Source of the DNA: an uncultured virus (IMG/VR IMGVR_UViG_3300005253_001911)
Lineage: Duplodnaviria > Heunggongvirae > Uroviricota > Caudoviricetes
Strand: one strand, 5' to 3'
Length of the DNA stretch: 64,000 nt
IMG/VR virus record: IMGVR_UViG_3300005253_001911
Part shown: piece after piece, positions 1 to 64,000 of the stretch
Numbering within the stretch: position 1 is the stretch's first letter
Layout of the letters: every line of letters begins with the position of its first letter
Translations under genes and position numbers: made by a program
The notes under the pieces: model-generated
Told to the model about the DNA's origin: nothing
The model's database searches: none
Seen by the model: the letters and a program-made list of their open reading frames with translations, nothing else

Positions 1-191
1 ACATTCTTTGGTATATCCACACGTATAAATCTATTACCATCTGGATTACTAACTTTCCATTTTCTCAGCCTAGTACTAATAGCTGTCTGAGACACATTGA
101 AATATTCTGCTATTTCTATCTGCTTGCAACCATTATTATACATCTGTATAATTTCTTTTTTTTCCTCATCTAGCCATAATATCCTTTTCAT
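1..191 (-). CDS. Helix-turn-helix DNA-binding protein, 5' part only (runs off the window start)
   Basis: Not in the ORF track. Manual translation from ATG at 191 (GGAG at 199-202) gives MKRILWLDEEKKEIIQMYNNGCKQIEIAEYFNVSQTAISTRLRKWKV..., which contains a typical HTH pattern (QIEIAEYFNVSQTAISTRL). Confidence 0.7.
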   Translation of the reverse strand, partial: MKRILWLDEEKKEIIQMYNNGCKQIEIAEYFNVSQTAISTRLRKWKVSNPDGNRFIRVDIPKN

Positions 192-256
192 ATCAACGCT
201 CCTATAGTATATTTTTAGATAATTCATTCTTTATTAATAAATAACCATCTACATAT

Positions 257-285
257 ATTATAGAATATTTTTTCAATTTTGCTAG
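257..285 (-). promoter_or_regulatory. Possible sigma70-type promoter for the HTH gene
   Basis: The minus strand reads CTAGCA-17 nt-TATAAT in an AT-rich gap. The -10 is perfect and the -35 is weak. Confidence 0.35.
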
Positions 286-333
286 ATATTTTTACAATAA
301 AAATATATAATAACTAATTGAAATTACTTATTA

Positions 334-1920
334 TCATGAATAATCAAAATAATTTCTGTAGTTGACGGTTGAATTTGCGCCAGTTTCTGATGAGCCAAGT
401 CTAATATTCAACCACATAGGATCACTTGTCATACCTCTTAGTGGATAATTACCTACAGCCTCACTTGCATCTGCAGTCGCTACAACAGAAAGATTATCTT
501 CTGTAGCATACAAATAGGTTGGAGGCGTATCACTGTCAATATCAGTAGCTGCTAAATCCATACGCCACTCTTGACCAGTCATTGGTGAACCACCAGCATT
601 ATTAGCCGGACCAACCGTACCAAATCTAAAATAAGTATCACTGTTTCCAGCATTATGATGACTAAATGATCCATTACTCTGTAAACCAAACTTCACTGTA
701 CTCATCTGTGTTGCACCAGACTCTATCTCAAACATAACTGCCCTTAATGAGCTCTCAGTTGAAACGGTCACATTGCCATAATTCAAACTTGTAATGTTGT
801 AACTTGCTGGCTCCGGCGGTTTACAAATTATAAAGAACTCATCGCCTGCAGCTAAATTATTGCCGCCAGTGAAATTGATGTATAACCCTCTTGTTCCCAC
901 TCTTGTAGCTCCAGATGAAGTAGTACCTCTTGAAGCCCCACTCATATCACCTCTATCGGAACTCCATACAAATTCTGCAGTCCCAATCGCAGCATTAGCA
1001 TTTGAACCTTCAGCATAGTCCGGTTTAGAACAGACTATTGTCCATGCAGTGCCAACAGTGTTAAACACCGCATCAGTAAATTTAGCCATCAATCCATATT
1101 TACCTACACTATACCAAAAGTCTGGGTATAGCAGTTCAGTCCAATCAGTTTGAGTGTCATCGCCACCACCAGTACCCGTCCATTTCATCCTTGGTACATT
1201 TCCAGTACCAGCACCCATAGTTGTACCATTAGTAACATCTATTTCTATCACATAAGTAGTATCTCCACCAGTATTATTGAACACGCCACCAGTAGTCATA
1301 GTACCAGCATACGTATTACTACCTCCCTTACTAGCACTTCCTATACCCCTCACAGCAATATTATCATTACTAATGACTATACTATAAATCTCATCGAAAA
1401 ATCCATAATAAGTTCCAGTAACCCCTATAGTACCATCAAATGTATTGGAGGTAGCACTTCCACCTGTTTCCGTCTTAGTACTAAATCCAAGAACACTATG
1501 AGCTGTGTTTGTACCACTAGTAGCTACAGTGACACTAGAAGCTGATCCTAAAGTTCCAGAATATATTTGAAATCTATTACGTTTTGTTATAGTTCCACCA
1601 ATAGTTACATTTTCCCATTTACAAATTGCATGATCCCATCGTTCATCACTCTTACCAAGATTGTGCATCTTTTCTGTAATATCCCTTGCTACAAAGCGTG
1701 GGTCGAGCGCGCTTCCCGAAACTACAGTAATATATGGGCCACTATCCCCGTCCATTGAAATATGCAATCTGTTAGTTGTTGGCCCTATAGTAATCGTATC
1801 TCCGGGATCCGCAGTACCGACCGAATATCCGCGAGTACCTTTACCTCCCTGGCTTCTACCAAGACCCGCTACTCCGGACGCTGTTGTAGAATAAGCCACC
1901 CATCTCGTTACAGCTGCCAT
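334..1920 (-). CDS. Virion structural protein, G/S/T-rich and beta-rich (tail-associated)
   Basis: 528 aa with an RBS. It shares a module (ISMDG...VARDI...FQIYSGTLG..SSVTV..LGF) with 12658..13599 and is the last gene of the structural run. Confidence 0.6.
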   Translation of the reverse strand: MAAVTRWVAYSTTASGVAGLGRSQGGKGTRGYSVGTADPGDTITIGPTTNRLHISMDGDSGPYITVVSGSALDPRFVARDITEKMHNLGKSDERWDHAICKWENVTIGGTITKRNRFQIYSGTLGSASSVTVATSGTNTAHSVLGFSTKTETGGSATSNTFDGTIGVTGTYYGFFDEIYSIVISNDNIAVRGIGSASKGGSNTYAGTMTTGGVFNNTGGDTTYVIEIDVTNGTTMGAGTGNVPRMKWTGTGGGDDTQTDWTELLYPDFWYSVGKYGLMAKFTDAVFNTVGTAWTIVCSKPDYAEGSNANAAIGTAEFVWSSDRGDMSGASRGTTSSGATRVGTRGLYINFTGGNNLAAGDEFFIICKPPEPASYNITSLNYGNVTVSTESSLRAVMFEIESGATQMSTVKFGLQSNGSFSHHNAGNSDTYFRFGTVGPANNAGGSPMTGQEWRMDLAATDIDSDTPPTYLYATEDNLSVVATADASEAVGNYPLRGMTSDPMWLNIRLGSSETGANSTVNYRNYFDYS

Positions 1921-1923
1921 TTT

Positions 1924-2838
1924 TTAAACCTCCTTAACTATGAAATTATTTTTAACATTTTTATTACTATGAACCCATTTATGACATTTCTTACACAAAG
2001 TCATGCCATTATTGATATCATATAATAGTGAACATGCTCGTGCTTCTTTTATAGTAGTAATATTATAATGGCTTAATATACTATTAAATTGTATAATATG
2101 ATGCGCATGCAATCTATTGTTTTTCTTATTTTTACATTTTTGACATATATATATATCTTTCCTAAATACTTTTTGTGTCCACCTACTTCTTTTTGTATCA
2201 TTACGAATAGCCCTAACTAATGGTGTTATACCACCTCTCCAATTCCAATGATTAATGCCACTTGTTATTAATGACTGTCTGGCATGAAAACATGAGGGGC
2301 ATCTATTTCCAGCTTTCCAACTATCCCAGCGTATAGAATGTTTATGTCCATTATTACAAATATATTTTAACTTCTGTTTTCCACCCCTATATTCAAACTT
2401 AGATGTTAAAAGCGTATATCCCCCATTAACAAAAGAACCTTCAATAATTCCAAAATCTTTTCTGCGATTATCTATAGCACACTCAGCACACCTACTACCA
2501 AGACCATTCCATTCATACCAACTAACTTTATAAGCATGTCCATTTGAACAAATACATAATAGTTTGTCTTTAGCTTTTTTATATTTAGTAGATAACAAAG
2601 TATATCCTTCTTTTTCAAAAGCACTTTTAATCTCATCAATGGTATATTTTCTACTATATTTAGAGCAATGTGGACATCTTACCCCACCCTTAAATTTATT
2701 CCAAGTAGTAGCGTGATTATGTCCCTCGGAACATATATAACCCAATTTCGTATGATTATTCACATACTCCTTGCTCAACAACTCATACCCTTCCTTTTCA
2801 AACTGTTCCTTTACAAATTCATAACTAAGCCTTTTCAT
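1924..2838 (-). CDS. HNH homing endonuclease with three N-terminal zinc-ribbon repeats
   Basis: Three repeats of GY.LLS..Y....KL.YIC..GH......W......RCP.C, then CQKC...LHAHHI...NGMTLCKKCH (HNH). Confidence 0.85.
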   Translation of the reverse strand: MKRLSYEFVKEQFEKEGYELLSKEYVNNHTKLGYICSEGHNHATTWNKFKGGVRCPHCSKYSRKYTIDEIKSAFEKEGYTLLSTKYKKAKDKLLCICSNGHAYKVSWYEWNGLGSRCAECAIDNRRKDFGIIEGSFVNGGYTLLTSKFEYRGGKQKLKYICNNGHKHSIRWDSWKAGNRCPSCFHARQSLITSGINHWNWRGGITPLVRAIRNDTKRSRWTQKVFRKDIYICQKCKNKKNNRLHAHHIIQFNSILSHYNITTIKEARACSLLYDINNGMTLCKKCHKWVHSNKNVKNNFIVKEV

Positions 2839-2846
2839 AAATCCTC

Positions 2847-3461
2847 CTAACTATTTGGATTCTCAATAGTGAAACTAAACACATAAGGATCCATAATATT
2901 TCCGTGAAAGTCTCGCACCCCGGACACTGTAATAGTAAAAATCCGATCAAAAAAGAAAAATGCATTCTGCGGATATATAGTAGCACCTAAATCAACACTT
3001 CCTATCGGCACTATACTCGCACCTAAATCGTATGAAGCTAAATCTGCAGTCTCAAAATAAAAGGCGTCTCCTTCTAAATTGGGACAAAAAGCTTCATTCT
3101 CGGCCTCTATGGTAATGACTACTTCATTTTTTATGCCCCAGTCTACAACCTCATTAAAAAAGCAATTATACCCATATAATAAATGAAATTCTTGTTCTGC
3201 CACCCCACTCGCTGTATTTTCAGCATGAATTGTTAAAGTAATCGTACCGCTTGCTAATACACTTGAAGGAGTATAAAAACATTTATAACCATCAGTTATT
3301 CCAGAAAAGGTCGTAGAAACAATTGTACCATCGTCAATGAAGTAGGTGCCAGACGTAGAAATAGCAGTCGTAAGATCTACCACGTCTACGGAATAAGTCA
3401 AATTTGCAGCTTCTATCCAATTTTCTACCCCTATGGAAAAATTGTCAATTAAGATGGTCAT
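2847..3461 (-). CDS. Ig-like virion protein
   Basis: 204 aa, beta-rich. The C-terminal ITVSGVRDFHGNIMDPYVFSFTI resembles a bacterial Ig-like domain end. Confidence 0.55.
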   Translation of the reverse strand: MTILIDNFSIGVENWIEAANLTYSVDVVDLTTAISTSGTYFIDDGTIVSTTFSGITDGYKCFYTPSSVLASGTITLTIHAENTASGVAEQEFHLLYGYNCFFNEVVDWGIKNEVVITIEAENEAFCPNLEGDAFYFETADLASYDLGASIVPIGSVDLGATIYPQNAFFFFDRIFTITVSGVRDFHGNIMDPYVFSFTIENPNS

Positions 3462-3501
3462 TTTTAATGTAATCCTCTATAAATAAGGCGGTTAGATTAT
3501 T

Positions 3502-6135
3502 TTAATCAATCCTATAAATTATTGGAGTTATTGTAACATTCCTGTCCTTGCCTCCTATCGTGACCATGATACTACCTTTATCCAATCCTGTATCATCCAC
3601 AGCATAAACATTAGCAGAAATACCAATTAATTTCCTATAAGTTCCTCTTGTACAATTTCTTGGATAAAAACTATCAGGGTCTATCCATGGTCCTGTACTC
3701 CCCGCGCAAAAAAACCTCCATGTGTCATAAAGTTGGTTCTGTGCATCCGATGCGTCCGATACTTTTACTGTTAATTCAACAGTTTGCCCATAATGAAAAT
3801 CACTTGGGGGGTTATAACTCACACTATACCCACTAGCCGTTGTCACAGTAACAGGTGTAACTGCACGATTATTCGCATAAAATTCCAAACTGCTTATATC
3901 TACTCCCACTCCAGCATCCAAAATATCAAATGAAACATTAGTAGCTACAGATACATTCTCTTTCTCCCTAGCTGGATTCTCATTGGTTATATAAGGGGCC
4001 CTAAAATCAGGTATTATCTTGAACCAGTAATCAACCAGGAGCACATTCGGAACTGGAGCCACATCATAAACTTCAATTGATACATAAACAACAGCATTGT
4101 GGTGAAAATCATTTACTGGATTATATGTCATATCCAGCCCTAAAAGTCCACCACCAGCATCAAAGGTGGTTATAGAAAGCAAAGGAGTTACATCCACATA
4201 TCCAGTGTTTCCAGCATATGAAACTTCCTTTACCTTAAAAACCAAAGTACTCTGGTTTAAACTATATCCAAATGGCAATAATCTTACCCTGATATTGGTA
4301 GTAACTGAGTTTTTCTCTGAAAACATATCCGGATCAAAAAGATCAACAAACCTGAATTGCTCTACAGATACAGTATCCTGATGACCAGACGAAGCGTGCC
4401 TGCTTATATATAGCTGACTGATAAATGTATCATTTGACTGATCTTTATCTTGATCTATATAAACATCGGTTGATAAATCACTTCCTATTTGGTCAAATTC
4501 TACCGTGCTATTAAAATCTCCTAGTTGTTCAACTATTGTTGTACCATCAATAGGAGCTCCTGCAGATGTCCAATGACCTCCGGGAAATTGAAACTTACTC
4601 AAGCCCTTCATATACATAACACTTTCTACCCCGCTTGATACCTGGTCAAGTAGACCAAACCCACCTGGAGCCTCGTCCCCAATTGCAGGAATTTGATCCA
4701 AATATATATCTACCTTAAAACTTTTGTGTGCTAGTAAATCAACCCCATCCCATACATTATCATGCCCTGTTATGCCAGCCACCCCACCGTTGGTTCTAAT
4801 GGTTATAGACAAATCATCACTCTCTGAGGGTGCTGTGGGAGGCCATGAACTACCAAAATCAATGACATCATATGTTATAAATGCTACACCATTTACATCA
4901 GTTGTCACAAAAGTAGTAGTAAAGTCTCCATAATCTGGATTATCAAAAAAGTAAACATTCTTACTGCTAAGAGGAACTCCATATTGATCTTTAACAAGCA
5001 CATATAAATCTATACTATCCAAATCACTCTTAACTACATTATCAGGCTCACCGTGTACAGATAAGCTTTTAGTATAAAAGGCAGCGGTGTCCAGTTGATA
5101 GTTATATGGACCCAAACCAGCCCAGGAAGTATCTGATTTAGTACCATTAGTATCAGCCCTAGTAGTACCTTCCTGTAGTCTGTAAATAGGAGCGCCCTCA
5201 AATATTATATCATATACCGTCCACAAAGCTGTTTCATTAGCCTTAGTGTTTGTCATCAAATGAGATTTTTTTATCTCATAATCAGTATAATCCAAATATA
5301 GTATATTAGCATTCTTGACAAATCCTATGTTCTGATAGTATCTACTCCACGATGCCGCTATTACACTATTATAAATACCATCATTATGCACACCAGAAAC
5401 AGTTCCATTACTCGGATCTATCGTATACAAGGCACCCTTAGTACTATCATTGTTTTGTCCAATATCACTAAATAAATAGATGTCTTTCCAATAAGTTATA
5501 GGATCTCCACCTGCATATTCATGCTGTGGGTCAGAGCTATTTATATATGCTATGCTACCAGCAACACCAGTAACAATAACATACTCTAATGAGAATTGAT
5601 TTCCTGGTGGCGAAACGTCACTACTTGGACCAAGTAATAAAGCGTCTCCCACTTCTACTTTTCCTATAGAAGCGAGTGATATTTGTCCTGTACCACTAGT
5701 TGTAGCCGACGCAAACGTAGTTTCATAATTCTCAACCGCCATAGCATTGCAGTCAAAATAATTAGCTCCAGAGTCCGTCATTGTTATAGTACTCTGTAAA
5801 TCAAAAGTATTACCAGTACTATTCAGCTTCCAATACTTTATCTCACATTCAGTTGAGCTTACGCGCTCTAAAGTAAAAAACGGCAACTCATCGCCTAACT
5901 GATTAAAAGCTAAGCCAACATTTCTCGGACCTACATATTCAAGTGATTTTATTTCTGACACACCAGCGCTCAAAGTGTAAGTCTGTAAAACACTTCCGCC
6001 GCCGCCAATAGATCCATCGACTATTCTAAATTCACCGTTCGCACCTGCGGTGTGGTCTATATAACCAAATTCACTAGTACTCCTAGGAGACAAACAAAGG
6101 TTTTTATAGGCAATCTCTACATTCTCATAAGCCAT
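3502..6135 (-). CDS. Large tail-associated protein with multiple Ig-like domains (paralog of 9652..10857 and 10867..12126)
   Basis: 877 aa. N-terminus MAYEN, Big-1-like VKDQYGVPL...TTDVNGVA, and C-terminal Ig-like repeats. Confidence 0.6.
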   Translation of the reverse strand: MAYENVEIAYKNLCLSPRSTSEFGYIDHTAGANGEFRIVDGSIGGGGSVLQTYTLSAGVSEIKSLEYVGPRNVGLAFNQLGDELPFFTLERVSSTECEIKYWKLNSTGNTFDLQSTITMTDSGANYFDCNAMAVENYETTFASATTSGTGQISLASIGKVEVGDALLLGPSSDVSPPGNQFSLEYVIVTGVAGSIAYINSSDPQHEYAGGDPITYWKDIYLFSDIGQNNDSTKGALYTIDPSNGTVSGVHNDGIYNSVIAASWSRYYQNIGFVKNANILYLDYTDYEIKKSHLMTNTKANETALWTVYDIIFEGAPIYRLQEGTTRADTNGTKSDTSWAGLGPYNYQLDTAAFYTKSLSVHGEPDNVVKSDLDSIDLYVLVKDQYGVPLSSKNVYFFDNPDYGDFTTTFVTTDVNGVAFITYDVIDFGSSWPPTAPSESDDLSITIRTNGGVAGITGHDNVWDGVDLLAHKSFKVDIYLDQIPAIGDEAPGGFGLLDQVSSGVESVMYMKGLSKFQFPGGHWTSAGAPIDGTTIVEQLGDFNSTVEFDQIGSDLSTDVYIDQDKDQSNDTFISQLYISRHASSGHQDTVSVEQFRFVDLFDPDMFSEKNSVTTNIRVRLLPFGYSLNQSTLVFKVKEVSYAGNTGYVDVTPLLSITTFDAGGGLLGLDMTYNPVNDFHHNAVVYVSIEVYDVAPVPNVLLVDYWFKIIPDFRAPYITNENPAREKENVSVATNVSFDILDAGVGVDISSLEFYANNRAVTPVTVTTASGYSVSYNPPSDFHYGQTVELTVKVSDASDAQNQLYDTWRFFCAGSTGPWIDPDSFYPRNCTRGTYRKLIGISANVYAVDDTGLDKGSIMVTIGGKDRNVTITPIIYRID

Positions 6136-6146
6136 AATTTACTCCA

Positions 6147-6932
6147 TTAATCATAATTACCAACGTTCCATGTATTTACCTTAAAAACAAGCAAAACTAA
6201 TGCCGCCTGACCAGTCATAGTATCAGTTTGTCTAGAAAAATTGAAAGCTACAACACATCCTGGATTTAACGGGTTATCTACATCATTGGCATACAAGGTG
6301 CCTGTAAATTCACGAAACAGGCCATATTGAGCATTATTTGGCAATGTATCATTACCAATTACTATAGAATTGGACTTATCACTATAATTTTCATTATGCT
6401 GGTAAGTATGGTAGACTAACCTCCATCTACAATAATTTATACCACTTTGATTTGTCGCTGTCATATAATATACTTCGACCGCAATATTAGAATTTTCTAT
6501 ATACGTGTCTGATACTTTGAAATCTCCAAATACATTATCATTAGCATCAAACACTAGAACACCTAATGGCCCAAAGTTAGAAAAAGCAGGCGGGCTAGTG
6601 AGTGATAACTGCACACGGCCAGACCCAAATTGAATTTCAGACAGACTATTTACAGTATTATATTCTATACCGGACTCATCTTCTCTTACTCGTAAATATT
6701 TTCCACTGTTGCCACTATAAGTAGCAGGTGTATCTACCAAATTTGTAAACCCCCGCTGATCTATATAATGCTTAGTAACTAAATGATAGCTTTTAATCGG
6801 GTCAACGCCACTAATAGTAGAACTCAAATGTAGCTCACCCAACTCAGACCACACAGCCGCTTCCGCATTGTCACCAAAATAGATCTGGTCACCATCATTT
6901 AAGTATAAATCGTGTCCTTTAAATCTTGCCAT
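6147..6932 (-). CDS. Tail fibre/spike-like protein
   Basis: Its N-terminus is paralogous to 6948..7859 (MARFK..LYL.DG..I.FG; ISGVDP...YHL.TK.Y.D). It also has a fibre-type linker, FTNLVDTPATYSG..GKYLRV. Confidence 0.55.
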   Translation of the reverse strand: MARFKGHDLYLNDGDQIYFGDNAEAAVWSELGELHLSSTISGVDPIKSYHLVTKHYIDQRGFTNLVDTPATYSGNSGKYLRVREDESGIEYNTVNSLSEIQFGSGRVQLSLTSPPAFSNFGPLGVLVFDANDNVFGDFKVSDTYIENSNIAVEVYYMTATNQSGINYCRWRLVYHTYQHNENYSDKSNSIVIGNDTLPNNAQYGLFREFTGTLYANDVDNPLNPGCVVAFNFSRQTDTMTGQAALVLLVFKVNTWNVGNYD

Positions 6933-6947
6933 TATATTCCTCTACTT

Positions 6948-7859
6948 TTAGTCGTGCCTTACTAACCATTCTAATGTATAACCACTAGCAATAATATCAC
7001 CAGAAAACACTGCTGTAAATCCGTCATTAGCTTTATTAGTTATAACCATAGAATAAATAGAAGCGGGATCATCTGTAGTGCTTAATATAACACTAATAAC
7101 ATAATTAGTATCACCGAAAGTCGCAAAACTAACCGCTTTACTAGTATCATTAACAGACAAACCTATTCTACCCGACTGAACTTTATCTACTGATACAGAA
7201 TCAACATACCCCTTAGTAGTTAAATGATAATCCTGTGTTGGATCTACACCACTAACCGTAGCAGTAAATCCTCTGCTTCCGTCTGCAGGAACATATTGGG
7301 TGTGATCATCATCTCCCAACCCAGTTATATTTCCGTGGTCTATGCTTGCCTCTGTGAAATGCTCATTAGATGCAAAGTTGGTTAGTAAGTCATGGTCAAT
7401 ATCAGTTGTCAAATTGTGAGTATTGACTATAGTATTATGATCTATAGTGCCTGAAAAAGTTACAAACGCTGCATCTACTTCAGTTTCAGTATAATACCTG
7501 TTATCCAGTTGACCTGCGTCCAGTTCTGTTTCAGTATAATACCTGTTGTCATGGTTATGTAAAGTAGTGGTGCCACTCGAAGTCAAGTCCGTATGTTGGA
7601 CTAGTGTTAAATGATAGTAGTCATTGGTAGTTCCACCCTGTATATTATTCAATTCATTATGGTCATCCTGAGTACTTAACTGAGTATCGACATAATTCTT
7701 AGTAGCCAAATGATAAGCTTGAGTAGGATCAACACCGCTAATAACCGTATCAAGACGTAATCCAATACCATCGAAATATAAGCTAGAGTCATCACTATTA
7801 CCAAATACAATTCTTTGGCCGTCTTTTAAATATAAACTATTGCTTTTAAACCTAGCCAT
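6948..7859 (-). CDS. Tail fibre-like protein with His/Asp repeats and a C-terminal beta-sandwich
   Basis: Contains RYYTETELDAGQLDNRYYTETE and GLGDDDHTQY motifs. Its C-terminal domain is shared with 7881..8162 and 57112..58347. Confidence 0.6.
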   Translation of the reverse strand: MARFKSNSLYLKDGQRIVFGNSDDSSLYFDGIGLRLDTVISGVDPTQAYHLATKNYVDTQLSTQDDHNELNNIQGGTTNDYYHLTLVQHTDLTSSGTTTLHNHDNRYYTETELDAGQLDNRYYTETEVDAAFVTFSGTIDHNTIVNTHNLTTDIDHDLLTNFASNEHFTEASIDHGNITGLGDDDHTQYVPADGSRGFTATVSGVDPTQDYHLTTKGYVDSVSVDKVQSGRIGLSVNDTSKAVSFATFGDTNYVISVILSTTDDPASIYSMVITNKANDGFTAVFSGDIIASGYTLEWLVRHD

Positions 7860-7880
7860 CTTTTCAATTCCCCCTTTTTA

Positions 7881-8162
7881 TTAGTATTTTTGCGCAATCC
7901 AATTTAATTTATAATTGTCTGATTCCATATCACCTGAAAAAGAAACCGTAAAACCAGTGGATCTTCTGTCTGTTATAATATAACTATAAATTGATACTGG
8001 CGAATCAACAATATTTTCCATAGTTACTAATATATGATAATCCATATTTAAAAAAGGCAATGCAAAATCGACTGAAACGCTGTTTGCGCCAATTGGTATT
8101 ACTTGAACTCCTCTTTTAGTCTCTAAACCTCGTCCAACATTTCTAGCGAATATTATACCCAT
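7881..8162 (-). CDS. Small stand-alone fibre-tip-like beta-sandwich protein
   Basis: 93 aa. SVSVDF..PF...DYHILVT...IYSYIITDR..TGFTVSFSG...YKLNWIA is homologous to the C-terminus of 6948..7859. Confidence 0.55.
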   Translation of the reverse strand: MGIIFARNVGRGLETKRGVQVIPIGANSVSVDFALPFLNMDYHILVTMENIVDSPVSIYSYIITDRRSTGFTVSFSGDMESDNYKLNWIAQKY

Positions 8163-8312
8163 ATTTAATTATATTACAAGGGTATTACAATTACCAGTAA
8201 CAATGCGTTTGTACGATTTTTTCACGCACTTATAATTCAATGCCCTTGGCCGCCTTCTATTTTTTTTGTCCATCCATTAATATCGTCCATTTCCAAAAAT
8301 CTATACATATCC

Positions 8313-9629
8313 TTAAATAATCGGGTTAAAATACATAGTATCAGCAGATAGTGCATAACCAACTACTTGTACTTGGCTACCACTTACAACTGGAGAAATT
8401 TGTGTAAAAGCACCAGCATTAACATCAACAAAAATATCTCCGTTTGACCAATTCCAACTAGTGTTACATATTTGACCACTCAATAGAATTTTTTTACTAC
8501 CACTACCACTTTCCAATGCTATAGCACGACACGGCATTGTTGTGATACTAACTGCGTTAGCTCTTTCATAATGAAAATCGTCCGCACAATACACAGGGTT
8601 CCCAAAAGATGCGCTTGCGTCATCTACAGTTACAATCAATACATCACCTCTGTATGTCCCATTGCTCGTAAGAATAGGTCCATGGTTTATTATACCATCA
8701 GTTACTTCCAAACTTCCATTAATTTTTACTAAATCATTATCAAATTCGCCATAGATTAGTGGTGTAGCACTATTACTATTTTCAATATAGAGTTTATTTG
8801 AGCCAGTTTCATTATAACCGGCTTGGTAACCTATGAATACATTAGATCCACCAACAATTAGTGAATATCCTGATTGATATCCTAATAATGTATTATTACT
8901 ATAGCTCTTATTAAGGACACCATAAGCTGATCGATAACCTATACAAACATTTTTTGCGCCATATTGATTATAGTAAGCAGCATCACAGCCAATATAAACA
9001 TTTTCTTGACCGCTTACAGTACGTCTACCAGAAGCAGCTCCTACAAAAACATTTTTTGTTGCAGTAATGGTTGCTGTTCCTGACTCATTACCAATACAAA
9101 CATTAGAATTTCCATTACCTGGACTTTTTCCACCCCCAGCGCTAGTCCCTACAAAAGTATTTTCTTGACCTATAGTATTTTGTCCTGCCAAAGCTCCTAC
9201 AAAAACATTACTAAATCCTGATGATGCGTTATAGCCTGTCTGATATCCTACAAAAGTATTGAGATCTGATGTTTTACCGGTTGAAAGATCTCTACCAGCC
9301 CGATATCCTATAAGAGTACTTTTTTTAGCGGTGGTAAGGGTTAAACCAGCATCGGCTCCTACTATTGTATTAAAATCAGCGGTTGTTTGGGATGCTCCAG
9401 CACTATCACCTACAATAACATTATTAGCAGCGTCTGCTGCAATAGCAGCACCAGCATCCTTGCCGGCTAATGTATTATCAATTCCAGGGCTACGTACATA
9501 ATTACTAATAGTTAATCCTGGTGGTGTAAATCCCATCTTAGCCCATTCCGTACCAGATACAACAGATCTTAAATATTTACCGTCATCATATACTATCGGG
9601 GTGTCAGTCAAATCCAAAAGTGTTGTCAT
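8313..9629 (-). CDS. Tail fibre/spike with beta-solenoid repeats
   Basis: Many roughly 14-aa N(T/V)xxGxxAG repeats, followed by ETGSNKLYIENS...PLIYGEF and a small C-terminal beta domain. Confidence 0.65.
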   Translation of the reverse strand: MTTLLDLTDTPIVYDDGKYLRSVVSGTEWAKMGFTPPGLTISNYVRSPGIDNTLAGKDAGAAIAADAANNVIVGDSAGASQTTADFNTIVGADAGLTLTTAKKSTLIGYRAGRDLSTGKTSDLNTFVGYQTGYNASSGFSNVFVGALAGQNTIGQENTFVGTSAGGGKSPGNGNSNVCIGNESGTATITATKNVFVGAASGRRTVSGQENVYIGCDAAYYNQYGAKNVCIGYRSAYGVLNKSYSNNTLLGYQSGYSLIVGGSNVFIGYQAGYNETGSNKLYIENSNSATPLIYGEFDNDLVKINGSLEVTDGIINHGPILTSNGTYRGDVLIVTVDDASASFGNPVYCADDFHYERANAVSITTMPCRAIALESGSGSKKILLSGQICNTSWNWSNGDIFVDVNAGAFTQISPVVSGSQVQVVGYALSADTMYFNPII

Positions 9630-9651
9630 TTATTATCCCCTAGTTTTATTT

Positions 9652-10857
9652 TTAGTCATATTGAGTAGATGTAGCAGTTATAGTCACAGTAGCCACCACT
9701 ATCCCAGCTTTATAATAACTAATAGCTTCTCCAGTCCCGAAAAAAAGATCAGTATATGCAGGATTTATAGTTACAAATCCCACGCTATCTGTATCAGTAA
9801 ATGATACGGGCTTGTCAACTACACCATCCCCAAATTGATCATCTACTAACACCGTTAATTCCGTTGTATTAAATCCATTGTTTGGCAATATAAGTGGATA
9901 CGCAGACATACTCACTGTATCCAGAAATCGTCTTACCGTAGAATTTACATAATTATAATAAGTCCAGTTATAATTTGTTTCAAAATATTTAGCTTCTGTT
10001 TGAAGCCTATAGATGTTATTACCATCTATAGCCAAATCGTAAACCGTAATTATTGTTGCATTGTCTGCCTTCAAATTATCAATAATCATTATACCATAAT
10101 TGGCTAAAGTATTTATATTCAAATATTTGAGATTAGTTGATTTAACATATACCAGTGAATCAACAGTAGATGAATCCACATTACTAACCCTAGCAAAAGT
10201 ACAAGCAGTTATATTGTCATATTCTGTACCACTATAAGTTGTTATATTTGCACCTGTTCTTGCGTTTATCTTATGTAAAGTACCGTTGCCTGTGTTGTTA
10301 AAAACCCACAAATTATTATAGAAGTTTATTTCGTCATCTATCTCATAATCATATTGTATGCCGGACGCCAAAGTAATGTTTGTACCACTAACTGAACTCA
10401 CCGTTATATCTTCTGACTGGCTAATAGAGTTTGGTCCTAATGTTAAAACTGTACCACTCACTATTACCGTGTCGTAATATTTATTTACCTGAATAGTACT
10501 ACTGCCTACAGAAGCTATCGCATCGAAATCTGTATGGTAGTGTTCTACAGTAAATGTATCAGAATCGAACGTTGATAAATCAAAAGAATCCTTTAACGCA
10601 CAAATATCATTTTCTATTTTCCATCTGTCAATAGTTATTGTTCCCGCGCCTGGATCTTGTAAAGTCCAAAAATTTACGCCATCATATTCAAGACTAATCA
10701 CCTCATTACCGATAACATCACTTAAGGGATAACTAAAAGCTGTATTACCGTCAGCTAATTTTTGTACTAGTGTATCCCAACCATCATCAAACATATAAAA
10801 ATAGCCAACATCATAAGTCATATTAGCTTTGCGAAAGTTCAGATTCTCGTATGCCAT
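9652..10857 (-). CDS. Tail-associated protein with C-terminal Big-1-like Ig domain (paralog family)
   Basis: 401 aa, co-linear with 10867..12126 (DGNTAFSYP, EYDGVNFW, FTVEHYH, LGPN, NIYRLQ, DQF). Confidence 0.6.
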   Translation of the reverse strand: MAYENLNFRKANMTYDVGYFYMFDDGWDTLVQKLADGNTAFSYPLSDVIGNEVISLEYDGVNFWTLQDPGAGTITIDRWKIENDICALKDSFDLSTFDSDTFTVEHYHTDFDAIASVGSSTIQVNKYYDTVIVSGTVLTLGPNSISQSEDITVSSVSGTNITLASGIQYDYEIDDEINFYNNLWVFNNTGNGTLHKINARTGANITTYSGTEYDNITACTFARVSNVDSSTVDSLVYVKSTNLKYLNINTLANYGIMIIDNLKADNATIITVYDLAIDGNNIYRLQTEAKYFETNYNWTYYNYVNSTVRRFLDTVSMSAYPLILPNNGFNTTELTVLVDDQFGDGVVDKPVSFTDTDSVGFVTINPAYTDLFFGTGEAISYYKAGIVVATVTITATSTQYD

Positions 10858-10866
10858 TTATACCTC

Positions 10867-12126
10867 TTATGTCTGTTCAGATCTGGCAGTAATTTTAGGC
10901 TCAGATGCACTTGTTCCAGATGAATAAATTTTAGTAGCTTTACCTGTAGAATCAGTATTTACAGGGGGAGCTGGAATACTCCCGCCTCCAGCACTAGTCA
11001 CAGTAAAATATACCGCTCTAGCAGTAACTGGCTGTAGAAATTGATCTTTAACAATAGCTGTAATAGTAGAAGTAGATATCCCATTGGCTGCTATCAGCGC
11101 TGGAGCAGCAGAAACCGATATAGATGCTATAAAAGCATCAAAGGATGACAAATCATAATTATAAGTTGACCACGCTCCAGAAGCACCGTCTTCGGTTAGT
11201 TGTAATCTATATATATTTTGATCATATGTAGCTATATCTTGTACTGGAATAACAGTAGTCTCATTTTGCATAATGTTTTCTAGCACCATTGATCCATAAT
11301 AAGGTAAAGTAGCACCAGCAGCACCAGTGTTTACAAATAGAATATTAGTACCTTTTACGTACATCAATGTATCAACATCGCCAAGCTCTGTAAATGAATT
11401 AACATTATAAAACGTAGCAGCACCAACACTTGAGTACGCACCACTGCCATACTTAGTTATATATACACCTGTATACGCATCAAACTTATATAATGCTCCA
11501 GTAGCACTTAAGCCATTATAATTATTAAACATCCATATATAAGTATAAAAGTTAATCTCGTTGCCAGTAAGATAAGAATATAGAGTAGTGCCAGATATAG
11601 TTACCCCACCAGCCACTGTACCAGTTACAACAACGTCTTCTTCTTCACCATTAGTATTAGGCCCCAAATGCAGTGTCAAGCCATCACCAACAGTGGTCGT
11701 AAAATCTAACATACTAGTTCCAGAATATGTAATTAGCAGTATAGTATTACTTCCACTCGTAGTATCTTCATAAAACGTATCGTGATAATGCTCAACAGAA
11801 AATGCACCAGACTGATATTTATGAGACCCTGTTTCAGTAAAATCATGTGTTGTTCTTAATTTACACACATAATTTTCAAGCTGCCATCTTCTGATTGTCA
11901 TATCATTAGTTCCAGAATCTTCCAGTGCCCAAAAATATACACCATCAAATTCAGAACTTGTAATTGTATTAGACATCAGTGTATCAAAAGGATAAGAAAA
12001 TGCAGTATTACCATCATCAGTTTTTACCAATAAATTATCCTGTGCAGAATCAAGGGTATAGAAATATCCATCATCTATAGTAAAATTTACCTGCTGACCA
12101 CTTATTAGTTTAATATTTTCTGCCAT
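10867..12126 (-). CDS. Tail-associated protein with C-terminal Big-1-like Ig domain (paralog family)
   Basis: 419 aa. ANGISTSTITAIVKDQFLQPV...NTDSTGKAT is an invasin/Big-1-like Ig pattern. Confidence 0.6.
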   Translation of the reverse strand: MAENIKLISGQQVNFTIDDGYFYTLDSAQDNLLVKTDDGNTAFSYPFDTLMSNTITSSEFDGVYFWALEDSGTNDMTIRRWQLENYVCKLRTTHDFTETGSHKYQSGAFSVEHYHDTFYEDTTSGSNTILLITYSGTSMLDFTTTVGDGLTLHLGPNTNGEEEDVVVTGTVAGGVTISGTTLYSYLTGNEINFYTYIWMFNNYNGLSATGALYKFDAYTGVYITKYGSGAYSSVGAATFYNVNSFTELGDVDTLMYVKGTNILFVNTGAAGATLPYYGSMVLENIMQNETTVIPVQDIATYDQNIYRLQLTEDGASGAWSTYNYDLSSFDAFIASISVSAAPALIAANGISTSTITAIVKDQFLQPVTARAVYFTVTSAGGGSIPAPPVNTDSTGKATKIYSSGTSASEPKITARSEQT

Positions 12127-12136
12127 ACTCTACTCC

Positions 12137-12649
12137 TTAATCATATGTACTTCGTATTCTTAATGCTGGAGACCATTTTAGCTTATATTCATATGGATCT
12201 CCCTCTGTTATTACTTCACTGGTTATATCAAAATCTGTCATACTATTATTAAGCATTATTTTCATGTTAGATAAATCTATTCCCGCCGAGGGTAAAATAT
12301 CCCTCAACGTCAAAAGTACATCGGAATATATACTAACATCAGATCCGGTCGGACTAGCGCTATACACATAAGGCGGATCCACATCAGCCGCTAGAGGTGA
12401 CCAGTCTATTTGATCACACATATCCGCTACCGCAGTTTCTATAACCTCATCTAAATCCGCTGCAGATATGTTGTGAATTTTCTTAGCTGAAATATCATTG
12501 CCATTAGTGTCTGGATAAGTTGTACCCATCTCCAGTACCCATTTATGATCGCCCCTTGAACCCTTAATCACAAAATATCTCAGACTAATGTTGAACTTAA
12601 CAGCCTTATTATAGTTCAAGCTATTTTTTATCCAAAATTCTGCCATCAC
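12137..12649 (-). CDS. Virion protein with C-terminal Ig-like domain
   Basis: DPPYVYSASP...VSIYSDV...LRDI..AGID resembles the C-terminal Ig modules of 3502..6135. Confidence 0.5.
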   Translation of the reverse strand: MMAEFWIKNSLNYNKAVKFNISLRYFVIKGSRGDHKWVLEMGTTYPDTNGNDISAKKIHNISAADLDEVIETAVADMCDQIDWSPLAADVDPPYVYSASPTGSDVSIYSDVLLTLRDILPSAGIDLSNMKIMLNNSMTDFDITSEVITEGDPYEYKLKWSPALRIRSTYD

Positions 12650-12657
12650 TATACTCC

Positions 12658-13599
12658 TTACGAACTAAAATCTATCTGGTTAGTAACACTCATGATACCC
12701 CAACGTGTTATACTATCCACAGTACTATGATAAGCAACAGGCTCTTGATCTGGATCTTGCTCTCTTAGTATCTGAACCTTAGAGTCGCTAACAGTATAAC
12801 TATTCATAATACCAGCAAAACTATTAGTGGCAGTAGTAGAAACAACAACAGTTCCTCCACTAGTTCCACTAAGAGCAGTAAAATAATCAGTACTAGTACC
12901 ATCAGTAATCATCAAACAATCGCCTACTGTAACACCAGTACCCGTATCTATAGATAATGGACTGCTGTCTGCTGTATAGCTTGTTGATACAAGAGCTTCT
13001 TTTATAGCCGTTGCCGCAATGGTTTGACTATCATATCCGATCTCAAAACCGATATCAGCATAAAGCGTATCAACACCAGAAGCCGATACAACAACGGATG
13101 TTCTATTAGTACCTGTATAGAATGCGCCTACATTCCCAGAAATAACATAGAACTTACCGTCAGTATACTCAACTATCGCGTTTTTGTATGACAACTGATC
13201 ATCACTTGAACTCCATAAAAAGGAGTCAGGAATAGCTCTGATAGCGGTCTGCATTTCACTAGCCAAACTGTCGCCCCCGTAAGAATCAATAGCAATATCT
13301 ATATAATACTGACTGCTGTTATCTATCTTAATACCCAAAGTTCTACTACTCACACTAAGAGCGTACGGACTACTTGCAAATCCTGAGCTCTTGGCCCATC
13401 CAGTTTTAATCTCTTGCACATAAATATCTTGTATAGCTGTAAGATTAGTATTATCACTGTATGCGGATGTAGTAAAAGTTAATACCCATTTTTCATCTCC
13501 TAACGCGCCAGTCGGAACTACTGTTGCCTGATCAGCGGTCACCGTTTTAGCATTGTCAGGATAATTTTCTAAATCATAAACACTGACATTAGTTGCCAT
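12658..13599 (-). CDS. Virion structural protein (shares a module with 334..1920)
   Basis: 313 aa, S/T-rich, with RBS GGAG. Confidence 0.55.
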   Translation of the reverse strand: MATNVSVYDLENYPDNAKTVTADQATVVPTGALGDEKWVLTFTTSAYSDNTNLTAIQDIYVQEIKTGWAKSSGFASSPYALSVSSRTLGIKIDNSSQYYIDIAIDSYGGDSLASEMQTAIRAIPDSFLWSSSDDQLSYKNAIVEYTDGKFYVISGNVGAFYTGTNRTSVVVSASGVDTLYADIGFEIGYDSQTIAATAIKEALVSTSYTADSSPLSIDTGTGVTVGDCLMITDGTSTDYFTALSGTSGGTVVVSTTATNSFAGIMNSYTVSDSKVQILREQDPDQEPVAYHSTVDSITRWGIMSVTNQIDFSS

Positions 13600-13613
13600 T
13601 TCTAAACTCCTCC

Positions 13614-14027
13614 TTAGACATAGAAAAAATTATTATTATTTGATATGTAATACGGACAATCTGGATCAACGCATAACCATCCATGTTTTGATCCACGAGA
13701 ATGCTTAATCATCAATCCGCCTGTGGCGGTATGAGCCGCTCTGTTACCAGGCATCACTAATTCAAAATTCCAATAATTAGGATCAGACTGATCTATGTTT
13801 CTTACATAATTAATTTCAGCTTCATCAGCATAAGGACATTTGAAGTGATAATATTTGAAGTCGCCGTAGTCTAACCTAACCCATGGAAATACAGCACGTA
13901 CATCACCAATAGTTACTGTGTCTTCAATGCACTCCTTAGTGTTATGGGTAGGGAAATTACCACTACTAGTGGTACCATATTGATCGTGCCATGTCGCTTC
14001 ACATTTTTCTATTGGATTTCTTGGCAT
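13614..14027 (-). CDS. Hypothetical protein, Cys/His-containing (possible metal binding)
   Basis: 137 aa with CPY and CVDPDCPY; tightly packed in the operon. Confidence 0.5.
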   Translation of the reverse strand: MPRNPIEKCEATWHDQYGTTSSGNFPTHNTKECIEDTVTIGDVRAVFPWVRLDYGDFKYYHFKCPYADEAEINYVRNIDQSDPNYWNFELVMPGNRAAHTATGGLMIKHSRGSKHGWLCVDPDCPYYISNNNNFFYV

Positions 14028-14030
14028 TTA

Positions 14031-14852
14031 CTACTCCATACTCTCTAATATTTTCAAAGTAAATCCACAATATTTTGTTTTTTCCAACGCTGTTAAAGGA
14101 TATTTATCATTCTTTTCCTGATTCAACGCTGCCTCTAATATCTGTAAATTATCTTCGTGGTGTAATCCGCCTTTGGATAATGGAACTATGTGATCAACTT
14201 GATACTTCTTACCAAACATTTTGGTTATTTCTTGAGCCATATAATATATATACTCTATTTTCTTGTTGTCAGCAGTACTCGGAGTCTGATTCTTTTTAGT
14301 AGCACGCCGTTTAGCAGTATAAGTATTGATTTTATCTCTATTATTTATTCTATATTGTTTATCACGTTCTTTACAATATTCTTTGTTTTCTTGCCTCCAC
14401 TGTTTATTATATTCATATATATGATATTTATTTTCTTGTCGATACTGCCTACTACGTTCTTTACGATATTCTTTGTTTTCTTTATGCCACTTTTTATTTT
14501 GTTTAGATATACGACCTTTATTAGTTTTGTAATAATGCTTATAATATTCTTTAATATGTTCCTTATTATTCTCATACCGATGTTTATAATATTCTGGATT
14601 ATTCAAACACCACTGTTTTTGACGTCCCTTCATATATTCTTTGTTATCATTCCAATATTGCCTCTCACGTTTCCTTACATGTTCTAAATTAAGTTGTCGC
14701 AAAATCCAATTATTCACATTATGGCACTTCTTACATTCAGACTGCTTATACCCTTTCTTTTTATTATACCAATTAAATTCCTTTTCAGCATCAAGAAATC
14801 TACCACAATTAGTACATCTTTTAATTTTTCCCATTAACTCCGTTTCCTTCAA
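14031..14852 (-). CDS. HNH homing endonuclease
   Basis: N-terminal CTNC...CKKC, K/Y/E-rich helical repeats, then VDHIVPLSKGGLHHEDNLQIL...N. Confidence 0.88.
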   Translation of the reverse strand: MKETELMGKIKRCTNCGRFLDAEKEFNWYNKKKGYKQSECKKCHNVNNWILRQLNLEHVRKRERQYWNDNKEYMKGRQKQWCLNNPEYYKHRYENNKEHIKEYYKHYYKTNKGRISKQNKKWHKENKEYRKERSRQYRQENKYHIYEYNKQWRQENKEYCKERDKQYRINNRDKINTYTAKRRATKKNQTPSTADNKKIEYIYYMAQEITKMFGKKYQVDHIVPLSKGGLHHEDNLQILEAALNQEKNDKYPLTALEKTKYCGFTLKILESME

Positions 14853-14858
14853 AATAGT

Positions 14859-15290
14859 TTATTCTTTGCCAAAGTTATGTAAATCCCCATCTCCATTTAT
14901 CAAGTACGCAGGATACATAAGGTGATATTCATGTTTTGTATCAGTATGATCCTTCGTATTCACCACTATAAAATCATCATCATTTAAATTAGGAATAGAA
15001 TTTATAAACTTGTTAAACAAAACAACGTTGTCCAAATATATTTTTGTGGGTGTATGAACAACTCCCTTCCAAGACAGCCTCGCTACATAATACTGTGGAA
15101 CAAATATACAATACTGATTACCAAAATCTAAGGCTATAGAATCTTCCTGCTCCATTTGATTTACTTCCCCTATGACAGGTCCACTAAAATAACATCCTTT
15201 CAACTTAGCACCCTCTTTCCTTTCATATATTACTTTTTCCCAACGTACCTCAAGCCTGTACTTCTCCCCTAATAGCGTTTTATTTTTCAT
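14859..15290 (-). CDS. Hypothetical protein
   Basis: 143-aa ORF coupled to its neighbours (11-nt overlap with the upstream HNH gene). Confidence 0.55.
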   Translation of the reverse strand: MKNKTLLGEKYRLEVRWEKVIYERKEGAKLKGCYFSGPVIGEVNQMEQEDSIALDFGNQYCIFVPQYYVARLSWKGVVHTPTKIYLDNVVLFNKFINSIPNLNDDDFIVVNTKDHTDTKHEYHLMYPAYLINGDGDLHNFGKE

Positions 15291-15960
15291 TATAATTTAG
15301 TTTGTTTCCTTTTCTTAGATTATCCCTGGCCCATAATGGCTGTAAATTTCCTAACGCCCAACAACTTTTGAAATCCTCACAGTTATAAGACGTAATATTA
15401 AACGCAGAAATTGGAATTTTATGATCAATATGCCATTTACCATAGTTATCCCACGACATTCCTGGTTCAAATAAACTTTCAAGGTGTTTTTTCAACTGGT
15501 TCAGCAAATACCCAACCACATATTCCCAATGACGATTATTTTTATTCCCTTTTAAAGACCAATTAATCATCACAGAGATATTTCTAGACAGTTTATTATT
15601 TTCATAATATTTTTTACTAGATTTTTTATGCACCTCTTTACCCTTATCACTTTGTCCATATCTCTTTTGAACTACTTCACCCTCATCACTTTGTTCCCAT
15701 CTTTTTCTTTTTGCTTTTCTTTCTTCCGACCAGTTACATTTTTTTTTGCGCTTCAATATTTTATTTCTATTCCTTTTATAATACGATCTTTCTTGCTCTA
15801 AAATTTGTTCTTTATTATTTTTGTAATTAACCGCTGCATACTTTTTACAGCATTTTTTACACCAGGCATATAAACCATCTTTAGTTCCACTATTTTTATG
15901 AAAAAACTCAACAGTCGCCGGAAACTTTGTTTCACAGCTTGAACAAATTTTAAATTTCAT
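15280..15960 (-). CDS. HNH homing endonuclease
   Basis: CSSC...WCKKC zinc finger; GMSWDNYGKWHIDHKIPISAF...WALGNLQPLWARDNLRK. Confidence 0.88.
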   Translation of the reverse strand: MKFKICSSCETKFPATVEFFHKNSGTKDGLYAWCKKCCKKYAAVNYKNNKEQILEQERSYYKRNRNKILKRKKKCNWSEERKAKRKRWEQSDEGEVVQKRYGQSDKGKEVHKKSSKKYYENNKLSRNISVMINWSLKGNKNNRHWEYVVGYLLNQLKKHLESLFEPGMSWDNYGKWHIDHKIPISAFNITSYNCEDFKSCWALGNLQPLWARDNLRKGNKLNYNEK

Positions 15961-15976
15961 AATTCACGCCTCCTGA

Positions 15977-16690
15977 TTAAAGATAAATCGGTGTATGTGG
16001 AATTGTAGCATTTGATTGCCCAATTTCACCACCAGCTTGTAATTTGCCTCCGCCAATACGATCTACTAACCCTAACTGAGTAATATTAGCACTACCAAGT
16101 CCAGGAAATCCAGCGGACACGCTGCCTTGGTCACCTATAACAATATGATAATTAGTCGCTGGAGCAGGCCCGGGATCAGCTATAAATCTTACACCCAAAT
16201 CTGTAGACCCGTTTCCAACATCTCCAAATCTGCTACCCTCAGTCTGGCCTCTTAGTACAAGGGTAGGTAGAGGTACAGTTATAAAATCTCCACTTACACC
16301 ACTATCAATCCACTTCTGGAAGGACCAACTTTCTGTGCCAAATCCCGTCGGATCACTTTTAGAATATGAATAACTCGTTAGATACATACCGGTATAATTA
16401 ATCGTTTTAGTTGTACCAGCACCACAAGTGGAGGCATTAATAAGAACATCTTTTTTGATGGTACTATCAACACACGATGTTACCGCTGGAAGTAATACAG
16501 CACTCAGAGCTCCAGCATAAGTAGTTATACTAACAGTAACAGTAGCTCCTACCTGTGTTTTCCACGGAGTCCAAGAGCCAAGTTCCCATAGCCTTGTTGG
16601 TTGCCGACTTATATTCCAATTAATAGATTGATACCCATCACTGACGCCATCCACAAGTACTGTTGTTACACTACCGATAATGACCGACAT
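15977..16690 (-). CDS. Tail-tip/baseplate protein, possibly tube-like fold
   Basis: 237 aa, beta-rich (QSINWNISRQ..RLWELGS; LTSYSYS), located in the tail-tip gene cluster downstream of the TMP. Confidence 0.45.
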   Translation of the reverse strand: MSVIIGSVTTVLVDGVSDGYQSINWNISRQPTRLWELGSWTPWKTQVGATVTVSITTYAGALSAVLLPAVTSCVDSTIKKDVLINASTCGAGTTKTINYTGMYLTSYSYSKSDPTGFGTESWSFQKWIDSGVSGDFITVPLPTLVLRGQTEGSRFGDVGNGSTDLGVRFIADPGPAPATNYHIVIGDQGSVSAGFPGLGSANITQLGLVDRIGGGKLQAGGEIGQSNATIPHTPIYL

Positions 16691-16691
16691 T

Positions 16692-17300
16692 TTATATATC
16701 CCCCATAATTTTTTGACATTCTTTTAAAGTCAATCCCTTATATTCACTATTCAATTTGGTACCTTTTTTCATATTCGCTATACTGTCCAATACCTGTAAG
16801 TTATTCTGATGGTGTAATCCACCCTTGGATATAGGAATTATATGATCTACATGATACTCTCCACCATATATTTCTCTCATTTTGTGAGCTACATAATACA
16901 TATATCTAATTTTCTTTTTATCAGCATTGGCTGGGGTTTGATTTCTTTTCGTTGCTCTGCGGTTAGCTGCATTAGCATTTATTTTATCAGGGTTATTCAT
17001 TTGATATTGTTTATCATATTCTTTTTTCTGTTTTTTATTATTTATACGCCACTGTCTAGAAAGTTTTTTTCGTGACTCTTTATTGTTCTGTCTATATTCC
17101 TTATGATACTCTAGATTATTTTCATAGCGTTTTCTATCACGTTCTTTATAAAGCTCCGAATTATCTTGTCGATGTTGTTTTTTATATTCCTTTCTACATA
17201 TTTTACACCAAGAATTTCTATAACCTTTGGCTTTATTATTCCAACTAAATTCCTTTATATCTTTTTCTTCCTTACATTTAGTACACACCTTCAATTCCAT
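16692..17300 (-). CDS. HNH homing endonuclease
   Basis: Start moved to ATG 17300 (MELKVCTKC, GGGGAG RBS). Contains VDHIIPISKGGLHHQNNLQVL...N. Confidence 0.88.
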   Translation of the reverse strand: MELKVCTKCKEEKDIKEFSWNNKAKGYRNSWCKICRKEYKKQHRQDNSELYKERDRKRYENNLEYHKEYRQNNKESRKKLSRQWRINNKKQKKEYDKQYQMNNPDKINANAANRRATKRNQTPANADKKKIRYMYYVAHKMREIYGGEYHVDHIIPISKGGLHHQNNLQVLDSIANMKKGTKLNSEYKGLTLKECQKIMGDI

Positions 17301-17310
17301 AATACTCCCC

Positions 17311-17505
17311 CTATGTTTTACCTTTGCATGCCACATACAGAGCATAATCACATTTATATCTATCTTTACAATCCTTGCAGTGCTTCCTCTTAAAGATCTC
17401 AAGCCTAGCCTTCAACTGACGAGGTTTTAAGTACTTGTACCCGCCGAGAACATCACCTGGATCCCTAACAAGTTTTCCTTTGGTTTTTCCACAGTTACAT
17501 CCCAT
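17311..17505 (-). CDS. Small Cys-rich (zinc-binding) protein
   Basis: 64 aa, MGCNCG...CKDC...C...C; its start overlaps the stop of 17505..17750. Confidence 0.6.
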   Translation of the reverse strand: MGCNCGKTKGKLVRDPGDVLGGYKYLKPRQLKARLEIFKRKHCKDCKDRYKCDYALYVACKGKT

Positions 17506-17750
17506 TAGTTACCAATCCCTTCCATAGCTAATCCCCACTCATGCCAAGTACTGCCTATAATAGGTTTTTGAGACGCGGACATAATGATCAAATCAAAGCT
17601 GACTCCTCCCCATACATTACCAGAATTATAGTTACTATAGCTTATCTCGTTACTGTCACACCTCAGCACAGTCAATGAGACTGAAGCCTTACCAGTAGCA
17701 TCATAATTTATGGAAAGAGAACTACAATCAACAAACTCACAATCTGACAT
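17505..17750 (-). CDS. Small tail-tip/baseplate-region protein
   Basis: 81 aa, beta-rich, with an RBS. Confidence 0.5.
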   Translation of the reverse strand: MSDCEFVDCSSLSINYDATGKASVSLTVLRCDSNEISYSNYNSGNVWGGVSFDLIIMSASQKPIIGSTWHEWGLAMEGIGN

Positions 17751-17765
17751 ATCATATCCCCTCTT

Positions 17766-18083
17766 TTACCTTGTTATATTTCCTAAAAATGCATCTTCTC
17801 TGGATTCATTAAAATCTGTTCTTCCAACTGTTTGCCCACTAAAAACCTCTTTGCCCCCTGTTGTAACGTATGGCAGCCGCTGAAAATTTGCTGAAATAAA
17901 TTGTCCACTAAGGCTAGCACCAGTAAAATTATCACTCCTAGTAACCGTTGCAGTAATCGGCCATATCGTCACCTCGTTCTCATCCACTCCAAAAGATTGA
18001 ACAAGAAATTTTCCTAGGCCTATTGGCACCGCACCAGATGACCGTAGTTTTAGTGCTATAGTACTATATGACTGACCGTCCAT
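17766..18083 (-). CDS. Hypothetical tail-tip-region protein
   Basis: Start moved to ATG 18083 (MDGQSY, AAGGAG RBS), which removes the overlap with 18095..18718. Confidence 0.5.
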   Translation of the reverse strand: MDGQSYSTIALKLRSSGAVPIGLGKFLVQSFGVDENEVTIWPITATVTRSDNFTGASLSGQFISANFQRLPYVTTGGKEVFSGQTVGRTDFNESREDAFLGNITR

Positions 18084-18094
18084 AATTGTCTCCT

Positions 18095-18718
18095 TTAACC
18101 ATCGTATGAAAGTAAAAATGAATAACTTACAGTAGGTACATTTGGGGATGTATACTCCCAACTAAAACTTTGTAAATAATAAGTAGCATTAACTAACAGA
18201 TCCACACCTGTATTAGTAAAAATACTTAAGGATTTTGGATTTTTACTATCAGACTCACTTATAGTAATCGGACTTCCACTATAACTAAAATTATAACCAT
18301 CTTCGTGTAAATTATATATAAATGGTGTAGTAGGTCCACTAGAAGCTGATGCACTAAAAGAAGTATACCCTCTAACTACTGTAATATTTATATTACTAGT
18401 AACCGGGCCTTCCTTATATGCCCTTATACCACCTCTAGGTATAAAATGCACTATTAGATTACCATTCTCACATTCTGTTCGTCTATCCCAATTATAATTA
18501 ACCCCAGCTCTTGCAGAGCATTTCAAACTCTCAGAAGAAAGCGGAGCGTATGCGGTTATAGATAAATCTCCAGTAGTAGCTCCATATAAAGGCTGATTAT
18601 TGGCCGCAAGCATTACATCAGTGTTTGTTCTCACATTAGCTGATATAATACCAAGCCCTTTTAATATAGGAAACTCAGCAACTATATCACAAGCACAATT
18701 TGTTCGAAGCGCTGCCAA
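18095..18718 (-). CDS. Hypothetical tail-tip/baseplate-region protein
   Basis: 207 aa, beta-rich, TTG start with a GGAGG RBS. Confidence 0.5.
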   Translation of the reverse strand: MAALRTNCACDIVAEFPILKGLGIISANVRTNTDVMLAANNQPLYGATTGDLSITAYAPLSSESLKCSARAGVNYNWDRRTECENGNLIVHFIPRGGIRAYKEGPVTSNINITVVRGYTSFSASASSGPTTPFIYNLHEDGYNFSYSGSPITISESDSKNPKSLSIFTNTGVDLLVNATYYLQSFSWEYTSPNVPTVSYSFLLSYDG

Positions 18719-18723
18719 TAGTA

Positions 18724-19125
18724 TTAACCTCCTTCCTCAGTTTGTTCTGACGGCACATCAGCAAAATATGTAGCAAACGCTGGGCCACCTTGAGCAACAC
18801 TTGCATGATCATGAATTGTAATTCCAGACACTATAGCATAGAAGTGTTTTTCTCCCAGTTTCTGGGAAGTATATTGTATAACTTGTCTACCACTTTTCGT
18901 ATGCCTATACTTAACGCAGGAGTTGCCGCTGGCGCCTTCAAACTTCCCTAGATCTGGTTTCAATATTATAAAACCATTTCTATATTGTTCTCTATCAGAC
19001 TGTTTACTTGTAAATGGAATTGGCAAATAAGTCGGCGGCGAGCATAACTTTATAAGATCCCCTACACTGACTGTAAATTCCATTGTATTTGCACTATCAA
19101 GATTTATTTCACCAGTTGTAGCCAT
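18724..19125 (-). CDS. Hypothetical tail-tip-region protein
   Basis: 133 aa, in the operon, with an RBS. Confidence 0.5.
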   Translation of the reverse strand: MATTGEINLDSANTMEFTVSVGDLIKLCSPPTYLPIPFTSKQSDREQYRNGFIILKPDLGKFEGASGNSCVKYRHTKSGRQVIQYTSQKLGEKHFYAIVSGITIHDHASVAQGGPAFATYFADVPSEQTEEGG

Positions 19126-19135
19126 TACACAACTC

Positions 19136-19729
19136 CTACTCTTCTGTTATTTTAGTTACTGTAATACCACCATAAATTATTTCATCTCTACCCCTATCCA
19201 CATCGTTCCTCATCCTATATGCATCGGGAGTAACATCCAACGGTATGTTTGGCAGCTTTTGTACTACTTTAGGTTTATTATCCTCTATAAGTATAGGAAA
19301 TTTTTCCATCTTAGCTGTGTTATGTTTAATAACACTATTTATCACACCCCATCTTTCTGGTAACTCAGATCCATCTCTATATGTTTTCACTCGCCTATTT
19401 ATTTTCTGGCCTTCTAATATTCCTAAAACATCCCTACCAGAAATATTTAACATGACCATAGACGCATCAGTTCTTATTGGATTAATAGTACTTTTCTCTA
19501 CTGTGCCAGTAAATATAGTTTTCAAGCGCCCTTTCAGACCAGCTTTTATAACTATATCAGCACCTATATCATTCGCAACATTATACGGCATTTTCAAACT
19601 TGCAGAAAATGTAGCTGCCATTTGATTTCTCGCTCTTCTAACATTAAATGATACCACGTTAGGGGTCACAACTATTATTCCACCTATAATAACTTGTGCT
19701 CTTATTTTTTGTCCTGTTATACTCGCCAT
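19136..19729 (-). CDS. Tail hub protein (N-terminal barrel of the gp27/gp44/late-control-D type)
   Basis: Pattern VVSFNVRR.RNQMAATFSASL...IVIKAG...IFTGTVE...LNISGRD..GIL; second gene after the TMP. Confidence 0.55.
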   Translation of the reverse strand: MASITGQKIRAQVIIGGIIVVTPNVVSFNVRRARNQMAATFSASLKMPYNVANDIGADIVIKAGLKGRLKTIFTGTVEKSTINPIRTDASMVMLNISGRDVLGILEGQKINRRVKTYRDGSELPERWGVINSVIKHNTAKMEKFPILIEDNKPKVVQKLPNIPLDVTPDAYRMRNDVDRGRDEIIYGGITVTKITEE

Positions 19730-21885
19730 TATTTAGCCACCGGATTGTTATGTATAGTTACAGCAACCCTATCCCCCTTCTCTAATATTTCCTTTGATGC
19801 ATTTATACAATCCATAACACCTATCTGTTCTATCATTACCTGACATTTTATCTGATTTGTATCTACCCCTGTTACAATTCCTTTTAATTGTATTTGCTCA
19901 GTCTTATTCTGATAAATTGAAGTATCCCACCCAGATATCCCCATCCACATGGGCCCAGCATTCACAGAAATTAAATACTGACTACTGTCCTGATATGAAT
20001 AATCAATAGAATTTATAGTCTTTCCATCTATAAGTTCTCCTAACACTGGTTCAGAGTCTGGTGAACATATATAATTAGTCTGTTTTATTACCTCATTTTG
20101 CATGTCATATATAAACTTAGAAACAATCATACATTCATTAGCGTCTAAAAATGGTAATGTTATTTTTATATCCCCAGTCTCCAACGAGGTAAAGGCTCTA
20201 GCGTATGTTGTAGAATCTAAATCTTCTATAGTAGCAACTTCATAATCGGGTATAATTTCCGTAGGATCTAATAATTCTGTTTGTCCTCCATGCGTCCATG
20301 ATATGGGAGGCTTTTCATCACGAACAATCATAGGATAGACATCTACTGTTATCAATCTTAAATTCTCTTTTGTGACCTTATTCTCCTCATCGTGAACAGC
20401 TATACATGGATTATCCCAGTCATAAATAACGACTATTTTCTCGACAATATATCCAGATTGACCTTCATTTATAGGAAATATAGTAACGGGACCAGAAAAC
20501 GGTAATCCATCTGGTTGGTTATTAACTACAGTCTCTCCGTCTTTTAGTCTTCCAGTATATGTTTCGTTAGGATCGTATAAATCTATAAATTCTACACGTC
20601 CTTTAGTGTCTGGATCATAAATACTAGCCGGACTTACTCTTACAGTAGCTTTTATAGTTCCATCTATAGATCCTCCGAAATTCTCCACATAATCAGGATG
20701 TATATTAGCAGAAAATACAATTCTTTTATATTCCCTATCATCTGGATCATCAAGTATTACATAATCCTGGCCTCTAGTAAGTCTAAATGGTTCAGCCAAC
20801 GCACTATCCAAATCTATTTGAAAATTACTACCACCCGGTATTCTATCATTTCCACTTCCGTAGTAATCTTCTCGAATTTGCTTTAATTTATATCCATGGA
20901 TATAGACCTCTCTGACCCCCAAAAATTTTCTTTCATTACTACGGGGAAGTCTCTTACCTCTATCAGCCTCTGGTTCTTTCCCATCTCTACAAAGAGACGC
21001 TATATATTTAGTAGTAGTTTGCCATGTTCTTTCTTGTAATTTACCAAAATCTGGATTACCGCCCGTACCTTTCAATTCGATAAATTTAGGGGTTGTATTA
21101 CCAAATTTTATATTGGTACTGGCTTGTTCAAACCACGGCACATGGATTTTATATATATATGTAGAAACAGTTTCAAATTTAGAAGAATCAATTATATTCA
21201 TCTTCTGCAACACAAGGTTATGGTCAAAGAAAGTATCTCCATATTCTATGTATCCTTCTTTATAATAAGGACATTGCTCAGGTCCAAGTATCTCCCCCCA
21301 TGTATGATAAATAGGATATGGAACAGATTCCTTATCATCTGTTAGAGCAGTGTCTAGTGCGGTAGACCACCCTTTCTGTATGCTATTTTTAAACGTAAAG
21401 AGATTAAAAGACTCACCAGTATATCTTTTAGGTGGTGGATCATATCCTAGCACCAAAACATTATCGCACCGTTTAGACAATGTAGAAGTATTTATTTTAT
21501 AAAATATTTGTGACCCAAGAACATTCGACCGGGTCTCGCCTATAGTATAAAAATGAACTACACCATTACCATCTGCATAACACTCTACAAGATGTCCTGT
21601 GCCTTCAGCTAGTTCCGTTGCAAGAGATAACTGTATCATTTGATATGCGTCTCTACTTTTTATATCATATCCTGGTAAAGTACTACCCTTACCTGCACTA
21701 TCATTAGACACGGTTAAACCAAATATAACTTCTACAACCCATTCAGCTACAGATGAATATGTACGACTAGCAGGATCAAAAGGTTTAGTAGGAAAGTCCT
21801 GGTCAAATGATTCCTCAGTAGTTATCCAGTTCTCAGCTAACTTATCCCATTCGTGAAAACGCGTAGCATCAGTTTCTTGCGACAT
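19729..21885 (-). CDS. Tail tip/baseplate hub-associated protein
   Basis: 718 aa, directly downstream of the TMP. Has a hub-like ECYADGNGVVHF and a C-terminal OB-fold-like segment. Confidence 0.5.
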   Translation of the reverse strand: MSQETDATRFHEWDKLAENWITTEESFDQDFPTKPFDPASRTYSSVAEWVVEVIFGLTVSNDSAGKGSTLPGYDIKSRDAYQMIQLSLATELAEGTGHLVECYADGNGVVHFYTIGETRSNVLGSQIFYKINTSTLSKRCDNVLVLGYDPPPKRYTGESFNLFTFKNSIQKGWSTALDTALTDDKESVPYPIYHTWGEILGPEQCPYYKEGYIEYGDTFFDHNLVLQKMNIIDSSKFETVSTYIYKIHVPWFEQASTNIKFGNTTPKFIELKGTGGNPDFGKLQERTWQTTTKYIASLCRDGKEPEADRGKRLPRSNERKFLGVREVYIHGYKLKQIREDYYGSGNDRIPGGSNFQIDLDSALAEPFRLTRGQDYVILDDPDDREYKRIVFSANIHPDYVENFGGSIDGTIKATVRVSPASIYDPDTKGRVEFIDLYDPNETYTGRLKDGETVVNNQPDGLPFSGPVTIFPINEGQSGYIVEKIVVIYDWDNPCIAVHDEENKVTKENLRLITVDVYPMIVRDEKPPISWTHGGQTELLDPTEIIPDYEVATIEDLDSTTYARAFTSLETGDIKITLPFLDANECMIVSKFIYDMQNEVIKQTNYICSPDSEPVLGELIDGKTINSIDYSYQDSSQYLISVNAGPMWMGISGWDTSIYQNKTEQIQLKGIVTGVDTNQIKCQVMIEQIGVMDCINASKEILEKGDRVAVTIHNNPVAK

Positions 21886-21888
21886 ATT

Positions 21889-24800
21889 TTATACAACCCC
21901 CAAATCGAGCCTATTGATATTTGCTAGAGTAAAAGTATGATCGTCTTCTATTCTATTTGACAAGCCAGATATTTGCAACTCTATCATCTGTATCTGAGTT
22001 CTTATTGGGTTTATTTCCACGTTTTTAAAATCACTCAAGGATTTATTTATTTGTGTATCAACATAAGATCTTTCATTCACTAGTTTAGTATTGATATCCC
22101 TAATTGTAAAAGCTAGTTGTTCCTCCAAATCACCCATACTTGTTTTTAAATCATCTATAACAGAAGCTTTTATATCGATAATGTTTATCTGTTCTGTGTT
22201 TGAAATAGACAATTCTTCTAGTCTGTCAAATTTTTCATTGGCGGCCTCAATGAACTGATCTATTGTAGTAGTTCCTACCGCTCCTACACCTGTTATATTC
22301 AAATTATTAAGTGCTTCTTGAACCCCGTCCAAATTTACTTTTAGTTCTGGTAGATCACTTTCATTTGGTATATTTAAATCTATACTAGTTTCTTCTATCT
22401 TTTTGACTACAGCTTCTCCGATTTTTTCTCCTGCCGATTCCATCTCTTTCAATACTTTACCCGGACTCACATCCCCACCCAAAGCAAATTTAGGCAATCC
22501 TATTAATCCGCCCGTATTAAACTCGGATGGAACTATAGCCTCTCCCTTGTGTAAGTAAGCTAATTGATTAGATGGTACAAAAGGAGTTCCTTGTTCGTAA
22601 CTACTTATTAACCCGCCTTCTTTTTTATCTAACTGTTCTAATATATTTTTCAGCTGCTGTTGATTTCTCCTTATAGCCCCTTTATGTCTTTCTGGATCTA
22701 CAGGTAATGGAATATTAAGTATTTTATTGAATCGTGCCTCGGGATCTTCAGCGTTACCAGTTACATCTAACATACTATTATAAAAAGCTTTCCAGGTCGT
22801 AGCCTCATTAAGGGCGTCTGCAGCGGCCTCAAACCCTCTAGAACGTATATTACTAGTAATAAACTTCGCAACATTCGGTGTCCATACAGGTGTTTTGCCT
22901 GGATCCTCCGCAGTTAGATAACGGTGTGCATTTTTATACTCTGGGAGTGCAACTACACCACCCTCTTGGAATGGTTGTATAATACCACCTAATTGTTTTT
23001 TATCTGTAGTTCCAGTAATTTCTTGACCTATATTCCTAAATGTTTTTAACATAAACTCTAACAAACCTGGTCGTTTTGGTTTTCTTATGGTTTCTAAAAC
23101 CTTTTGTACTTCAGGTCCTTTTTGTTTTTTCGCTTCTTTTTCTCTTTTAAGAGCTTCCTCAAGGTTATATTTTGCATTATATATCCGTAATTTAGAGTAA
23201 TCGCCAGAGCTCTCGGCTTCTTTCGAAAGTTTGTTAATCTTATTAATATGAGCCGCTATCCCCCGCTCAGTTTCAATAAGATCTGGTTGGCCACCATTCT
23301 TAAATGATTGTATAATACCACCTTGAAACTTTCCGACCTCACCAGTAAATAAAAATCTAAGATAATCCCAAACACTGTCTTTTTCAGACATCGGAACAGG
23401 TTTAATAGGTTGACGCTCACGTAACTCTTTGGATCTTCGAGCTCTTTGTTCTAATGCTATTTCATCTAGATGTTTCTTTTTAGCTTCTGTAAGTCCGCCC
23501 TTTTGAAATGATGGTATAAGACCACCAGCAAATCCTCGATGGCCAACTATACTAGTAGGTGTTTTGCCCTGAGTAACACGTGAAGATTGTTGTGATTCAA
23601 GCGTAGCCCCAACAGCACGAATAGATCCCTCTCTTGTTCCTGCTAACCCTAGTCTAAGAAGTAAAGTTTTACCAATACGCCCTAGGCCTTTACCAGCAAA
23701 TGATTTTATAATACTACTAAGAGCTCCTGAAAGTGCAAACGAACCAAGACCACCAGCTACTAATCCAGTAGGATCTAATAACGGATCTCTTTTCACTCCT
23801 CCTAATTCTGCTTGTATTTCTTTCATAGAAGCACCACTAGCAAGTTGTTGTTTAATAAACTTATTTTCAGCCAATACTTTACCACCGGATGCTGCCATCG
23901 TTGGCAGATTACCAGTACTGTTTATATAATTCATCACTGGCGTACCTAATTTACTAACTGAAGAGGCTTTAACTACATACTCTCCAGTACTCGCTAAAAT
24001 AGGTACACTGTCTGTGGTAGGGCCTCCTGGTCCTACAATTGAACCACCTTCTTGTTTTGCCTTTGGTGCAGCTCCAGTCTCGTCAACTTTACCAAATACA
24101 CTTGTTTTAATTCTAGATAATATACCAGGCTTAGCTGCAGTATTATCCCTAATAGCTTGTAAATATTGATTAGCATCATTCAGTTCTTTCACCACAGGAG
24201 ATTGAAACACAGATATTTTCTGTATAGTATCCTCAAAGCTCTTTGCAAGATCACCAGTGGCTTTACTTATTGTCTCAAATATCTTTTGGGCCCCTTCACC
24301 TATATCTTCTAAAGGCGCTAATCCTTTACGTCTGAAAACGCCTGGCTCTATCTCTCCTGCTCTTTCACCAGCAGTCCTAACTCGCTCTCTAAGGGCATCA
24401 CGTAATTCTTGAAGAGCGTCTATTTGAGTCTGGCGAGCTGTAGGATCCTCTATTTTAAAAGCTCTCTGCTGAGCTTCAATAAGAGCAGTATCCATATTAG
24501 CAGCTAACCTCAACTGATCTCTAAGTTTATCATCTTCCCTAGCTTGTGCAAGTTTTTTCTGTTGTAACATTGTATCAAATGCTATACGTTGTTCCTCTGC
24601 TAATGTAGGAGCTCGACCTTCCCTGGCAACTATTTCAGCTCTTCTAGATTCAGCCTTATTCATACCAAACAAATCTCCAGATGGTACACCGGCTTGTACC
24701 ATTTCAAATGTAGGAAATACCGGAGCTTCTGGATGAGCTCCGCCCCTCAACCTACTCATAACATCCTCTATTAAATTCTGAAAACCTCGCTGCTCTTCAC

Positions 24801-27800
24801 TTATTTTAAAACTTTCTTTTAATCGTTTAAAATCACCTATTACTTGTTGTATGTTCAACCCAGTGAATAGTATTTGCTGGAGAGCTGCCATACTTTGTGT
24901 CAATTTATCAGCATCAGCTGCTAATAGTTTATGAAGATCAGCTTCATATTTTAGAACCTCTGCAGCATCTCTGGCTTTTTCAGCCAATACAACTACTGCT
25001 TGTGCAAGAGTACTCTTTTCACCAAATTCTTCCAACCTTTGTACTCCCTGCTGTACCTCTATTACACGTTTATTTATTTTAGGAATAGCTTTACTATAAA
25101 CTTCGGGTGTAATCTGACCCTCACGCCACCATTTAGTAATTTGCCTAGACGTGTCTTTAAGCCTTTTCAGCTGAGATCTTCTGCTCTTCATCAATTTCTC
25201 AAATTCGGAAAATCCCATAGAAGTATTAAAATCTTTTGCTTGAGATCGTATATCCCTAGTTCTTTTATTAAAACTAGCTAAAGACCTAGTGGTCTGTTCT
25301 TGTTGAGCTTTTCTTTCATCTTCAGGCAAAGCCTTATATTGTTCAAATACTCGTTTACCTAATGCTTTAAACTTGGGTATTTTTGCGAGTTCTTTTTCTA
25401 CAGCTTTTTTTTGATTTTCTATAAAAGCTTTACTACCCTCCTTAGCTAGGCTAACCTGCTGAGTAACTATTCTCTTAGAATTCTCTTTAATTAACTCAAC
25501 TATACCATCTCTAGTTTTACTTATTATTTGAAAAGCCTTAAACATATTCTGCCACTGCTCACCGCCTTCCTTCATCAATCTTTCAGTAGCAGTCAGTTCG
25601 TGGGGTAACTTACCAGTTGGTATCTCTTCAAATCTTGGAAGTCCCCTCATAGCCCCAATAGTCTCCGTACTAAATCTCATACTAGCTTCTAAATCTATCG
25701 AAGCATCAACTATAGATTTAGCAAAATCATCTATAGACTTAGATACTTGCTCTTTATGTAATTCTAAAGCTGCCCTATCAGCGGCCTTGGCAATTTTAGA
25801 AGTTGAGTCCTTTAACTCAGTGCCTATACTATCAGCCATTAAAGATAATTGACCTATAAAAGTTTGAAATTGTTTTTCAGCATCTAACAGTCTTGATTTT
25901 ACCTCTGGTTCAGGAGCGCCTTCAGCAGCTGCTTTTGCAGCCTCTTCTCTTTTCACTTTCAATTCTTTAATCATCGCATCTACTTCATTAGGAAATTTTT
26001 TAACTAATGTCTCAAATGATTTACTAATTTTTTCTGCTTTTCTAGTAGCTTCTCCAAGCTCCGCCGATAATTTTGTTTTTTCTCCCAAATAACCCCCTGC
26101 TGCCACTACTGTAGCTGCAGTAATTAGATCTCGTATTCTGGTGGCTGTATCTTTACCTTTTCCTCCTAATCTTTCTTGTCTCAGCACATCTAATTTATCT
26201 CTTAAAGTCTTTGTTATGGCTGCTACAGGTTTCTTTTCTTCGCTAGGCTCAGCCTTTGATTCTCTAGCTGACTCTTCAGATCCATCTGCGGCCCTTCTAG
26301 TATTCTCCTCAATACTCAATAAAGTAGTCAGCTGATCTTGGTTTATACCCACCATTTTTTCATCTTCAGATAATTTCTTAGTATCACCAGCTTTTATATC
26401 TTTTAATAAATCATCTGCTTTACTGACTTGATCTTCGCTTACCTGTAAATCCTTCATTTTTCTTATTTTGTCTTTCTCTTCTTCATTAAGTATGTCTTTT
26501 TGCGCCTTAGCCATATCTTCCACACCACCGGCTGCCGCTCCCGCTGCTCCTGCAGCACCAAAACCACCGCCAAAAAGCTGCCCAGCACCAAACTTAAGTC
26601 TTTCCAACCAATCTACACCTTCATCTCCTAAGCCATCGGACCAGTTTTTGAGCGCATCAGTTGCTTTATTTACAGCTTCAGGCATTTCTTTACCAGTCAA
26701 AGTACTCCATGCATGCCATGCCACTATAGAACCAGCCGCTGTTTTACCCAACGCATTCAGCGCAGATTCACTAAAACCAGCAGACCGAGCAAATGTAGTG
26801 GTTGCACTAGCTATTAATCCAACAGCTTCACGAGTCGCTCTGGTTTCAGCAGTCTTACCTGCCTCTTTCATACGCTTAGATAAATCTATCATTTGTTTGT
26901 TTATATCACGTGTCTGTGATACAAAATCCGTTTTTTCAATCTCACCAGCTTTAAATTTTACAGTCAGTCCTTTGCGCTGCTCTCTGAGTTGCATTATTTG
27001 AACTTCAAATCCTCGTTGCTCACGTCTAGCAGCTCTTCTTGCAATATCATTGAAAGCTCCATATGCAGCAAACAATTTAGTTAAGGTTTGTGAGCTTACA
27101 ACACTTATCTTATTTTGATCATTCATCAATTTACTTAAATTTTTAAATTCAGGTGATTCCACTATACCTTTAAATTTAGATACAGGTTCAACTGCTGGAG
27201 TTAAAAGTCCTATACCTCCAGGTAAAGCAAATCTAAGTGCATTCATTACCTTAGCATTACGTACCTGAGATTCTGTAGCTCCCTCAGCAGATTGCTTTAA
27301 TCTTTGTGTAAATCCTCTTAGACCTTCCCCACCCATGGCTCTACTAAGCAGATCTTCTAGATTAAACTCACCTGGCAAATGTCTAAAAACGTCTGTACTA
27401 GGGCCAAGAGCTTTACCTATAGACTTCACAACATCAAGCGGTGATGGTATGAGCGATTTACGAGGCTCAATTATTTCAGCAGCTTTTCTAACACCTACGG
27501 TTTCTATTAGTTTTCTAGAAGATTCAGTCATCGCTTGATCAATAGCTTTCACTACCTGTACGTTTCTAGCTTTTTCATGTAATTGTCTTAATTTAGCTAA
27601 TCTATCAAATTGATGTTTTAAAGTCTCAGGCATCGTTGAGCCTAAACTAACTATATCTTTACTTAACTGATTAGAAAATTTCTCTACTTGCCCAATAGTC
27701 CTAGCCTGAGCCTTAGGATCCTTCATAGCGGACAACATATCGTCCAGTCTTTCCACGGTATCAGCGGTGTGCCCTTCTGTTTTTCTCTGCGCATCTAGTT

Positions 27801-30800
27801 GTAGACCATCCATAGTCGTACCACCAGACTCTACAGCTTCAGTTATACTCATCAACATATCTCTTGGAACAATAGCTCCTGCTCCCTTAGCTTGTTCTCT
27901 AATTCTCTGAATTTGAACCATAGCTTTCGTAACTTGTTCTAGTTCCACAGCCAAGGATTGTCTACGTATACCTTCTTCTCGTATTTCTGTGGCCCCCTGC
28001 GTAAATTCTCTTTTTTCTGTAGGCAATGCACGCTCTCTCAACAGCACTCTCTGATGAGCAGTCAAATCAAAGAAGTTTCTTATACCCAAATTTAAATTAT
28101 CAAAACCCTCCGGTATACCAGCAAGTAGTCCAGCAGTTTCAACTAGATGCTCAGTTCGAGCTTTTTCGACTGCCAGGTTTTCATTTAATATTCTACTGGA
28201 TTCAGCCATAGTTTTATTCAGATCTACCATAACAGCCATATATTGTACAACGACTTGATTATTTTTTATAATAGTGCTAAGCCTTTCTATTTCTTCTTGC
28301 ACTCCTTTACCCAGACTCTTATCAGCATCAAGGCGTTTCTTCGCCGTCTCAGTCAGCATAGCAAGCTCTTTCTGTGGCGCTATGAAGAACTCTCTTATAA
28401 TTTCAGGAAAATCCTGTTTTGTTTTTTGAGGCCCAAATGTACCGGACTGCTTATTGAAACCTATAGGCGTTTGTAATAATGTAGTTGTAGGTATTTGTTC
28501 AAAAAATCTAGGCCCTAAATTAAAAGTACGCTTGAATTCTTTATCTGCAACGCCTATCATACCAGCAGCAGCACCGGTCAATGATTCTTCCAATATATCT
28601 AAATTAACCTCTAACTGCTCCACAATTCTGTGGGCCGGAAATATAGAGTCAACAAAATTTTTCACAGAATCAAATGGGATTTCTTTTGTAGATCTTAGTT
28701 CTTTATCTATCACCTCTACGAAATATCCTAGACCTTCTTTGTATTTTAAAATACCTTGATCACCAGCTACAGCAAATTGTTTTTCTATTTCTTTATCAAA
28801 CAATACTATATCACCTACAAAAGCTTCAGTAGATCTTTGTATTACCTTAGCTTCCCTAAGTAATTCTTTAGTAAATGGCGCTGCGTAATCTATAGAAATT
28901 TCTGGATGTATTCTACGTAAAATTTCTATTCCTAGCACATCCTCCCAATCTACTATACCAACATCAGCTGCTTTACGTAGTCTAGGTTCAATATCCACCA
29001 TCAACTGAAAACCTTTCTCAAGACCTTCACTACCTAATAGTCCACCTATTTGTTCAGCGGTCAATCCTTGAGTACTAAGTTCTGATAAAATACGTTTGAA
29101 ATCATTATAGAACTCATCATATCGTTTACGTATTCCCTCTAAATTCTGATAATAGCGACTAAACAATTCGTCAAATGCAGTAGTCATAGGAAATTTATCT
29201 CTAGCTTCAAGAATCCTATTCAAAGCATCTTTAGCTTCTTTAAGTTCTTGTGCCGGAGACACTTTTATCTGCTCGGCCAAAAGCGGTCCTATACCTGGTA
29301 TCTCCTTAACAAACTTTTTAAGTTCTGATCTAAATTTAGCAGATGCTGATCCTGCATTAGTCAACTCTTCTGCAAATTTTTGTAGTGCAGCTACTTCCGC
29401 CTCTGCTAACTCCTCAATTTTAGCACTTTTCAATACCTTAAAATACTCTTCAAGATTACCCGTCGGCTTCAATATAGCATTACCAAATTCATCAAAACTT
29501 TGTATCAAATCTATGTTTGTCTTAGCCATCAAATTAGCTAAATTTCTAGCCTTTTTAGCATCCTTCTCTAATGCAAATACTGGGCTTACATATTCTTGTC
29601 TTCGTAAAGCAGTTTCTATTGATTGTGGTTCACGGGACTGGTTGGCCTTTTTTATATTTTCATCAAGTTTACTATAAGACCTGGACAATTCAACTATATC
29701 AGATATCTCATCACCTAATTTACGTCTCAATGGAGCTATAGAATCCTCATATTGATCAGCTGAAAAAGCAAGTTTTTTTAATCCATCGCCAATTTTACCA
29801 GTTATAGGTATCAAAGCCAATAAAGAACCAGCAAGAGGAGCTACAGATTTTACAAAATTTGTATTCTCTCGGCTCCACATAGCAAGTGCTTCCGCAGGAA
29901 CACCAAATAACTCGCCTAGCTTTTGAAATGCTCCTTCCGATGCTGCAGCTCCCGTGGCTGCAATATCAAGTATACCAGCAAGTGCGGGATTTTTAGTTAT
30001 GGTAGTAACAGCTAGCCCACCTAACCCGCCTGCAGCCGCACCGAATGCTTTACTTATAGTTTCAGAGGTAGCTGTTCCTGTAGCAGCTATCTCAGACATA
30101 ACAACGTTCCATCCTCTACCAAATTGTGCCAAAGTAAAAGCTGCTTTTCCAATTGTTGACTCAAAGTCTTGTATACTTTGTCCGGCTTTTCCTATAGTAG
30201 TTAGTCCACGTGTATCTATGGTGTTTAGTGCTTTAGGTAATTTACCAAAAGTTTCAAAGATACCTACTTTGAATTGATTCATAAACTCTGAACCAAAATC
30301 AGAGAATACACCAGTAAAAGATTTTATTCTATTAACAACACTACTGATTAAACTACTACCTTTTGTTATTAGAACAAACAGCGCTGAAAATCCTAATGCT
30401 GCAATTTTTAATCCTGGTGGAATGTTTGATATAACCTCTATCACGCCCTTAAGTCCAGTAAGTATTACTTTCGCTACTGGCAATGCAAATTTACCAAACT
30501 GAACTTGAAGTTCTGATAACGATTCTCTAACCTGTTGCAACCTTTTCGCATAGGTCTGCATCACAATCATATTACGTCTTTCAGCGGCACCTTTAGAATT
30601 CACACTATCTTCTAGTGTGTCTAAAACATCGTCCCAGTGGTCCATTAATATAATTAAATTATTATAATGACGCCTACCACCTATAGCTGTAGCAATATTT
30701 AATTTCTGTGCACTATTTAATTCATCCCATTTAGCAGCGAGATCGCCGAGAATATCAAACCCACTTCGAAGAGCGTTAGATTCACCTATAACAGGAATAT

Positions 30801-33800
30801 CTATTTTCTGTAATGCTTCCGGAGCTTTCTGAGACGTTAATCTTCTAAACATAAATCTCAAAGAAGTTCCGATCTCTTTACCAGTTTGACGAGAAGTCTC
30901 ACCAATACCTGTTATAATACCATTTAACTGATCAAATGTAACCCCAGCGGTACTGGCCACTGCGGCAGATTTCTTCAACGCATCTGCCAATGTCGCGGAC
31001 GTAACGGCGTGCTTGGCAGATACCTCCGACCACGAATCTAAAAATCTAATAGTACCCTGGCCTTCTATCCTATATACCTTCATAGCAGCAGTAATAGCTT
31101 CCGTCGCATCAGTGGTACTTAAAGTGGTAACATTAGCAGCCAACATAGATGTTCTTGTTCTATCAACAACTTCTTCCTGAGCTAGACCTTGTTGCGCAAA
31201 TACACGCATAGCATCAATTACTTGTCTTATTGGCAATCCGAAATCTTTAGCAAATGTTAGTGCAGATTTAGTTAGTTCTTCAAAATTAGTATTCAATGGA
31301 CTCATAACCTGGCGTAGTTTAGAAATACCAGTCTCAACATCAGCCATAGTATTAATAGTATCCTGTAAAGCACCCACCATACCATATACAGTTCTACTCG
31401 CAATACCCCAATTAATAACACGTTTAAAAGCCTGCCCCACGCCTTTACGACTCTGCAAGGACGCTATCATGTCGTCATATTTCTCTGTAAATAAACCTAT
31501 CTGCTGTCCAGTCGAATTTGCGGTTTGGCCTATATTTCTAAAATGTATAATTGAATCTTTTAGAACTTGCTTAGTAGCAGGATCAACTACTTTTTGTCGT
31601 AATGAAAATGCTTGACCACGCTCCGGACCGCCAGCAGCCTCAGCCGTTTTAAAAAATTTCCGTATTTGTGCTAAATTTCTCCTATGTAACAATGCTTGAG
31701 TCCCTGGATCCAAATTTGATGGTACATTTATAAGTCCTAATGCAGACCCACCAGGCCCACCAGAAGGCACGACCGCCTTCTCTAGTTGTTTTAATAATTT
31801 TACAGTCTCTTCTACATTAACACGCACTGCTTCGGTGTAATCAGCTCCTGAAAAACCGCTTATACGTAGTCTGTTATACGATTGTAATCCAGCCCTTAAC
31901 TGAGTAATGCCTTGCACTAACTTATCAAAATCCCACTTTGCAACTGCTTCTTCGCCAAATCTACCAAACAGTTCAGCATCCATTAGTATTTCTTTCAAAT
32001 CAATACCTTGAACTTTTCCCTTCGGCGCAATCAGCGCTGAAAAAGCTGCATTAACTTTTTCTAATGGTGCAGCAATGTCTTCAATATTAGCAGCGTCTAA
32101 ATCAGCAGTGAGCATATCCAATATTGGCTTAAATGGAGTACCAGTAACAGTGGTCTGTTTTACAAGTTCTTCTATCTGCTTTGGACTTCTATAAATACCA
32201 GTCAGTCTGGCAAGCTCTTCATCCACAAATTGAGTCTTTTTACCTGAAGGACCTGCGGTCGTGAATATATCACTCATCTTACCAACAGTACCACGAATAT
32301 TAGCCAAGAATTTCTCTATAACTTGTTCATACTCTATAAAAGCTTGCCTACCTTCGGGTGCCCCACTTTCTTGTTCTATAGTCTTTTTAAGCGCATCTAA
32401 TCTGCGTAGAAAATATTCACTTATAGACTTCTTATAAAACTGCCAAATTTTCTGTAGGCCGCCTCTTTTCTCTACAGGAAGATCACCCATAGCCTGACTT
32501 AATCTAGAACTAATATCAATGCCTGGGCCTTTTTCAGCAGCCTCTGTCAGTAATCCAGCAATATCAGGCCCAAACTTCTGAATTTCTTCAGAATCAGCTA
32601 ATCTATTAATCCTTATAGCTGCTTCATACAAAGCTCTTAAATTTTTATGTACTGCCTCGGGCCGGCTTGGTTGTATTCTTTCTATGTCAGCGGTGTAATC
32701 TTTCATAGCAGAAATAGGATTAATAATAGCAGCCTGATACTCTTTTAATGTAGTGGCTATTTTACGATAAGATTCTGGATCACCGCCTACCTGTACTATA
32801 ACTCTTTCAATACTATCTATCAAAGCCTCTAAATTTGCAGCTACTTGTTCTTGGCCATCTTTTCCTTTAGCAGCGTCAGCAATCTCCTGAGCATCATCAA
32901 TAGCTTTTACAATAGCTACCATCTCACGTGGCTCTGGTTCTATACCTCGTTGCATCCTGGTTATTATTTTTTCAATTCTTTTCTTTATTTCATCTTCATC
33001 ATCAAAACCATCGCCTGGACCTCCACCACCGGGAGGCACAGGAGGTGCACCAGCTGCTCCTGCAGCAGCGCCACCTTTTGCAAACAAGAATTTTAGTTGC
33101 CGCTCTCCTTGCCCAGGCCCACCCAGAGCTTGAAATAAGTCTAAGTATTCTTTACTCATCCTAGCAAAACGCTCTTCTTCTTTAGAGGTTAATCTACCTA
33201 ATACTTCTTGCGAAGTTGCTGGTGTTTCACCTACAGGTCTTGTAGGTAAAGTTTTTGCAAATTCTTCTGGTCCTATCGCTCCAAGTTTTTTGGCAAGTTC
33301 CTTATAAATCTTAGGGTATTCTTTTAACAAATCTGGAGGTAACCCACCAGTTACACTGAGAGATCCAAGTATATTACTAACAATACGTCTTGATTTTTCT
33401 ACTTCTTTAATATCCTTATCAAACAATGCAGGATCAAATGCACCGATATCAATAGTAAATTCTTTCCTTGGATCGAATGTGCTTACTATAATTATTTTAC
33501 CCACCGCACCTTCAACCCCTTTTAGATAAACATTTACCTGACTAAGGTAATCTTCTAGTCGACGTATAATATTTTTTTCTAGATACCCTGTTGGATCAGC
33601 AGCTTTTAACTCTCGCAATTTCTCTTGTACAGTAGTCTGCTCTTTTTCAATCTCCTCAGATATCTGTCTCAACCTATCAAACTGAGCTGTGCTGTATATT
33701 GTTTTTATATCCGCTACTATTTTTTGGCCAGCTTCTTCATATACCACATCCAAATGGCCAGTGATCTTATTGCCAAAATCTTCTATAGGAACCTCTATCT

Positions 33801-36800
33801 CAGCTTTAGGAAATCTTTCAAGCAACTCCTTTTGTTTTTGTCTATGAACAGCAGTTCCACGTAATCCAGTTACTTCCAACAACGCACTAGGTTTTGTAAG
33901 ACCAAGCATCTCTTGTAATATACCCTCTGTCTGTGTACCACCCCCAAAAGCACCTCCACCCTTCAGAGCGCTCGCTCTAAAAACTTCGTGCAACGGTACT
34001 TGTTTGGCCAGTTCTGGGCCTTTCGCTTTAGACTCCAAGTACTTTAAAGCATCTCTTTTTCTTCGTACTAATGCCTCACTTATAGCCCCAGTTAATGCAT
34101 CAGCAACTCCAACTGTTGTTTCCTTTAGTTCTACAGTGGCAGCCGTATCAGGTATATCAAATGATTTAGCAACCTGCTCTAATTCTTTAGTCCTGGCGGT
34201 AGGAAACGATCTCTTATGCCATTCTTCAATAGCTTTAATTCTATCCTCTTGGCTAGTTATAGCTTCTTTCTCAGCCGCCTGAGTTCTTGCTGCACCTTTT
34301 TCAAAGTCTATATCAGGAAAAGCCCGTTCAAGGTACTCTTTCTGAGCCGGCACAGTTGCCATTATTTCAGACACTCTTCTAAGCTGTTCTATAGTACTTA
34401 ATTGAAACTGTGCAAACTTTTGAATTTTGTCAGTGATTTCTTGTGCTCTCTGTTCTATATCTGCAGGCACAATTTGTTCTTCACGAACTAATGCTTCACG
34501 CTCTAAAAGACCTTTTACTCCTCCAAATATTCTTCCTCGCTGTTTTTCTTCAAACCCAGCTCCTATCAGTGCTTCTTCTTCTGGAATTAGAGGTCTCAAA
34601 CCAGCTATTTTAGATATATCTTCGACCTTAGTCCTGGCTGCTTTTTGAGCTGAGGCCATTTGATCTAGCCATTCAGTTATTTTGCCAGGATCTGGTTGTT
34701 CCCCTGGCGCTCCAGCTTCTCTCAATACCTGTGCCGCCAGCTTATTAGCTTCTAGTATGCCAGAAAATGGTACAGTTACAGCACCAGCAAATCCTTGTGC
34801 CTGTTTTTCAAGTTTCTGCAACTCTTCTAATTCTTTGTATCTTTGCTGTATAGCGGTCAATACTAAGAATTTATGTACTCCACCAGTCTCCACAGTACCA
34901 GTTTCAGCAAGAGCTGTGGATAGAGAAGCTGCTGCTTTTCTCGCGGTTTTTAGATCCCTTCTAAATATATCTCCACCTTCGGCGGGTAAATTAATCTGCT
35001 CTGGATCAATTTTTATACCTGTCCTATCAGCAGCAGTAGCCATGGTTTCCATACTTGTTCGCATTTTATACAACGGCTGTAAATTAGTAACAATGTGCTT
35101 GGATATAGCTATACCTGTATCAGAAATTGATTCTTTAGCAATTCGAATTTCTGCGAATTGTTCTACCCCACCAGCAGCTTTGACATCACGTCTCAATTTC
35201 ACTGTCGCTGGTGTTAGTGGCCCTTCCTCTAGTTGGCGCTGTAGATTTTTACTCAATCCTTTTATAGCAGCCCTTTGGATCATTCTAAATAATTCTTCAA
35301 AAGTTGCTTCTATATTCACCTTACTGAGTATACGCTCCATAAGAGCTTCTCTACTTATGTCAACCTCAGCTTCGGGCTCAAATAGTTGCAATTCTTTTTT
35401 TAATTCTTCTGTAGATAAGGAACCAAGTCTTAATTTCATCTGATTTGTAATTTCATCATTAAAATCAGACAGCTCCTCCCAGTTCTTATCTATACCTTTT
35501 TTCGCATCATCTAAAGACTTTCCAACAAATTCCGAAACATTTGATTTTCCTATCCTAGACAACAACTGAGGTCCAATGGCTTCAACGCCGGCATGTTTTA
35601 CATCCATTCCTTTCTGTATAACGAAACGTAGTATTTCATTTACACGAGCAGCAAATTCGCCTACTGGATCTCTACCTAAGGCCATACTCTCTTTTGGAAA
35701 AGCCTTTAAAAATTCTGGGGCTGGTTGGAAAGCTTTTCCGGTACCAGCGACACCAGCACCAAAACCGGTTTCCATCTCTGATATCCTAGCTAATCTACTA
35801 ATACCTTCGACTGTTCTACCTGTCTCTATCTTAAATAACTGACCACTAATAGCATCTGCATACTTCCGTTCCCATAACTGTCTACGTATTAGTTCCTCAG
35901 TTAGTTTAGCCATGTTCTTTGAAACCACATCAGCGGACTCACCAAGTTCTGGAATACCTGTTTCCGATGATCTAGCCTGCTTTATAAACTCTTCGCGCTG
36001 TGCGGCAGTTGCACCCACCCTCTTAGCCACGTCAGGTATTACTTGTTTCTCAACAAAACCACGGGCAGCTTCTGGTTGATCAAAAAGAGCGCCTAATACT
36101 TCTTTTATATTTAGATTTTTTACATCTTCTTGTATAAACGGTTTAGTAAGAAATTCGAATCCTTGAGTACCAGGGTGTTTTTTACTAAAAATATTGGCCA
36201 TTTCCGACAAAGCTGCAACATCAGTTTCTTTTACAGCAGTAAACACTGATCTAAACAATGTACGTACAGCAGTAGTATCTTTGCCCAGAGCCTCAAAATG
36301 TTTTTTAATTTCATCACGAGATTCTTGTACTTGTCCAGTATGTATAAATAAGGCATCCCCATCAAAATCCAACTTCTGCTCCATACTGGTAAATGTAGGA
36401 ATGGCTCGTTGTATAACTTTTAGCAACCCCTCTATAGCAGAAGTAAGTTTCCCAGCAGCCATGGCACCTTCTTCTGTACCTTTAGCCCATTCTTCTTCCC
36501 GTTTCTTTAATAGAGTTATAGTGTCTTCAGGCAATTCCTTAAGAGGCTTTATACCTACAAATTCTCTCAACTTATCCAGTGTTTGTGTAAGTTCTATTAA
36601 ACCTTCTTGACCTTCCTTCTTTGCAAACCCAGGAGCTCCAGGAACGGCTATCGAAAATTTGCCAAGCGGACCTTTTACAAGATCTTCCATTATTCTGGCT
36701 ATATGAGGTTGTATACTCGATACACCAGTAAATGGAAATCTCACAGATTGAACAAACACATCTTGTTCTTTTTTAATTAGTTCTTCAAGACTAAGAGCTA

Positions 36801-39800
36801 TCTCACTTTTTTCACCAGTCCTGACTTGTATCTTCTTCAACATTTCTGAAGGCAATCCTATTTCGCCAGGCTTCAAAACTGGCAATCCAACTCTCTTAGC
36901 CTTCTCAACAAAGTCGCTATGTAATTCTGTTAGATTTTTTACATTCTTAACTATCCCTTCTATTCCAGGAATCTTCAAATCTATTACATATTCCTTTCCT
37001 AGCTCCTCAAGTAAGTTGTTTAGATCTTCTGTCTTATCTGCTATAGCAGATATAGCTTTTCCAGTAATTGCCGGCGTAACTCTCTGAAAGAAAACCTGTT
37101 CAATACCTTTCTTCTTACCAAATACTTCTTTACCCAGCTCTTTAAAATATCGTACTTTAGCCTTACTCAAAGCTTCTCGTCTTAGTTGTAAAGCCTCTTC
37201 AATGGATTGCTGTATACTTATACCTACATTCTTTGCAAACTCATCCAGGTTGCCAGCTTCCAGTTCAATGTCGAAAACTGTTTTTGCCTTAGTACGTTTT
37301 TCCGTCTGTCTCAAAAAAGATTCTAACAAGGGTTCGAATCCACCAGCTCTTTTAGCTTTAACTTCCAGTTGTGGAGTTCTGAATCTTGAAGGTATATCAC
37401 CGGTAGCCCCTTCACGAAAAGCTTTTAGAGCGGAATTAATCTGATCTACTTCTCTTTTCAATGATTCAGGATTTGCGCCTATTAAAATATCAGAAAGTCT
37501 GCCAAATATTTTACTATATTGTCCTTTAAATCTTTTAGAAAACGCTTCAAAAGAAGGTAGTTCACCAGCTTCGGATCCTTCCTGATAAACTCCTGCAGCG
37601 GGACGTGTAGGCGAAAGAGCAGTCTTGAATTTTCCTATTGTGCGCTCCATGAACTCAATATTCTGTGGCGTAGAGGCTTTCTCAAGTTTTTGGAATGTTT
37701 TTATAGTATCTGTAAGTGTCTTGGTAAGTTCAGCACGGATAGTGGTTGCGAACTTTCTTTGGAATTCTTCACTAAGTCCGGCTCCACGCGTTCTAGCAGC
37801 ATCAGCCAGCTCTTCAACACTTTTTGCAGCACTTATCAAGTTGGCCAAATATCTACCAGTACCTGTTGGAGCTTGTGTACCCAACAATTCTTCTTGATAA
37901 GTACCTCTTAAGGAAGGGCCTGGAACACGAAACTCTTCATATTTTAATGGTCCAGGTTTAGTTGAAGGTATTTGAGTTTTAAAAGCTGTTGGAAATTTAC
38001 CTATATCAAATATTGTGCCTTTGAGTTGTTCAATTGTGCCTGTTGCCTCATCGAATTTTGTTATGTCTTCTAGTTTGACTGACTTTAAACTTTTCAACAT
38101 AGATTCACGCATACCCACCATAGTTGGATCTAATGACTGAAAAGTCTTAATAAGTTCCCACCCCTGGTCAGAAGCCAGGGCAGTGGATGCTGCCAGCTCC
38201 TGCATCATTTTAGACCCTTCACCAAATACTCCTGCCATAGCAGCAAATGATTGAAAGTCTAACCTTAAACCTTTTACACCTTTTTCTATTTCACCTGGAG
38301 TAGCTTCCTTAAATATATGAGGCTCTTCAACTATTTGTAAAAATTTAGGAGCTACTAAACTTTGTACACGCTCACCAAATTCATTTACAACCTCAGTATA
38401 AACAGCAACTGCTTTTTCATATTCTAATAATTTATCTATTTCTTCTTGACTTATACTTGGTTTCTCAAACTTTATTCTTTCTATAACTCCTGCTAAATCT
38501 TTAAATGGTTCAAACCCAAGCTCAATCATAACTTCTCTAAGACTATCCCTGGCTTCTTTAGTTTCTAATAAGGCGCCTTTCTTTATATCATCACTTAACG
38601 TAGTCACACCAGTAGTAGATCCAATAAGATTATTAACAACTGCCTCTAATACTTCAGGCATTAAACCTCTCTTAGCTATACCACGCGAACTTATACGCGC
38701 TTCTATAGGCTTAAATTCAGTCAGAGCTTCCTCTCCAAATCTTGTTTTAGATATATCTTTAATTTCTTTAATACCAGCCACGCCGCTTGGTAATTCTACA
38801 TCAAACATTGATTTAAACACCTGTGACACATCAGTAAATAATTTTTTCTGTTTTAATGCTTCTTCCTCCGTAACTAGTCCTTTGGATGCATCTTTAAACA
38901 TCTCAAGAATAAATTTATTACCTGATTCAATAAGCATGTCATGCATTTTGAGTCCAGCTGCTCCGGCCATTCCACCCTCGGCCTTCATCAACTCAGATAA
39001 TAATTGTCCCATACTTTTAGGTACTTCAGCAACACCCAACCCAGGCCCTGGCTTCACTCCAGCTCTAAACCCACGCTTTATAAAAGTAGATACATCTTCG
39101 ATTGATTTTATACGCTTAGGTAATTCTGGATCACCTTGTTGAGTTACAGACACACCCTTTGTGCCAAAACGAGTTGTAAATTTTCTACCAAAGAAATTTA
39201 AAAATACCTCAGTCAGTGCGGCTGATTGTACTTCAGCAGTCTTACCCCTATGTTCTCTCATTACAGTTTCAATTTTTTTGCCTATATCAGCTATATCAGC
39301 TCTACCCCTATAACGCTGAGGAACACCTAGTATATCTTGAAATTGACCAGATACCTCACCTAACACTTTTTGAAATGATTCCTCACCCTGTTCAGCTCTT
39401 TTTCGAGCTTCGGGTAATACTCTTTGTAATCCCGGTTCTATCTCAGTTATACGTCCACCAGTCTCTAGTAATACTTTAGCAGGCTTTATTAAACGCTGAG
39501 TTATTTCTGTAAAAACCTTTGCCAACCTACCAGAAATAACTATTTGATCTTCAAACGTGGAAGCAGTATTTCTAAGTTCGGTCAGTACATTGAATCCAAA
39601 TCCACCAGCCCCAAACTTACCAGATTCAATCATTCCTCTCTCTTTTGCACTAACTAAGGAAGGTATTTCTCCAGCTCCACCGCCTATTTTCAAAGCATTA
39701 GCAACATTCGATAATTGTCTGTTTATAGAACTAAATTCTTTAAAAGGAGCAGTTGCCCTTAAATTAGCAGTGCTCATATTTATCATAGTTTTGTCTATAG

Positions 39801-42800
39801 CTTTTAGATTGTTGTTTACCAGATTAAGTTGTTTTACTACAGAACTAGCCGCATCACTAACATCTAATGACGACGCAATTGGTTTTCCTAAAAACTCTTT
39901 TCCTTCAAATATACCAGGCTGTCCTAGTCTTTCTGATCTTCGTACAATATCTTTCCATAATAGTCCAGCATCCACTATATGCTTCGTTTGTTGTTCAGGC
40001 CCCAGCGGTTTAGCAGTCGGCCTTGTCAACACGCGCAAGCTTTCAACATCTACAGCGGTACGCTTTACACGTCCAGGCTCTATAAGCGGCATTAATCCTA
40101 CTACCTCGTTAACCACAGACGATATGTCTCTCATACTACTAGTAAATCTCCCTATAGTAGCAGCCTGCTTCTCAATAAATGGGGTTTTACCAGCCTGAAA
40201 TAATCTATCTAGCATGTCATAAAAATTCTCAAACGAAATAGTATCCATAGCTTTAGCTACATCTAAAAAACTCACTTTTAGAACATCAGCTTCTACTAAC
40301 AATTCTTTTATACTACGAGTCGCACCTATAAATTCAGGAGCCTTTTCTGTAGTCAAAGTACCTCGTTCCATACGTCCCATGGCTACAGCTTTAGCCAAGC
40401 CGCCTTTGACCGTGGTTTCTCCTCCAAGCTCTATAACTCTTTTAACAAGGATAGCAGCTAATTTCTCAGCCTTAGCGGCCGTAAGTTCTTCTGCAGGAGT
40501 TCTTGCTCCAGCTCCAGACGGTATCCGTATAGGCAATTTAGAAATTTCACGCATCATACGTTCAAGCTCTACCGCAGGAGCTCCTAGTAACTGCATCTCC
40601 TTAGCCAATCTTTCAAGACCAGTATTAATTGTTGCAAAGTTAGCAACAGCTCTCTCAGCACCAAATTTTGTTTTAAACGCTGGAAGTCCTTGTTCCCCTA
40701 CACTAATAGCTGGTATAGCTAGACGTTTTACAAAATCTTCCATCAATTTCTTTTCTGCTCTGGCCTCTAAAACAACTTGGCTGAATAATCTAGTAAGATC
40801 TGTCTGACTCGTTATTATATCAGCTGGTGCAATAGTTTTTTCCTTTATATCTTTAAATAACTTACCTACAGCTTTTCCCATTTCCTTAGCAGTCTCACTA
40901 GTTAATCCGCCTATCTCCCTATAAAGAGCGTCCGCCATAGCTTCAGGAGTTCTAAACGAAGACAACTGAGCCTGTACAAAAGCCTGTTTGAAAGTATCTA
41001 TTAATTCACCAGCGGTACCTCCTTTCGGTACAAATTGCTGAAAGTCAGAAGCTATTGCTTTACGAAGCCCTCTGACATCTACTATTTTTAGTTCAAACTC
41101 CCCTTTACCAGTGGCTAATTGAAAAGCTTCTCCGGCTTCGGTTTTCAATATTTGCATGCCCTTAGTCATGCCTTTCTCAAGGGAATTAACTATATTATTC
41201 TGTAGTTTGTCCAATGACTTGGCTAAATCACCAAATATAGCTGCGGCTTTTTCTTCCTTGACTGCTCCAGCGGGTGCTTTAAAAGCGAACGGATCAGCGG
41301 TCGGTCTAGGCCCTATTACCTGGCCTCCTTTAAAAATATTAGCTTGTATATTTGATCGTAATTTAGCAAGATCCTCTATTTCAATTACAGCTTTGTTTAG
41401 AGATTTGGTAGTATGCTCAGCAGCAATTGAGGCATCTTTAATATGTGTAGAAAAAGAATCAGCACTGTCAGCAATCTTTGCAGCAGATTCTCTTGTTGCC
41501 TTTTGTAACTCCTCAAAATCGCTGGTTGAAGATTCTACAGTTTTTTGAATAGAGTTTAACTTGGAAGCTAAATCTCCCTCAGCAGCTGCCAATTCTTTTG
41601 TACTTCCATCAACAGCTTTTAATAACGTAGCCGTAATATCTAGGTCAAACGTAGCATCGTGTAGCCCTTTACCAAACGACTTTATCTCTACACCAGCAAG
41701 CCTAAAATCTTCCTCAAATTTAGCTAATGAGTGCGACATGCGTTTTGGAAAAGCTTTTCTAGCCAAATCCAGAGTGTCCACTAATTTATCGATAGCCGAA
41801 TCTATTTCAATTCCGGCTTTCTTGAAATGCTGTTCTAAAACATGTATATCAAACCCTTTTATATTTTGACCAATTATAACTTCAGCATCCTTTAACACGT
41901 CGGCCAATTTCTTCATAGCCTCAGTAGCTTCCATACCTTCTTTTTGCAGTTTTTCAAATGCGATAGGCTCAACTTTACCAATATTACCTATTAGTTTTTT
42001 ATATTGTTCCTCTGTAGTTACACCTTTAGGCGGCTTTACAAGAAACTGACCTTTTTGGGCCTTACCGGACATTATATCAGCTATCGTTCCTTTTTGAAAT
42101 CCTATCTGACTAATAAACTCAACTGCTGCTTTTTTACCAAATTCAGTAGCCACTTTTTTAATTTCAGAGGTCTCCAAATCAACAGCGACTACAATTTTCT
42201 GACCCAGCTTTTCTTTTATATCTTTGAACTCTGCTCCCATATCTTTAAGAGCTTTATCAAACAGAACTGGAGGAGCCATTCGTTCTGTAGGTCTACCAAC
42301 AGGCTTAGTTTTAGCTCCGACAGCTTTTGACAATTCACCAATACTTTTAGACAACTCTTGAGAAGATCTTTCTTTCTTTTTAAGTTCTGTTAAAGCTTTT
42401 TCTAATTTATTTACAACGTCCGCTCTACCAGTCTCAAATGCCCTAGAGGTCTTTACTCTCTTAAGCGCATCAGTAAGTGCTTTTACATGTTTAATAATTT
42501 CTGGAGCATTTTTTATCGTTGCTGCTGCACCGCCAGCGACGCCGGCAGCTTTAATACCGGCTGCAATCTCTGTGGCTATTTTACCTGCTGACACAGCCTT
42601 TTCTATAGCTTTAGGTGTTTCTTTCAATACAACACTTACCTTACTAAGCGCTCCCTGTAAATTATTAATTGCTTTTTCCAACAGAGCCAGTCTCTTTTCA
42701 TTACGTTTAACTACTGCAATATCCACCTCACCAGTTTTTTTCACAATTTCAGCAGACCTCTCCAATGCCCGTTGAAGCTTATCTGCTTGGCGAGTTAATT

Positions 42801-42891
42801 TAACAATAGTCGTAGCCAGATCCTTGGTAGATTTATCGGTTGACGACTTTTCTATGTTTTCTATTTGGATTTTGTAAGTATCGACCGGCAA
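21889..42891 (-). CDS. Giant tape measure protein fused to a DEDDh exonuclease, a single-chain two-barrel RNA polymerase and a PD-(D/E)XK nuclease
   Basis: 7000-aa ORF, TTG start with GGAGG at 42900-42904. It sits in the canonical TMP position (after tail tube and chaperones, before hub). Domain motifs are listed as separate features. Confidence 0.9.
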   Translation of the reverse strand: MPVDTYKIQIENIEKSSTDKSTKDLATTIVKLTRQADKLQRALERSAEIVKKTGEVDIAVVKRNEKRLALLEKAINNLQGALSKVSVVLKETPKAIEKAVSAGKIATEIAAGIKAAGVAGGAAATIKNAPEIIKHVKALTDALKRVKTSRAFETGRADVVNKLEKALTELKKKERSSQELSKSIGELSKAVGAKTKPVGRPTERMAPPVLFDKALKDMGAEFKDIKEKLGQKIVVAVDLETSEIKKVATEFGKKAAVEFISQIGFQKGTIADIMSGKAQKGQFLVKPPKGVTTEEQYKKLIGNIGKVEPIAFEKLQKEGMEATEAMKKLADVLKDAEVIIGQNIKGFDIHVLEQHFKKAGIEIDSAIDKLVDTLDLARKAFPKRMSHSLAKFEEDFRLAGVEIKSFGKGLHDATFDLDITATLLKAVDGSTKELAAAEGDLASKLNSIQKTVESSTSDFEELQKATRESAAKIADSADSFSTHIKDASIAAEHTTKSLNKAVIEIEDLAKLRSNIQANIFKGGQVIGPRPTADPFAFKAPAGAVKEEKAAAIFGDLAKSLDKLQNNIVNSLEKGMTKGMQILKTEAGEAFQLATGKGEFELKIVDVRGLRKAIASDFQQFVPKGGTAGELIDTFKQAFVQAQLSSFRTPEAMADALYREIGGLTSETAKEMGKAVGKLFKDIKEKTIAPADIITSQTDLTRLFSQVVLEARAEKKLMEDFVKRLAIPAISVGEQGLPAFKTKFGAERAVANFATINTGLERLAKEMQLLGAPAVELERMMREISKLPIRIPSGAGARTPAEELTAAKAEKLAAILVKRVIELGGETTVKGGLAKAVAMGRMERGTLTTEKAPEFIGATRSIKELLVEADVLKVSFLDVAKAMDTISFENFYDMLDRLFQAGKTPFIEKQAATIGRFTSSMRDISSVVNEVVGLMPLIEPGRVKRTAVDVESLRVLTRPTAKPLGPEQQTKHIVDAGLLWKDIVRRSERLGQPGIFEGKEFLGKPIASSLDVSDAASSVVKQLNLVNNNLKAIDKTMINMSTANLRATAPFKEFSSINRQLSNVANALKIGGGAGEIPSLVSAKERGMIESGKFGAGGFGFNVLTELRNTASTFEDQIVISGRLAKVFTEITQRLIKPAKVLLETGGRITEIEPGLQRVLPEARKRAEQGEESFQKVLGEVSGQFQDILGVPQRYRGRADIADIGKKIETVMREHRGKTAEVQSAALTEVFLNFFGRKFTTRFGTKGVSVTQQGDPELPKRIKSIEDVSTFIKRGFRAGVKPGPGLGVAEVPKSMGQLLSELMKAEGGMAGAAGLKMHDMLIESGNKFILEMFKDASKGLVTEEEALKQKKLFTDVSQVFKSMFDVELPSGVAGIKEIKDISKTRFGEEALTEFKPIEARISSRGIAKRGLMPEVLEAVVNNLIGSTTGVTTLSDDIKKGALLETKEARDSLREVMIELGFEPFKDLAGVIERIKFEKPSISQEEIDKLLEYEKAVAVYTEVVNEFGERVQSLVAPKFLQIVEEPHIFKEATPGEIEKGVKGLRLDFQSFAAMAGVFGEGSKMMQELAASTALASDQGWELIKTFQSLDPTMVGMRESMLKSLKSVKLEDITKFDEATGTIEQLKGTIFDIGKFPTAFKTQIPSTKPGPLKYEEFRVPGPSLRGTYQEELLGTQAPTGTGRYLANLISAAKSVEELADAARTRGAGLSEEFQRKFATTIRAELTKTLTDTIKTFQKLEKASTPQNIEFMERTIGKFKTALSPTRPAAGVYQEGSEAGELPSFEAFSKRFKGQYSKIFGRLSDILIGANPESLKREVDQINSALKAFREGATGDIPSRFRTPQLEVKAKRAGGFEPLLESFLRQTEKRTKAKTVFDIELEAGNLDEFAKNVGISIQQSIEEALQLRREALSKAKVRYFKELGKEVFGKKKGIEQVFFQRVTPAITGKAISAIADKTEDLNNLLEELGKEYVIDLKIPGIEGIVKNVKNLTELHSDFVEKAKRVGLPVLKPGEIGLPSEMLKKIQVRTGEKSEIALSLEELIKKEQDVFVQSVRFPFTGVSSIQPHIARIMEDLVKGPLGKFSIAVPGAPGFAKKEGQEGLIELTQTLDKLREFVGIKPLKELPEDTITLLKKREEEWAKGTEEGAMAAGKLTSAIEGLLKVIQRAIPTFTSMEQKLDFDGDALFIHTGQVQESRDEIKKHFEALGKDTTAVRTLFRSVFTAVKETDVAALSEMANIFSKKHPGTQGFEFLTKPFIQEDVKNLNIKEVLGALFDQPEAARGFVEKQVIPDVAKRVGATAAQREEFIKQARSSETGIPELGESADVVSKNMAKLTEELIRRQLWERKYADAISGQLFKIETGRTVEGISRLARISEMETGFGAGVAGTGKAFQPAPEFLKAFPKESMALGRDPVGEFAARVNEILRFVIQKGMDVKHAGVEAIGPQLLSRIGKSNVSEFVGKSLDDAKKGIDKNWEELSDFNDEITNQMKLRLGSLSTEELKKELQLFEPEAEVDISREALMERILSKVNIEATFEELFRMIQRAAIKGLSKNLQRQLEEGPLTPATVKLRRDVKAAGGVEQFAEIRIAKESISDTGIAISKHIVTNLQPLYKMRTSMETMATAADRTGIKIDPEQINLPAEGGDIFRRDLKTARKAAASLSTALAETGTVETGGVHKFLVLTAIQQRYKELEELQKLEKQAQGFAGAVTVPFSGILEANKLAAQVLREAGAPGEQPDPGKITEWLDQMASAQKAARTKVEDISKIAGLRPLIPEEEALIGAGFEEKQRGRIFGGVKGLLEREALVREEQIVPADIEQRAQEITDKIQKFAQFQLSTIEQLRRVSEIMATVPAQKEYLERAFPDIDFEKGAARTQAAEKEAITSQEDRIKAIEEWHKRSFPTARTKELEQVAKSFDIPDTAATVELKETTVGVADALTGAISEALVRRKRDALKYLESKAKGPELAKQVPLHEVFRASALKGGGAFGGGTQTEGILQEMLGLTKPSALLEVTGLRGTAVHRQKQKELLERFPKAEIEVPIEDFGNKITGHLDVVYEEAGQKIVADIKTIYSTAQFDRLRQISEEIEKEQTTVQEKLRELKAADPTGYLEKNIIRRLEDYLSQVNVYLKGVEGAVGKIIIVSTFDPRKEFTIDIGAFDPALFDKDIKEVEKSRRIVSNILGSLSVTGGLPPDLLKEYPKIYKELAKKLGAIGPEEFAKTLPTRPVGETPATSQEVLGRLTSKEEERFARMSKEYLDLFQALGGPGQGERQLKFLFAKGGAAAGAAGAPPVPPGGGGPGDGFDDEDEIKKRIEKIITRMQRGIEPEPREMVAIVKAIDDAQEIADAAKGKDGQEQVAANLEALIDSIERVIVQVGGDPESYRKIATTLKEYQAAIINPISAMKDYTADIERIQPSRPEAVHKNLRALYEAAIRINRLADSEEIQKFGPDIAGLLTEAAEKGPGIDISSRLSQAMGDLPVEKRGGLQKIWQFYKKSISEYFLRRLDALKKTIEQESGAPEGRQAFIEYEQVIEKFLANIRGTVGKMSDIFTTAGPSGKKTQFVDEELARLTGIYRSPKQIEELVKQTTVTGTPFKPILDMLTADLDAANIEDIAAPLEKVNAAFSALIAPKGKVQGIDLKEILMDAELFGRFGEEAVAKWDFDKLVQGITQLRAGLQSYNRLRISGFSGADYTEAVRVNVEETVKLLKQLEKAVVPSGGPGGSALGLINVPSNLDPGTQALLHRRNLAQIRKFFKTAEAAGGPERGQAFSLRQKVVDPATKQVLKDSIIHFRNIGQTANSTGQQIGLFTEKYDDMIASLQSRKGVGQAFKRVINWGIASRTVYGMVGALQDTINTMADVETGISKLRQVMSPLNTNFEELTKSALTFAKDFGLPIRQVIDAMRVFAQQGLAQEEVVDRTRTSMLAANVTTLSTTDATEAITAAMKVYRIEGQGTIRFLDSWSEVSAKHAVTSATLADALKKSAAVASTAGVTFDQLNGIITGIGETSRQTGKEIGTSLRFMFRRLTSQKAPEALQKIDIPVIGESNALRSGFDILGDLAAKWDELNSAQKLNIATAIGGRRHYNNLIILMDHWDDVLDTLEDSVNSKGAAERRNMIVMQTYAKRLQQVRESLSELQVQFGKFALPVAKVILTGLKGVIEVISNIPPGLKIAALGFSALFVLITKGSSLISSVVNRIKSFTGVFSDFGSEFMNQFKVGIFETFGKLPKALNTIDTRGLTTIGKAGQSIQDFESTIGKAAFTLAQFGRGWNVVMSEIAATGTATSETISKAFGAAAGGLGGLAVTTITKNPALAGILDIAATGAAASEGAFQKLGELFGVPAEALAMWSRENTNFVKSVAPLAGSLLALIPITGKIGDGLKKLAFSADQYEDSIAPLRRKLGDEISDIVELSRSYSKLDENIKKANQSREPQSIETALRRQEYVSPVFALEKDAKKARNLANLMAKTNIDLIQSFDEFGNAILKPTGNLEEYFKVLKSAKIEELAEAEVAALQKFAEELTNAGSASAKFRSELKKFVKEIPGIGPLLAEQIKVSPAQELKEAKDALNRILEARDKFPMTTAFDELFSRYYQNLEGIRKRYDEFYNDFKRILSELSTQGLTAEQIGGLLGSEGLEKGFQLMVDIEPRLRKAADVGIVDWEDVLGIEILRRIHPEISIDYAAPFTKELLREAKVIQRSTEAFVGDIVLFDKEIEKQFAVAGDQGILKYKEGLGYFVEVIDKELRSTKEIPFDSVKNFVDSIFPAHRIVEQLEVNLDILEESLTGAAAGMIGVADKEFKRTFNLGPRFFEQIPTTTLLQTPIGFNKQSGTFGPQKTKQDFPEIIREFFIAPQKELAMLTETAKKRLDADKSLGKGVQEEIERLSTIIKNNQVVVQYMAVMVDLNKTMAESSRILNENLAVEKARTEHLVETAGLLAGIPEGFDNLNLGIRNFFDLTAHQRVLLRERALPTEKREFTQGATEIREEGIRRQSLAVELEQVTKAMVQIQRIREQAKGAGAIVPRDMLMSITEAVESGGTTMDGLQLDAQRKTEGHTADTVERLDDMLSAMKDPKAQARTIGQVEKFSNQLSKDIVSLGSTMPETLKHQFDRLAKLRQLHEKARNVQVVKAIDQAMTESSRKLIETVGVRKAAEIIEPRKSLIPSPLDVVKSIGKALGPSTDVFRHLPGEFNLEDLLSRAMGGEGLRGFTQRLKQSAEGATESQVRNAKVMNALRFALPGGIGLLTPAVEPVSKFKGIVESPEFKNLSKLMNDQNKISVVSSQTLTKLFAAYGAFNDIARRAARREQRGFEVQIMQLREQRKGLTVKFKAGEIEKTDFVSQTRDINKQMIDLSKRMKEAGKTAETRATREAVGLIASATTTFARSAGFSESALNALGKTAAGSIVAWHAWSTLTGKEMPEAVNKATDALKNWSDGLGDEGVDWLERLKFGAGQLFGGGFGAAGAAGAAAGGVEDMAKAQKDILNEEEKDKIRKMKDLQVSEDQVSKADDLLKDIKAGDTKKLSEDEKMVGINQDQLTTLLSIEENTRRAADGSEESARESKAEPSEEKKPVAAITKTLRDKLDVLRQERLGGKGKDTATRIRDLITAATVVAAGGYLGEKTKLSAELGEATRKAEKISKSFETLVKKFPNEVDAMIKELKVKREEAAKAAAEGAPEPEVKSRLLDAEKQFQTFIGQLSLMADSIGTELKDSTSKIAKAADRAALELHKEQVSKSIDDFAKSIVDASIDLEASMRFSTETIGAMRGLPRFEEIPTGKLPHELTATERLMKEGGEQWQNMFKAFQIISKTRDGIVELIKENSKRIVTQQVSLAKEGSKAFIENQKKAVEKELAKIPKFKALGKRVFEQYKALPEDERKAQQEQTTRSLASFNKRTRDIRSQAKDFNTSMGFSEFEKLMKSRRSQLKRLKDTSRQITKWWREGQITPEVYSKAIPKINKRVIEVQQGVQRLEEFGEKSTLAQAVVVLAEKARDAAEVLKYEADLHKLLAADADKLTQSMAALQQILFTGLNIQQVIGDFKRLKESFKISEEQRGFQNLIEDVMSRLRGGAHPEAPVFPTFEMVQAGVPSGDLFGMNKAESRRAEIVAREGRAPTLAEEQRIAFDTMLQQKKLAQAREDDKLRDQLRLAANMDTALIEAQQRAFKIEDPTARQTQIDALQELRDALRERVRTAGERAGEIEPGVFRRKGLAPLEDIGEGAQKIFETISKATGDLAKSFEDTIQKISVFQSPVVKELNDANQYLQAIRDNTAAKPGILSRIKTSVFGKVDETGAAPKAKQEGGSIVGPGGPTTDSVPILASTGEYVVKASSVSKLGTPVMNYINSTGNLPTMAASGGKVLAENKFIKQQLASGASMKEIQAELGGVKRDPLLDPTGLVAGGLGSFALSGALSSIIKSFAGKGLGRIGKTLLLRLGLAGTREGSIRAVGATLESQQSSRVTQGKTPTSIVGHRGFAGGLIPSFQKGGLTEAKKKHLDEIALEQRARRSKELRERQPIKPVPMSEKDSVWDYLRFLFTGEVGKFQGGIIQSFKNGGQPDLIETERGIAAHINKINKLSKEAESSGDYSKLRIYNAKYNLEEALKREKEAKKQKGPEVQKVLETIRKPKRPGLLEFMLKTFRNIGQEITGTTDKKQLGGIIQPFQEGGVVALPEYKNAHRYLTAEDPGKTPVWTPNVAKFITSNIRSRGFEAAADALNEATTWKAFYNSMLDVTGNAEDPEARFNKILNIPLPVDPERHKGAIRRNQQQLKNILEQLDKKEGGLISSYEQGTPFVPSNQLAYLHKGEAIVPSEFNTGGLIGLPKFALGGDVSPGKVLKEMESAGEKIGEAVVKKIEETSIDLNIPNESDLPELKVNLDGVQEALNNLNITGVGAVGTTTIDQFIEAANEKFDRLEELSISNTEQINIIDIKASVIDDLKTSMGDLEEQLAFTIRDINTKLVNERSYVDTQINKSLSDFKNVEINPIRTQIQMIELQISGLSNRIEDDHTFTLANINRLDLGVV
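30450..31430 (-). other. TP901-family tape measure core domain (aa ~3820-4150)
   Basis: ADVETGISKLRQV...ALTFAKDFG...AMRVFAQQG...LAANV...DATEAITAAM...LADALKKSAAVASTAGVTFDQLNGII...GKEIGTSLRFMFRRL. Confidence 0.88.
33420..33990 (-). other. RecB/Cas4-like PD-(D/E)XK nuclease domain in the giant protein (aa ~2970-3160)
   Basis: RASAL...GTAVH...EIEVPI...ITGHLDVV...IVADIKT...QVNVY. Confidence 0.8.
35550..39620 (-). other. Double-psi beta-barrel RNA polymerase region, beta-like followed by beta'-like (aa ~1090-2450)
   Basis: Ordered motifs TFEDQIVIS, GRKFTTRFGTKGV, ISSRGIAKRG..PEVLE, KGLRLDFQSF, FGKKKGIEQ, PGEIGLP, VRFPFTG..SIQP, LDFDGD (DFDGD at 36355-36369), IQKGMDVKHAG. Confidence 0.85.
41620..42200 (-). 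other. DEDDh (DnaQ/PolIII-epsilon-like) 3'-5' exonuclease domain in the giant protein (aa ~230-425)
   Basis: ExoI VAVDLETS, ExoII IIGQNIKGFD, LVDTLDLAR...HSL, ExoIII LHDATFD. Confidence 0.85.
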
Positions 42892-42965
42892 GTAACAGTC
42901 CTCCTATATTAATAAAAATTATATTAAGAATATTTACAGGACCTTTCCTTGCCGTGGTTGGTAGG

Positions 42966-43988
42966 TTATCTACGAGATGGTTTAGTTCGACGTGTGCGTT
43001 TTCTAATGAAGTTCCTGTCCTTGACAGCCTGAGCTTCTCTCGGCTGAGCATAATCTATATCCTCATATAATTCATTTGCCTTAGTAATTATAACTTCATC
43101 CTTGTCAAATGCTGACAATTTACCAAATTTCTTTTTATTCTTATTTGCTATTGATTCATTTTTACGTTCTTTATAATAATCATTTAAATAAGCATCCAGA
43201 GCCTCATCATCTGCTATAATATCTTCAGAAGGCTGATCATCTGGCAACATTTCATATATATTCTGATAATAATGTGACCAATATGCCAAGTTCAGCATAT
43301 CATTAGTATATTGAGATGCCGGAACCCCAAACAGAGGCTCCGACGTTTTTAAGCTTGTAACATATCTTATTCTCCACAAATTACTACGTGCAATAGATCT
43401 AATATGTGAAGTAAGTATACCGCCATAAAATAGTATAAACTCTGAAATAACACTTTGTCTAAATACAAGTCTATACTCATTCAGAAATAAATCAAATTCT
43501 GACCACAATAATTCTTCAGTCATAAAATTATAAGCACTGCTCCAACACAAATATAAAATTCTATACTCTTCAGCTTTTGTCTCAGCCGTCATTGAAAACT
43601 TAGATCGTTCTTTAATCTCTATTGTTCTTATCTCATCTTCCAGTTTATGTATAATACCTTTTATTCTATCTTGGTTGGCTTTTACTTTTACTGTTTTAGC
43701 CAGTAAAACTTTTTGTGCTTCAAGTTTAGACTTCAAAGAAGATAATTTACGACGATCTTCCGGAGTAAGTAAATTACGATCTTTCATCAATTCCTTCATT
43801 TTATCAATAGATAAAAGACCTTCTTCTATAGAATCATTATATTCCTTATCATACAATCTACGTGATTTCATCAAACTATAACGACTTGGAAATTTAAATA
43901 AAACTACCTCATCGCCTATATCCAATATCTTGTATCCAGAACTTATTTGATCTATATACCTTTCTACCTCTTCATGAGTTAATTCCAT
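42966..43988 (-). CDS. Putative tail assembly chaperone (pre-TMP gene 2)
   Basis: 340 aa, helical, immediately upstream of the TMP; YYQNIYE...PSEDII.DDEALDAYL. Confidence 0.55.
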   Translation of the reverse strand: MELTHEEVERYIDQISSGYKILDIGDEVVLFKFPSRYSLMKSRRLYDKEYNDSIEEGLLSIDKMKELMKDRNLLTPEDRRKLSSLKSKLEAQKVLLAKTVKVKANQDRIKGIIHKLEDEIRTIEIKERSKFSMTAETKAEEYRILYLCWSSAYNFMTEELLWSEFDLFLNEYRLVFRQSVISEFILFYGGILTSHIRSIARSNLWRIRYVTSLKTSEPLFGVPASQYTNDMLNLAYWSHYYQNIYEMLPDDQPSEDIIADDEALDAYLNDYYKERKNESIANKNKKKFGKLSAFDKDEVIITKANELYEDIDYAQPREAQAVKDRNFIRKRTRRTKPSRR

Positions 43989-43991
43989 TTA

Positions 43992-44774
43992 TTACTCTGA
44001 AGTAATTGTCTTTTTAGGTCGGCCCCTCTTAGTAGCAGCTTTGGCCTTTGGTTTAGATTCAACCTTTAATTTAGGCTTTTCTTCTTCAGGCTCATCATCC
44101 TTTATCGTCATTTTTTCTAACTCCGCCAATGCTTCTGTAGCTTTAGTCTGTATTTCTTCCTCTATCTCTTTAACCGCTACTGCTTCAGGAGTCTTCTCAA
44201 GAAAATCAGAATCTAATCCTTGCAAATATAACATAATCTCAAATCTCGCTCTCATAGCAAAAGACTGGTTTTTTTCCACTAAAAAATCGGAATATTCATC
44301 CCAAACTTTTTCACCTTCTTTGGTCTGCACCATTCTAGAAGTCAAGTATTCAAGACGAGAATCATCAGCAATCTGTTCACATGTATTAGCCATAGGACCA
44401 TTCAACCGCTGATTCCAGTTAAACAGTTCTTCCCTAGCAGCCGCTACTTCTAACGCAGAAGTTTGCTTATCGTCTAAACTATTAACGGACTGCAGTTTTC
44501 CAACTTTTACAGATAGCTCATCAGTCAATTCCTTTTGTCTTTGTTCAAATTCAGGACCAACAATACCTCTACGCATTAAAATATCTATCATTTCAGCAGA
44601 AGTAGTTATGCCCTCTACCAGAGACTTTGTATACATTTTACTATACTGCCAGTCAGCGCCACGTACGTCATCAGCAGTGGGCGCAGCTATGTAGTAAGTC
44701 TTATTAGTAACCGGTTCCGCAAATTCTCTCCTGCCTTCCAAATTCAAAGTTTCCTTGTTTTCTTTATCGGCCAT
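43992..44774 (-). CDS. Putative tail assembly chaperone (pre-TMP gene 1)
   Basis: 260 aa, between the tail tube and the TMP. It resembles 42966..43988 (Y..S..EG......M..LM..R...; T.E..A...R..YL...W.E...FL.E). Confidence 0.55.
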   Translation of the reverse strand: MADKENKETLNLEGRREFAEPVTNKTYYIAAPTADDVRGADWQYSKMYTKSLVEGITTSAEMIDILMRRGIVGPEFEQRQKELTDELSVKVGKLQSVNSLDDKQTSALEVAAAREELFNWNQRLNGPMANTCEQIADDSRLEYLTSRMVQTKEGEKVWDEYSDFLVEKNQSFAMRARFEIMLYLQGLDSDFLEKTPEAVAVKEIEEEIQTKATEALAELEKMTIKDDEPEEEKPKLKVESKPKAKAATKRGRPKKTITSE

Positions 44775-44792
44775 GTTAATATCCTCCTTTTA

Positions 44793-45062
44793 TTATATCC
44801 CTACCTGCTTACTAATTCTTGTCTCAATAATAGTTTCAGCAGTTGGCTCATATTTTACATCGTACCTCATATTTATTTCTTTACTAATATTTCTTATACA
44901 ATTATTACCATGTCGCAAAATTTTCGACCTCAGTTTTTTATACTGGTCATTGTTGGGAACTGCGACTTCCGCATAATCAAGAATTTTCTCAAATAACACA
45001 GTAATTTCTACCGAAATATCTCTAATCAACTTATCCTTATGTCTATCTACCTTTTCATCCAT
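44793..45062 (-). CDS. Hypothetical protein
   Basis: Start moved to ATG 45062 (MDEKVDRHK, AAAGGAG RBS), downstream of a hairpin. Confidence 0.6.
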   Translation of the reverse strand: MDEKVDRHKDKLIRDISVEITVLFEKILDYAEVAVPNNDQYKKLRSKILRHGNNCIRNISKEINMRYDVKYEPTAETIIETRISKQVGI

Positions 45063-45084
45063 TCTGATATCTCTCCTTTCCATA

Positions 45085-45118
45085 ATTATAAAGGTGGGAG
45101 ATAAAATACCCCCACCTA
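45085..45118 (-). terminator. Hairpin/putative intrinsic terminator after the tail tube gene
   Basis: Minus strand AGGTGGGGG-TATTTTAT-CTCCCACCT, followed by TTATAATT. Confidence 0.55.
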
Positions 45119-45136
45119 TATTTTCCAATATACTTA

Positions 45137-46756
45137 CTATGAATTTCTCCTAATCGAATTACCATCAGTGATATGCATAATATCAAGATCACCCTTAATA
45201 ACATACAGATCATTAGTAGAACGGAAACCAAATGTCTGTGTAGCATTAGTTCCCATATCCAATGTGTAAGCTTCATCCGTAATCTTAATATGCTCAACAA
45301 CAATAGTCTTAAGCGCATACTCTCTTTCACCAGCAGCGTAAACACTATTTACAGAACTTGCCATATCAGCAGGGACAGTGCCAACTGAATAGTATTTGTC
45401 TTGTCCAATAAGAGTAGAGCCAACAGCAATAGTTCTATCAGCAGCGGTTCCACCAGCTTCTTCATCAGTCTGAGCGAATACTTTAACAACAAGCTTGAGA
45501 TCTTCTGAAGCCATAAGATCTGCTAGATCTATCTCTACCATAGTACTATCGGCAAAAGCCGCATACCTATCAGCAAATCTTGACCAGTGTTCAAGGTCAC
45601 CAGCTGTAGTGTCAATTGTTACAGTAATAGGGACTGGAACTGTAAGTGGTCTATCGTATGGTCCAAGATGTCCAATTTCTGCAAGAGGCTCTCTTGTAAG
45701 ATCAGCTGTAATAGTACATGCAGTCAATCTCCATGCAGTAGAGTATGCAGTATCAGAATCAGATACAAGATAAATCTCTATCTGACCCTGTCTAACAGCA
45801 CCTATAGTATCTGGACGCTCGGTGTCGTCAAGAATATCAAAATAATTATTTACTGTACCAACGGTATAACCATCGCCAGCATAAACTGCGAATATCTTAT
45901 CCCCAGATGCGGGAGTAGGTCCGCCACTAAGTGGTAGTAATAGCTGATCATCAGCTTCTCTGTAAACAAACTTATCAGCTATCGCAACTCCACCAGCCAT
46001 AACCGGCCAATTAACCTGTGTATCAGCGCTTGAATCGTAATAAGTAATTCCCCTAATTCCATTTACATCCATTCTCAAGAATCCAAGGGTTCCATCACTA
46101 AAAGTAGCAATTGTAACGTCAGTCGCTAAAGTACCTGAAGCAGCAGTAAAATCACCATTAGTATAATCAAGCTCTTCCCAATTCACAAATCTACCAGCAT
46201 TCAACAACCACGTTTTCTGATCAGTTTCAGCGCCATAATTCTCAGTAGCATTCGCGCCAGTAGTATAACCAAACTCAAGGCTGTTTACGAAAACTTCATC
46301 CATAAACATAGTTTGATCAATATTATCGGCTAATGTACCAAGATCGCACTCGGCCTGAACCGGAGCCCACATAGAAATGCCGGGCCTATTACCACAAGTA
46401 ACAGCAAAATCCGGTATAGAAGCACCGTGATGATAATACTTTTCAGTAGCAGAGGCGCCACTGACGGTGGCCAAATTAGCGGTAGCATCGACGGCTGGAG
46501 AAGCAGTCATAACCAGCTTAGCTGTATTCACCTGAGCTAATACAGCCAGAGTACGCACATCACCCCAATCATTGGTGTTCAGGGTAACAGCTACTGCAGG
46601 TACATCATCCACGATATCTACGATGTCTAAATGACCAAGTTCAAATATGTCCTCGGAGGTAAACGTCGTAGTACTTCCAAGAGTCTGCACTCTATACATG
46701 ATTTCACCATTAATCCAAACACTTTGTGAACCATATATGATCCTGTTTCTAGCCAT
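45137..46756 (-). CDS. Major tail (tube) protein
   Basis: 539 aa, acidic and beta-rich (RVQTLG...EDIFELGH). Strong TAAGGAGG RBS, followed by a hairpin, upstream of the chaperones and TMP. Confidence 0.7.
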   Translation of the reverse strand: MARNRIIYGSQSVWINGEIMYRVQTLGSTTTFTSEDIFELGHLDIVDIVDDVPAVAVTLNTNDWGDVRTLAVLAQVNTAKLVMTASPAVDATANLATVSGASATEKYYHHGASIPDFAVTCGNRPGISMWAPVQAECDLGTLADNIDQTMFMDEVFVNSLEFGYTTGANATENYGAETDQKTWLLNAGRFVNWEELDYTNGDFTAASGTLATDVTIATFSDGTLGFLRMDVNGIRGITYYDSSADTQVNWPVMAGGVAIADKFVYREADDQLLLPLSGGPTPASGDKIFAVYAGDGYTVGTVNNYFDILDDTERPDTIGAVRQGQIEIYLVSDSDTAYSTAWRLTACTITADLTREPLAEIGHLGPYDRPLTVPVPITVTIDTTAGDLEHWSRFADRYAAFADSTMVEIDLADLMASEDLKLVVKVFAQTDEEAGGTAADRTIAVGSTLIGQDKYYSVGTVPADMASSVNSVYAAGEREYALKTIVVEHIKITDEAYTLDMGTNATQTFGFRSTNDLYVIKGDLDIMHITDGNSIRRNS

Positions 46757-46913
46757 AATTATTTAGTCCTCCTTAAAAAATTTCAAATCTAAGGTTGGTT
46801 CATTTCTAATATTAATCCTCATATTCAGCATCACAGATCGAGGCATGACTGCTCGCCAAATACCCTTTCCTTTTCCAAACAATTTCTCGCTTTGATGAGG
46901 CATTTATATAACT

Positions 46914-47723
46914 TTATCCTTCTTCGAAATGAAACATATCAAAATCAATACGTGCTCTATATCTATTTAAGTCGCTTAACATACTTACATCTGTTCGCGG
47001 TATCCCGCCTAATAATGGTGGATTCACATTAAATGCTTTTACATTGTCAAATTGTAAAGCACCACTATATTGTATTAGTGAATACCCATAATTATCACTA
47101 AAAGTGCCATCCCAATCAATCATGGTGCCTTGTGGCCAGTCTTGGTTTGGCACACATTTCTGATATATACCATCGTATAATAATTCTTTTAGATCATCTC
47201 TCTCACCCTGATTTGTAGCAAATATATGTAAATATCCATGACGGACTACTTTTTTGCCGCCGCCGAGTTGAAATCCCACTTTTTCAAACCCATCTAAATA
47301 TATAGATACTACTGGCACTCCAGCAGCATGCACATCCTCCCACTCATTTACAATAGAAACATAGAAAAATTTATAAGTTACAGTAGCGGGCGTAACAGTA
47401 CCAGAAGTGATCACTCGGCCATCCACATAATCAATCATGTACTCCGTGCCACTAATAACGGCGCCAACTGCGTCATATACAGTAACAGAATTCTGTTGCT
47501 CTGTTGTATCTCCATAAGTGTCAATATATGACCACCCTCTGCCCAGACCCGTAGGTACCGGTAACATAGGTGTTACAGAATCATAAACCATAGAATTTGG
47601 GGGCGTAGATTCTGATTCATTATACTCAAGAGTTATATTTGTATCAGGTTCTCTATACTCATTAAGTACGTTGAAACGAATAAAATGGTGAAGTGATAAA
47701 TCCTCTTTGCGAAACCTTTTCAT
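46914..47723 (-). CDS. Tail completion/terminator protein
   Basis: VPVVSIYL...FQLGGG....LHIFATNQGERDDL..LL; directly before the tail tube. Start moved to ATG 47723 (GGAG RBS). Confidence 0.6.
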   Translation of the reverse strand: MKRFRKEDLSLHHFIRFNVLNEYREPDTNITLEYNESESTPPNSMVYDSVTPMLPVPTGLGRGWSYIDTYGDTTEQQNSVTVYDAVGAVISGTEYMIDYVDGRVITSGTVTPATVTYKFFYVSIVNEWEDVHAAGVPVVSIYLDGFEKVGFQLGGGKKVVRHGYLHIFATNQGERDDLKELLYDGIYQKCVPNQDWPQGTMIDWDGTFSDNYGYSLIQYSGALQFDNVKAFNVNPPLLGGIPRTDVSMLSDLNRYRARIDFDMFHFEEG

Positions 47724-47724
47724 A

Positions 47725-48294
47725 TTATTTACGCGCTCCAAATGCCAGAATTATTTTTTTCACCAATTCAGTTAAGTCCAAATTGCTAAAAAAATTTGGG
47801 CGGCCTGGAAAATTTGAAAAACTCCAGATAGGTTTATTGGGATCCCACCCATGACTTGAAGCTTCTTTACGATACTGCTCCTCAAGCATTATAAATGCTC
47901 TGCCAAACCTACCTTCTGGGCCCCCGGTCATTTCGCTAGTAACTAATACATAATTGCCTTCTATTCCTTGTATAATAGTTCCTATGATTTTTAAACCATC
48001 TGTAGTATTTTCGTCTAATTTATCCCCTATACCTAACTTATCAAATTCTCCTAATTCTATAACTGCTTCTATTGTCCTATTATTAACAATCTTGGTCTTT
48101 ATTTTGGATCTAATCTCGGCCTTTAAAAATTTTTCAAACTCATCTCTAAATACAGACGGCCTGGCCGGATCAGCCTCATCCTCAAATGGAATAATCTTCC
48201 CATCAAACCTATCCATCAGAGGTTTTACTATCAGATCAATTTCATCTTTAATAATATTTTCAAGTGCTCGTCTCAATTTGATAAAATTCCGCAT
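47725..48294 (-). CDS. Neck/tail-completion-region protein
   Basis: 189 aa; position between the head-closure and tail-terminator genes. Confidence 0.45.
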   Translation of the reverse strand: MRNFIKLRRALENIIKDEIDLIVKPLMDRFDGKIIPFEDEADPARPSVFRDEFEKFLKAEIRSKIKTKIVNNRTIEAVIELGEFDKLGIGDKLDENTTDGLKIIGTIIQGIEGNYVLVTSEMTGGPEGRFGRAFIMLEEQYRKEASSHGWDPNKPIWSFSNFPGRPNFFSNLDLTELVKKIILAFGARK

Positions 48295-48320
48295 AAGCCC
48301 TCTATAATACAGTAGTTAGT

Positions 48321-48830
48321 TTATTTTTCAGTTGCAAAAAAATGCGCAACCAATAAATGCTTATCACCCAGACCCCTAATAACTGGTGGATTTGCTAATT
48401 TACAGGTAATTCCATCAATTACAGCATGATCACAATCGGTAATTAAATCCTTGTGACACATATCAGTCTTTATTTCTACCAGCCTGGCCGCCTCATGTCC
48501 GGCTTCACTGAACGTAAACGCATTCATTTTGTCTCCGCCCGAATTCCATATAACAATACCCTCAATACACCTCTTTCTTACCGTGGTCAAAACACCCTTG
48601 CCATTACAAGTAGGACATCTACCGCCCGCAAAATAAAGAGGGTCTCCAATAGACACCTTGCTTACATTAGTACTAGTCCTATTTACTTTATCATAATAAC
48701 AAGCAGGACACTCATATTGAAAAGGCGGTGAATATATAACAACACTTCTTCCAAGACCTTTAACAACACGGTCCCAGCGCTTCTTGAACCTTCTCTTACT
48801 TTTAGATTTTATACGCCTGTTGCTTGGCAT
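48321..48830 (-). CDS. Putative head-closure protein with zinc finger
   Basis: GRSVVIY...CPAC...CPTCNGKG, with C-terminal VIDG..C......IRGLG; fits neck-gene order. Confidence 0.55.
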   Translation of the reverse strand: MPSNRRIKSKSKRRFKKRWDRVVKGLGRSVVIYSPPFQYECPACYYDKVNRTSTNVSKVSIGDPLYFAGGRCPTCNGKGVLTTVRKRCIEGIVIWNSGGDKMNAFTFSEAGHEAARLVEIKTDMCHKDLITDCDHAVIDGITCKLANPPVIRGLGDKHLLVAHFFATEK

Positions 48831-48843
48831 TTATTACCTCTCA

Positions 48844-49116
48844 TTAACCAGTCTGCCAGGGCCATCCCTGACTTCTTTCAGTAGGTGTAATATCTCCTGG
48901 ACTCCTAACTGGTATTGAACTTGGCTTCGTTCTAAAAAAAACTGTACTTGAATCCTGTGATCTGATCTCTACGTTATCACGAGTTATTACCCATGTCCAC
49001 GCACCGCCATATAGATATTTACCAAATAACACAGGGATGTAATCAATAACAATAGAGCCTCCCCAGCCCGTCGTTGTTATAGATGTAGACCCCCATCCCC
49101 AAATACTTATTCCCAT
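48844..49116 (-). CDS. Hypothetical virion protein
   Basis: 90 aa, Trp/Gly-rich N-terminus (WGWG...TTGWGG). Confidence 0.45.
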   Translation of the reverse strand: MGISIWGWGSTSITTTGWGGSIVIDYIPVLFGKYLYGGAWTWVITRDNVEIRSQDSSTVFFRTKPSSIPVRSPGDITPTERSQGWPWQTG

Positions 49117-49117
49117 T

Positions 49118-49594
49118 TTAGGTTCCTCGTGATCGTTTTGATGTATTATATATTCCCTGTTCTATCGAGGTATCAACCACATCAGTCACATCCCAACTGA
49201 TCAGTGATGTAGTATTATCATCATCATAGATAACTAAATTACCGGTGTTCCCGTCGGATAACTCTAATTTATTCTGCCATATTTTCTTAACCAGTTCTGC
49301 TCTAAAATCTATATTATCACTCACAAGCCCTATGGTATCTATCATATCGCCATATTGGCCAGTAGCAAGACTTTTATACCTATCCAGATCTAATAATGTA
49401 ACCGCGTCGCATAAAATTACATATTCTTTAGTAATATCATATCCTACAAAATCATAAGCATAGAAGCCATCAGCCAACTCTGCCATAACCCCACTTGCAA
49501 CTACCGATCCAGTCTCCACATTTCGTATACGTATAATGGGTGATATCCCAATAGCTGCAACGGCTCCATTTTGAAAATCGGTTTTTATCCACAT
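49118..49594 (-). CDS. Virion protein, stand-alone paralog of the N-terminal domain of 53636..55675
   Basis: Shared pattern MWI...G.SP.I.IR.V.TG..V....M.E..DGFY.YDF.GY.....Y...CD.VTL....RY. Confidence 0.6.
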   Translation of the reverse strand: MWIKTDFQNGAVAAIGISPIIRIRNVETGSVVASGVMAELADGFYAYDFVGYDITKEYVILCDAVTLLDLDRYKSLATGQYGDMIDTIGLVSDNIDFRAELVKKIWQNKLELSDGNTGNLVIYDDDNTTSLISWDVTDVVDTSIEQGIYNTSKRSRGT

Positions 49595-49608
49595 GCACTA
49601 TTTCTCCA

Positions 49609-51303
49609 TTAAAGTAATGTAGGTACTATTTCCTCTATGTGATCCTGTTTGCCATAGGCTTTGCCATTTCCTATATGTATAACGGGCAGATCAACAGCAA
49701 AATAAATGGGTATATCTAATTGATTACACATTTCGTAGAAATAAGTATCTTCACCTGTATGCTTAACTTGGGCTATTCCACCAACGCATTGAGTTCGGAA
49801 TTGCGGTCTGCCTATTTGTTTAAGAGCCTTAGTGGAAATAAGACATGCTCCAAGACCACTAGTAACAAAGCGATAATTACCCTTATTTAGCATCTCCTCA
49901 GTTATATTTGTACAATCAATCGCCATGTTTGTGGTCTTATCCACCAATCTTGTCACGGAGACTAATCTGGAGTCCTCCTTGTAGAAATAATTAGCTACAA
50001 CTACTTCTGCCTTATTTTCCATGGCCCGATCTAACATATCCATTAAGAAAGTAGGGGCTACATAAATATCATCATCTAGCAATAAGAGCCAATCAGATCC
50101 TTTATGTATAGCCAGTGATGCAGCCACACAACGAGCCTGATCTGTCGGCATTCCTGTAACTTCTTCTACTTGCATATCAAATGGAGCATACCATTTCTGA
50201 TTAGCGAAATTACGATGATTATTTCCTTGTAAAGAACAGCATACGCCTAATACTTTATGGTTTTCTCCTTCTAACTCAGAGTGGAATAGTAGCCGATTTA
50301 TTACTCTCCCCAAAATTTTCTTATAGTCCCAACCCGTGTAAGATCCTCTATTTGTTTTTGCCATGCGGTCCGACTTAGTGTTTTGGATAACTGTTTGGAT
50401 ATAAGCATTCTGAAACTCATCGCTATTAGGATCCCCAGGAATTACAAATCCGTTCTCCTCATTCACAATCTTTTCAGGCAGAGCGCCTAATGAAGATACG
50501 ATCGGAAAAGCACCGGCGTTTAAAGCACAATTCAAAACGTGACAGGATGTCTCCGCATAAGTTGAAGGATATAATAAAGCTTTGGACTTCTCTAAATATT
50601 TTATCAGTTCGGCGTGGGACAACCCGCCCAAGTATTCAACACCTTCTATTTCTTGTTGATATAAACCTTTACCCACCTCTAATAATTCTTCACGGCTATT
50701 ATTTTCCTCTGTAGTATTACTCTTTACATTATACATGTCCACACTACCAGCTATATACAATTTATACATCGGAAGCACCTTATGTATTTCGGGCCACATT
50801 TTCAATAGAACATCTAATCCACGATTGGGAGCCGAAGCATATATGAATGCGTCTTCTTTTTCTGTGTGAATATCAAAAACCTCAAGGTCAATTCCATTTT
50901 CGCTCATCAGACATTGTCGTCCTTCTTCTATCCCTGGTAGGTGTTGCAAATATTGTTGCTTCTGAAAATGGGACAGAAAAATAAACTTATTGATCTTGCC
51001 CTGCTGTAATAAGACCTGTAATATTTGAATAGTTTGCAGTGACGGCAAGTCTTGAAAATAGCAACCTACCTGTTTACCTTTAGTGTGAAATAAAATTTCA
51101 GGAGATCGCCACGCAAGAACCAAATCAAATTCTTCATCAGGAATTGGATCGTTCTTGAAGCATATTGTCAATGATATTCTTTCGTCTTGTTTGAGGGTTT
51201 TTACCAAGTATATAAACGCTGTTTCTGACCCTCCTAAAGCTGATGTTAAATCGTCCTCTCCGTAAGTCTGGTTGTTCGGTTCTACTAATAATACTGATTT
51301 CAT
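49609..51303 (-). CDS. Two-domain glycosyltransferase (GT4/GT-B plus GT2-like GT-A)
   Basis: GT-B part: LGGSETA, FIYASAPNRGLDVLL..WPEI, YPSTYAETSC. GT-A part: WLLLLDDDI, GLGACLI, GEDTYF. Confidence 0.85.
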   Translation of the reverse strand: MKSVLLVEPNNQTYGEDDLTSALGGSETAFIYLVKTLKQDERISLTICFKNDPIPDEEFDLVLAWRSPEILFHTKGKQVGCYFQDLPSLQTIQILQVLLQQGKINKFIFLSHFQKQQYLQHLPGIEEGRQCLMSENGIDLEVFDIHTEKEDAFIYASAPNRGLDVLLKMWPEIHKVLPMYKLYIAGSVDMYNVKSNTTEENNSREELLEVGKGLYQQEIEGVEYLGGLSHAELIKYLEKSKALLYPSTYAETSCHVLNCALNAGAFPIVSSLGALPEKIVNEENGFVIPGDPNSDEFQNAYIQTVIQNTKSDRMAKTNRGSYTGWDYKKILGRVINRLLFHSELEGENHKVLGVCCSLQGNNHRNFANQKWYAPFDMQVEEVTGMPTDQARCVAASLAIHKGSDWLLLLDDDIYVAPTFLMDMLDRAMENKAEVVVANYFYKEDSRLVSVTRLVDKTTNMAIDCTNITEEMLNKGNYRFVTSGLGACLISTKALKQIGRPQFRTQCVGGIAQVKHTGEDTYFYEMCNQLDIPIYFAVDLPVIHIGNGKAYGKQDHIEEIVPTLL

Positions 51304-51315
51304 GATACACCTTCC

Positions 51316-51621
51316 TTATAAGATATTATCCTTTAATACCGGCCAAATTCCACGGGACAGTGTAGTTTTCTGATCTTCTCTCTGGTAGTAAATTTTCCTA
51401 CAGAGCAAAGTTATAGCATCCCACTCGGCATTAGAAATACTCTTTTTAGTACTGTTCTTCCAGCGAGCGACCATTTGATCTACTGCTGTGTCAATATTAG
51501 TATCAGTAGCAGGCGTATCTCGATTACCAGCAGCAACTAAAGCAGTTTTAAAAGTATCGAAGTCTGCTGTTTTGAGACTTTCTGTTTTATTTGTAATAAT
51601 GTTCATATCGTCGATTGCCAT
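51316..51621 (-). CDS. Hypothetical protein
   Basis: 101 aa with AGGAG RBS. Confidence 0.6.
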   Translation of the reverse strand: MAIDDMNIITNKTESLKTADFDTFKTALVAAGNRDTPATDTNIDTAVDQMVARWKNSTKKSISNAEWDAITLLCRKIYYQREDQKTTLSRGIWPVLKDNIL

Positions 51622-51636
51622 TGTGTTCTCCTTATA

Positions 51637-52914
51637 TTAATTGTAGGCTTTAGGGGTGGCTAAGACACGTAAGAAAGTATCTGAATCATAGGGAGCGTAG
51701 TAAAGATATTGCCCATCGTAGCTACCTCTTCTATAGGCTTGATTTACTGCGGCAGCTCCTTGAGCAGTGCTCATTGACATTTGTGACCAATCACCAACAG
51801 TAGTGAATGATGTACCTTGAGTATCGAAACGTAAGAAAGTGGCAGAAGCAAAGGAAATATAATAAACATAACGTCCGTCATAGTTAACTCCTGTGTAAGC
51901 ACTGGTTGTAGCAGCAGCTCCGTGAGCTGTTGACATACTTATTTGTTCCCAATCCCCTGCTGTAGTGAAAGATGTCCCTTGAGTATCAAAACGTAAGAAC
52001 GTGGCAGAATTCATAGGACTATAATAAATATAACGCCCATCGAAAGTAGTTTCCATATAAGCAGAAGCTACAATAGCAGCTCCCTGAGCTGTTGACATAC
52101 TCATTCTTTGCCAATCAGCGGTAGTAGTAAATGATGTTCCTTGAGTATCGAAACGTATAAAGGTATCTGCATCATTAGGACTATAATAGATATAACGTCC
52201 ATCATAACTAATTCCTGCATAAGCATTATCTAAAGCAGCAGCACCTAACGCTGTACTCATATTCATTTTTTGCCAGTCACCAGCAGTAGTGAATGATGTA
52301 CCTTGAGTATCGAAACGTAAGAAAGTGTCACTACTAAGAGGGTAGTAATAAATGTAACGTCCATCATAGTGGACTCCCATGTAGGCACCGTCCAACGCGG
52401 CAGCTCCTTGAGCAGTGCTCATTGACATTTGTGACCAATCACCAACAGTAGTGAAAGATGTACCTTTAGTGTCTAATCGGAGAAAGGTATCACTATTAAG
52501 GGGAGAGTAATAAAGATAACGTCCATCATATACAACTCCTTCATAAGCACTATCCAACGCAGCACCCCCTTGAGCAGTGCTCATTGACATTTGTGCCCAA
52601 TCAGCAGCAGTAGTAAATGATGTACCCTTAGTATCGAAACGTATAAAGGTGTCTGAATCATAAGGTGTATAATATACATAACGTCCATCATACGCAATTC
52701 CTCCATAAGCATCATCAACATAAGTAGCTCCTTGAGCAGTTGACATACTCATTCTTTGCCAATTATTCTCTTTACTAATCTTCGTATATTCATCAACATA
52801 AGTCTTAGAATCAGCCACATCAATACTAGTATTAGCTAATCCTAACCTATCAGCCTGCTCTCGTGCATTCTTATCGTCAGATTCTTCGCCAAAAATAATC
52901 GTATCCGTTGACAT
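51637..52914 (-). CDS. Seven-repeat beta-propeller protein (candidate adhesin/receptor-binding protein)
   Basis: Seven 54-aa repeats W.(R/Q)MSMSTAQG.A....AY.G..YDGRY.YY.P..SDTFLRFDT.GTSFTT..D. Confidence 0.75.
   Translation of the reverse strand: MSTDTIIFGEESDDKNAREQADRLGLANTSIDVADSKTYVDEYTKISKENNWQRMSMSTAQGATYVDDAYGGIAYDGRYVYYTPYDSDTFIRFDTKGTSFTTAADWAQMSMSTAQGGAALDSAYEGVVYDGRYLYYSPLNSDTFLRLDTKGTSFTTVGDWSQMSMSTAQGAAALDGAYMGVHYDGRYIYYYPLSSDTFLRFDTQGTSFTTAGDWQKMNMSTALGAAALDNAYAGISYDGRYIYYSPNDADTFIRFDTQGTSFTTTADWQRMSMSTAQGAAIVASAYMETTFDGRYIYYSPMNSATFLRFDTQGTSFTTAGDWEQISMSTAHGAAATTSAYTGVNYDGRYVYYISFASATFLRFDTQGTSFTTVGDWSQMSMSTAQGAAAVNQAYRRGSYDGQYLYYAPYDSDTFLRVLATPKAYN
51660..52765. repeat. Tandem 162-bp coding repeat, about 7 copies
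   Basis: The motif gtagtraawgatgt.cc recurs at ~51800, 51962, 52124, 52286, 52448 and 52610. Confidence 0.9.
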
Positions 52915-52919
52915 ATAAC

Positions 52920-53639
52920 TTATCCTTCCTGTCCTATTATTTCATACTTGTTTGACTTCTTTATATTTGCAATAGCGTCTAATATTTGTAAGTTATCCTG
53001 GTGGTGTAAGCCGCCTTTATCAAGAGGTTTGATATGATCTATATGCCATTTACAATTAATACTGATGGAATTCATATAAGCACATATGGAATAAATTTTG
53101 TTTATCTCACTCATACTTGCATTAGCAGGAGTTTGGTTTCTTTTAGCTGCTCTATGTTTTGCTGAATTGGCACATGCTTTGTCTGGATTATTTTTAGCAT
53201 ATTGTTTCATATATTCCTTGCACTTCTCTAGGCTATTTTGGTAATATTCTCTACCACGTTTATTCTCACGTTCTTTATTGTTTTGATAACGCTGTTTCAT
53301 AAATTCATTATACTTCTCTTTGTGATCAAGATGATATTGTTTTCGATATTCCTTTCTATCCAGACTAATACCATCCTTCCAATTAGGATTTTTTTCGCCG
53401 CACAAATGTACACCGTACATAGAATTACCTTTACCTTTTTGTCGTTCGGAAAGCTTTTCATTAGCACAATACCAACACCTACGCCCTGATTGAAAACGAT
53501 TCCAAGTAATAGAATGTCTATGACCTTTAGGACAGATATAATCCAGTTTTATACGAGCATTGATATAATCATCACTCAATAACTGATAGTTTTCGTTCTC
53601 AAATTCAGATTTAATAAATTCATAAGTTAGTTTTTTCAA
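52920..53639 (-). CDS. HNH homing endonuclease (zinc ribbon plus HNH)
   Basis: Likely TTG start at 53639 overlapping the upstream TGA. YICPKGH...RCWYC; WHIDHIKPLDKGGLHHQDNLQIL...N. Confidence 0.88.
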   Translation of the reverse strand: MKKLTYEFIKSEFENENYQLLSDDYINARIKLDYICPKGHRHSITWNRFQSGRRCWYCANEKLSERQKGKGNSMYGVHLCGEKNPNWKDGISLDRKEYRKQYHLDHKEKYNEFMKQRYQNNKERENKRGREYYQNSLEKCKEYMKQYAKNNPDKACANSAKHRAAKRNQTPANASMSEINKIYSICAYMNSISINCKWHIDHIKPLDKGGLHHQDNLQILDAIANIKKSNKYEIIGQEG

Positions 53640-55675
53640 AATGTACTCCAGGTGCCACGGGCACCAATTATTATCCACATAGTATTGCCATCTACGTACT
53701 CTAAAGTTATGTTGCTATAAATTTCGTTAATTTGATTACATAAAATTCCCCCTCCAGCGGTACTGCTATCTATCTTGTCTGAATCAGCAGTCTGAATAGT
53801 TACCTTACCAGCGCCTGTCTTGGCTAAAGTAATTCTCTCGCCGTCTTCTGAAGCGCCAACACTAGGAAGGGTAAATATTTTATCGTCGGCAGAAGACATT
53901 CTAATAGTTTTATTAAAATCAGACGTTGTTATTGTGTAATCAGCCGTCTTAGTCTCAGCTGTCCACGAAAGAGAACTTAATCCATCCCCACCGCCAGATA
54001 TTGTTGTCCAACTCGGCGCAGCGGAAGCCCCATTAGTTACTAGACTATCACCAGATGTAGAACCAAGTGCTAGTTCTTGAACATCTCCTGAACCATCTGT
54101 ATAAACTACCTTCCAGTTTCCTGCTGTATGGTCTGAAGTTGAAGTTATGGTGTGAGATCGAGTATGTAACTGAGCTACTAAATCACCACTAATAGTGGTC
54201 ATTTCAGTGTCATTTATATACTGTGGATGGTCATCATCTGCTAATCCTGTAAGACTTCCGTGGTCAATATCTGCATTTGCTAATGTAATAGTTTGATTAC
54301 CATCTATAGTTCCACCACCTGATAAAATACCGCCAGATGAAATGGATACAGTTGAATGTGCTACATGATTATCAGCTACATTATGTGTAGAAATATCACT
54401 ATCTATTTCTGTTGATAAAGCACCAGAAATAGTATCCACTTCCGCCTGTGTGTACTTATCCAAGTCAGTAATATCACTCTCAGTCCATGTCAGCGCATCT
54501 ACTTCTGTTTCAGTATAATACCTGTCATCCAACTGACCAGCATCTAGTTCTGTTTCAGTGTAGTATCTAGCATCTCCTCTTGCATCGGTATGGTATTGAG
54601 TATGATCATCGTTTGACAATCCATCCAAAGCACCGTGTTGTATGTCGGCGTTACTTAGATCAACTCCACCACTTATTACAACATTTCCACTAGGAGAATC
54701 CAGCACCAGATCATTTCCGGACATATACAGAACTTTATCACCATTTATATACAAGCTTGAACCAGTTAAATAAAGGTCCTTGAATGGTAAAGATAAAGAT
54801 CCTATGTCTAAAGTTCCACTAGCATTAGCTCGAATATGGCCAGTAAAAGCACGTGTGCCATCTACTAATATATACTGAGAATGATCATCATTATCTAAGT
54901 CTAATAACTCGCTGTGACTTACAGTACCAGATACAACTATATCTCCATATATTAATCCATCAGTAGCAGCGTTGTATTTTACAACTAACTGATCACCAAT
55001 AGCACTTTCATCTATACATTTTGTTCCAAGAATACAAGAAAGGTGGGAATTATCAACAGCATACTTTACACCTGATGCAGTAGAAACATAAATACCGTCA
55101 CTTACATTTTCCGCAGCATTTATGACGCCATCATCATCGGAATCATATACTGATTTTTTCATATAAATATCCGGTGTCAAGCTGCCACTTACAGTACCCG
55201 TTGCGCCAGACCTACGAGATGGCATGCTTGGTTGTTGAACAATTACATTCCCATCTTTATCACTGACATCAAACGTCAAAAGGGGAGTGATCTCATCATC
55301 CTCATACAAAATCCAATTATCAGTATCACCATCCATCAAGTCTAAACGGTTGGTTTGGATTTTACGTATCAGTAATGTTCTAAGATCTACAACCCCTACA
55401 GTGGATTCAATGGAATCCAATACCTCGTTATATTCACCGCTCGAAGCATAAGTGTATCTCTCCGTACCAGACAGAGTGACACTATCACAAACAACTGTAT
55501 AATCTACCAACGGATTATAGCCACTAAAATCATAGCTATAAAAACCATCACCAGTCTCGCTCATAGGAGTGCTACTAATAACTATTACGCCTGTATCAAC
55601 ATCTCGTATTACAACAGTAGGCGATAATCCAGTAGCAGGCACTCCTTCACGTGTAAAAGATGATACTATCCACAT
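53636..55675 (-). CDS. Modular fibre-like virion protein (head/neck fibre candidate)
   Basis: 679 aa with DDDH.QY and RYYTETE repeats and a C-terminal KTADYTIT..D...IFTLP...GKVTI domain typical of fibre ends. Confidence 0.6.
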   Translation of the reverse strand: MWIVSSFTREGVPATGLSPTVVIRDVDTGVIVISSTPMSETGDGFYSYDFSGYNPLVDYTVVCDSVTLSGTERYTYASSGEYNEVLDSIESTVGVVDLRTLLIRKIQTNRLDLMDGDTDNWILYEDDEITPLLTFDVSDKDGNVIVQQPSMPSRRSGATGTVSGSLTPDIYMKKSVYDSDDDGVINAAENVSDGIYVSTASGVKYAVDNSHLSCILGTKCIDESAIGDQLVVKYNAATDGLIYGDIVVSGTVSHSELLDLDNDDHSQYILVDGTRAFTGHIRANASGTLDIGSLSLPFKDLYLTGSSLYINGDKVLYMSGNDLVLDSPSGNVVISGGVDLSNADIQHGALDGLSNDDHTQYHTDARGDARYYTETELDAGQLDDRYYTETEVDALTWTESDITDLDKYTQAEVDTISGALSTEIDSDISTHNVADNHVAHSTVSISSGGILSGGGTIDGNQTITLANADIDHGSLTGLADDDHPQYINDTEMTTISGDLVAQLHTRSHTITSTSDHTAGNWKVVYTDGSGDVQELALGSTSGDSLVTNGASAAPSWTTISGGGDGLSSLSWTAETKTADYTITTSDFNKTIRMSSADDKIFTLPSVGASEDGERITLAKTGAGKVTIQTADSDKIDSSTAGGGILCNQINEIYSNITLEYVDGNTMWIIIGARGTWSTF

Positions 55676-55696
55676 ATAAACTACGCTCCGTCATGT

Positions 55697-56197
55697 CTAT
55701 TTAGTTGTTATATTTAAAAATTTGCCCACAAATTTGTATTCTTTTCTCTTAATATTTGCATGGCAAGGTTTCTTACAAAGTGTTATTCCGTTCCAAATTT
55801 CAAATCTTAAATCAGCGTGTTCACCAAAAGGATAAATATGATGAGCTTCTTTATACCCGCCTTTTTGGCCGCATATCTGACAAGTAAAGTCGTCACGTTT
55901 AAATACTTTTATGCGCCACTGTTTATATCTTAAACCACGTTCTCTGCCTACAGCGATCCCGTCTTTCCAATTGGGATTTTTATTACCCAGGAATTGTTTA
56001 GCTCGTTTTGATAATAATTCTTTTTGTAAACATCCGCAACTCCTACTACTCACCAATAAATTATAACGTGGAATTATTTTTTCAGTTCCACAATCACATT
56101 TACATAACCATTGAGATCCACCCCATTTTTCATTGCCGGCATCCTTTAAAACTACCCACCTGCCAAATCTTTGCCTTGTTAAATCTAATCTTTTCAT
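55697..56197 (-). CDS. HNH homing endonuclease
   Basis: DLTRQRFGRWVV...WLCKCDCG...SCGC, then WRIKVFKRDDFTCQICG...EAHHI...NGITLC. Confidence 0.88.
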   Translation of the reverse strand: MKRLDLTRQRFGRWVVLKDAGNEKWGGSQWLCKCDCGTEKIIPRYNLLVSSRSCGCLQKELLSKRAKQFLGNKNPNWKDGIAVGRERGLRYKQWRIKVFKRDDFTCQICGQKGGYKEAHHIYPFGEHADLRFEIWNGITLCKKPCHANIKRKEYKFVGKFLNITTK

Positions 56198-56206
56198 TTA
56201 TATATC

Positions 56207-57094
56207 CTAATCTATCAATACTCCTCCTAATTCAGAAAACATATATTGTTTGATTAAAGCATCTAATATTTTTTGTAACCGCATAATTATTTTTTCCCGT
56301 TCTTTTAATCCTGGCGATGGGTCATAGGTTGTCTGATCATCTTTTATAGTCGCACCATCATCAACGGCATCTTCTGCATACATATTTTGCAAAAGATCTA
56401 TAGCTGCCTGTAACACTAAATGGTCCTGTGTCACATTAGCTGCAGTTAATCCAGGCGGTATCATAGCATCGCCATATGATTCATATACCTGTCTATCAGA
56501 AAATTTGAAGGTATGATACCATATTTCTATAACCTTAGTTTGCGAACCACTGATTAAAGTACCACTAAACGTAAGATATTGATATCCCTGTACCACAGGA
56601 TCTGTCAATGTCGTAAACTCCGACCCATCGACGGTCACATAAACTGGCCATATTTTGTCTGCTATATCTACAGTACGGTTGTCGTCGAGTATATTTGAAC
56701 AAAACTCACCGGTTTCTTGGTCTATGTATAAACGGCCTAATCCCCTTAAATCGCCTATATACCTACGTATTTTCCTAATAAGAACTTGCTCTTCAGTATT
56801 AAATGCAAACTCCGGTGGGTAGGTAACATCATGGAATATAACTGCGGTTCCATGGACAGCATTTGAAAATGAGCTTTCATTACTATTCGAAGTATTATAA
56901 TAAGTAGATTTATACCAATCATCTGGCGTACCACTAGAATCATTAAATACATAATCAGATACACCCGCAATTAACGCTACCGTATCAATTACAGTATATG
57001 TACCGTCACGAGCATCCGACCTATACACACGGATGACGTCATATAGCACCATAACTGTGGTTATATCCGTAACCTGAATGGTTAGTTTTATCAT
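56207..57094 (-). CDS. Putative head-tail adaptor/neck protein with N-terminal FN3-like domain
   Basis: IRVYRS...Y.F.D..GT...WYKSTYYN..ES..S domain, then a helical IRKIRRYIGD...VLQAAIDLL region. Confidence 0.55.
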   Translation of the reverse strand: MIKLTIQVTDITTVMVLYDVIRVYRSDARDGTYTVIDTVALIAGVSDYVFNDSSGTPDDWYKSTYYNTSNSNESSFSNAVHGTAVIFHDVTYPPEFAFNTEEQVLIRKIRRYIGDLRGLGRLYIDQETGEFCSNILDDNRTVDIADKIWPVYVTVDGSEFTTLTDPVVQGYQYLTFSGTLISGSQTKVIEIWYHTFKFSDRQVYESYGDAMIPPGLTAANVTQDHLVLQAAIDLLQNMYAEDAVDDGATIKDDQTTYDPSPGLKEREKIIMRLQKILDALIKQYMFSELGGVLID

Positions 57095-57111
57095 TTTAAA
57101 AACCTATTTCC

Positions 57112-58347
57112 TTATACCCATATAGGTGATATTCCAGCCCCTTGACTGGTCAGAACCGTACCACTCGCTCCAAGAGCCACTTCAATCCATTGTCCACTTC
57201 CATTGGAATGAATTACTTTCCAGTTACCACCGGAATGGTCAGCGGTTGATGTTATAGCATGTGATTGTGTATGTAACTGAGTAACTAAATCACCAGATAT
57301 AGTAGTCATTTCAGTATCATTAATGTATTGTTCATGATCATCGTCTGATAATCCGGAGATACTGCCATGATCTATTACAGTTGAGTCAAAGCCTAATGTC
57401 TGACCGCCACCTCGTAATGGAGTGCTTCCAGATACGCCCGTAACATATTGGGTATGGTCGTTATCACTCAATCCTGCAATAGCACCATGATCAATAGACG
57501 CTTCGGTGAAATGCTCAGTAGAAGTGAAGTTAGTAATAGTATCATGATCAATAGTCCCACTTACTGATGCAAAGGTGAAGTGCTCATTAGCTGCAAAGTC
57601 AGCAAAACCATCATGTGTTAGAGCGTCAATATTAGTTTGTAAATCTCCTGATATAGTTGTCATCTCTGCCTCAGTGTGATATCTGTTATCCAACTGGCCG
57701 GCATCTAATTCAGTTTCAGTATAGTATCTACCATCATGAGATGAACCAGCTTCGTGAGTGGTTATATCACTATCTATTTCCGCCGATAAATCCCCGGAAA
57801 TAGTTGTGTCAGCCACAATGTAAGCAGCAGTAACAACTGCGTCAGCGGCGGTCATTTCTGCATTATTCACATATTGTGGATGATCGTCATCCGTTAACCC
57901 ATCCAAGGTTCCATGATCGATTCCACCTTGATCAGCTACTCCACTCGCAGTAGTACTATAATAATTTAATTTGTAATTACTGCTGTCTATTGCACTTGCA
58001 AAAGTAGCAGTGAATCCACTGGTAGTTACATCTGTAATTATAGCATCGTAAACTACAGGATTCGCATCTATTGTATTTTGTAGAGTGGCTATAATTTTAT
58101 AGTTCGCATCATTGAAATTGGATCCATAAGATATAGTAACACTCGTTGTTCCACTAACTAATGTTTCACTACCTGCTTTAACAGTTCCAAATAGACGAGT
58201 ATCAATATATTGGTTAGTTGCAAGCAGGCTCTCAACACCATCATCGGCTTTTTTATAAATACCCCCACCAGCTTTTGGATAAATAGCCACTTTATTACTC
58301 GCGGGCGTACTTGCTCCAGTTTGTTCTTCTAAAATTACTTTTCCCAT
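57112..58347 (-). CDS. Fibre-like virion protein with His/Asp repeats
   Basis: Repeated IDHG...GL.D.DH.QY, RYYTETELDAGQLDNRY, and a beta-sandwich shared with 7881..8162. Confidence 0.6.
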   Translation of the reverse strand: MGKVILEEQTGASTPASNKVAIYPKAGGGIYKKADDGVESLLATNQYIDTRLFGTVKAGSETLVSGTTSVTISYGSNFNDANYKIIATLQNTIDANPVVYDAIITDVTTSGFTATFASAIDSSNYKLNYYSTTASGVADQGGIDHGTLDGLTDDDHPQYVNNAEMTAADAVVTAAYIVADTTISGDLSAEIDSDITTHEAGSSHDGRYYTETELDAGQLDNRYHTEAEMTTISGDLQTNIDALTHDGFADFAANEHFTFASVSGTIDHDTITNFTSTEHFTEASIDHGAIAGLSDNDHTQYVTGVSGSTPLRGGGQTLGFDSTVIDHGSISGLSDDDHEQYINDTEMTTISGDLVTQLHTQSHAITSTADHSGGNWKVIHSNGSGQWIEVALGASGTVLTSQGAGISPIWV

Positions 58348-58553
58348 TATTCCTCTCCCCCACTAATACAAAGTAAACCAGTACCATTAATATTAAGCGT
58401 GCCGGCTTCCTCTATAATATATTGCTCACAAATATGTAACTGCTCATAATCATCTATTGTAATATATTTACCAGTTTCTATTCTATACGAAATAGGTACA
58501 TCTACTTTATAATAATCCAATCTTTTGGTAAGTGCATTATATTTATAGCTCAT
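58347..58553 (-). CDS. Small hypothetical virion protein
   Basis: 68 aa; its stop overlaps the start of 57112..58347. Confidence 0.55.
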   Translation of the reverse strand: MSYKYNALTKRLDYYKVDVPISYRIETGKYITIDDYEQLHICEQYIIEEAGTLNINGTGLLCISGGEE

Positions 58554-58606
58554 TGAATAACTCCTGCTTGAAATATAGTCGATGTTTTACTTGTATGAAA
58601 TTTATG

Positions 58607-59221
58607 TCATTTTCCATAGAATTCTTCAGGATATTTAGCCCCTTTCCTTAAATTCTCATTGGCTGGAATTAATTGCATATTATCAGGATGATGTAAACCG
58701 CCTTTTGATATAGGTCGAATATGGTCTACATGCCAATCTCCAGAAAGTTTCTGAGCCCGTCGATAAAGTGTTTCTATTCTGTGTTTTTCTTCCTGATTTA
58801 ATTGTGGGCTTTGCCTAAGTTTCATTGCCCTTCTCTTTGCATTTTTAGCATAAACTTTATCTCTATTATTCAGTCCATATTGTTTATCATATTGTCTTTT
58901 ATATTCAGCATTATCTTTCCAATACCGTTTAAAGTGCTGTTTAAAATACTCAGGATTATTCTTATAGTATTGTTTGTAATACTCAGGATTATCCTTTCTA
59001 TGTTGTTTACTGTATTGTTTTAAATGATCGGTGTTATCTTTATAGTATTGTTTAAAATACTCGGGATTTAGCTCACGCCTAATATAACTTTTAACTCTAC
59101 AGCATTTCTTACACACAGAACAAGCACGCCCACCTTTAAGGTATCGTTTATCTTTCTGCCAACCAAAAGCGCTTTCACCTAAAAATCTATAACAATTTGT
59201 ACAACGTTTAACTTTTTTCAT
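58607..59221 (-). CDS. HNH homing endonuclease
   Basis: CTNC...CKKC, PEY.KQY repeats, WHVDHIRPISKGGLHHPDNMQLI...N. Confidence 0.88.
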   Translation of the reverse strand: MKKVKRCTNCYRFLGESAFGWQKDKRYLKGGRACSVCKKCCRVKSYIRRELNPEYFKQYYKDNTDHLKQYSKQHRKDNPEYYKQYYKNNPEYFKQHFKRYWKDNAEYKRQYDKQYGLNNRDKVYAKNAKRRAMKLRQSPQLNQEEKHRIETLYRRAQKLSGDWHVDHIRPISKGGLHHPDNMQLIPANENLRKGAKYPEEFYGK

Positions 59222-59230
59222 TCTAAAAAT

Positions 59231-59479
59231 TTACACTTCTTCCCATGGGTTGAATGTTTCGGTATAAGTATAACTAGGCCATTGTTGAACATAAGTAGAC
59301 CCTGATATAGTCTGGCCCCATGTTACACCCCGCCATGCCTCCACTACCCTGACTATGTTATCATCAGATCCATAATACACAGTAGTTGTAGGATTATAAC
59401 CTTGCTCTCCAGATCTCGCCGTGCTATACCATTTAGGAGATCCTAAATTTCTATTATATGTTTTCGGTACTAAAGGCAT
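59231..59479 (-). CDS. Hypothetical protein
   Basis: 82 aa with GGAGG-like RBS. Confidence 0.5.
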   Translation of the reverse strand: MPLVPKTYNRNLGSPKWYSTARSGEQGYNPTTTVYYGSDDNIVRVVEAWRGVTWGQTISGSTYVQQWPSYTYTETFNPWEEV

Positions 59480-59484
59480 TTATA

Positions 59485-59949
59485 TTACCTCCTAGTAATC
59501 TCTAGTACTTGTATCCGTTTTCTTAGCATTACACACAACGTATCTTTATTGGACAATTGTCTTGCCTCAGTATAAGCATATGTTAATAGTTTCAGGTCAG
59601 TCATCTTTTTTAGTGCTTCTCGAGCCTCTCTGACTGACATATTAACTATATCACTCACCTCTAATTCTTTCTTCACTATGGGCGGTGATACAAGATCTTC
59701 GGCTTTTTTATCTTGCACAACTTTTACTTTTTTCTTTGATAAGTCGTCTTCGTACACAACCTTCCAAACACTAGAATCTTTCAATTTAATTTGACGAAGC
59801 CATTCTACAAATGGCAGTCCTTCTTTTAGATCATGCTTCTCCCCATATTGCTTGTACAATTCATCAAGTGGTATTTTATGACCAGGACCAATCGATCTTT
59901 TCATCGCGTGTCGCCATAAAGCGCTTCTATTTACAACATATCCATTCAT
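59485..59949 (-). CDS. Hypothetical protein (post-capsid gene)
   Basis: 154 aa with GGAGG RBS. Confidence 0.55.
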   Translation of the reverse strand: MNGYVVNRSALWRHAMKRSIGPGHKIPLDELYKQYGEKHDLKEGLPFVEWLRQIKLKDSSVWKVVYEDDLSKKKVKVVQDKKAEDLVSPPIVKKELEVSDIVNMSVREAREALKKMTDLKLLTYAYTEARQLSNKDTLCVMLRKRIQVLEITRR

Positions 59950-60006
59950 TACCTTATCCTCCTATATTATTATTCCTTGTCCAAATTTATATGATTTGAA
60001 TCTATT

Positions 60007-60687
60007 CTATGCACATATTTTACTTGCTAAAAATCTAGTTGAACACTCATCTCTATGTCCATACTTATTATGACATTCTTTACAACAAGCCATACCATAA
60101 TCAGGATCTAAAACAAAAAAAGGCTCTAATTTCTTGGGCTTAACGTGATGAGATATATTGGCTTTTTCACCACAGTATTCACATAGATACCCAGCCCGCT
60201 TTAATACTTCTTTACGCCAAACATCTAATTCTGATTTAGTATAATAGTCATTGAGCTTTTTATAACCCTTTGGATATTTATATTGACCAAAAACCTCACA
60301 ATTTTCTTTACATTCCTCAGAACAATAGAATCTACATTCGGATGTAATTTTTTCATTTAAAAATTTCATCCTATTCTGCACCGCATCTATCGTTGGTATA
60401 AACCATTTTCTACATTTAGTACATTTAACTTCTACTAATTTAAGATTATCTTTAAAAACACATCTCGTTTCGTCTGCCCATAATTGGCAAGCATAAGTAT
60501 CATAAAGTGGTAATCCAAGCTTGGAAACCCCACCTTTCCAACTATGGCTCTTTGAACCCCTATGTGCTTCTGACAATTTCTTAATATATTCCTTTGATCT
60601 AGATCTTTTCAGGGCCGATAACGACATTTTCCTTTTTGTTTCCTCTGAATGCTTTTTCCCTGTCCAATGATGCACACGATTACTCAT
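60007..60687 (-). CDS. NUMOD3-HNH homing endonuclease
   Basis: GKKHSEETKRKMS (NUMOD3-like); WRKEVLKRAGYLCEYCG...HHVKP...CCKECH. Confidence 0.85.
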   Translation of the reverse strand: MSNRVHHWTGKKHSEETKRKMSLSALKRSRSKEYIKKLSEAHRGSKSHSWKGGVSKLGLPLYDTYACQLWADETRCVFKDNLKLVEVKCTKCRKWFIPTIDAVQNRMKFLNEKITSECRFYCSEECKENCEVFGQYKYPKGYKKLNDYYTKSELDVWRKEVLKRAGYLCEYCGEKANISHHVKPKKLEPFFVLDPDYGMACCKECHNKYGHRDECSTRFLASKICA

Positions 60688-61051
60688 TTATTTTTTTCTC
60701 CCCATCCAAACAAAATGAGTGGTTTCCATCTATACGATCAATAACAAAATGGACTATATTTGATACTCTATGAAGAACAATTGCTATAAATACCCACATA
60801 AAAATAAAAGGAAGCAAATTATTTATATACAAATATAATATACTACTACAGAACAAGCCAACCCACACAGATAAACAATATGGGCAATCAAGAGCTCTAT
60901 GTAGAAATCCAAATAATTTGTGTTCCTTTTTATTAAACAAAAATTCACGCAATGGATTGAACAATTCAGACTTACTTACTATATTAGTTATAGCTTCAAT
61001 TAAAACAACAGTAACAATAACTGCCAAAATCCAATACATAATACTCTCCAT
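60680..61051 (-). CDS. Small membrane protein, DUF1360-like
   Basis: Three hydrophobic segments with F.PLRE...LDCPYCLSVW. Confidence 0.6.
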   Translation of the reverse strand: MESIMYWILAVIVTVVLIEAITNIVSKSELFNPLREFLFNKKEHKLFGFLHRALDCPYCLSVWVGLFCSSILYLYINNLLPFIFMWVFIAIVLHRVSNIVHFVIDRIDGNHSFCLDGEKKINE

Positions 61052-61054
61052 TTG

Positions 61055-61085
61055 AAAAAGGCTAGTCCGCCGTTATGGCGGACTA
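61055..61085 (-). terminator. Intrinsic terminator after the major capsid gene
   Basis: Perfect 9-bp stem TAGTCCGCC/GGCGGACTA (61063-61085) with a 5-nt loop, followed by GCCTTTTT on the minus strand. Confidence 0.8.
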
Positions 61086-61101
61086 TACCGTTTTTACACT
61101 A

Positions 61102-62172
61102 TTATAGTGACCTATCAATGATTCCCATACCAAGCATACGAGGATCAAGACATGCAAATCCAATCTCTTCCCAGCCAAAAAATCCGGCTTTCTGTGATCT
61201 CAATAAAGTTGGATCATCATGCGCCTCATATTCTTTACGAATAGGCATTACCAATGAGTCATTAACACTCAAGTCAAAACCAAGAATCTGAGTCTCGCCA
61301 AGGGTACTTACAGTACCATCAGCTGCGGTAACATTAGGATTATCTAATGTATAAGAGTTGTATACATTAGCACCAGAGGCCAGGAATTTTCCATAACCTG
61401 ATCCACTATCATTAATGTTGTACAGACCGGTAGCACCAAGATGTTGAATCTCGTGCATGGCCACACCCCACAGACTACCCATACCAGCAGCTTGAAAAAT
61501 CTCTCTTCTGGTAATAGGATCAATATCGGTGTCGGTCCATTCACGAATATCAGCAGCATCTTCAGGAGACACATAAAGATCAGTAAGAGTACGTCCGATT
61601 CTCTTGAACCCAACCATCATCTTATTGATGAGTTCTTTTGAAAGATACCCAGCACCCGTAGACGCAGGATTAATCTCATAAATAGGAGCAGGACGTGATC
61701 CTAACAAACCCTTACCACTGAATCTTGAGGTAGCCGCAGGTAGAATTACCCGCCATCCACACTCTTCTTCGTAATCAACTATACCTTTCGCAGCCTTCTC
61801 GAAAGCTCTAGCAGCAATATCAATTCTAGAATCTCTGGCATATGTAAGTTTCCAATCACCAGTTGCATCTATTGTAAATGTAGGAACATATACCTCTTCC
61901 CCAATACCCTCAATAAAATTCTGAGCGACATAACCAAGACCGGGCAGTACCCAAACAGGAATCTCGAAATCTTCTGCAATAGGATATGAAGCTTGTGCCC
62001 CAGGTCCCAATCTTTCTACTGCGAATAATGCTCGCATAATAGAATCTCGCTCAATAGCTTGAAGGATCGGAGTAGTCAAGGCAGCAGCAAAAGCCCTGTT
62101 TGCCATTAAACCCTCGGGGGTATTAATGTCCGCAGTGGCTTTAAACAATTTTTGCATCTCTTTTCTATCCAT
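61102..62172 (-). CDS. Major capsid protein (HK97 fold likely)
   Basis: 356 aa with GGAGG RBS, after the scaffold and decoration genes, followed by a terminator. GEEVYVPTFTI...RIDIAARA..KA...I..YEE; C-terminal GFFGWEEIGFACLD. Confidence 0.85.
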   Translation of the reverse strand: MDRKEMQKLFKATADINTPEGLMANRAFAAALTTPILQAIERDSIMRALFAVERLGPGAQASYPIAEDFEIPVWVLPGLGYVAQNFIEGIGEEVYVPTFTIDATGDWKLTYARDSRIDIAARAFEKAAKGIVDYEEECGWRVILPAATSRFSGKGLLGSRPAPIYEINPASTGAGYLSKELINKMMVGFKRIGRTLTDLYVSPEDAADIREWTDTDIDPITRREIFQAAGMGSLWGVAMHEIQHLGATGLYNINDSGSGYGKFLASGANVYNSYTLDNPNVTAADGTVSTLGETQILGFDLSVNDSLVMPIRKEYEAHDDPTLLRSQKAGFFGWEEIGFACLDPRMLGMGIIDRSL

Positions 62173-62243
62173 AATCTTAACTATCCTCCATCAAGTAGTT
62201 TTGGATGCACTATACGTGCTTTAATCCATACTTACTCAAAAAT

Positions 62244-62846
62244 TTATATCAAAAGCTTTACCCTAATAGGATAAAGTGTGGTGTTGTTATTATTAGCTGT
62301 AACCTGTGCGGCACTTGCGCCCTTAACAACTATGGCAATAACACCGGCATTAGTCTGTCCACTTTCCTGATGCACAGTAGTCTGAGTATTCTGACTAGCA
62401 CCAGAATCACAGAGTTCAGACGCAGCACTCTGACGTACAAACATATTTGTAGCAGCATTCAATGCCCCACTGCCATAATAATGAATGGTGTCCCAGATAC
62501 CTAAATGGGCAATAGCTACAGGAGCAGGCTTTGATCCATTAATAACGCCGTTACCATCATAACTAGGTTGTGCAATAACATCAGAAGAACCCAAATCACC
62601 AGGCATCATAAATCCAGCCGGATGAACCATATGGTATCCAGTTTTAACTTTCTGCATCAAGAAACCAAAAGCTATTTTGTTCTCATTAGCAGCATAGATT
62701 TTAACAGTAGCATCAGCAGCACTAGTATCAAGGTAACAAACCGAACCTGCGTAAGCTAACACATCACCGGCTCCACCAGAAACTGTGGTCTGACCCCAGA
62801 ATTGGCAGAACTGATTTTCTACAACAGGATGTCTAGGAATAAACAT
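62244..62846 (-). CDS. Capsid decoration/cement protein
   Basis: 200 aa, A/G-rich beta protein between the scaffold and MCP genes. Confidence 0.65.
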   Translation of the reverse strand: MFIPRHPVVENQFCQFWGQTTVSGGAGDVLAYAGSVCYLDTSAADATVKIYAANENKIAFGFLMQKVKTGYHMVHPAGFMMPGDLGSSDVIAQPSYDGNGVINGSKPAPVAIAHLGIWDTIHYYGSGALNAATNMFVRQSAASELCDSGASQNTQTTVHQESGQTNAGVIAIVVKGASAAQVTANNNNTTLYPIRVKLLI

Positions 62847-62878
62847 AATTACATTCCCTCCTTATCTAAATTTTGTGA

Positions 62879-63631
62879 TTACTCGCTTTTTTTCCGCTCA
62901 TAGTTTTTAGCCATTGCTTTTCCAAGTTCTTTGTACTTACTTACCATACCATCACTTGGCAAAGTCTCCAAATTAAGAGCAGCAGCGACAGCTCTCATAG
63001 GTTCTATTGGTTTATTTAAACCAGCAGCAATTGCCTCTTCCTCAGCCTTCAACTTAGCAGCGGCAGCAGCGGCAGCGGCATCAGGATCATCATCGTTGTC
63101 AGATGACGCTTCCAGCTCCGCAACAATAGACTTACGAAGTTCCACACGCTCTGCTTTATAAGCCTCAAATACTTCATCTTCCATCTCACGAATCTTAGAA
63201 ATCTGATCTTCGATAGCCTTTTCATCAGCAGCAGATACACCGGCCTTCTTAAGCTCCTCAAATCTTATTTGAGATAACTGGCTTTTCTTCATATTACTTA
63301 TTTCTTCTTCAGCAGTCTCTGCTCTTTTGGTTAATTCTTCTTTACTAGCCTCAAAGGCGTCTTTCTCTTTCTCGAGATCCGATTTTTCAGTCTCTAGCTC
63401 ACTGATTTTATCAGAAAGCCCAGCGACAGTACTCTCAAACTCTTCTACCTTATTTCCCAACTCACTAAGCTCGCTTTCCTTTGCCTCTAAGGATGCGGCC
63501 AGCTCATTGATTTTTTCAGCAGACTTATTAAGAGCTACTTCTGTCTCTTTACGCATAGCATTTTCTTCTTTTTGTTTAAAGATGCCGTCTACAATAGACT
63601 GAACATCTTGAGTCAGCTTTATTTCAGACAT
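62879..63631 (-). CDS. Capsid scaffolding protein
   Basis: Acidic coiled coil upstream of decoration/MCP. Start moved to ATG 63631 (MSEIKL, GGAGG at 63641-63645). Confidence 0.7.
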   Translation of the reverse strand: MSEIKLTQDVQSIVDGIFKQKEENAMRKETEVALNKSAEKINELAASLEAKESELSELGNKVEEFESTVAGLSDKISELETEKSDLEKEKDAFEASKEELTKRAETAEEEISNMKKSQLSQIRFEELKKAGVSAADEKAIEDQISKIREMEDEVFEAYKAERVELRKSIVAELEASSDNDDDPDAAAAAAAAKLKAEEEAIAAGLNKPIEPMRAVAAALNLETLPSDGMVSKYKELGKAMAKNYERKKSE

Positions 63632-63747
63632 AAAACTAAACCTCCTTGATTGATTTTTCAAATACTCAATAATTCTATAACCAACCTATTTTTCAAATTT
63701 TAACTCTAATTCAAAACATGCCCTTTACCTAATTCTTGTTATATTAA

Positions 63748-63999
63748 TTAACTCCAAATCTGATTAGTATGAGTACTAATAAAATCGTACCCAACACCTA
63801 ACATGATCATAACGTCAAAAGATAAGGCTACAGTATTAGTATTAACTACAAGTGTGACCTTATTTGTACCAGTGTCCTTACTAATATAATAGTTCTTAGC
63901 CGCACTAGCTGAATTAGTAGGCGTAATAAGAACTATACCAGCAGCTACATCATGATCATTAAATGAGACACCGCTGGATACTACTACTTCATCAGTACC
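63748..63999 (-). CDS. 3' end of a beta-rich virion protein (runs off the window end)
   Basis: Not in the ORF track. Manual translation ...GTDEVVVSSGVSFNDHDVAAGIVLITPTNSASAAKNYYISKDTGTNKVTLVV...QIWS*. Confidence 0.6.
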   Translation of the reverse strand, partial: GTDEVVVSSGVSFNDHDVAAGIVLITPTNSASAAKNYYISKDTGTNKVTLVVNTNTVALSFDVMIMLGVGYDFISTHTNQIWS

Positions 64000-64000
64000 A

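Follow-up and report, generated by a model that had tools for sequence, protein, structure and literature searches.

A giant tape measure protein with a divergent, probably two-barrel RNA polymerase and two nucleases in an uncultured phage

Introduction

The tape measure protein (TMP) of an uncultured, probably very large phage of marine sediment is a single chain of 7,000 residues, in which the N-terminal ~3,290 residues string several enzymes together and the C-terminal ~3,700 form an ordinary, extremely long tape measure of the TP901 type. This enzyme train holds a DEDDh exonuclease, a very divergent beta/beta'-like two-barrel RNA polymerase (RNAP) in a single chain, and a PD-(D/E)XK nuclease. 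We hold this architecture and the identities of its domains with high confidence. As an explanation of the whole, we consider it reasonably probable that this is the enzyme-train TMP of a large sediment phage, which is delivered to the host and transcribes the first genes. The gene was found in a 64,000-nucleotide stretch of viral DNA (IMG/VR record IMGVR_UViG_3300005253_001911), referred to below as the window.

The only precedent that we found for a TMP-fused polymerase is gp96 of the Thermus phage P23-45, which is nuclease-free. PMC10770324 describes this protein as a TMP of 5,002 aa with an active virion RNAP, assayed by RNA-primer extension on an RNA-DNA scaffold, as its N-terminal part; a first-pass annotation of the window had named the TMP-fused RNAP of P23-45 as a precedent. 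That annotation knew of no described TMP combining an RNAP with two nucleases, and a full-text literature search likewise led to the P23-45 paper only. A single TMP-fused polymerase has so far been known, from a small group of Thermus phages; here one of another type occurs in a large and diverse sediment family, accompanied by nucleases. If true, enzyme delivery by the tape measure would be a general strategy and not a curiosity. The giant TMP offers a natural test case for the passage of a multidomain enzyme of ~150 kDa through a tail tube, and its total lack of cysteine a simple mark by which further ejected enzymes could be sought in sequence data; its polymerase is a new relative of cellular RNAP, compact and in a single chain.

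Results

A single reading frame within a structural module

The gene starts with TTG and runs for 7,000 codons with zero internal stops (Table 1), in a stop-to-stop frame of 7004 codons; its annotation as one uninterrupted ORF is borne out. Its continuity was also examined in reads assembled as Logan contigs, which are short (~1.5 kb at most, none bridging the 21-kb ORF); the few joints, which have sides of 20-29 letters or are diverged stretches of the same length, were left out of the count. Over positions 22900-42895 all 30 of 30 bins are covered at even depth in four runs from three studies, and the indels seen are paired and compensating only.

The gene sits in a structural module, with a major-head-like gene (61102-62172) upstream and tail-spike-like (8313-9629) and Ig-domain genes downstream, all on the same strand; most neighbours have no family match.

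Table 1. Features of the giant TMP gene, in window coordinates
Feature	Residues (aa)	Position	Strand	Evidence
Whole TMP polyprotein gene, stop codon included		21889..42891	-	ORF list and translation; homologues of 4042-7954 aa
AGGAGG ribosome-binding site, 8 nt 5' of TTG (42889-42891)		42900..42905	-	Upstream sequence
Ala/Lys/Glu-rich helical N-terminal region	1-230	42202..42891	-	Composition; phrog_10613 (E 0.0081)
DEDDh (DnaQ/RNase T-like) 3'-5' exonuclease	232-432	41596..42198	-	Pfam, PHROG and PDB matches
Conserved region without assigned family	550-1085	39637..41244	-	Conservation profile, both clades
Beta-like module	1086-1480	38452..39636	-	Invariant columns, hhalign
Beta'-like module (clamp-like domain and active-site double-psi barrel)	1590-2215	36247..38124	-	VIA-align, Pfam
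DFDGD metal-binding motif	2175-2179	36355..36369	-	Motif search; homologues
Conserved C-terminal part of polymerase region	2216-2750	34642..36246	-	Invariant columns, alignment A6
PD-(D/E)XK nuclease, Cas4/RecB-like core	2940-3240	33172..34074	-	Alignment A4 (n=29); PDB, PHROG and Pfam matches
Gly/Ala/Pro linker, enzyme half to TMP half	3273-3293	33013..33075	-	Composition runs
TP901-type TMP core (PF10145 at 3875-4072)	3816-4300	29992..31446	-	Pfam, PHROG
Hydrophobic segments after TMP core (4136-4186, 4346-4364)	4136-4364	29800..30486	-	Kyte-Doolittle scan
C-terminal TMP motif region	6240-6361	23809..24174	-	phrog_25241 (6.7e-8), phrog_3547 (6e-6), phrog_6090 (9.6e-5)
Five GG[IL]I..[FY]..GG repeats near C-terminus	6456-6806	22474..23526	-	Regular expression

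Tape measure, linker and nucleases

The TMP core is the most conserved part of the family. It matches PF10145 (PhageMin_Tail) over the full profile (2-201; E 1.7e-27, 97.1 bits against a cut-off of 33.2) and phrog_4211 (E 1.5e-75), which confirms the TP901-type core that had been placed at aa ~3820-4150; the C-terminal TMP motifs are likewise recovered, through TMP PHROGs. At the other end of the chain, the first 230 residues weakly resemble TMP N-termini, a single PHROG being the sole signal there. The Gly/Pro linker proposed between the halves consists of Gly/Pro/Ala runs in a poorly conserved region (occupancy 0.52-0.64 in homologues).

Both annotated nucleases withstood closer analysis. 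The exonuclease, assigned earlier to aa ~230-425, matches Pfam RNase_T above its cut-off (aa 313-423; E 2.8e-8, 34.9 bits, cut-off 24) and phrog_403 (E 1.8e-14), aligns with residues 84-192 of E. coli Pol III epsilon (2gui_A, E 0.0039), and has all five DEDDh catalytic residues intact (D238, E240, D348, H411, D416). It shares the RNase_T match and this catalytic set with DnaQ and RNase T, and differs from them in being fused to a TMP and confined to one clade: of 67 full-length homologues, 29 retain the catalytic residues, every one of them in the closer group, and the exonuclease was found in 0 of 12 N-termini of the distant clade. Judged from these sequences, it is a feature of the window's clade and not of the whole family and, being missing from the distant clade, is not essential to the core mechanism.

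For the PD-(D/E)XK nuclease, expected at aa ~2970-3160, the core residues G3012, H3016, E3033, G3045, D3048, D3061, K3063, Q3118 and Y3122 are kept, and the D...(D/E)xK and QxxxY pattern is present as D3048, D3061-I-K3063 and Q3118...Y3122. Among the 29 sequences of alignment A4, D109, K124, Q179 and Y183 are invariant and D122 is conserved in at least 90%. The family profile matches the Cas4 structures 4ic1_A (E 9.4e-6) and 4r5q_A (E 0.005), the domain matches phrog_1706 (E 2.2e-6), and Pfam PDDEXK_1 is found in 4 of the 29 members. The motifs G..H, E, GhxD, DIK and SQ.N.Y are shared with Cas4 and RecB nucleases (4ic1, 4r5q). Unlike these, the window's nuclease is embedded in a structural protein and has no cysteines; hence it lacks an Fe-S cluster, and the four-cysteine cluster of Cas4 has no counterpart anywhere in the TMP.

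The beta'-like half of the polymerase

The first-pass annotation had placed a two-barrel RNAP at aa ~1090-2450. Its beta' half (clamp and DFDGD barrel) is supported by fold comparison of predicted structures and by weak Pfam matches to RNA_pol_Rpb1_2, its beta half through motifs and hhalign only. With both AF2 models of the region, 15 of the 50 listed VIA-align matches are RNAP largest subunits or their clamp. Matches include human Pol I (7ob9_A; Z 10.4 with an rmsd of 4.3 over 269 aa, model residues 540-1164 aligned with chain residues 18-627), 9mu7_A (Z 10.3), M. tuberculosis beta' (6edt_D; Z 9.1, 266 aa), the RNA-dependent polymerase QDE-1 (7y7p_A; Z 9.1) and a designed double-psi beta-barrel, DPBB (7dww_A; Z 9.5/7.4), a Z of 9-11 on a 1,200-residue model being just moderately over the aligner's stated background. 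In a model with a pTM of 0.39, residues 540-1164 correspond to the N-terminal ~600 residues of beta'/Rpb1 homologues, and residues 519-886 match an archaeal RNAP clamp (3qqc_A, Z 8.7); from these models, the polymerase appears to have a clamp.

Sequence evidence for this half comes from homologues. RNA_pol_Rpb1_2 is the commonest Pfam family in the RNAP region of the 19-sequence alignment A2 (10 of 19 members, best E 6e-4), and the DFDGD region aligns with E. coli beta' 457-481 (hhalign E 0.011). D[FY]DGD is kept in all 73 homologues, and a helical insertion of ~90 aa separates it from RFP (2051-2053).

The region's own sequence was matched by no Pfam or PHROGs model; searches of PDB sequences with phmmer and hmmsearch (single sequence, A2, A5), of 50,697 GenBank phage records with tblastn, and of the named ESM Atlas clusters returned nothing for it. 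Foldseek gave no PDB match at E <= 0.001 for polymerase model 1 and none significant in BFVD for model 2, the best of the crAss RNAP models being a crAss-like 'putative RNA polymerase' (E 8.8e-3, prob 0.12).

The beta-like half and its flanks

The case for the putative beta-like barrel consists of its invariant motifs and of its homology to a stand-alone RNAP that a related phage encodes (G003, described below). The invariant motifs are FEDQ (1113-1116), GRK..TR.G.KG (1235-1246) and SSRGIAKRG (1401-1409); FEDQ, GRK..R.G.KG and R.P are kept in 47 of 47 sequences. The module aligns with the stand-alone enzyme (hhalign Prob 75%, E 2.5e-5), and its sole hhalign match to E. coli RpoB is the catalytic-lysine motif 1062-1076 (E 0.16 and 0.054). 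Against the PDB and a library of 1.84 billion proteins, the beta-like profile retrieved its own family and a few other giant proteins, and no cellular RpoB. Model residues 1-235, the beta-like part, are mostly below a pLDDT of 50 in both AF2 runs, and complex prediction for aa 1086-1480, aa 1900-2250 and Mg gave no verdict (score 0.00).

On the C-terminal side, K2354, G2358, E2362 and the pattern NE..R...Q.G.D.K..G (2418-2435) are invariant in aa 2216-2750; aligned by hhalign with RpoC and the stand-alone RNAP, aa 2201-2750 (A6) matched only in the DFDGD stretch, which part of its rows still included, and no bridge-helix or trigger-loop equivalents were found. On the N-terminal side, aa 550-1085 receive weak colinear tblastn matches from the stand-alone RNAP and are possibly the N-terminal lobe of the polymerase. 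Altogether, we consider the module quite likely to be an active DNA-dependent RNAP.

A family of giant proteins

The same architecture is widespread among metagenomic phages, as a search suggested by the first-pass annotation established: we collected 73 homologous proteins of 4042-7954 aa, 72 of them with PF10145, and a library of 1.84 billion proteins yielded 87 clusters at 50% identity, almost all of them giant proteins or their fragments. Such recurrence indicates that the architecture is more than chance. The RNAP and the PD-(D/E)XK nuclease are present in both clades, the ORF is open throughout the available sequence in 17 of 21 loci examined, and the fusion of enzymes and TMP is kept in every full-length homologue; no convincing split form was seen, the 13 shorter matches being mostly partial or contig-end proteins.

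Family genomes are of ~180-270 kb by CheckV completeness estimate; the contig to which the window belongs has 147,758 bases. One relative with a complete genome, G003, encodes a stand-alone fused beta-beta' RNAP of 1,102 aa (L091:4212-7520), which matches RNA_pol_Rpb1_2 above cut-off (1.6e-5), RNA_pol_Rpb2_6 (0.0048) and phage RNAP PHROGs (7e-7, 3.5e-6). No second RNAP was seen in the window or in seven partial relatives, all of which are incomplete sequences. Three family loci lie on contigs of 16-25 kb from MAGs assigned to Woesearchaeota, Gammaproteobacteria and Fermentibacteria, and source labels of family proteins include Thorarchaeota and Bacteroidetes MAGs; since these labels disagree, we read the contigs as mis-binned phage and propose no host from them.

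Discussion

Comparison with known polymerases

The window polymerase resembles cellular RNAP in its beta-then-beta' order, in the structural match of clamp and active-site barrel, and in its motifs, which pair with E. coli RpoB as FEDS/FEDQ, GDKMAGRHGNKG/GRKFTTRFGTKG and PSRMN/SSRGI and with RpoC as NRAPTLHRLGIQ/VRFPFTGVSSIQ and NADFDGDQ/KLDFDGDA. It differs from the cellular enzymes in being one chain where they have separate subunits, in lacking zinc-binding cysteines, in the ~90-aa helical insertion in its beta' barrel, in a further insertion of ~105 aa that follows the lysine motif, and in a sequence too divergent for Pfam. Also close to it are the G003 enzyme, to which it is homologous in the beta-like region, and jumbo-phage RNAP subunits (phrog_3295, phrog_2987). 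The G003 enzyme likewise comes from a member of this phage family; in contrast to the TMP polymerase it is compact, unfused and recognisable by Pfam and PHROGs.

With P23-45 gp96 (8h2m, 8h2n) the window protein shares a giant TMP with an N-terminal two-barrel RNAP bearing DFDGD, a C-terminal tape measure and a complete lack of cysteine; P23-45, like G003, also has a second, non-virion RNAP. The two proteins differ in several respects. The RNAP of gp96 lies at the extreme N-terminus (DFDGD at 779), whereas here it follows ~1,000 residues (DFDGD at 2175); it is described as flat and clamp-less, whereas in the window model a clamp-like domain aligns with the clamps of RNAPs. No nuclease domain is described for gp96 (the word 'nuclease' has 0 occurrences in the main text of PMC10770324), whereas the window protein has two, and the metallopeptidase of gp96 was not found in the window protein. 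A 47-sequence RNAP profile gave no meaningful hhalign alignment with gp96 1-1200 (Prob 0.2%), and the structural match is confined to the DFDGD barrel (8h2m_A; VIA-align Z 7.9, 93 aa). The precedent of a TMP-fused virion RNAP named in the first-pass annotation holds; the enzyme itself resembles cellular beta/beta' and appears to have a clamp-like domain.

Virion RNAPs within very large proteins, injected for early genes, are also described for phi14:2 (gp66), which is crAss-like, and for N4 in PMC10770324. The likeness lies in the carriage of a polymerase by a very large virion protein; these phages differ in being podoviruses without a tape measure, and the N4 enzyme is T7-like, not two-barrel. 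Two further papers considered, on a 'moraphage' (PMC12619734) and on jumbo phages in overview (PMC7824862), concern other subjects than the giant-TMP family in the parts consulted.

Alternative explanations

That the 21-kb ORF is a chimeric assembly of genes from different phages, as its metagenomic origin and the absence of any contig across it could suggest, has a negligible probability beside the even read depth: domain order is identical across the 73 proteins, which come from numerous assemblies and sources, and recurs in 21 IMG/VR and 57 metagenome loci, and locus L026 is 100% identical over aa 1051-2250. With the same architecture in 73 giant proteins and 87 clusters, the ORF is therefore not an assembly artefact. 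The polymerase-like region might instead be a catalytically dead relic that now serves the TMP only by adding length or by plugging it; its own sequence goes unrecognised by any Pfam or PHROG model and part of it folds without confidence, but its catalytic signatures do not vary although overall identity is 27-30%, and it is among the best-conserved parts of the protein, so that we judge this extremely improbable. The module could also be a two-barrel enzyme of another sort: a DNA polymerase or primase resembling PolD, for which the DEDDh domain would proofread, or an RNA-dependent polymerase resembling QDE-1. Replicative DNA polymerases typically have a 3'-5' exonuclease beside them, the structural matches include QDE-1, and a fold by itself leaves template and product unfixed. 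We nevertheless find this quite improbable: the largest subunits of DNA-dependent RNAPs account for more matches and for longer ones (250-270 aa), with the clamp included, the motifs agree with beta and beta' signatures, the distant clade keeps the polymerase without the exonuclease, and no PolD chain is among the 50 listed matches of either VIA-align list, itself a weak negative.

A further alternative accepts the enzymes as real and places them outside the virion. Cleavage within the producing cell, perhaps at the linker, would detach the N-terminal half, which could work there as a non-virion set of polymerase and nucleases or as an assembly scaffold, only the tape measure entering the tail. 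A low-complexity, poorly conserved linker does divide the halves, the modelled clamp-like domain looks bulky for a tail lumen, and fusion is in itself no proof of co-packaging. This reading is nonetheless improbable in view of the fusion in every full-length homologue, of the presence of the fused RNAP in P23-45 virions (PMC10770324, in its account of gp96), and of cysteine content. The giant TMP has 0 Cys in 7,000 aa, the enzyme half being as free of it as the TMP half, whereas 38 neighbouring ORFs have 152 in 12,434 aa (1.2%); in G003 likewise, 5,582 aa of the TMP (a part of it) have 0 Cys, against 16 in the 1,102 aa of the stand-alone RNAP (1.45%).

Delivery and proposed mechanism

We count this lack of cysteine throughout the protein, enzymes included, as indirect support for ejection, and by analogy lean slightly towards a giant TMP that is ejected into the host. 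By analogy with gp96, the chain would sit in the tail lumen and exit from the virion either before the DNA or together with it, and its polymerase would transcribe the first phage genes without the host enzyme. At the entry site, DNA ends or host nucleic acid would be the substrates of the nucleases, we infer that the enzymes may be released by proteolysis, and later transcription would pass to a second, stand-alone RNAP such as G003 encodes. In their discussion of gp96, the P23-45 authors link its flat, clamp-less shape to tail passage (PMC10770324); given its apparent clamp, the window polymerase would probably have to travel through the tail unfolded. At ~0.15 nm per residue, the expected tail is ~0.55 um long if aa 3300-7000 alone set its length and ~1.05 um if all 7,000 residues do.

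A more specific and unlikely version of delivery is that the TMP-tethered virion polymerase was invented a second time, independently, its source being a clamp-bearing beta-beta' enzyme of cellular type and not the enzyme type of P23-45. A train of ~3,300 residues would pass in unfolded form through a tail at least half a micrometre long and refold at the entry pore; the PD-(D/E)XK nuclease, aided in the window's clade by the DEDDh exonuclease, would trim back the genome's leading end and bare a single-stranded template for a sigma-less polymerase, whose first transcripts would begin during DNA entry.

The spacing of the beta' motifs also bears on how such enzymes are searched for. Supplementary Data 4 of PMC10770324 collects, by means of the filter [RK]xPx{20,100}DxDxD, viruses that have two RNAPs; with 121 residues between RFP and DFDGD, the giant-TMP family would be missed by it.

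Giant gene and tape measure half

The tail tape measure protein (TMP) of this phage is encoded by a single ORF of 7,000 aa at 21889..42891 (-), with a TTG start codon and an AGGAGG 8 nt upstream of it. As the first-pass annotation had described, the frame is uninterrupted: its translation contains no internal stop, the stop-to-stop open frame spans 7,004 codons and the window has no N bases. The minus strand carries 40 of the 43 window ORFs of at least 150 aa, and GC skew and base composition are even along the gene. Each of the 30 bins of window 22900-42895 is covered in four sequencing runs, which come from three studies; depth is fairly even, and indels occur only as compensating pairs. The read contigs are short, so that none spans the gene.

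Pfam and PHROG scans of the protein, made on seven overlapping pieces, confirm the proposed TP901-type core and C-terminal tape measure motifs: PhageMin_Tail (PF10145) matches aa 3875-4072 (E 1.7e-27), fourteen further tape-measure PHROGs match the protein (best phrog_4211, 1.5e-75), and three TMP PHROGs match aa ~6240-6361. Hydrophobic segments occupy aa 4136-4186 and 4346-4364, and in an alignment of 67 homologues occupancy is 0.52-0.64 across the linker region (aa 3250-3400). Near the C-terminus, the motif GG[IL]I..[FY]..GG occurs five times at a spacing of ~35-125 residues (aa 6456-6806; window 22474-23526, -).

A predicted RNA polymerase within the tape measure protein

The N-terminal half had been proposed to include a two-barrel RNA polymerase (RNAP), in a region (aa 701-3000) where the window's own sequence, scanned in the same seven pieces, gave no Pfam or PHROG match. 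Two AF2 models of aa 1051-2250, built from 19 and 47 aligned sequences, reached mean pLDDT values of 67.2 and 70.7 and pTM values of 0.34 and 0.39. Foldseek found nothing with the model of this region. Fold comparison by VIA-align against 48,161 PDB representatives ranked the largest subunits of RNAPs first or close to first with both models, and they form 15 of the 50 rows in each case. According to the aligner's own notes, Z 7-8 is common background, so the weight of these matches rests on family consistency and aligned lengths. The remaining rows are mostly helical bundles aligned with a hairpin of helices (model residues 900-1120) that is inserted between RFP (aa 2051-2053) and DFDGD. Two independent checks agree with the predicted beta'-like fold: when members were scanned singly, RNA_pol_Rpb1_2 came up far more often than any other Pfam family (10/19, best E 6e-4), and the sole hhalign match of the family profile in E. 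coli RpoC covers 457-481, where NADFDGD lies (E 0.011).

VIA-align matches of the polymerase region to RNAP structures (model residue 1 is aa 1051)
Structure	Model	Match
Pol IV 7eu0_A	2	Z 10.9, 126 aa, 21% identity
Human Pol I 7ob9_A	2, residues 540-1164 vs chain 18-627	Z 10.4, 269 aa, rmsd 4.3
Pol II 9mu7_A	2	Z 10.3
ASFV 8q3b_A	2	Z 10.2
Archaeal 2pmz_A	2	Z 10.1
Pol III 5fj8_A, vaccinia 6rfl_A	2	Z 9.7
QDE-1 7y7p_A, M. tuberculosis beta' 6edt_D	2	Z 9.1
Archaeal clamp 3qqc_A	2, residues 519-886	Z 8.7
Phage AR9 7s00_d	2	Z 7.9
phiKZ 7ogp_A	2	Z 7.5
P23-45 gp96 8h2m_A	1	Z 7.9, 93 residues, barrel only

The putative beta-like half is recognized by its motifs. FEDQ (1113-1116) and GRK..TR.G.KG (1235-1246) are invariant in 47/47 sequences, and the sole hhalign match in E. 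coli RpoB is 1062-1076, PGDKMAGRHGNKGVI (E 0.16, or 0.054 with a shorter alignment). Set side by side, the motifs of E. coli RpoB/RpoC and of the TMP-borne polymerase follow the same order: FEDS/FEDQ, the lysine motif, PSRMN/SSRGI, NRAPTLHRLGIQ/VRFPFTGVSSIQ and NADFDGD/KLDFDGD. Model residues 1-235 mostly have pLDDT <50 in both models, and the beta-like profile reached no RpoB in the PDB. Past DFDGD, aa 2216-2750 are conserved, with no match to a bridge helix or trigger loop by hhalign to RpoC or to the stand-alone RNAP of a relative.

That relative, G003, is the one complete genome (268,764 bases, CheckV 100%), and it encodes a second, stand-alone fused beta-beta' RNAP of 1,102 aa (L091:4212-7520 (-), corresponding to G003:C1:44214-47519). 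This enzyme matches RNA_pol_Rpb1_2 over the cut-off (1.6e-5), RNA_pol_Rpb2_6 weakly (0.0048) and phage 'RNA polymerase beta subunit' PHROGs (7e-7 and 3.5e-6). The family profile aligns to it in the FEDQ region (hhalign Prob 75%, E 2.5e-5), and its tblastn matches on the window are weak, colinear and within the TMP gene. Judged from these alignments, the two polymerases are homologous, and the beta-like assignment is made partly through this transitive link. We consider the TMP-borne polymerase very likely to be a two-barrel enzyme: its beta'-like half is supported by the fold comparison, Rpb1_2 and the RpoC stretch, and the second barrel is structurally putative.

Two nuclease domains

Both nucleases predicted in the TMP were recovered. 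The DEDDh exonuclease matches RNase_T at aa 313-423 (E 2.8e-8; score 34.9 bits, cut-off 24) and phrog_403, 'DNA polymerase exonuclease subunit' (1.8e-14), aligns with residues 84-192 of E. coli Pol III epsilon (2gui_A, E 0.0039), and has all of D238, E240, D348, H411 and D416. RNase_T was found in 5/19 scanned N-termini, all from closer relatives, and in 0/12 of the distant clade; the catalytic residues are kept in 29/67 full-length homologues and D348 in 32/67. The exonuclease is therefore not family-wide.

The PD-(D/E)XK nuclease is supported by phrog_1706, 'CRISPR/Cas system associated' (aa ~3008-3077, 2.2e-6), and by profile matches to Cas4 structures (4ic1_A 9.4e-6, 4r5q_A 0.005); among its members, PDDEXK_1 is the Pfam family matched most often (4/29, best E 5e-4). 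In the 29-sequence alignment G40, Q48, G73, G106, D109, K124, S178, Q179, N181 and Y183 are invariant and H77, E94 and D122 at least 90% conserved, the motifs in protein numbering being G3012, H3016, E3033, G3045, D3048, D3061-I-K3063 and SQ3118.N.Y3122. Unlike Cas4, this nuclease has no cysteine and hence no iron-sulfur cluster. Loci of both clades keep aa 2940-3240 as an in-frame tblastn match, at identities as low as 22-30%.

A family of giant proteins

The architecture was also found in other metagenomic phages, as had been suggested might be sought. A search limited to proteins of 3,850-12,250 aa gave 73 giant proteins including the query (4,042-7,954 aa, 27-100% identity over aa 1050-2500), with PF10145 in 72/73 and D[FY]DGD in 73/73, where it is part of KLD[FY]DGD or of a near variant. 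IMG/VR holds 21 loci of the family, and 57 loci were kept from 166 matching stretches of metagenome contigs, one of them 100% identical over aa 1051-2250. The frame is open to the end of the available DNA in 17/21 loci; L010 ends after 4,842 aa and L020 after 4,534 aa, and the contigs of L003 and L017 are short and end before the frame does. The 7,000-aa architecture is thus that of a family and not an artefact. Genome sizes, estimated via CheckV completeness, are roughly 180-270 kb. Locus L014 (same record as L065) has two in-frame TAG codons, 11789 and 12806, in the polymerase region and is otherwise open over 6257-20381; the codons could be read through or recoded, the gene could be a pseudogene, or the sequence could contain errors.

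Conservation was measured on 67/73 homologues of 6,500-8,000 aa, the six outside this range being dropped. It is highest at aa ~1050-1700, 1900-2250 and 2350-2450 and in the TMP core (3800-4150), and RNAP and PD-(D/E)XK nuclease occur in both clades. The beta-like profile, run against 1.84 billion representatives, reached 87 clusters, nearly all giant proteins or their fragments. [FW]ED[QS] and D[FY]DGD are present too in four more distant giant proteins of 4,331-6,409 aa (P0123, P0128, P0129 and P0130), with K...R.G.KG in the first three and not in P0130. By these motifs, the design of a polymerase inside a giant protein reaches past the family, be it in tape measures or in proteins of another kind.

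Absence of cysteine

The 7,000-aa protein contains no cysteine, against 152 in 12,434 aa (1.22%) for the 38 other same-strand ORFs of at least 150 aa; at that rate the chance of none in 7,000 is ~4e-38. Among homologues of >6,000 aa, the 80 lowest values include 67 zeros and go no higher than 0.52 per 1,000; most of the giant homologues, like the query, lack cysteine. In G003, the available 5,582 aa of the TMP have none, versus 16 in the 1,102-aa stand-alone RNAP. In Thermus phage P23-45 both the virion gp96 and the non-virion gp64 are cysteine-free, which makes that pair uninformative. The pattern suggests that selection acts on the entire chain with its enzymes, and would fit a protein stored and moved unfolded that crosses an oxidising compartment. 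Zero cysteine may be a sequence signature of ejected proteins.

Comparison with P23-45 and a possible mode of action

The precedent invoked for a TMP-fused virion RNAP is confirmed by Chaban et al. (Nat Commun 2024; PMC10770324). Their gp96 is a 5,002-aa TMP whose N-terminal ~1,050-1,200 residues are an active RNAP found in virions; it transcribes pre-early genes, including that of a second RNAP. The authors describe it as flat and clamp-less, a shape proposed to permit tail passage, and call the fusion a 'previously unsuspected association'. Their main text never uses the term 'nuclease'. Full-text search of a limited literature collection returned no TMP-polymerase fusion beyond gp96 and no TMP with nuclease domains, in line with the expectation that no described TMP joins an RNAP, an exonuclease and a RecB-family nuclease. 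The principle is the same in the window, but four things set this protein apart: a polymerase of another, cellular-like kind with a predicted clamp-like domain, the addition of two nuclease domains, the large family that it defines among sediment phages, and a striking compositional signature. The virion and non-virion RNAPs of P23-45 parallel the TMP-borne and stand-alone pair in the family of G003.

The interpretation of the giant protein as an injectable enzyme set is partly supported: gene, domains, motifs and conservation are directly observed, and the course of infection may be pictured as follows. The chain would occupy the lumen of the tail, C-terminus at the tip; on infection it would be expelled and form or line a channel, in which the hydrophobic segments could take part, and the N-terminal enzymes would arrive at the cytoplasmic side. 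The TMP-borne polymerase could then make the first transcripts without the host enzyme, before a stand-alone RNAP, encoded in 1/1 complete relative, takes over. The nucleases might resect the end of the entering DNA and so leave a single-stranded template, attack the DNA or RNA of the host, or protect from host defences.

Neighbouring genes

At least eight HNH or endonuclease VII-like homing-endonuclease genes lie among the structural genes, an unusually dense set. The downstream tail genes with Ig-like domains probably encode fibres or decoration proteins.

Genes neighbouring the giant TMP gene
Feature	Window coordinates	Strand	Matches
HNH / endonuclease VII-like genes	1924-2838, 14031-14852, 15280-15960, 16692-17402	-	
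HNH / endonuclease VII-like genes	52920-53678, 55697-56197, 58607-59221, 60007-60687	-	
564-aa protein, two glycosyltransferase domains, inside structural module	49609-51303	-	Glycos_transf_1 1.3e-13; GT2/Fringe-like weak
Downstream tail genes, bacterial Ig-like domains	3502-6135, 9652-10857, 10867-12126	-	Big_1, Invasin_D3, Big_5

What the first reader, a model, noticed from the sequence alone, without database searches (positions are those of the whole stretch)
35550..39620. Single-chain beta/beta'-like RNA polymerase with catalytic motifs in cellular order
Seen, with the bacterial RpoB/RpoC consensus in brackets: TFEDQIVISGRL [NFEDSILVSERV], GRKFTTRFGTKGV [GDKMAGRHGNKGV], ISSRGIAKRGLMPEVLE [LNPLGVPSRMNIGQILE], KGLRLDFQSF [GGQRFGEME], FGKKKGIEQVFFQRV [GKQGRFRQNLLGKRV], LKPGEIGLP [LRLHQCGLP], VRFPFTGVSSIQP [NRAPTLHRLGIQA], KLDFDGDALFIH [NADFDGDQMAVH; D2175-D2179], a possible bridge helix (FKIETGRTVEGISRL) and a trigger-loop-like IQKGMDVKHAG [TQLTMRTFHIGG]. 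The metal-binding Asp triad and the beta lysines are intact, so the enzyme is probably active. Long insertions separate the motifs, which suggests a divergent lineage of virion RNAP.
Basis: partly seen in the sequence, partly recalled or inferred. Interest (0 to 1): 0.88.

Follow-up and report, generated by a model that had tools for sequence, protein, structure and literature searches.

The report
RNA polymerase inside giant tape-measure protein
An uncultured giant phage carries a cell-type RNA polymerase built into the middle of its 7,000-residue tail tape-measure protein, a second and much larger example of an arrangement known so far only from Thermus phage P23-45.

Summary
They lie in one 7,000-aa ORF (window 21889-42891, minus strand) that also holds a tape-measure domain (PF10145), a DEDDh exonuclease and a Cas4-like nuclease.

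The catalytic residues are invariant in 79 of 79 aligned relatives: E1114, D1115, R1236, K1237, R1241, R2051, P2053, D2175, D2177 and D2179.

Pfam, PHROGs, PDB sequence searches and Foldseek do not recognise the module. Its profile does match a compact ~1,100-aa single-chain RNAP found in related phages (hhalign probability 99.15%, E 3.8e-19, 431 columns; reversed controls 0.2-0.3%). That compact family hits Pfam Rpb1_2/Rpb2_6 and bacterial beta.

An AlphaFold model of aa 1101-2300 aligns at aa 1590-2211 with beta'/Rpb1 N-terminal halves (Z 8.5-10.6; 48 of 50 rows).

The beta-like barrel fold could not be shown.

Best reading: a virion RNAP ejected with the tape measure, as in P23-45 gp96, but from a separate, uncultured jumbo-phage lineage. 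This is a new variant of a known kind.

The parts
21889..42891 (-). One ORF of 7,000 aa (TTG start): a giant tape-measure protein that carries the RNAP module
   Evidence: Relatives of 6,400-8,000 aa carry the module at the same relative position. There are 0 cysteines in the 7,000 residues.
42900..42905 (-). Shine-Dalgarno AGGAGG, 8 nt upstream of the TTG start
   Evidence: Read directly from the sequence.
41602..42189 (-). DEDDh (DnaQ/RNase T-like) 3'-5' exonuclease domain, aa ~235-430
   Evidence: Pfam RNase_T at E 2.6e-8 and phrog_403 at E 2.2e-14. Weak match to DNA pol III epsilon chains, E 0.004. Detected in 14 of 46 giant relatives by phmmer and in 2 of 11 by Pfam, so it is an accessory limited to part of the family.
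35542..40134 (-). Two-barrel RNAP module, aa ~920-2450 (outer limits set by the weakest collinear matches)
   Evidence: hhalign against the compact RNAP family gives five collinear segments running from aa ~920 to 2374. The module is present in 46 of 46 giant relatives.
39112..39624 (-). Beta-like active-site region (putative DPBB-B), aa ~1090-1260, with TFED 1112-1115 and GRKFTTRFGTKG 1235-1246
   Evidence: Lies inside the hhalign hit of probability 99.15%. FEDQI aligns with FEDQI, and GRKftTRyGsKGV aligns with GxKITNlhGNKGV of the compact RNAP. That stretch in turn aligns with E. coli beta 1063-1075. E1114, D1115, R1236, K1237 and R1241 are 79 of 79. The fold is not confirmed: pLDDT was below 50 in the model, which began inside this region.
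37816..38694 (-). Beta C-terminal-like region, aa ~1400-1692, with ISSRGIAKRGLMPEVLE and KGLRLDFQSF
   Evidence: Aligned by hhalign with KIDVIVsaksvKRKNYGQILEAL and aGLKFStVEfRAL of the compact RNAP. The first of these aligns with E. coli beta 1090-1118.
36259..38124 (-). Beta' N-terminal-like region plus DPBB-A, aa ~1590-2211
   Evidence: Model residues 490-1111 align with beta'/Rpb1/A' chains over roughly their residues 10-660 (mostly ~20-490). In the wide search Z is 7.4-10.1 (14 of 50 rows). In the second look Z is 8.5-10.6 (48 of 50 rows). A designed DPBB (7dww) aligns at Z 7.5 with 84 of its 86 residues, over model 840-1086.
36355..36369 (-). Metal-binding DFDGD, D2175/D2177/D2179
   Evidence: D, D, G and D are 79 of 79; the second position is F in 65 and Y in 14. 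It is the best local hhalign hit to E. coli RpoC, at NADFDGDQMAVH 458-481. Pfam Rpb1_2 hits the same spot in a relative.
35770..35835 (-). Candidate bridge helix, aa 2353-2374
   Evidence: Weak collinear hhalign hit to the compact RNAP at 885-905, E 0.17. K2354, G2358 and E2362 are 74 of 74. This is an inference and has not been modelled.
35587..35643 (-). Candidate trigger-loop start, aa 2417-2435 (NE..RF.IQKGMDVKHAG)
   Evidence: N2418, E2419, R2422, Q2426, G2428, D2430 and K2432 are 74 of 74; H2433 is 68 of 74. The M-x3-H-x-G spacing matches E. coli TMRTFHIGG. This is an inference and has not been modelled.
33661..33870 (-). Putative PD-(D/E)xK, Cas4-like nuclease, aa ~3008-3077
   Evidence: phrog_1706 at E 2.9e-6. 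A Cas4 chain in the PDB matches only at E 0.79. The segment aa 2950-3150 was detected in 23 of 46 giants.
29992..31446 (-). Tape-measure core, aa ~3816-4300 (PF10145 at aa ~3875-4072)
   Evidence: Pfam PhageMin_Tail at E 4.7e-23 and phrog_4211 at E 2e-55. Present in 46 of 46 giants and in 11 of 11 diverse relatives by Pfam, in the same ORF as the RNAP module.
29788..30489 (-). Hydrophobic, probably membrane-inserting segments, aa 4135-4186 and 4346-4368
   Evidence: Kyte-Doolittle windows of at least 1.5 over 19 residues. A further segment lies at aa 6377-6395.
23863..24174 (-). C-terminal tape-measure-like segment, aa ~6240-6343
   Evidence: phrog_25241 at E 8.8e-8 and phrog_3547 at E 4.2e-5, both annotated as tail length tape measure protein.

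Best explanation
The stretch is the catalytic module (aa ~920-2450) of a two-barrel, beta/beta'-like DNA-dependent RNA polymerase. It is embedded in a 7,000-aa tail tape-measure protein of an uncultured jumbo phage. Near-complete relatives are ~230-270 kb.

Proposed mechanism, by analogy with P23-45 gp96 and therefore inferred:
1. The protein is built into the tail during assembly.
2. It is ejected through the tail tube at infection.
3. Its hydrophobic tape-measure part forms or lines the envelope channel.
4. The RNAP module, now in or at the cytoplasm, transcribes the first-entering (pre-early) genes before any phage protein has been made.
5. A separate compact paralogous RNAP, encoded elsewhere in related genomes, then takes over.

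Chemistry, inferred from homology: D2175, D2177 and D2179 bind the catalytic Mg2+. K1237, R1241 and K1245 correspond to E. coli beta K1065, R1069 and K1073. E1114 and D1115 correspond to beta E813 and D814.

What is shown: homology, residue invariance, the fusion to a tape-measure domain, and a beta'-like fold for aa 1590-2211.
What is inferred: activity, presence in the virion, ejection, and the choice of template.
For: 1. The motifs are exact and in cellular order. The catalytic residues are 79 of 79 in relatives at 30-87% identity.

2. The module profile A6 matches the compact-RNAP profile A7 at hhalign probability 99.15%, E 3.8e-19, over 431 columns (aa 1041-1692 against compact 221-687). 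A second collinear hit covers R.PFTG...LDFDGD at probability 62%, E 7.6e-5. Controls with either profile reversed give at best probability 0.3%, E 0.23.

3. The compact family is a recognisable RNAP:
- Pfam Rpb1_2 scores 25.6 bits against a cut-off of 25.3, and Rpb2_6 gives E 0.0048.
- Both families are precomputed on most of the 120 listed clusters.
- hmmsearch hits bacterial and archaeal beta chains from E 2.5e-5, and beta'/A'/Rpb1 and P23-45 gp96 at E 0.015-0.24.
- hhalign to E. coli beta 1031-1120 gives E 4.6e-5.

4. Pfam Rpb1_2 is matched at E <= 1 by 23 of 40 module sequences (best 4.8e-4). The next most frequent family is matched by 3 of 40.

5. The AlphaFold model of aa 1101-2300 has pLDDT 70.1. 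Model residues 490-1111 align with RNAP largest subunits in 14 of the 50 rows of the wide search (Z 7.4-10.1) and in 48 of the 50 rows of the second look (Z 8.5-10.6, 128-267 residues aligned).

6. The RNAP module and the PF10145 tape-measure domain sit in the same ORF in 46 of 46 giants and in 11 of 11 diverse loci.

7. 37 of 47 giants have no cysteine at all (maximum 4). The compact paralogues have a median of 16.3 Cys per 1,000 aa, and other ORFs in the window have 8.2. This fits an extracellular, ejected protein as opposed to a cytoplasmic paralogue.

8. There is a precedent. P23-45 gp96 is a 5,002-aa tape measure with an N-terminal active RNAP (DFDGD 779-783) that is present in virions and binds pre-early genes, alongside a paralogous non-virion RNAP, gp64 (PMC10770324; Introduction, Results and Discussion read).

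9. The compact RNAP is present in 3 of the 4 related IMG/VR records that are at least 86% complete.
Against: - The window's own module gets no Pfam or PHROG family.
- It gets no PDB hit by phmmer or by its own profile.
- Foldseek finds nothing at E <= 0.001 in the PDB or in BFVD.
- The beta-like barrel was not modelled. Model residues 1-180 are mostly below pLDDT 50 and partly helical.
- The structural matches have rmsd around 6-8 Å. Their Z of 8-10 lies in the range that the tool's notes call middling, and helical bundles score as high in the wide search.
- Direct hhalign to single E. coli sequences finds only the two short catalytic motifs (E 0.0066 and E 0.18). It finds nothing to P23-45 gp96 or gp64.
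- The compact RNAP was found in only 3 of the 18 records searched, and it is absent from one record that is 89% complete. The window's own genome is not held, so a second RNAP in this particular phage is unknown.
- No data exist on the virion, on expression or on activity. The host is unknown.
Confidence: 0.75

Rival explanations
1. The module is an active two-barrel polymerase, but its main job is not early transcription. It might pull the genome into the cell by translocating along it, make primers, or act together with the N-terminal DEDDh exonuclease on nucleic-acid ends.
For: The same polypeptide carries a 3'-5' exonuclease and a Cas4-like nuclease. The P23-45 authors themselves propose that transcription is coupled to DNA translocation through the tape-measure pore (Discussion). 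QDE-1, an RNA-dependent enzyme of the same superfamily, appears among the structural matches at Z 7.9.
Against: The exonuclease is found in only 14 of 46 giants and in 2 of 11, and the nuclease segment in 23 of 46. They are therefore accessories, whereas the RNAP and the tape measure are universal. The closest relative is a phage RNAP with cell-type beta motifs.
Confidence: 0.12
2. The module is a catalytically dead relic of an RNAP, kept as a structural or DNA-binding part of the tape-measure or ejection machinery.
For: No activity data exist. The module is highly diverged from cellular RNAPs, carries long insertions, and escapes all family libraries.
Against: Dead enzymes lose their catalytic residues. 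Here the Asp triad, the beta lysines and arginine, and the FED pair are 79 of 79 (78 of 79 for K1245) across relatives down to 30% identity.
Confidence: 0.08
3. The motif matches are chance resemblances in a long, low-complexity, helix-rich tape-measure protein, and there is no polymerase.
For: A protein language-model look-up placed the module nearest to tape-measure clusters, at scores of 0.92-0.93. The family profile that still included the N-terminal region mostly hit coiled coils in the PDB.
Against: The reversed-profile controls give probability 0.2-0.3%, against 99.15% for the real comparison. Several collinear segments align. The invariant residues are exactly the catalytic ones. 48 of 50 rows in the structural second look are RNAP largest subunits.
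Confidence: 0.02

Closest known systems
Thermus phage P23-45 gp96, the tape-measure-fused virion RNAP (Chaban et al. 2024, Nat Commun 15:317, PMC10770324)
   Same: Both are two-barrel RNAPs with DFDGD in the same polypeptide as a giant tape-measure protein with membrane segments. Both have a second, compact RNAP encoded elsewhere in the genome (here seen in relatives). Both are cysteine-free; gp96 has 0 Cys in 5,002 aa.
   Different: - No sequence link from the module to gp96: hhalign of A6 against gp96 1-1200 gives nothing. Only the compact paralogue reaches the gp96 DFDGD barrel (probability 82.6%, 75 columns).
- The module here is internal (aa ~920-2450) rather than N-terminal. It spans about 1,500 aa, against a minimal 327-1124 in gp96.
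- R.P to DFDGD is 122 residues here. That lies outside the [RK]xPx{20,100}DxDxD filter the paper used.
- The model aligns with beta' residues ~20-490, which include clamp parts, whereas gp96 is described as clamp-less.
- The protein here is 7,000 aa rather than 5,002.
- The genome here is low-GC, and relatives are ~230-270 kb, against an 84-kb Thermus phage.
- The window's clade has extra exonuclease and nuclease domains.
Compact ~1,100-aa single-chain RNAP of the same uncultured phage lineage (for example L130:3215-6520; 235 clusters, unnamed in the sources)
   Same: This is the closest detectable relative: hhalign probability 99.15%, E 3.8e-19, plus collinear weaker segments. It shares FEDQI, G.K...G.KGV, KR...Q/E.LE, R.P..G and LDFDGD.
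   Different: - It stands alone and is not fused to a tape measure.
- It lies in the opposite-strand gene block of the complete relative G001.
- It is rich in cysteine, at 16.3 per 1,000 aa against 0.
- It lacks the giant's long insertions.
- It is recognised by Pfam, which the giant's module is not.
Bacterial RNAP beta and beta' (E. coli RpoB/RpoC)
   Same: The motifs occur in the same order. GRKFTTRFGTKGV is in register with GDKMAGRHGNKGV (beta 1063-1075), and KLDFDGD..H with NADFDGD..H (beta' 458-469). The model aligns with the beta' N-terminal half, for example 8jo2_D at Z 9.3 with 245 residues aligned.
   Different: It is a single chain. No alpha or omega partners are evident. Identity over the aligned structure is about 16%. 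No family model reaches its threshold. Long lineage-specific insertions are present. It is fused to a virion protein.
Virion RNAPs inside giant proteins of crAss-like phages (phi14:2 gp66) and N4-like phages
   Same: The concept is the same: an RNAP delivered with the DNA as part of a very large virion protein. The P23-45 paper's Discussion says so.
   Different: The N4 enzyme is T7-like and not two-barrel (this point is recalled, not from a call). gp66 (6VR4) did not appear among the listed structural matches, which shows nothing either way. In those phages the partner protein is not a tape measure.

Membership tests
Two-barrel (double-psi beta-barrel) RNA polymerases, beta/beta'-like | A beta'-type barrel carrying the metal-binding DxDGD, preceded by an R.P..G strand | tested here: met
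   D2175, D2177, G2178, D2179, R2051, P2053 and G2056 are 79 of 79. hhalign to the compact RNAP covers R.PFTG...LDFDGD at E 7.6e-5. Pfam Rpb1_2 is hit by 23 of 40 members at E <= 1. Model residues 840-1086 align with the designed DPBB 7dww (Z 7.5, rmsd 2.4 Å, 84 residues), and residues 490-1111 align with beta'/Rpb1 chains at Z up to 10.6.
Two-barrel (double-psi beta-barrel) RNA polymerases, beta/beta'-like | A beta-type barrel with the conserved basic motif (G.K...R.G.KG) and the FED acidic pair | tested here: inconclusive
   At the level of sequence and profile this is met. The hhalign hit of probability 99.15% includes both motifs, the compact family aligns to E. coli beta 1031-1120, and the residues are 78-79 of 79. 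The barrel fold itself was not obtained: the model began inside the region and has pLDDT below 50 there.
Two-barrel (double-psi beta-barrel) RNA polymerases, beta/beta'-like | The two barrels packed face to face, forming one active site | not testable with these tools
Two-barrel (double-psi beta-barrel) RNA polymerases, beta/beta'-like | A bridge helix and a trigger loop after the DxDGD barrel | tested here: inconclusive
   The two candidate segments are strongly conserved. The bridge-helix candidate has only a weak collinear hhalign hit, E 0.17. The region after aa 2300 was not modelled.
Two-barrel (double-psi beta-barrel) RNA polymerases, beta/beta'-like | Template-dependent NTP polymerisation | not testable with these tools
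   This needs expression of the protein and an assay.
Tape-measure-fused virion RNAP (P23-45 gp96 type) | RNAP module and tape-measure domain in one polypeptide | tested here: met
   PF10145 at E 4.7e-23 and phrog_4211 at E 2e-55 lie in the same ORF. The combination is seen in 46 of 46 giants and in 11 of 11 loci.
Tape-measure-fused virion RNAP (P23-45 gp96 type) | Sequence homology of the RNAP module to gp96 beyond the universal DFDGD barrel | tested here: not met
   hhalign of A6 against gp96 1-1200 gives probability 0.3% on an unrelated stretch. A6 against the PDB does not list 8h2m or 8h2n. Only the compact paralogue matches the gp96 DFDGD barrel, over 75 columns. A single-sequence template limits sensitivity.
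Tape-measure-fused virion RNAP (P23-45 gp96 type) | A paralogous non-virion RNAP in the same genome | tested here: inconclusive
   Found in 3 of 18 related records; these are 3 of the 4 records that are at least 86% complete. It is not in the 64-kb window, and the window's genome is not held.
Tape-measure-fused virion RNAP (P23-45 gp96 type) | Clamp-less, flat architecture | tested here: inconclusive
   The model aligns with beta' residues ~20-490, which include clamp elements, but at rmsd around 7 Å and with a pTM of only 0.40.
Tape-measure-fused virion RNAP (P23-45 gp96 type) | Present in virions and bound to pre-early genes after infection | not testable with these tools
   The phage is uncultured, and neither of the two phage-record searches found a match.
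Phage tail tape-measure proteins (PF10145 / phrog_4211) | The family domain above its threshold, with a position in the tail gene block | tested here: met
   PF10145 scores 82.5 bits against a cut-off of 33.2. All genes in the window run on one strand, with a major-head hit upstream at 61102-62172 and tail or tail-spike hits downstream.

The most novel reading that the evidence does not exclude
The fusion of a transcription enzyme to the tail ruler arose independently of the Thermus-phage case, in a widespread and wholly uncultured lineage of ~230-270 kb long-tailed phages.

In this reading a cell-type beta/beta' enzyme that still has a clamp-like N-terminal beta' part was duplicated. One copy was remodelled: it was purged of cysteine and stretched by insertions so that it can be stored in, and threaded through, a tail tube.

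At the P23-45 ratio of about 0.16 nm per residue, a 7,000-aa ruler would give a tail of about 1.1 um. That would be longer than the 800-nm P23-45 tail that served for this scaling.

The family would then offer a second, independent system for studying how a folded ~170-kDa polymerase is ejected and refolds, and whether transcription pulls the genome in.
Probability: 0.35. Interest if true: 0.78.

Novelty: new variant of a known kind. Interest (0 to 1): 0.62.

Why it matters
A tape-measure protein that is also an RNA polymerase has so far been described for one small group of Thermus phages. Five full-text searches found only that work.

This finding shows the same arrangement in an unrelated-looking and far larger protein family:
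- 106 representative clusters
- 46 IMG/VR loci and 79 metagenome loci
- contigs of up to about 285 kb

None of the family libraries recognises the module, and no deposited phage record carries it.

The finding has four uses:
1. It gives a route to annotating a 1,500-aa blank in these giant proteins.
2. It suggests that coupling DNA entry to transcription through the tail ruler is a recurrent solution and not a curiosity.
3. It provides a natural paired comparison. A cysteine-free ejected RNAP and a cysteine-rich cytoplasmic paralogue can be compared to learn what it takes for an enzyme to travel through a tail.
4. It adds a lineage to the family tree of two-barrel polymerases.

Tried and rejected
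**Searches that did not recognise the module**
- Pfam and PHROGs on aa 1001-2600: no relevant family.
- phmmer of the module against the PDB: one irrelevant hit at E 0.51.
- Profile A4 against the PDB: the list was filled by coiled-coil hits to the N-terminal part.
- Trimmed profile A6 against the PDB: five irrelevant hits.
- Foldseek of the model against the PDB and BFVD: nothing at E <= 0.001. A few RNAP chains appeared near E ~1.
- ESM Atlas feature search: only tape-measure clusters, and the recognition value was below the tool's own benchmark.

**Searches in other collections**
- tblastn of the module, and of the compact RNAP, against 50,697 phage records: no match.
- Scan of 185,579 species genomes: two short MAG contigs only, so no host could be inferred.
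- Earlier notes of this scan: none, by place or by sequence.
- tRNAs in the window: none.
- Whole genome of the window: not held.
- Tail sheath PF04984: 0 of 4 near-complete relatives. This fits a non-contractile tail but does not prove one.

**Profile comparisons**
- hhalign of A6 against P23-45 gp96 and gp64: nothing.
- hhalign of A7 against gp64: probability 2.3%.
- hhalign of A7 against E. coli RpoC as a single sequence: nothing relevant.

**Alignment and folding attempts that failed**
- Alignment attempts that were too large or failed. Each was replaced by a smaller set.
The beta-like barrel and the packing of the two barrels therefore remain untested.

**Ideas considered and dropped**
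- A PolD-like DNA polymerase working with the exonuclease. The exonuclease is confined to one clade, and the motifs are of the RNAP type.
- Promoter-motif analysis. The window holds only the late structural block, and the ends of the related contigs are arbitrary.

Full report
**Observation**

They lie in the frame of a single minus-strand ORF of 7,000 codons, window 21889-42891. The ORF starts at a TTG that is preceded by AGGAGG at a spacing of 8 nt. DFDGD is the only D.D.D string in the whole protein.

**Context**

The window is phage DNA. Essentially all ORFs of 150 aa or more run on the minus strand. A major-head hit lies at 61102-62172, tail and tail-spike hits lie downstream of the giant gene, and there are eight HNH or endonuclease-VII homing-endonuclease genes.

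Within the giant protein, Pfam and PHROGs recognise:
- a DEDDh exonuclease at aa ~235-430
- a Cas4-like nuclease at aa ~3008-3077
- a tape-measure core (PF10145 at 82.5 bits; phrog_4211 at E 2e-55) at aa ~3816-4300
- tape-measure-like C-terminal segments

They recognise nothing between aa 1000 and 2600. Hydrophobic segments follow the tape-measure core.

**The family**

An exhaustive phmmer search with aa 1101-2300 found 106 representative proteins at E <= 0.001, of which 79 are at E <= 1e-30. Forty-six of them are 6,000-8,000 aa long and carry the module at about the same position; the rest are fragments. No named RNAP was among them.

Scans of other collections gave:
- 46 distinct loci in IMG/VR
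- 79 in metagenome contigs, on contigs of up to ~285 kb
- 2 short MAG contigs among 185,579 species genomes
- no match in 50,697 deposited phage records

Among the 46 giants, phmmer with segments of the window's protein finds the RNAP module and the tape-measure core in 46 of 46, the exonuclease in 14 and the nuclease segment in 23. By Pfam, 11 of 11 diverse loci have PF10145 downstream of the module in the same ORF, and 2 of 11 have the exonuclease. The conserved core of the family is therefore RNAP module plus tape measure.

**Conservation**

The alignment is of 79 non-redundant module sequences at 30-87% identity to the window (A6). In it the proposed catalytic residues are invariant: E1114, D1115, R1236, K1237, R1241, G1243, G1246, R1408, G1409, R2051, P2053, F2054, G2056, K2173, L2174, D2175, D2177, G2178, D2179 and H2184. 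K1245 is 78 of 79.

The candidate bridge-helix and trigger-loop segments are also strongly conserved in 74 sequences.

**Direct recognition fails**

The following found nothing usable:
- phmmer and two profile searches against PDB sequences
- Foldseek against the PDB and BFVD
- the ESM Atlas

hhalign of A6 against single E. coli sequences picks exactly the two expected catalytic motifs as its best local hits, but weakly. KLDFDGD..H matches beta' 458-481 at E 0.0066. FGRKFTTRFGTKGV matches beta 1062-1076 at E 0.18.

**The link through a compact paralogue**

In a related IMG/VR record judged 100% complete (G001, 268,764 bp), Pfam Rpb1_2 hits two places. One is the giant ORF at its DFDGD, at 15.1 bits, below the cut-off. 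The other is a separate 1,102-aa ORF.

That ORF scores above the Rpb1_2 cut-off (25.6 bits against 25.3) and weakly on Rpb2_6 (E 0.0048). Its family has 235 clusters, and most of the 120 listed carry one or both Pfam domains.

Its profile (A7, 32 sequences) behaves as follows:
- It hits bacterial and archaeal beta chains in the PDB from E 2.5e-5. It hits beta'/A'/Rpb1, AR9 beta' and the P23-45 tape-measure chains 8h2n and 8h2m at E 0.015-0.24.
- It aligns with E. coli beta 1031-1120 at E 4.6e-5.

Profile against profile, A6 matches A7 with probability 99.15%, E 3.8e-19, over 431 columns. This covers window aa 1041-1692 against compact 221-687.

Further collinear segments follow:
- R.PFTG...LDFDGD, at probability 62%, E 7.6e-5
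- the GK.G...R.P stretch
- the bridge-helix candidate, at E 0.17
- an N-terminal stretch at aa ~920-938

With either profile reversed, the best hit has probability 0.2-0.3%.

Scanning 40 module sequences one by one against Pfam at E <= 1 gives Rpb1_2 in 23 of 40 (best 4.8e-4). No other family appears in more than 3. The window's own sequence is not among the 23.

**Structure**

An AlphaFold2 model was made of aa 1101-2300 with a 27-row alignment. It has a mean pLDDT of 70.1 and a pTM of 0.40.

Its first ~180 residues, which hold the beta-like motifs, are poor. In hindsight the cut at 1101 fell inside the conserved block that starts near aa 1040.

Results of the structural searches:
- In a search of 48,161 PDB representatives, 14 of the 50 listed rows are RNAP largest subunits: Pol IV, Pol I, ASFV, Pol II, vaccinia, Pol III, archaeal A', Pol V, M. 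tuberculosis beta', plastid beta', AR9 beta', QDE-1 and an archaeal clamp fragment. Z is 7.4-10.1. Most of them align over model residues ~490-1111. Helical bundles of similar Z are interspersed.
- A designed double-psi barrel (7dww) aligns at Z 7.5, rmsd 2.4 Å, with 84 of its 86 residues, over model 840-1086.
- In the second look at Foldseek's 882 best-ranked alignable chains, 48 of the 50 rows are RNAP entries. Z is 8.5-10.6, with 128-267 residues aligned and 12-22% identity. Model 490-1111 aligns with chain residues from about 10-20, mostly to about 490 (to about 660 for RNA polymerase I). The other two rows are mitofusin and talin.

The rmsd values are high, at 6-8 Å. I therefore take this as support for a beta'-like N-terminal half ending in the DFDGD barrel, and not as a detailed model.

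A second job (aa 1041-2240, 79-row alignment) was accepted but failed remotely. The beta-like barrel and the packing of the two barrels are untested.

**Signs of a virion protein**

Three observations besides the fusion bear on this:
- The window's 7,000 residues contain no cysteine, and 37 of 47 giants have none (maximum 4). The compact paralogues have a median of 16.3 Cys per 1,000 aa, and other ORFs in the window have 8.2. P23-45 gp96 is also cysteine-free, but so is gp64.
- In G001 the giant gene lies in the long plus-strand block and the compact RNAP lies in the opposite-strand block. That block also holds NAD salvage, RNA repair, helicase and sigma-like genes.
- No sheath family was found in 4 near-complete relatives.

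**Published precedent**

Chaban et al. 2024 (PMC10770324) is the precedent. I read its Introduction, Results, Discussion, the list of supplements and part of Supplementary Data 4. The paper shows the following:
- The N-terminal ~1,200 aa of the 5,002-aa P23-45 tape measure are an active two-barrel RNAP with DFDGD at 779-783.
- The enzyme is present in virions as part of the full-length protein.
- It binds pre-early genes 5 minutes after infection.
- It is paralogous to a non-virion RNAP, gp64.

The authors propose transcription coupled to DNA entry through the tape-measure pore.

Five full-text searches found no other tape-measure-RNAP fusion. Subscription journals are not covered by that library. 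Supplementary Data 3, which holds the family alignments, could not be read, so I cannot exclude that this lineage is among the paper's 23 families.

The paper's motif filter, [RK]xPx{20,100}DxDxD, would miss this protein. P2053 and D2175 are 122 residues apart.

**Interpretation**

I read the stretch as the catalytic module of a virion RNAP that is delivered with the tape measure and transcribes the first genes to enter. The steps from 'homologous and conserved' to 'active, packaged and ejected' are inferences from the P23-45 precedent and from the cysteine pattern.

Relative to gp96 this is a different family by every sequence test run here. Only the compact paralogue reaches the universal DFDGD barrel of gp96.

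Other differences from gp96:
- The module is internal rather than N-terminal.
- It is roughly twice as long.
- It appears to keep beta' N-terminal elements that gp96 lacks.
- It sits in a 7,000-aa protein of phages whose near-complete relatives are ~230-270 kb.

Whether the two fusions share an origin is open.

**Limits**

- There is no model of the beta-like barrel or of the region after aa 2300.
- The structural Z-scores are moderate.
- The window's own genome is not available.
- The host is unknown.
- There are no expression or virion data.

Noticed in passing
window 21889-42891 (-); relatives P0002-P0107: The giant protein has no cysteine in 7,000 residues, and 37 of 47 giants of 6,000-8,000 aa have none (maximum 4). 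Their compact RNAP paralogues have a median of 16.3 Cys per 1,000 aa. P23-45 gp96 also has none.
   Followed up: partly
L010 (same as L092), nt 7603-7605 and 8620-8622: In one related 55-kb contig the giant ORF is interrupted only by two in-frame TAG codons inside the RNAP module. This may reflect TAG recoding, suppression or sequencing errors.
   Followed up: partly
window 1924-2838, 14031-14852, 15280-15960, 16692-17402, 52920-53678, 55697-56197, 58607-59221, 60007-60687 (all -): Eight HNH or endonuclease-VII-type homing-endonuclease genes are scattered through the structural gene block.
   Followed up: no
L130:3215-6520 (-), which is G001:C1:44211-47519: A compact 1,102-aa single-chain RNAP (FEDQI, G.KITN..NKGV, RFPCLG, LDFDGD) is encoded in related jumbo-phage records. 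Its family has 235 clusters, on contigs of up to ~330 kb, and it is absent from deposited phage records.
   Followed up: yes
G001 (L136-L140), minus-strand block at ~12-116 kb: The complete 268,764-bp relative (34% GC, 268 ORFs in two opposed blocks) encodes NAMPT, an NMNAT-Nudix protein, an RNA ligase, RtcB, a TROVE/Ro-like protein, a sigma-70 region-2 protein, RuvB-like and DEAD helicases, phiEco32-like COOH-NH2 ligases with amidotransferases, and an anti-Pycsar Apyc1-like protein.
   Followed up: partly
window 41602-42189 (-) and 33661-33870 (-): The DEDDh exonuclease and the Cas4-like nuclease in the same polypeptide are accessories of only part of the family: 14 and 23 of 46 giants by phmmer, and the exonuclease in 2 of 11 by Pfam. 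Their role in an ejected protein is unexplained.
   Followed up: partly
window 49609-51303 (-); 10867-12126 (-); 3502-6135 (-): A two-domain glycosyltransferase sits inside the structural block, and two proteins downstream of the tape measure carry Big_1 Ig-like domains.
   Followed up: no
window 36340-36744 (-), aa 2050-2184: The DFDGD barrel carries an insertion of about 90 residues between R.PFTG...VPG.P and KLDFDGD, relative to the compact paralogue. In the model the helices of this region match four-helix bundles at Z 9-10.
   Followed up: partly
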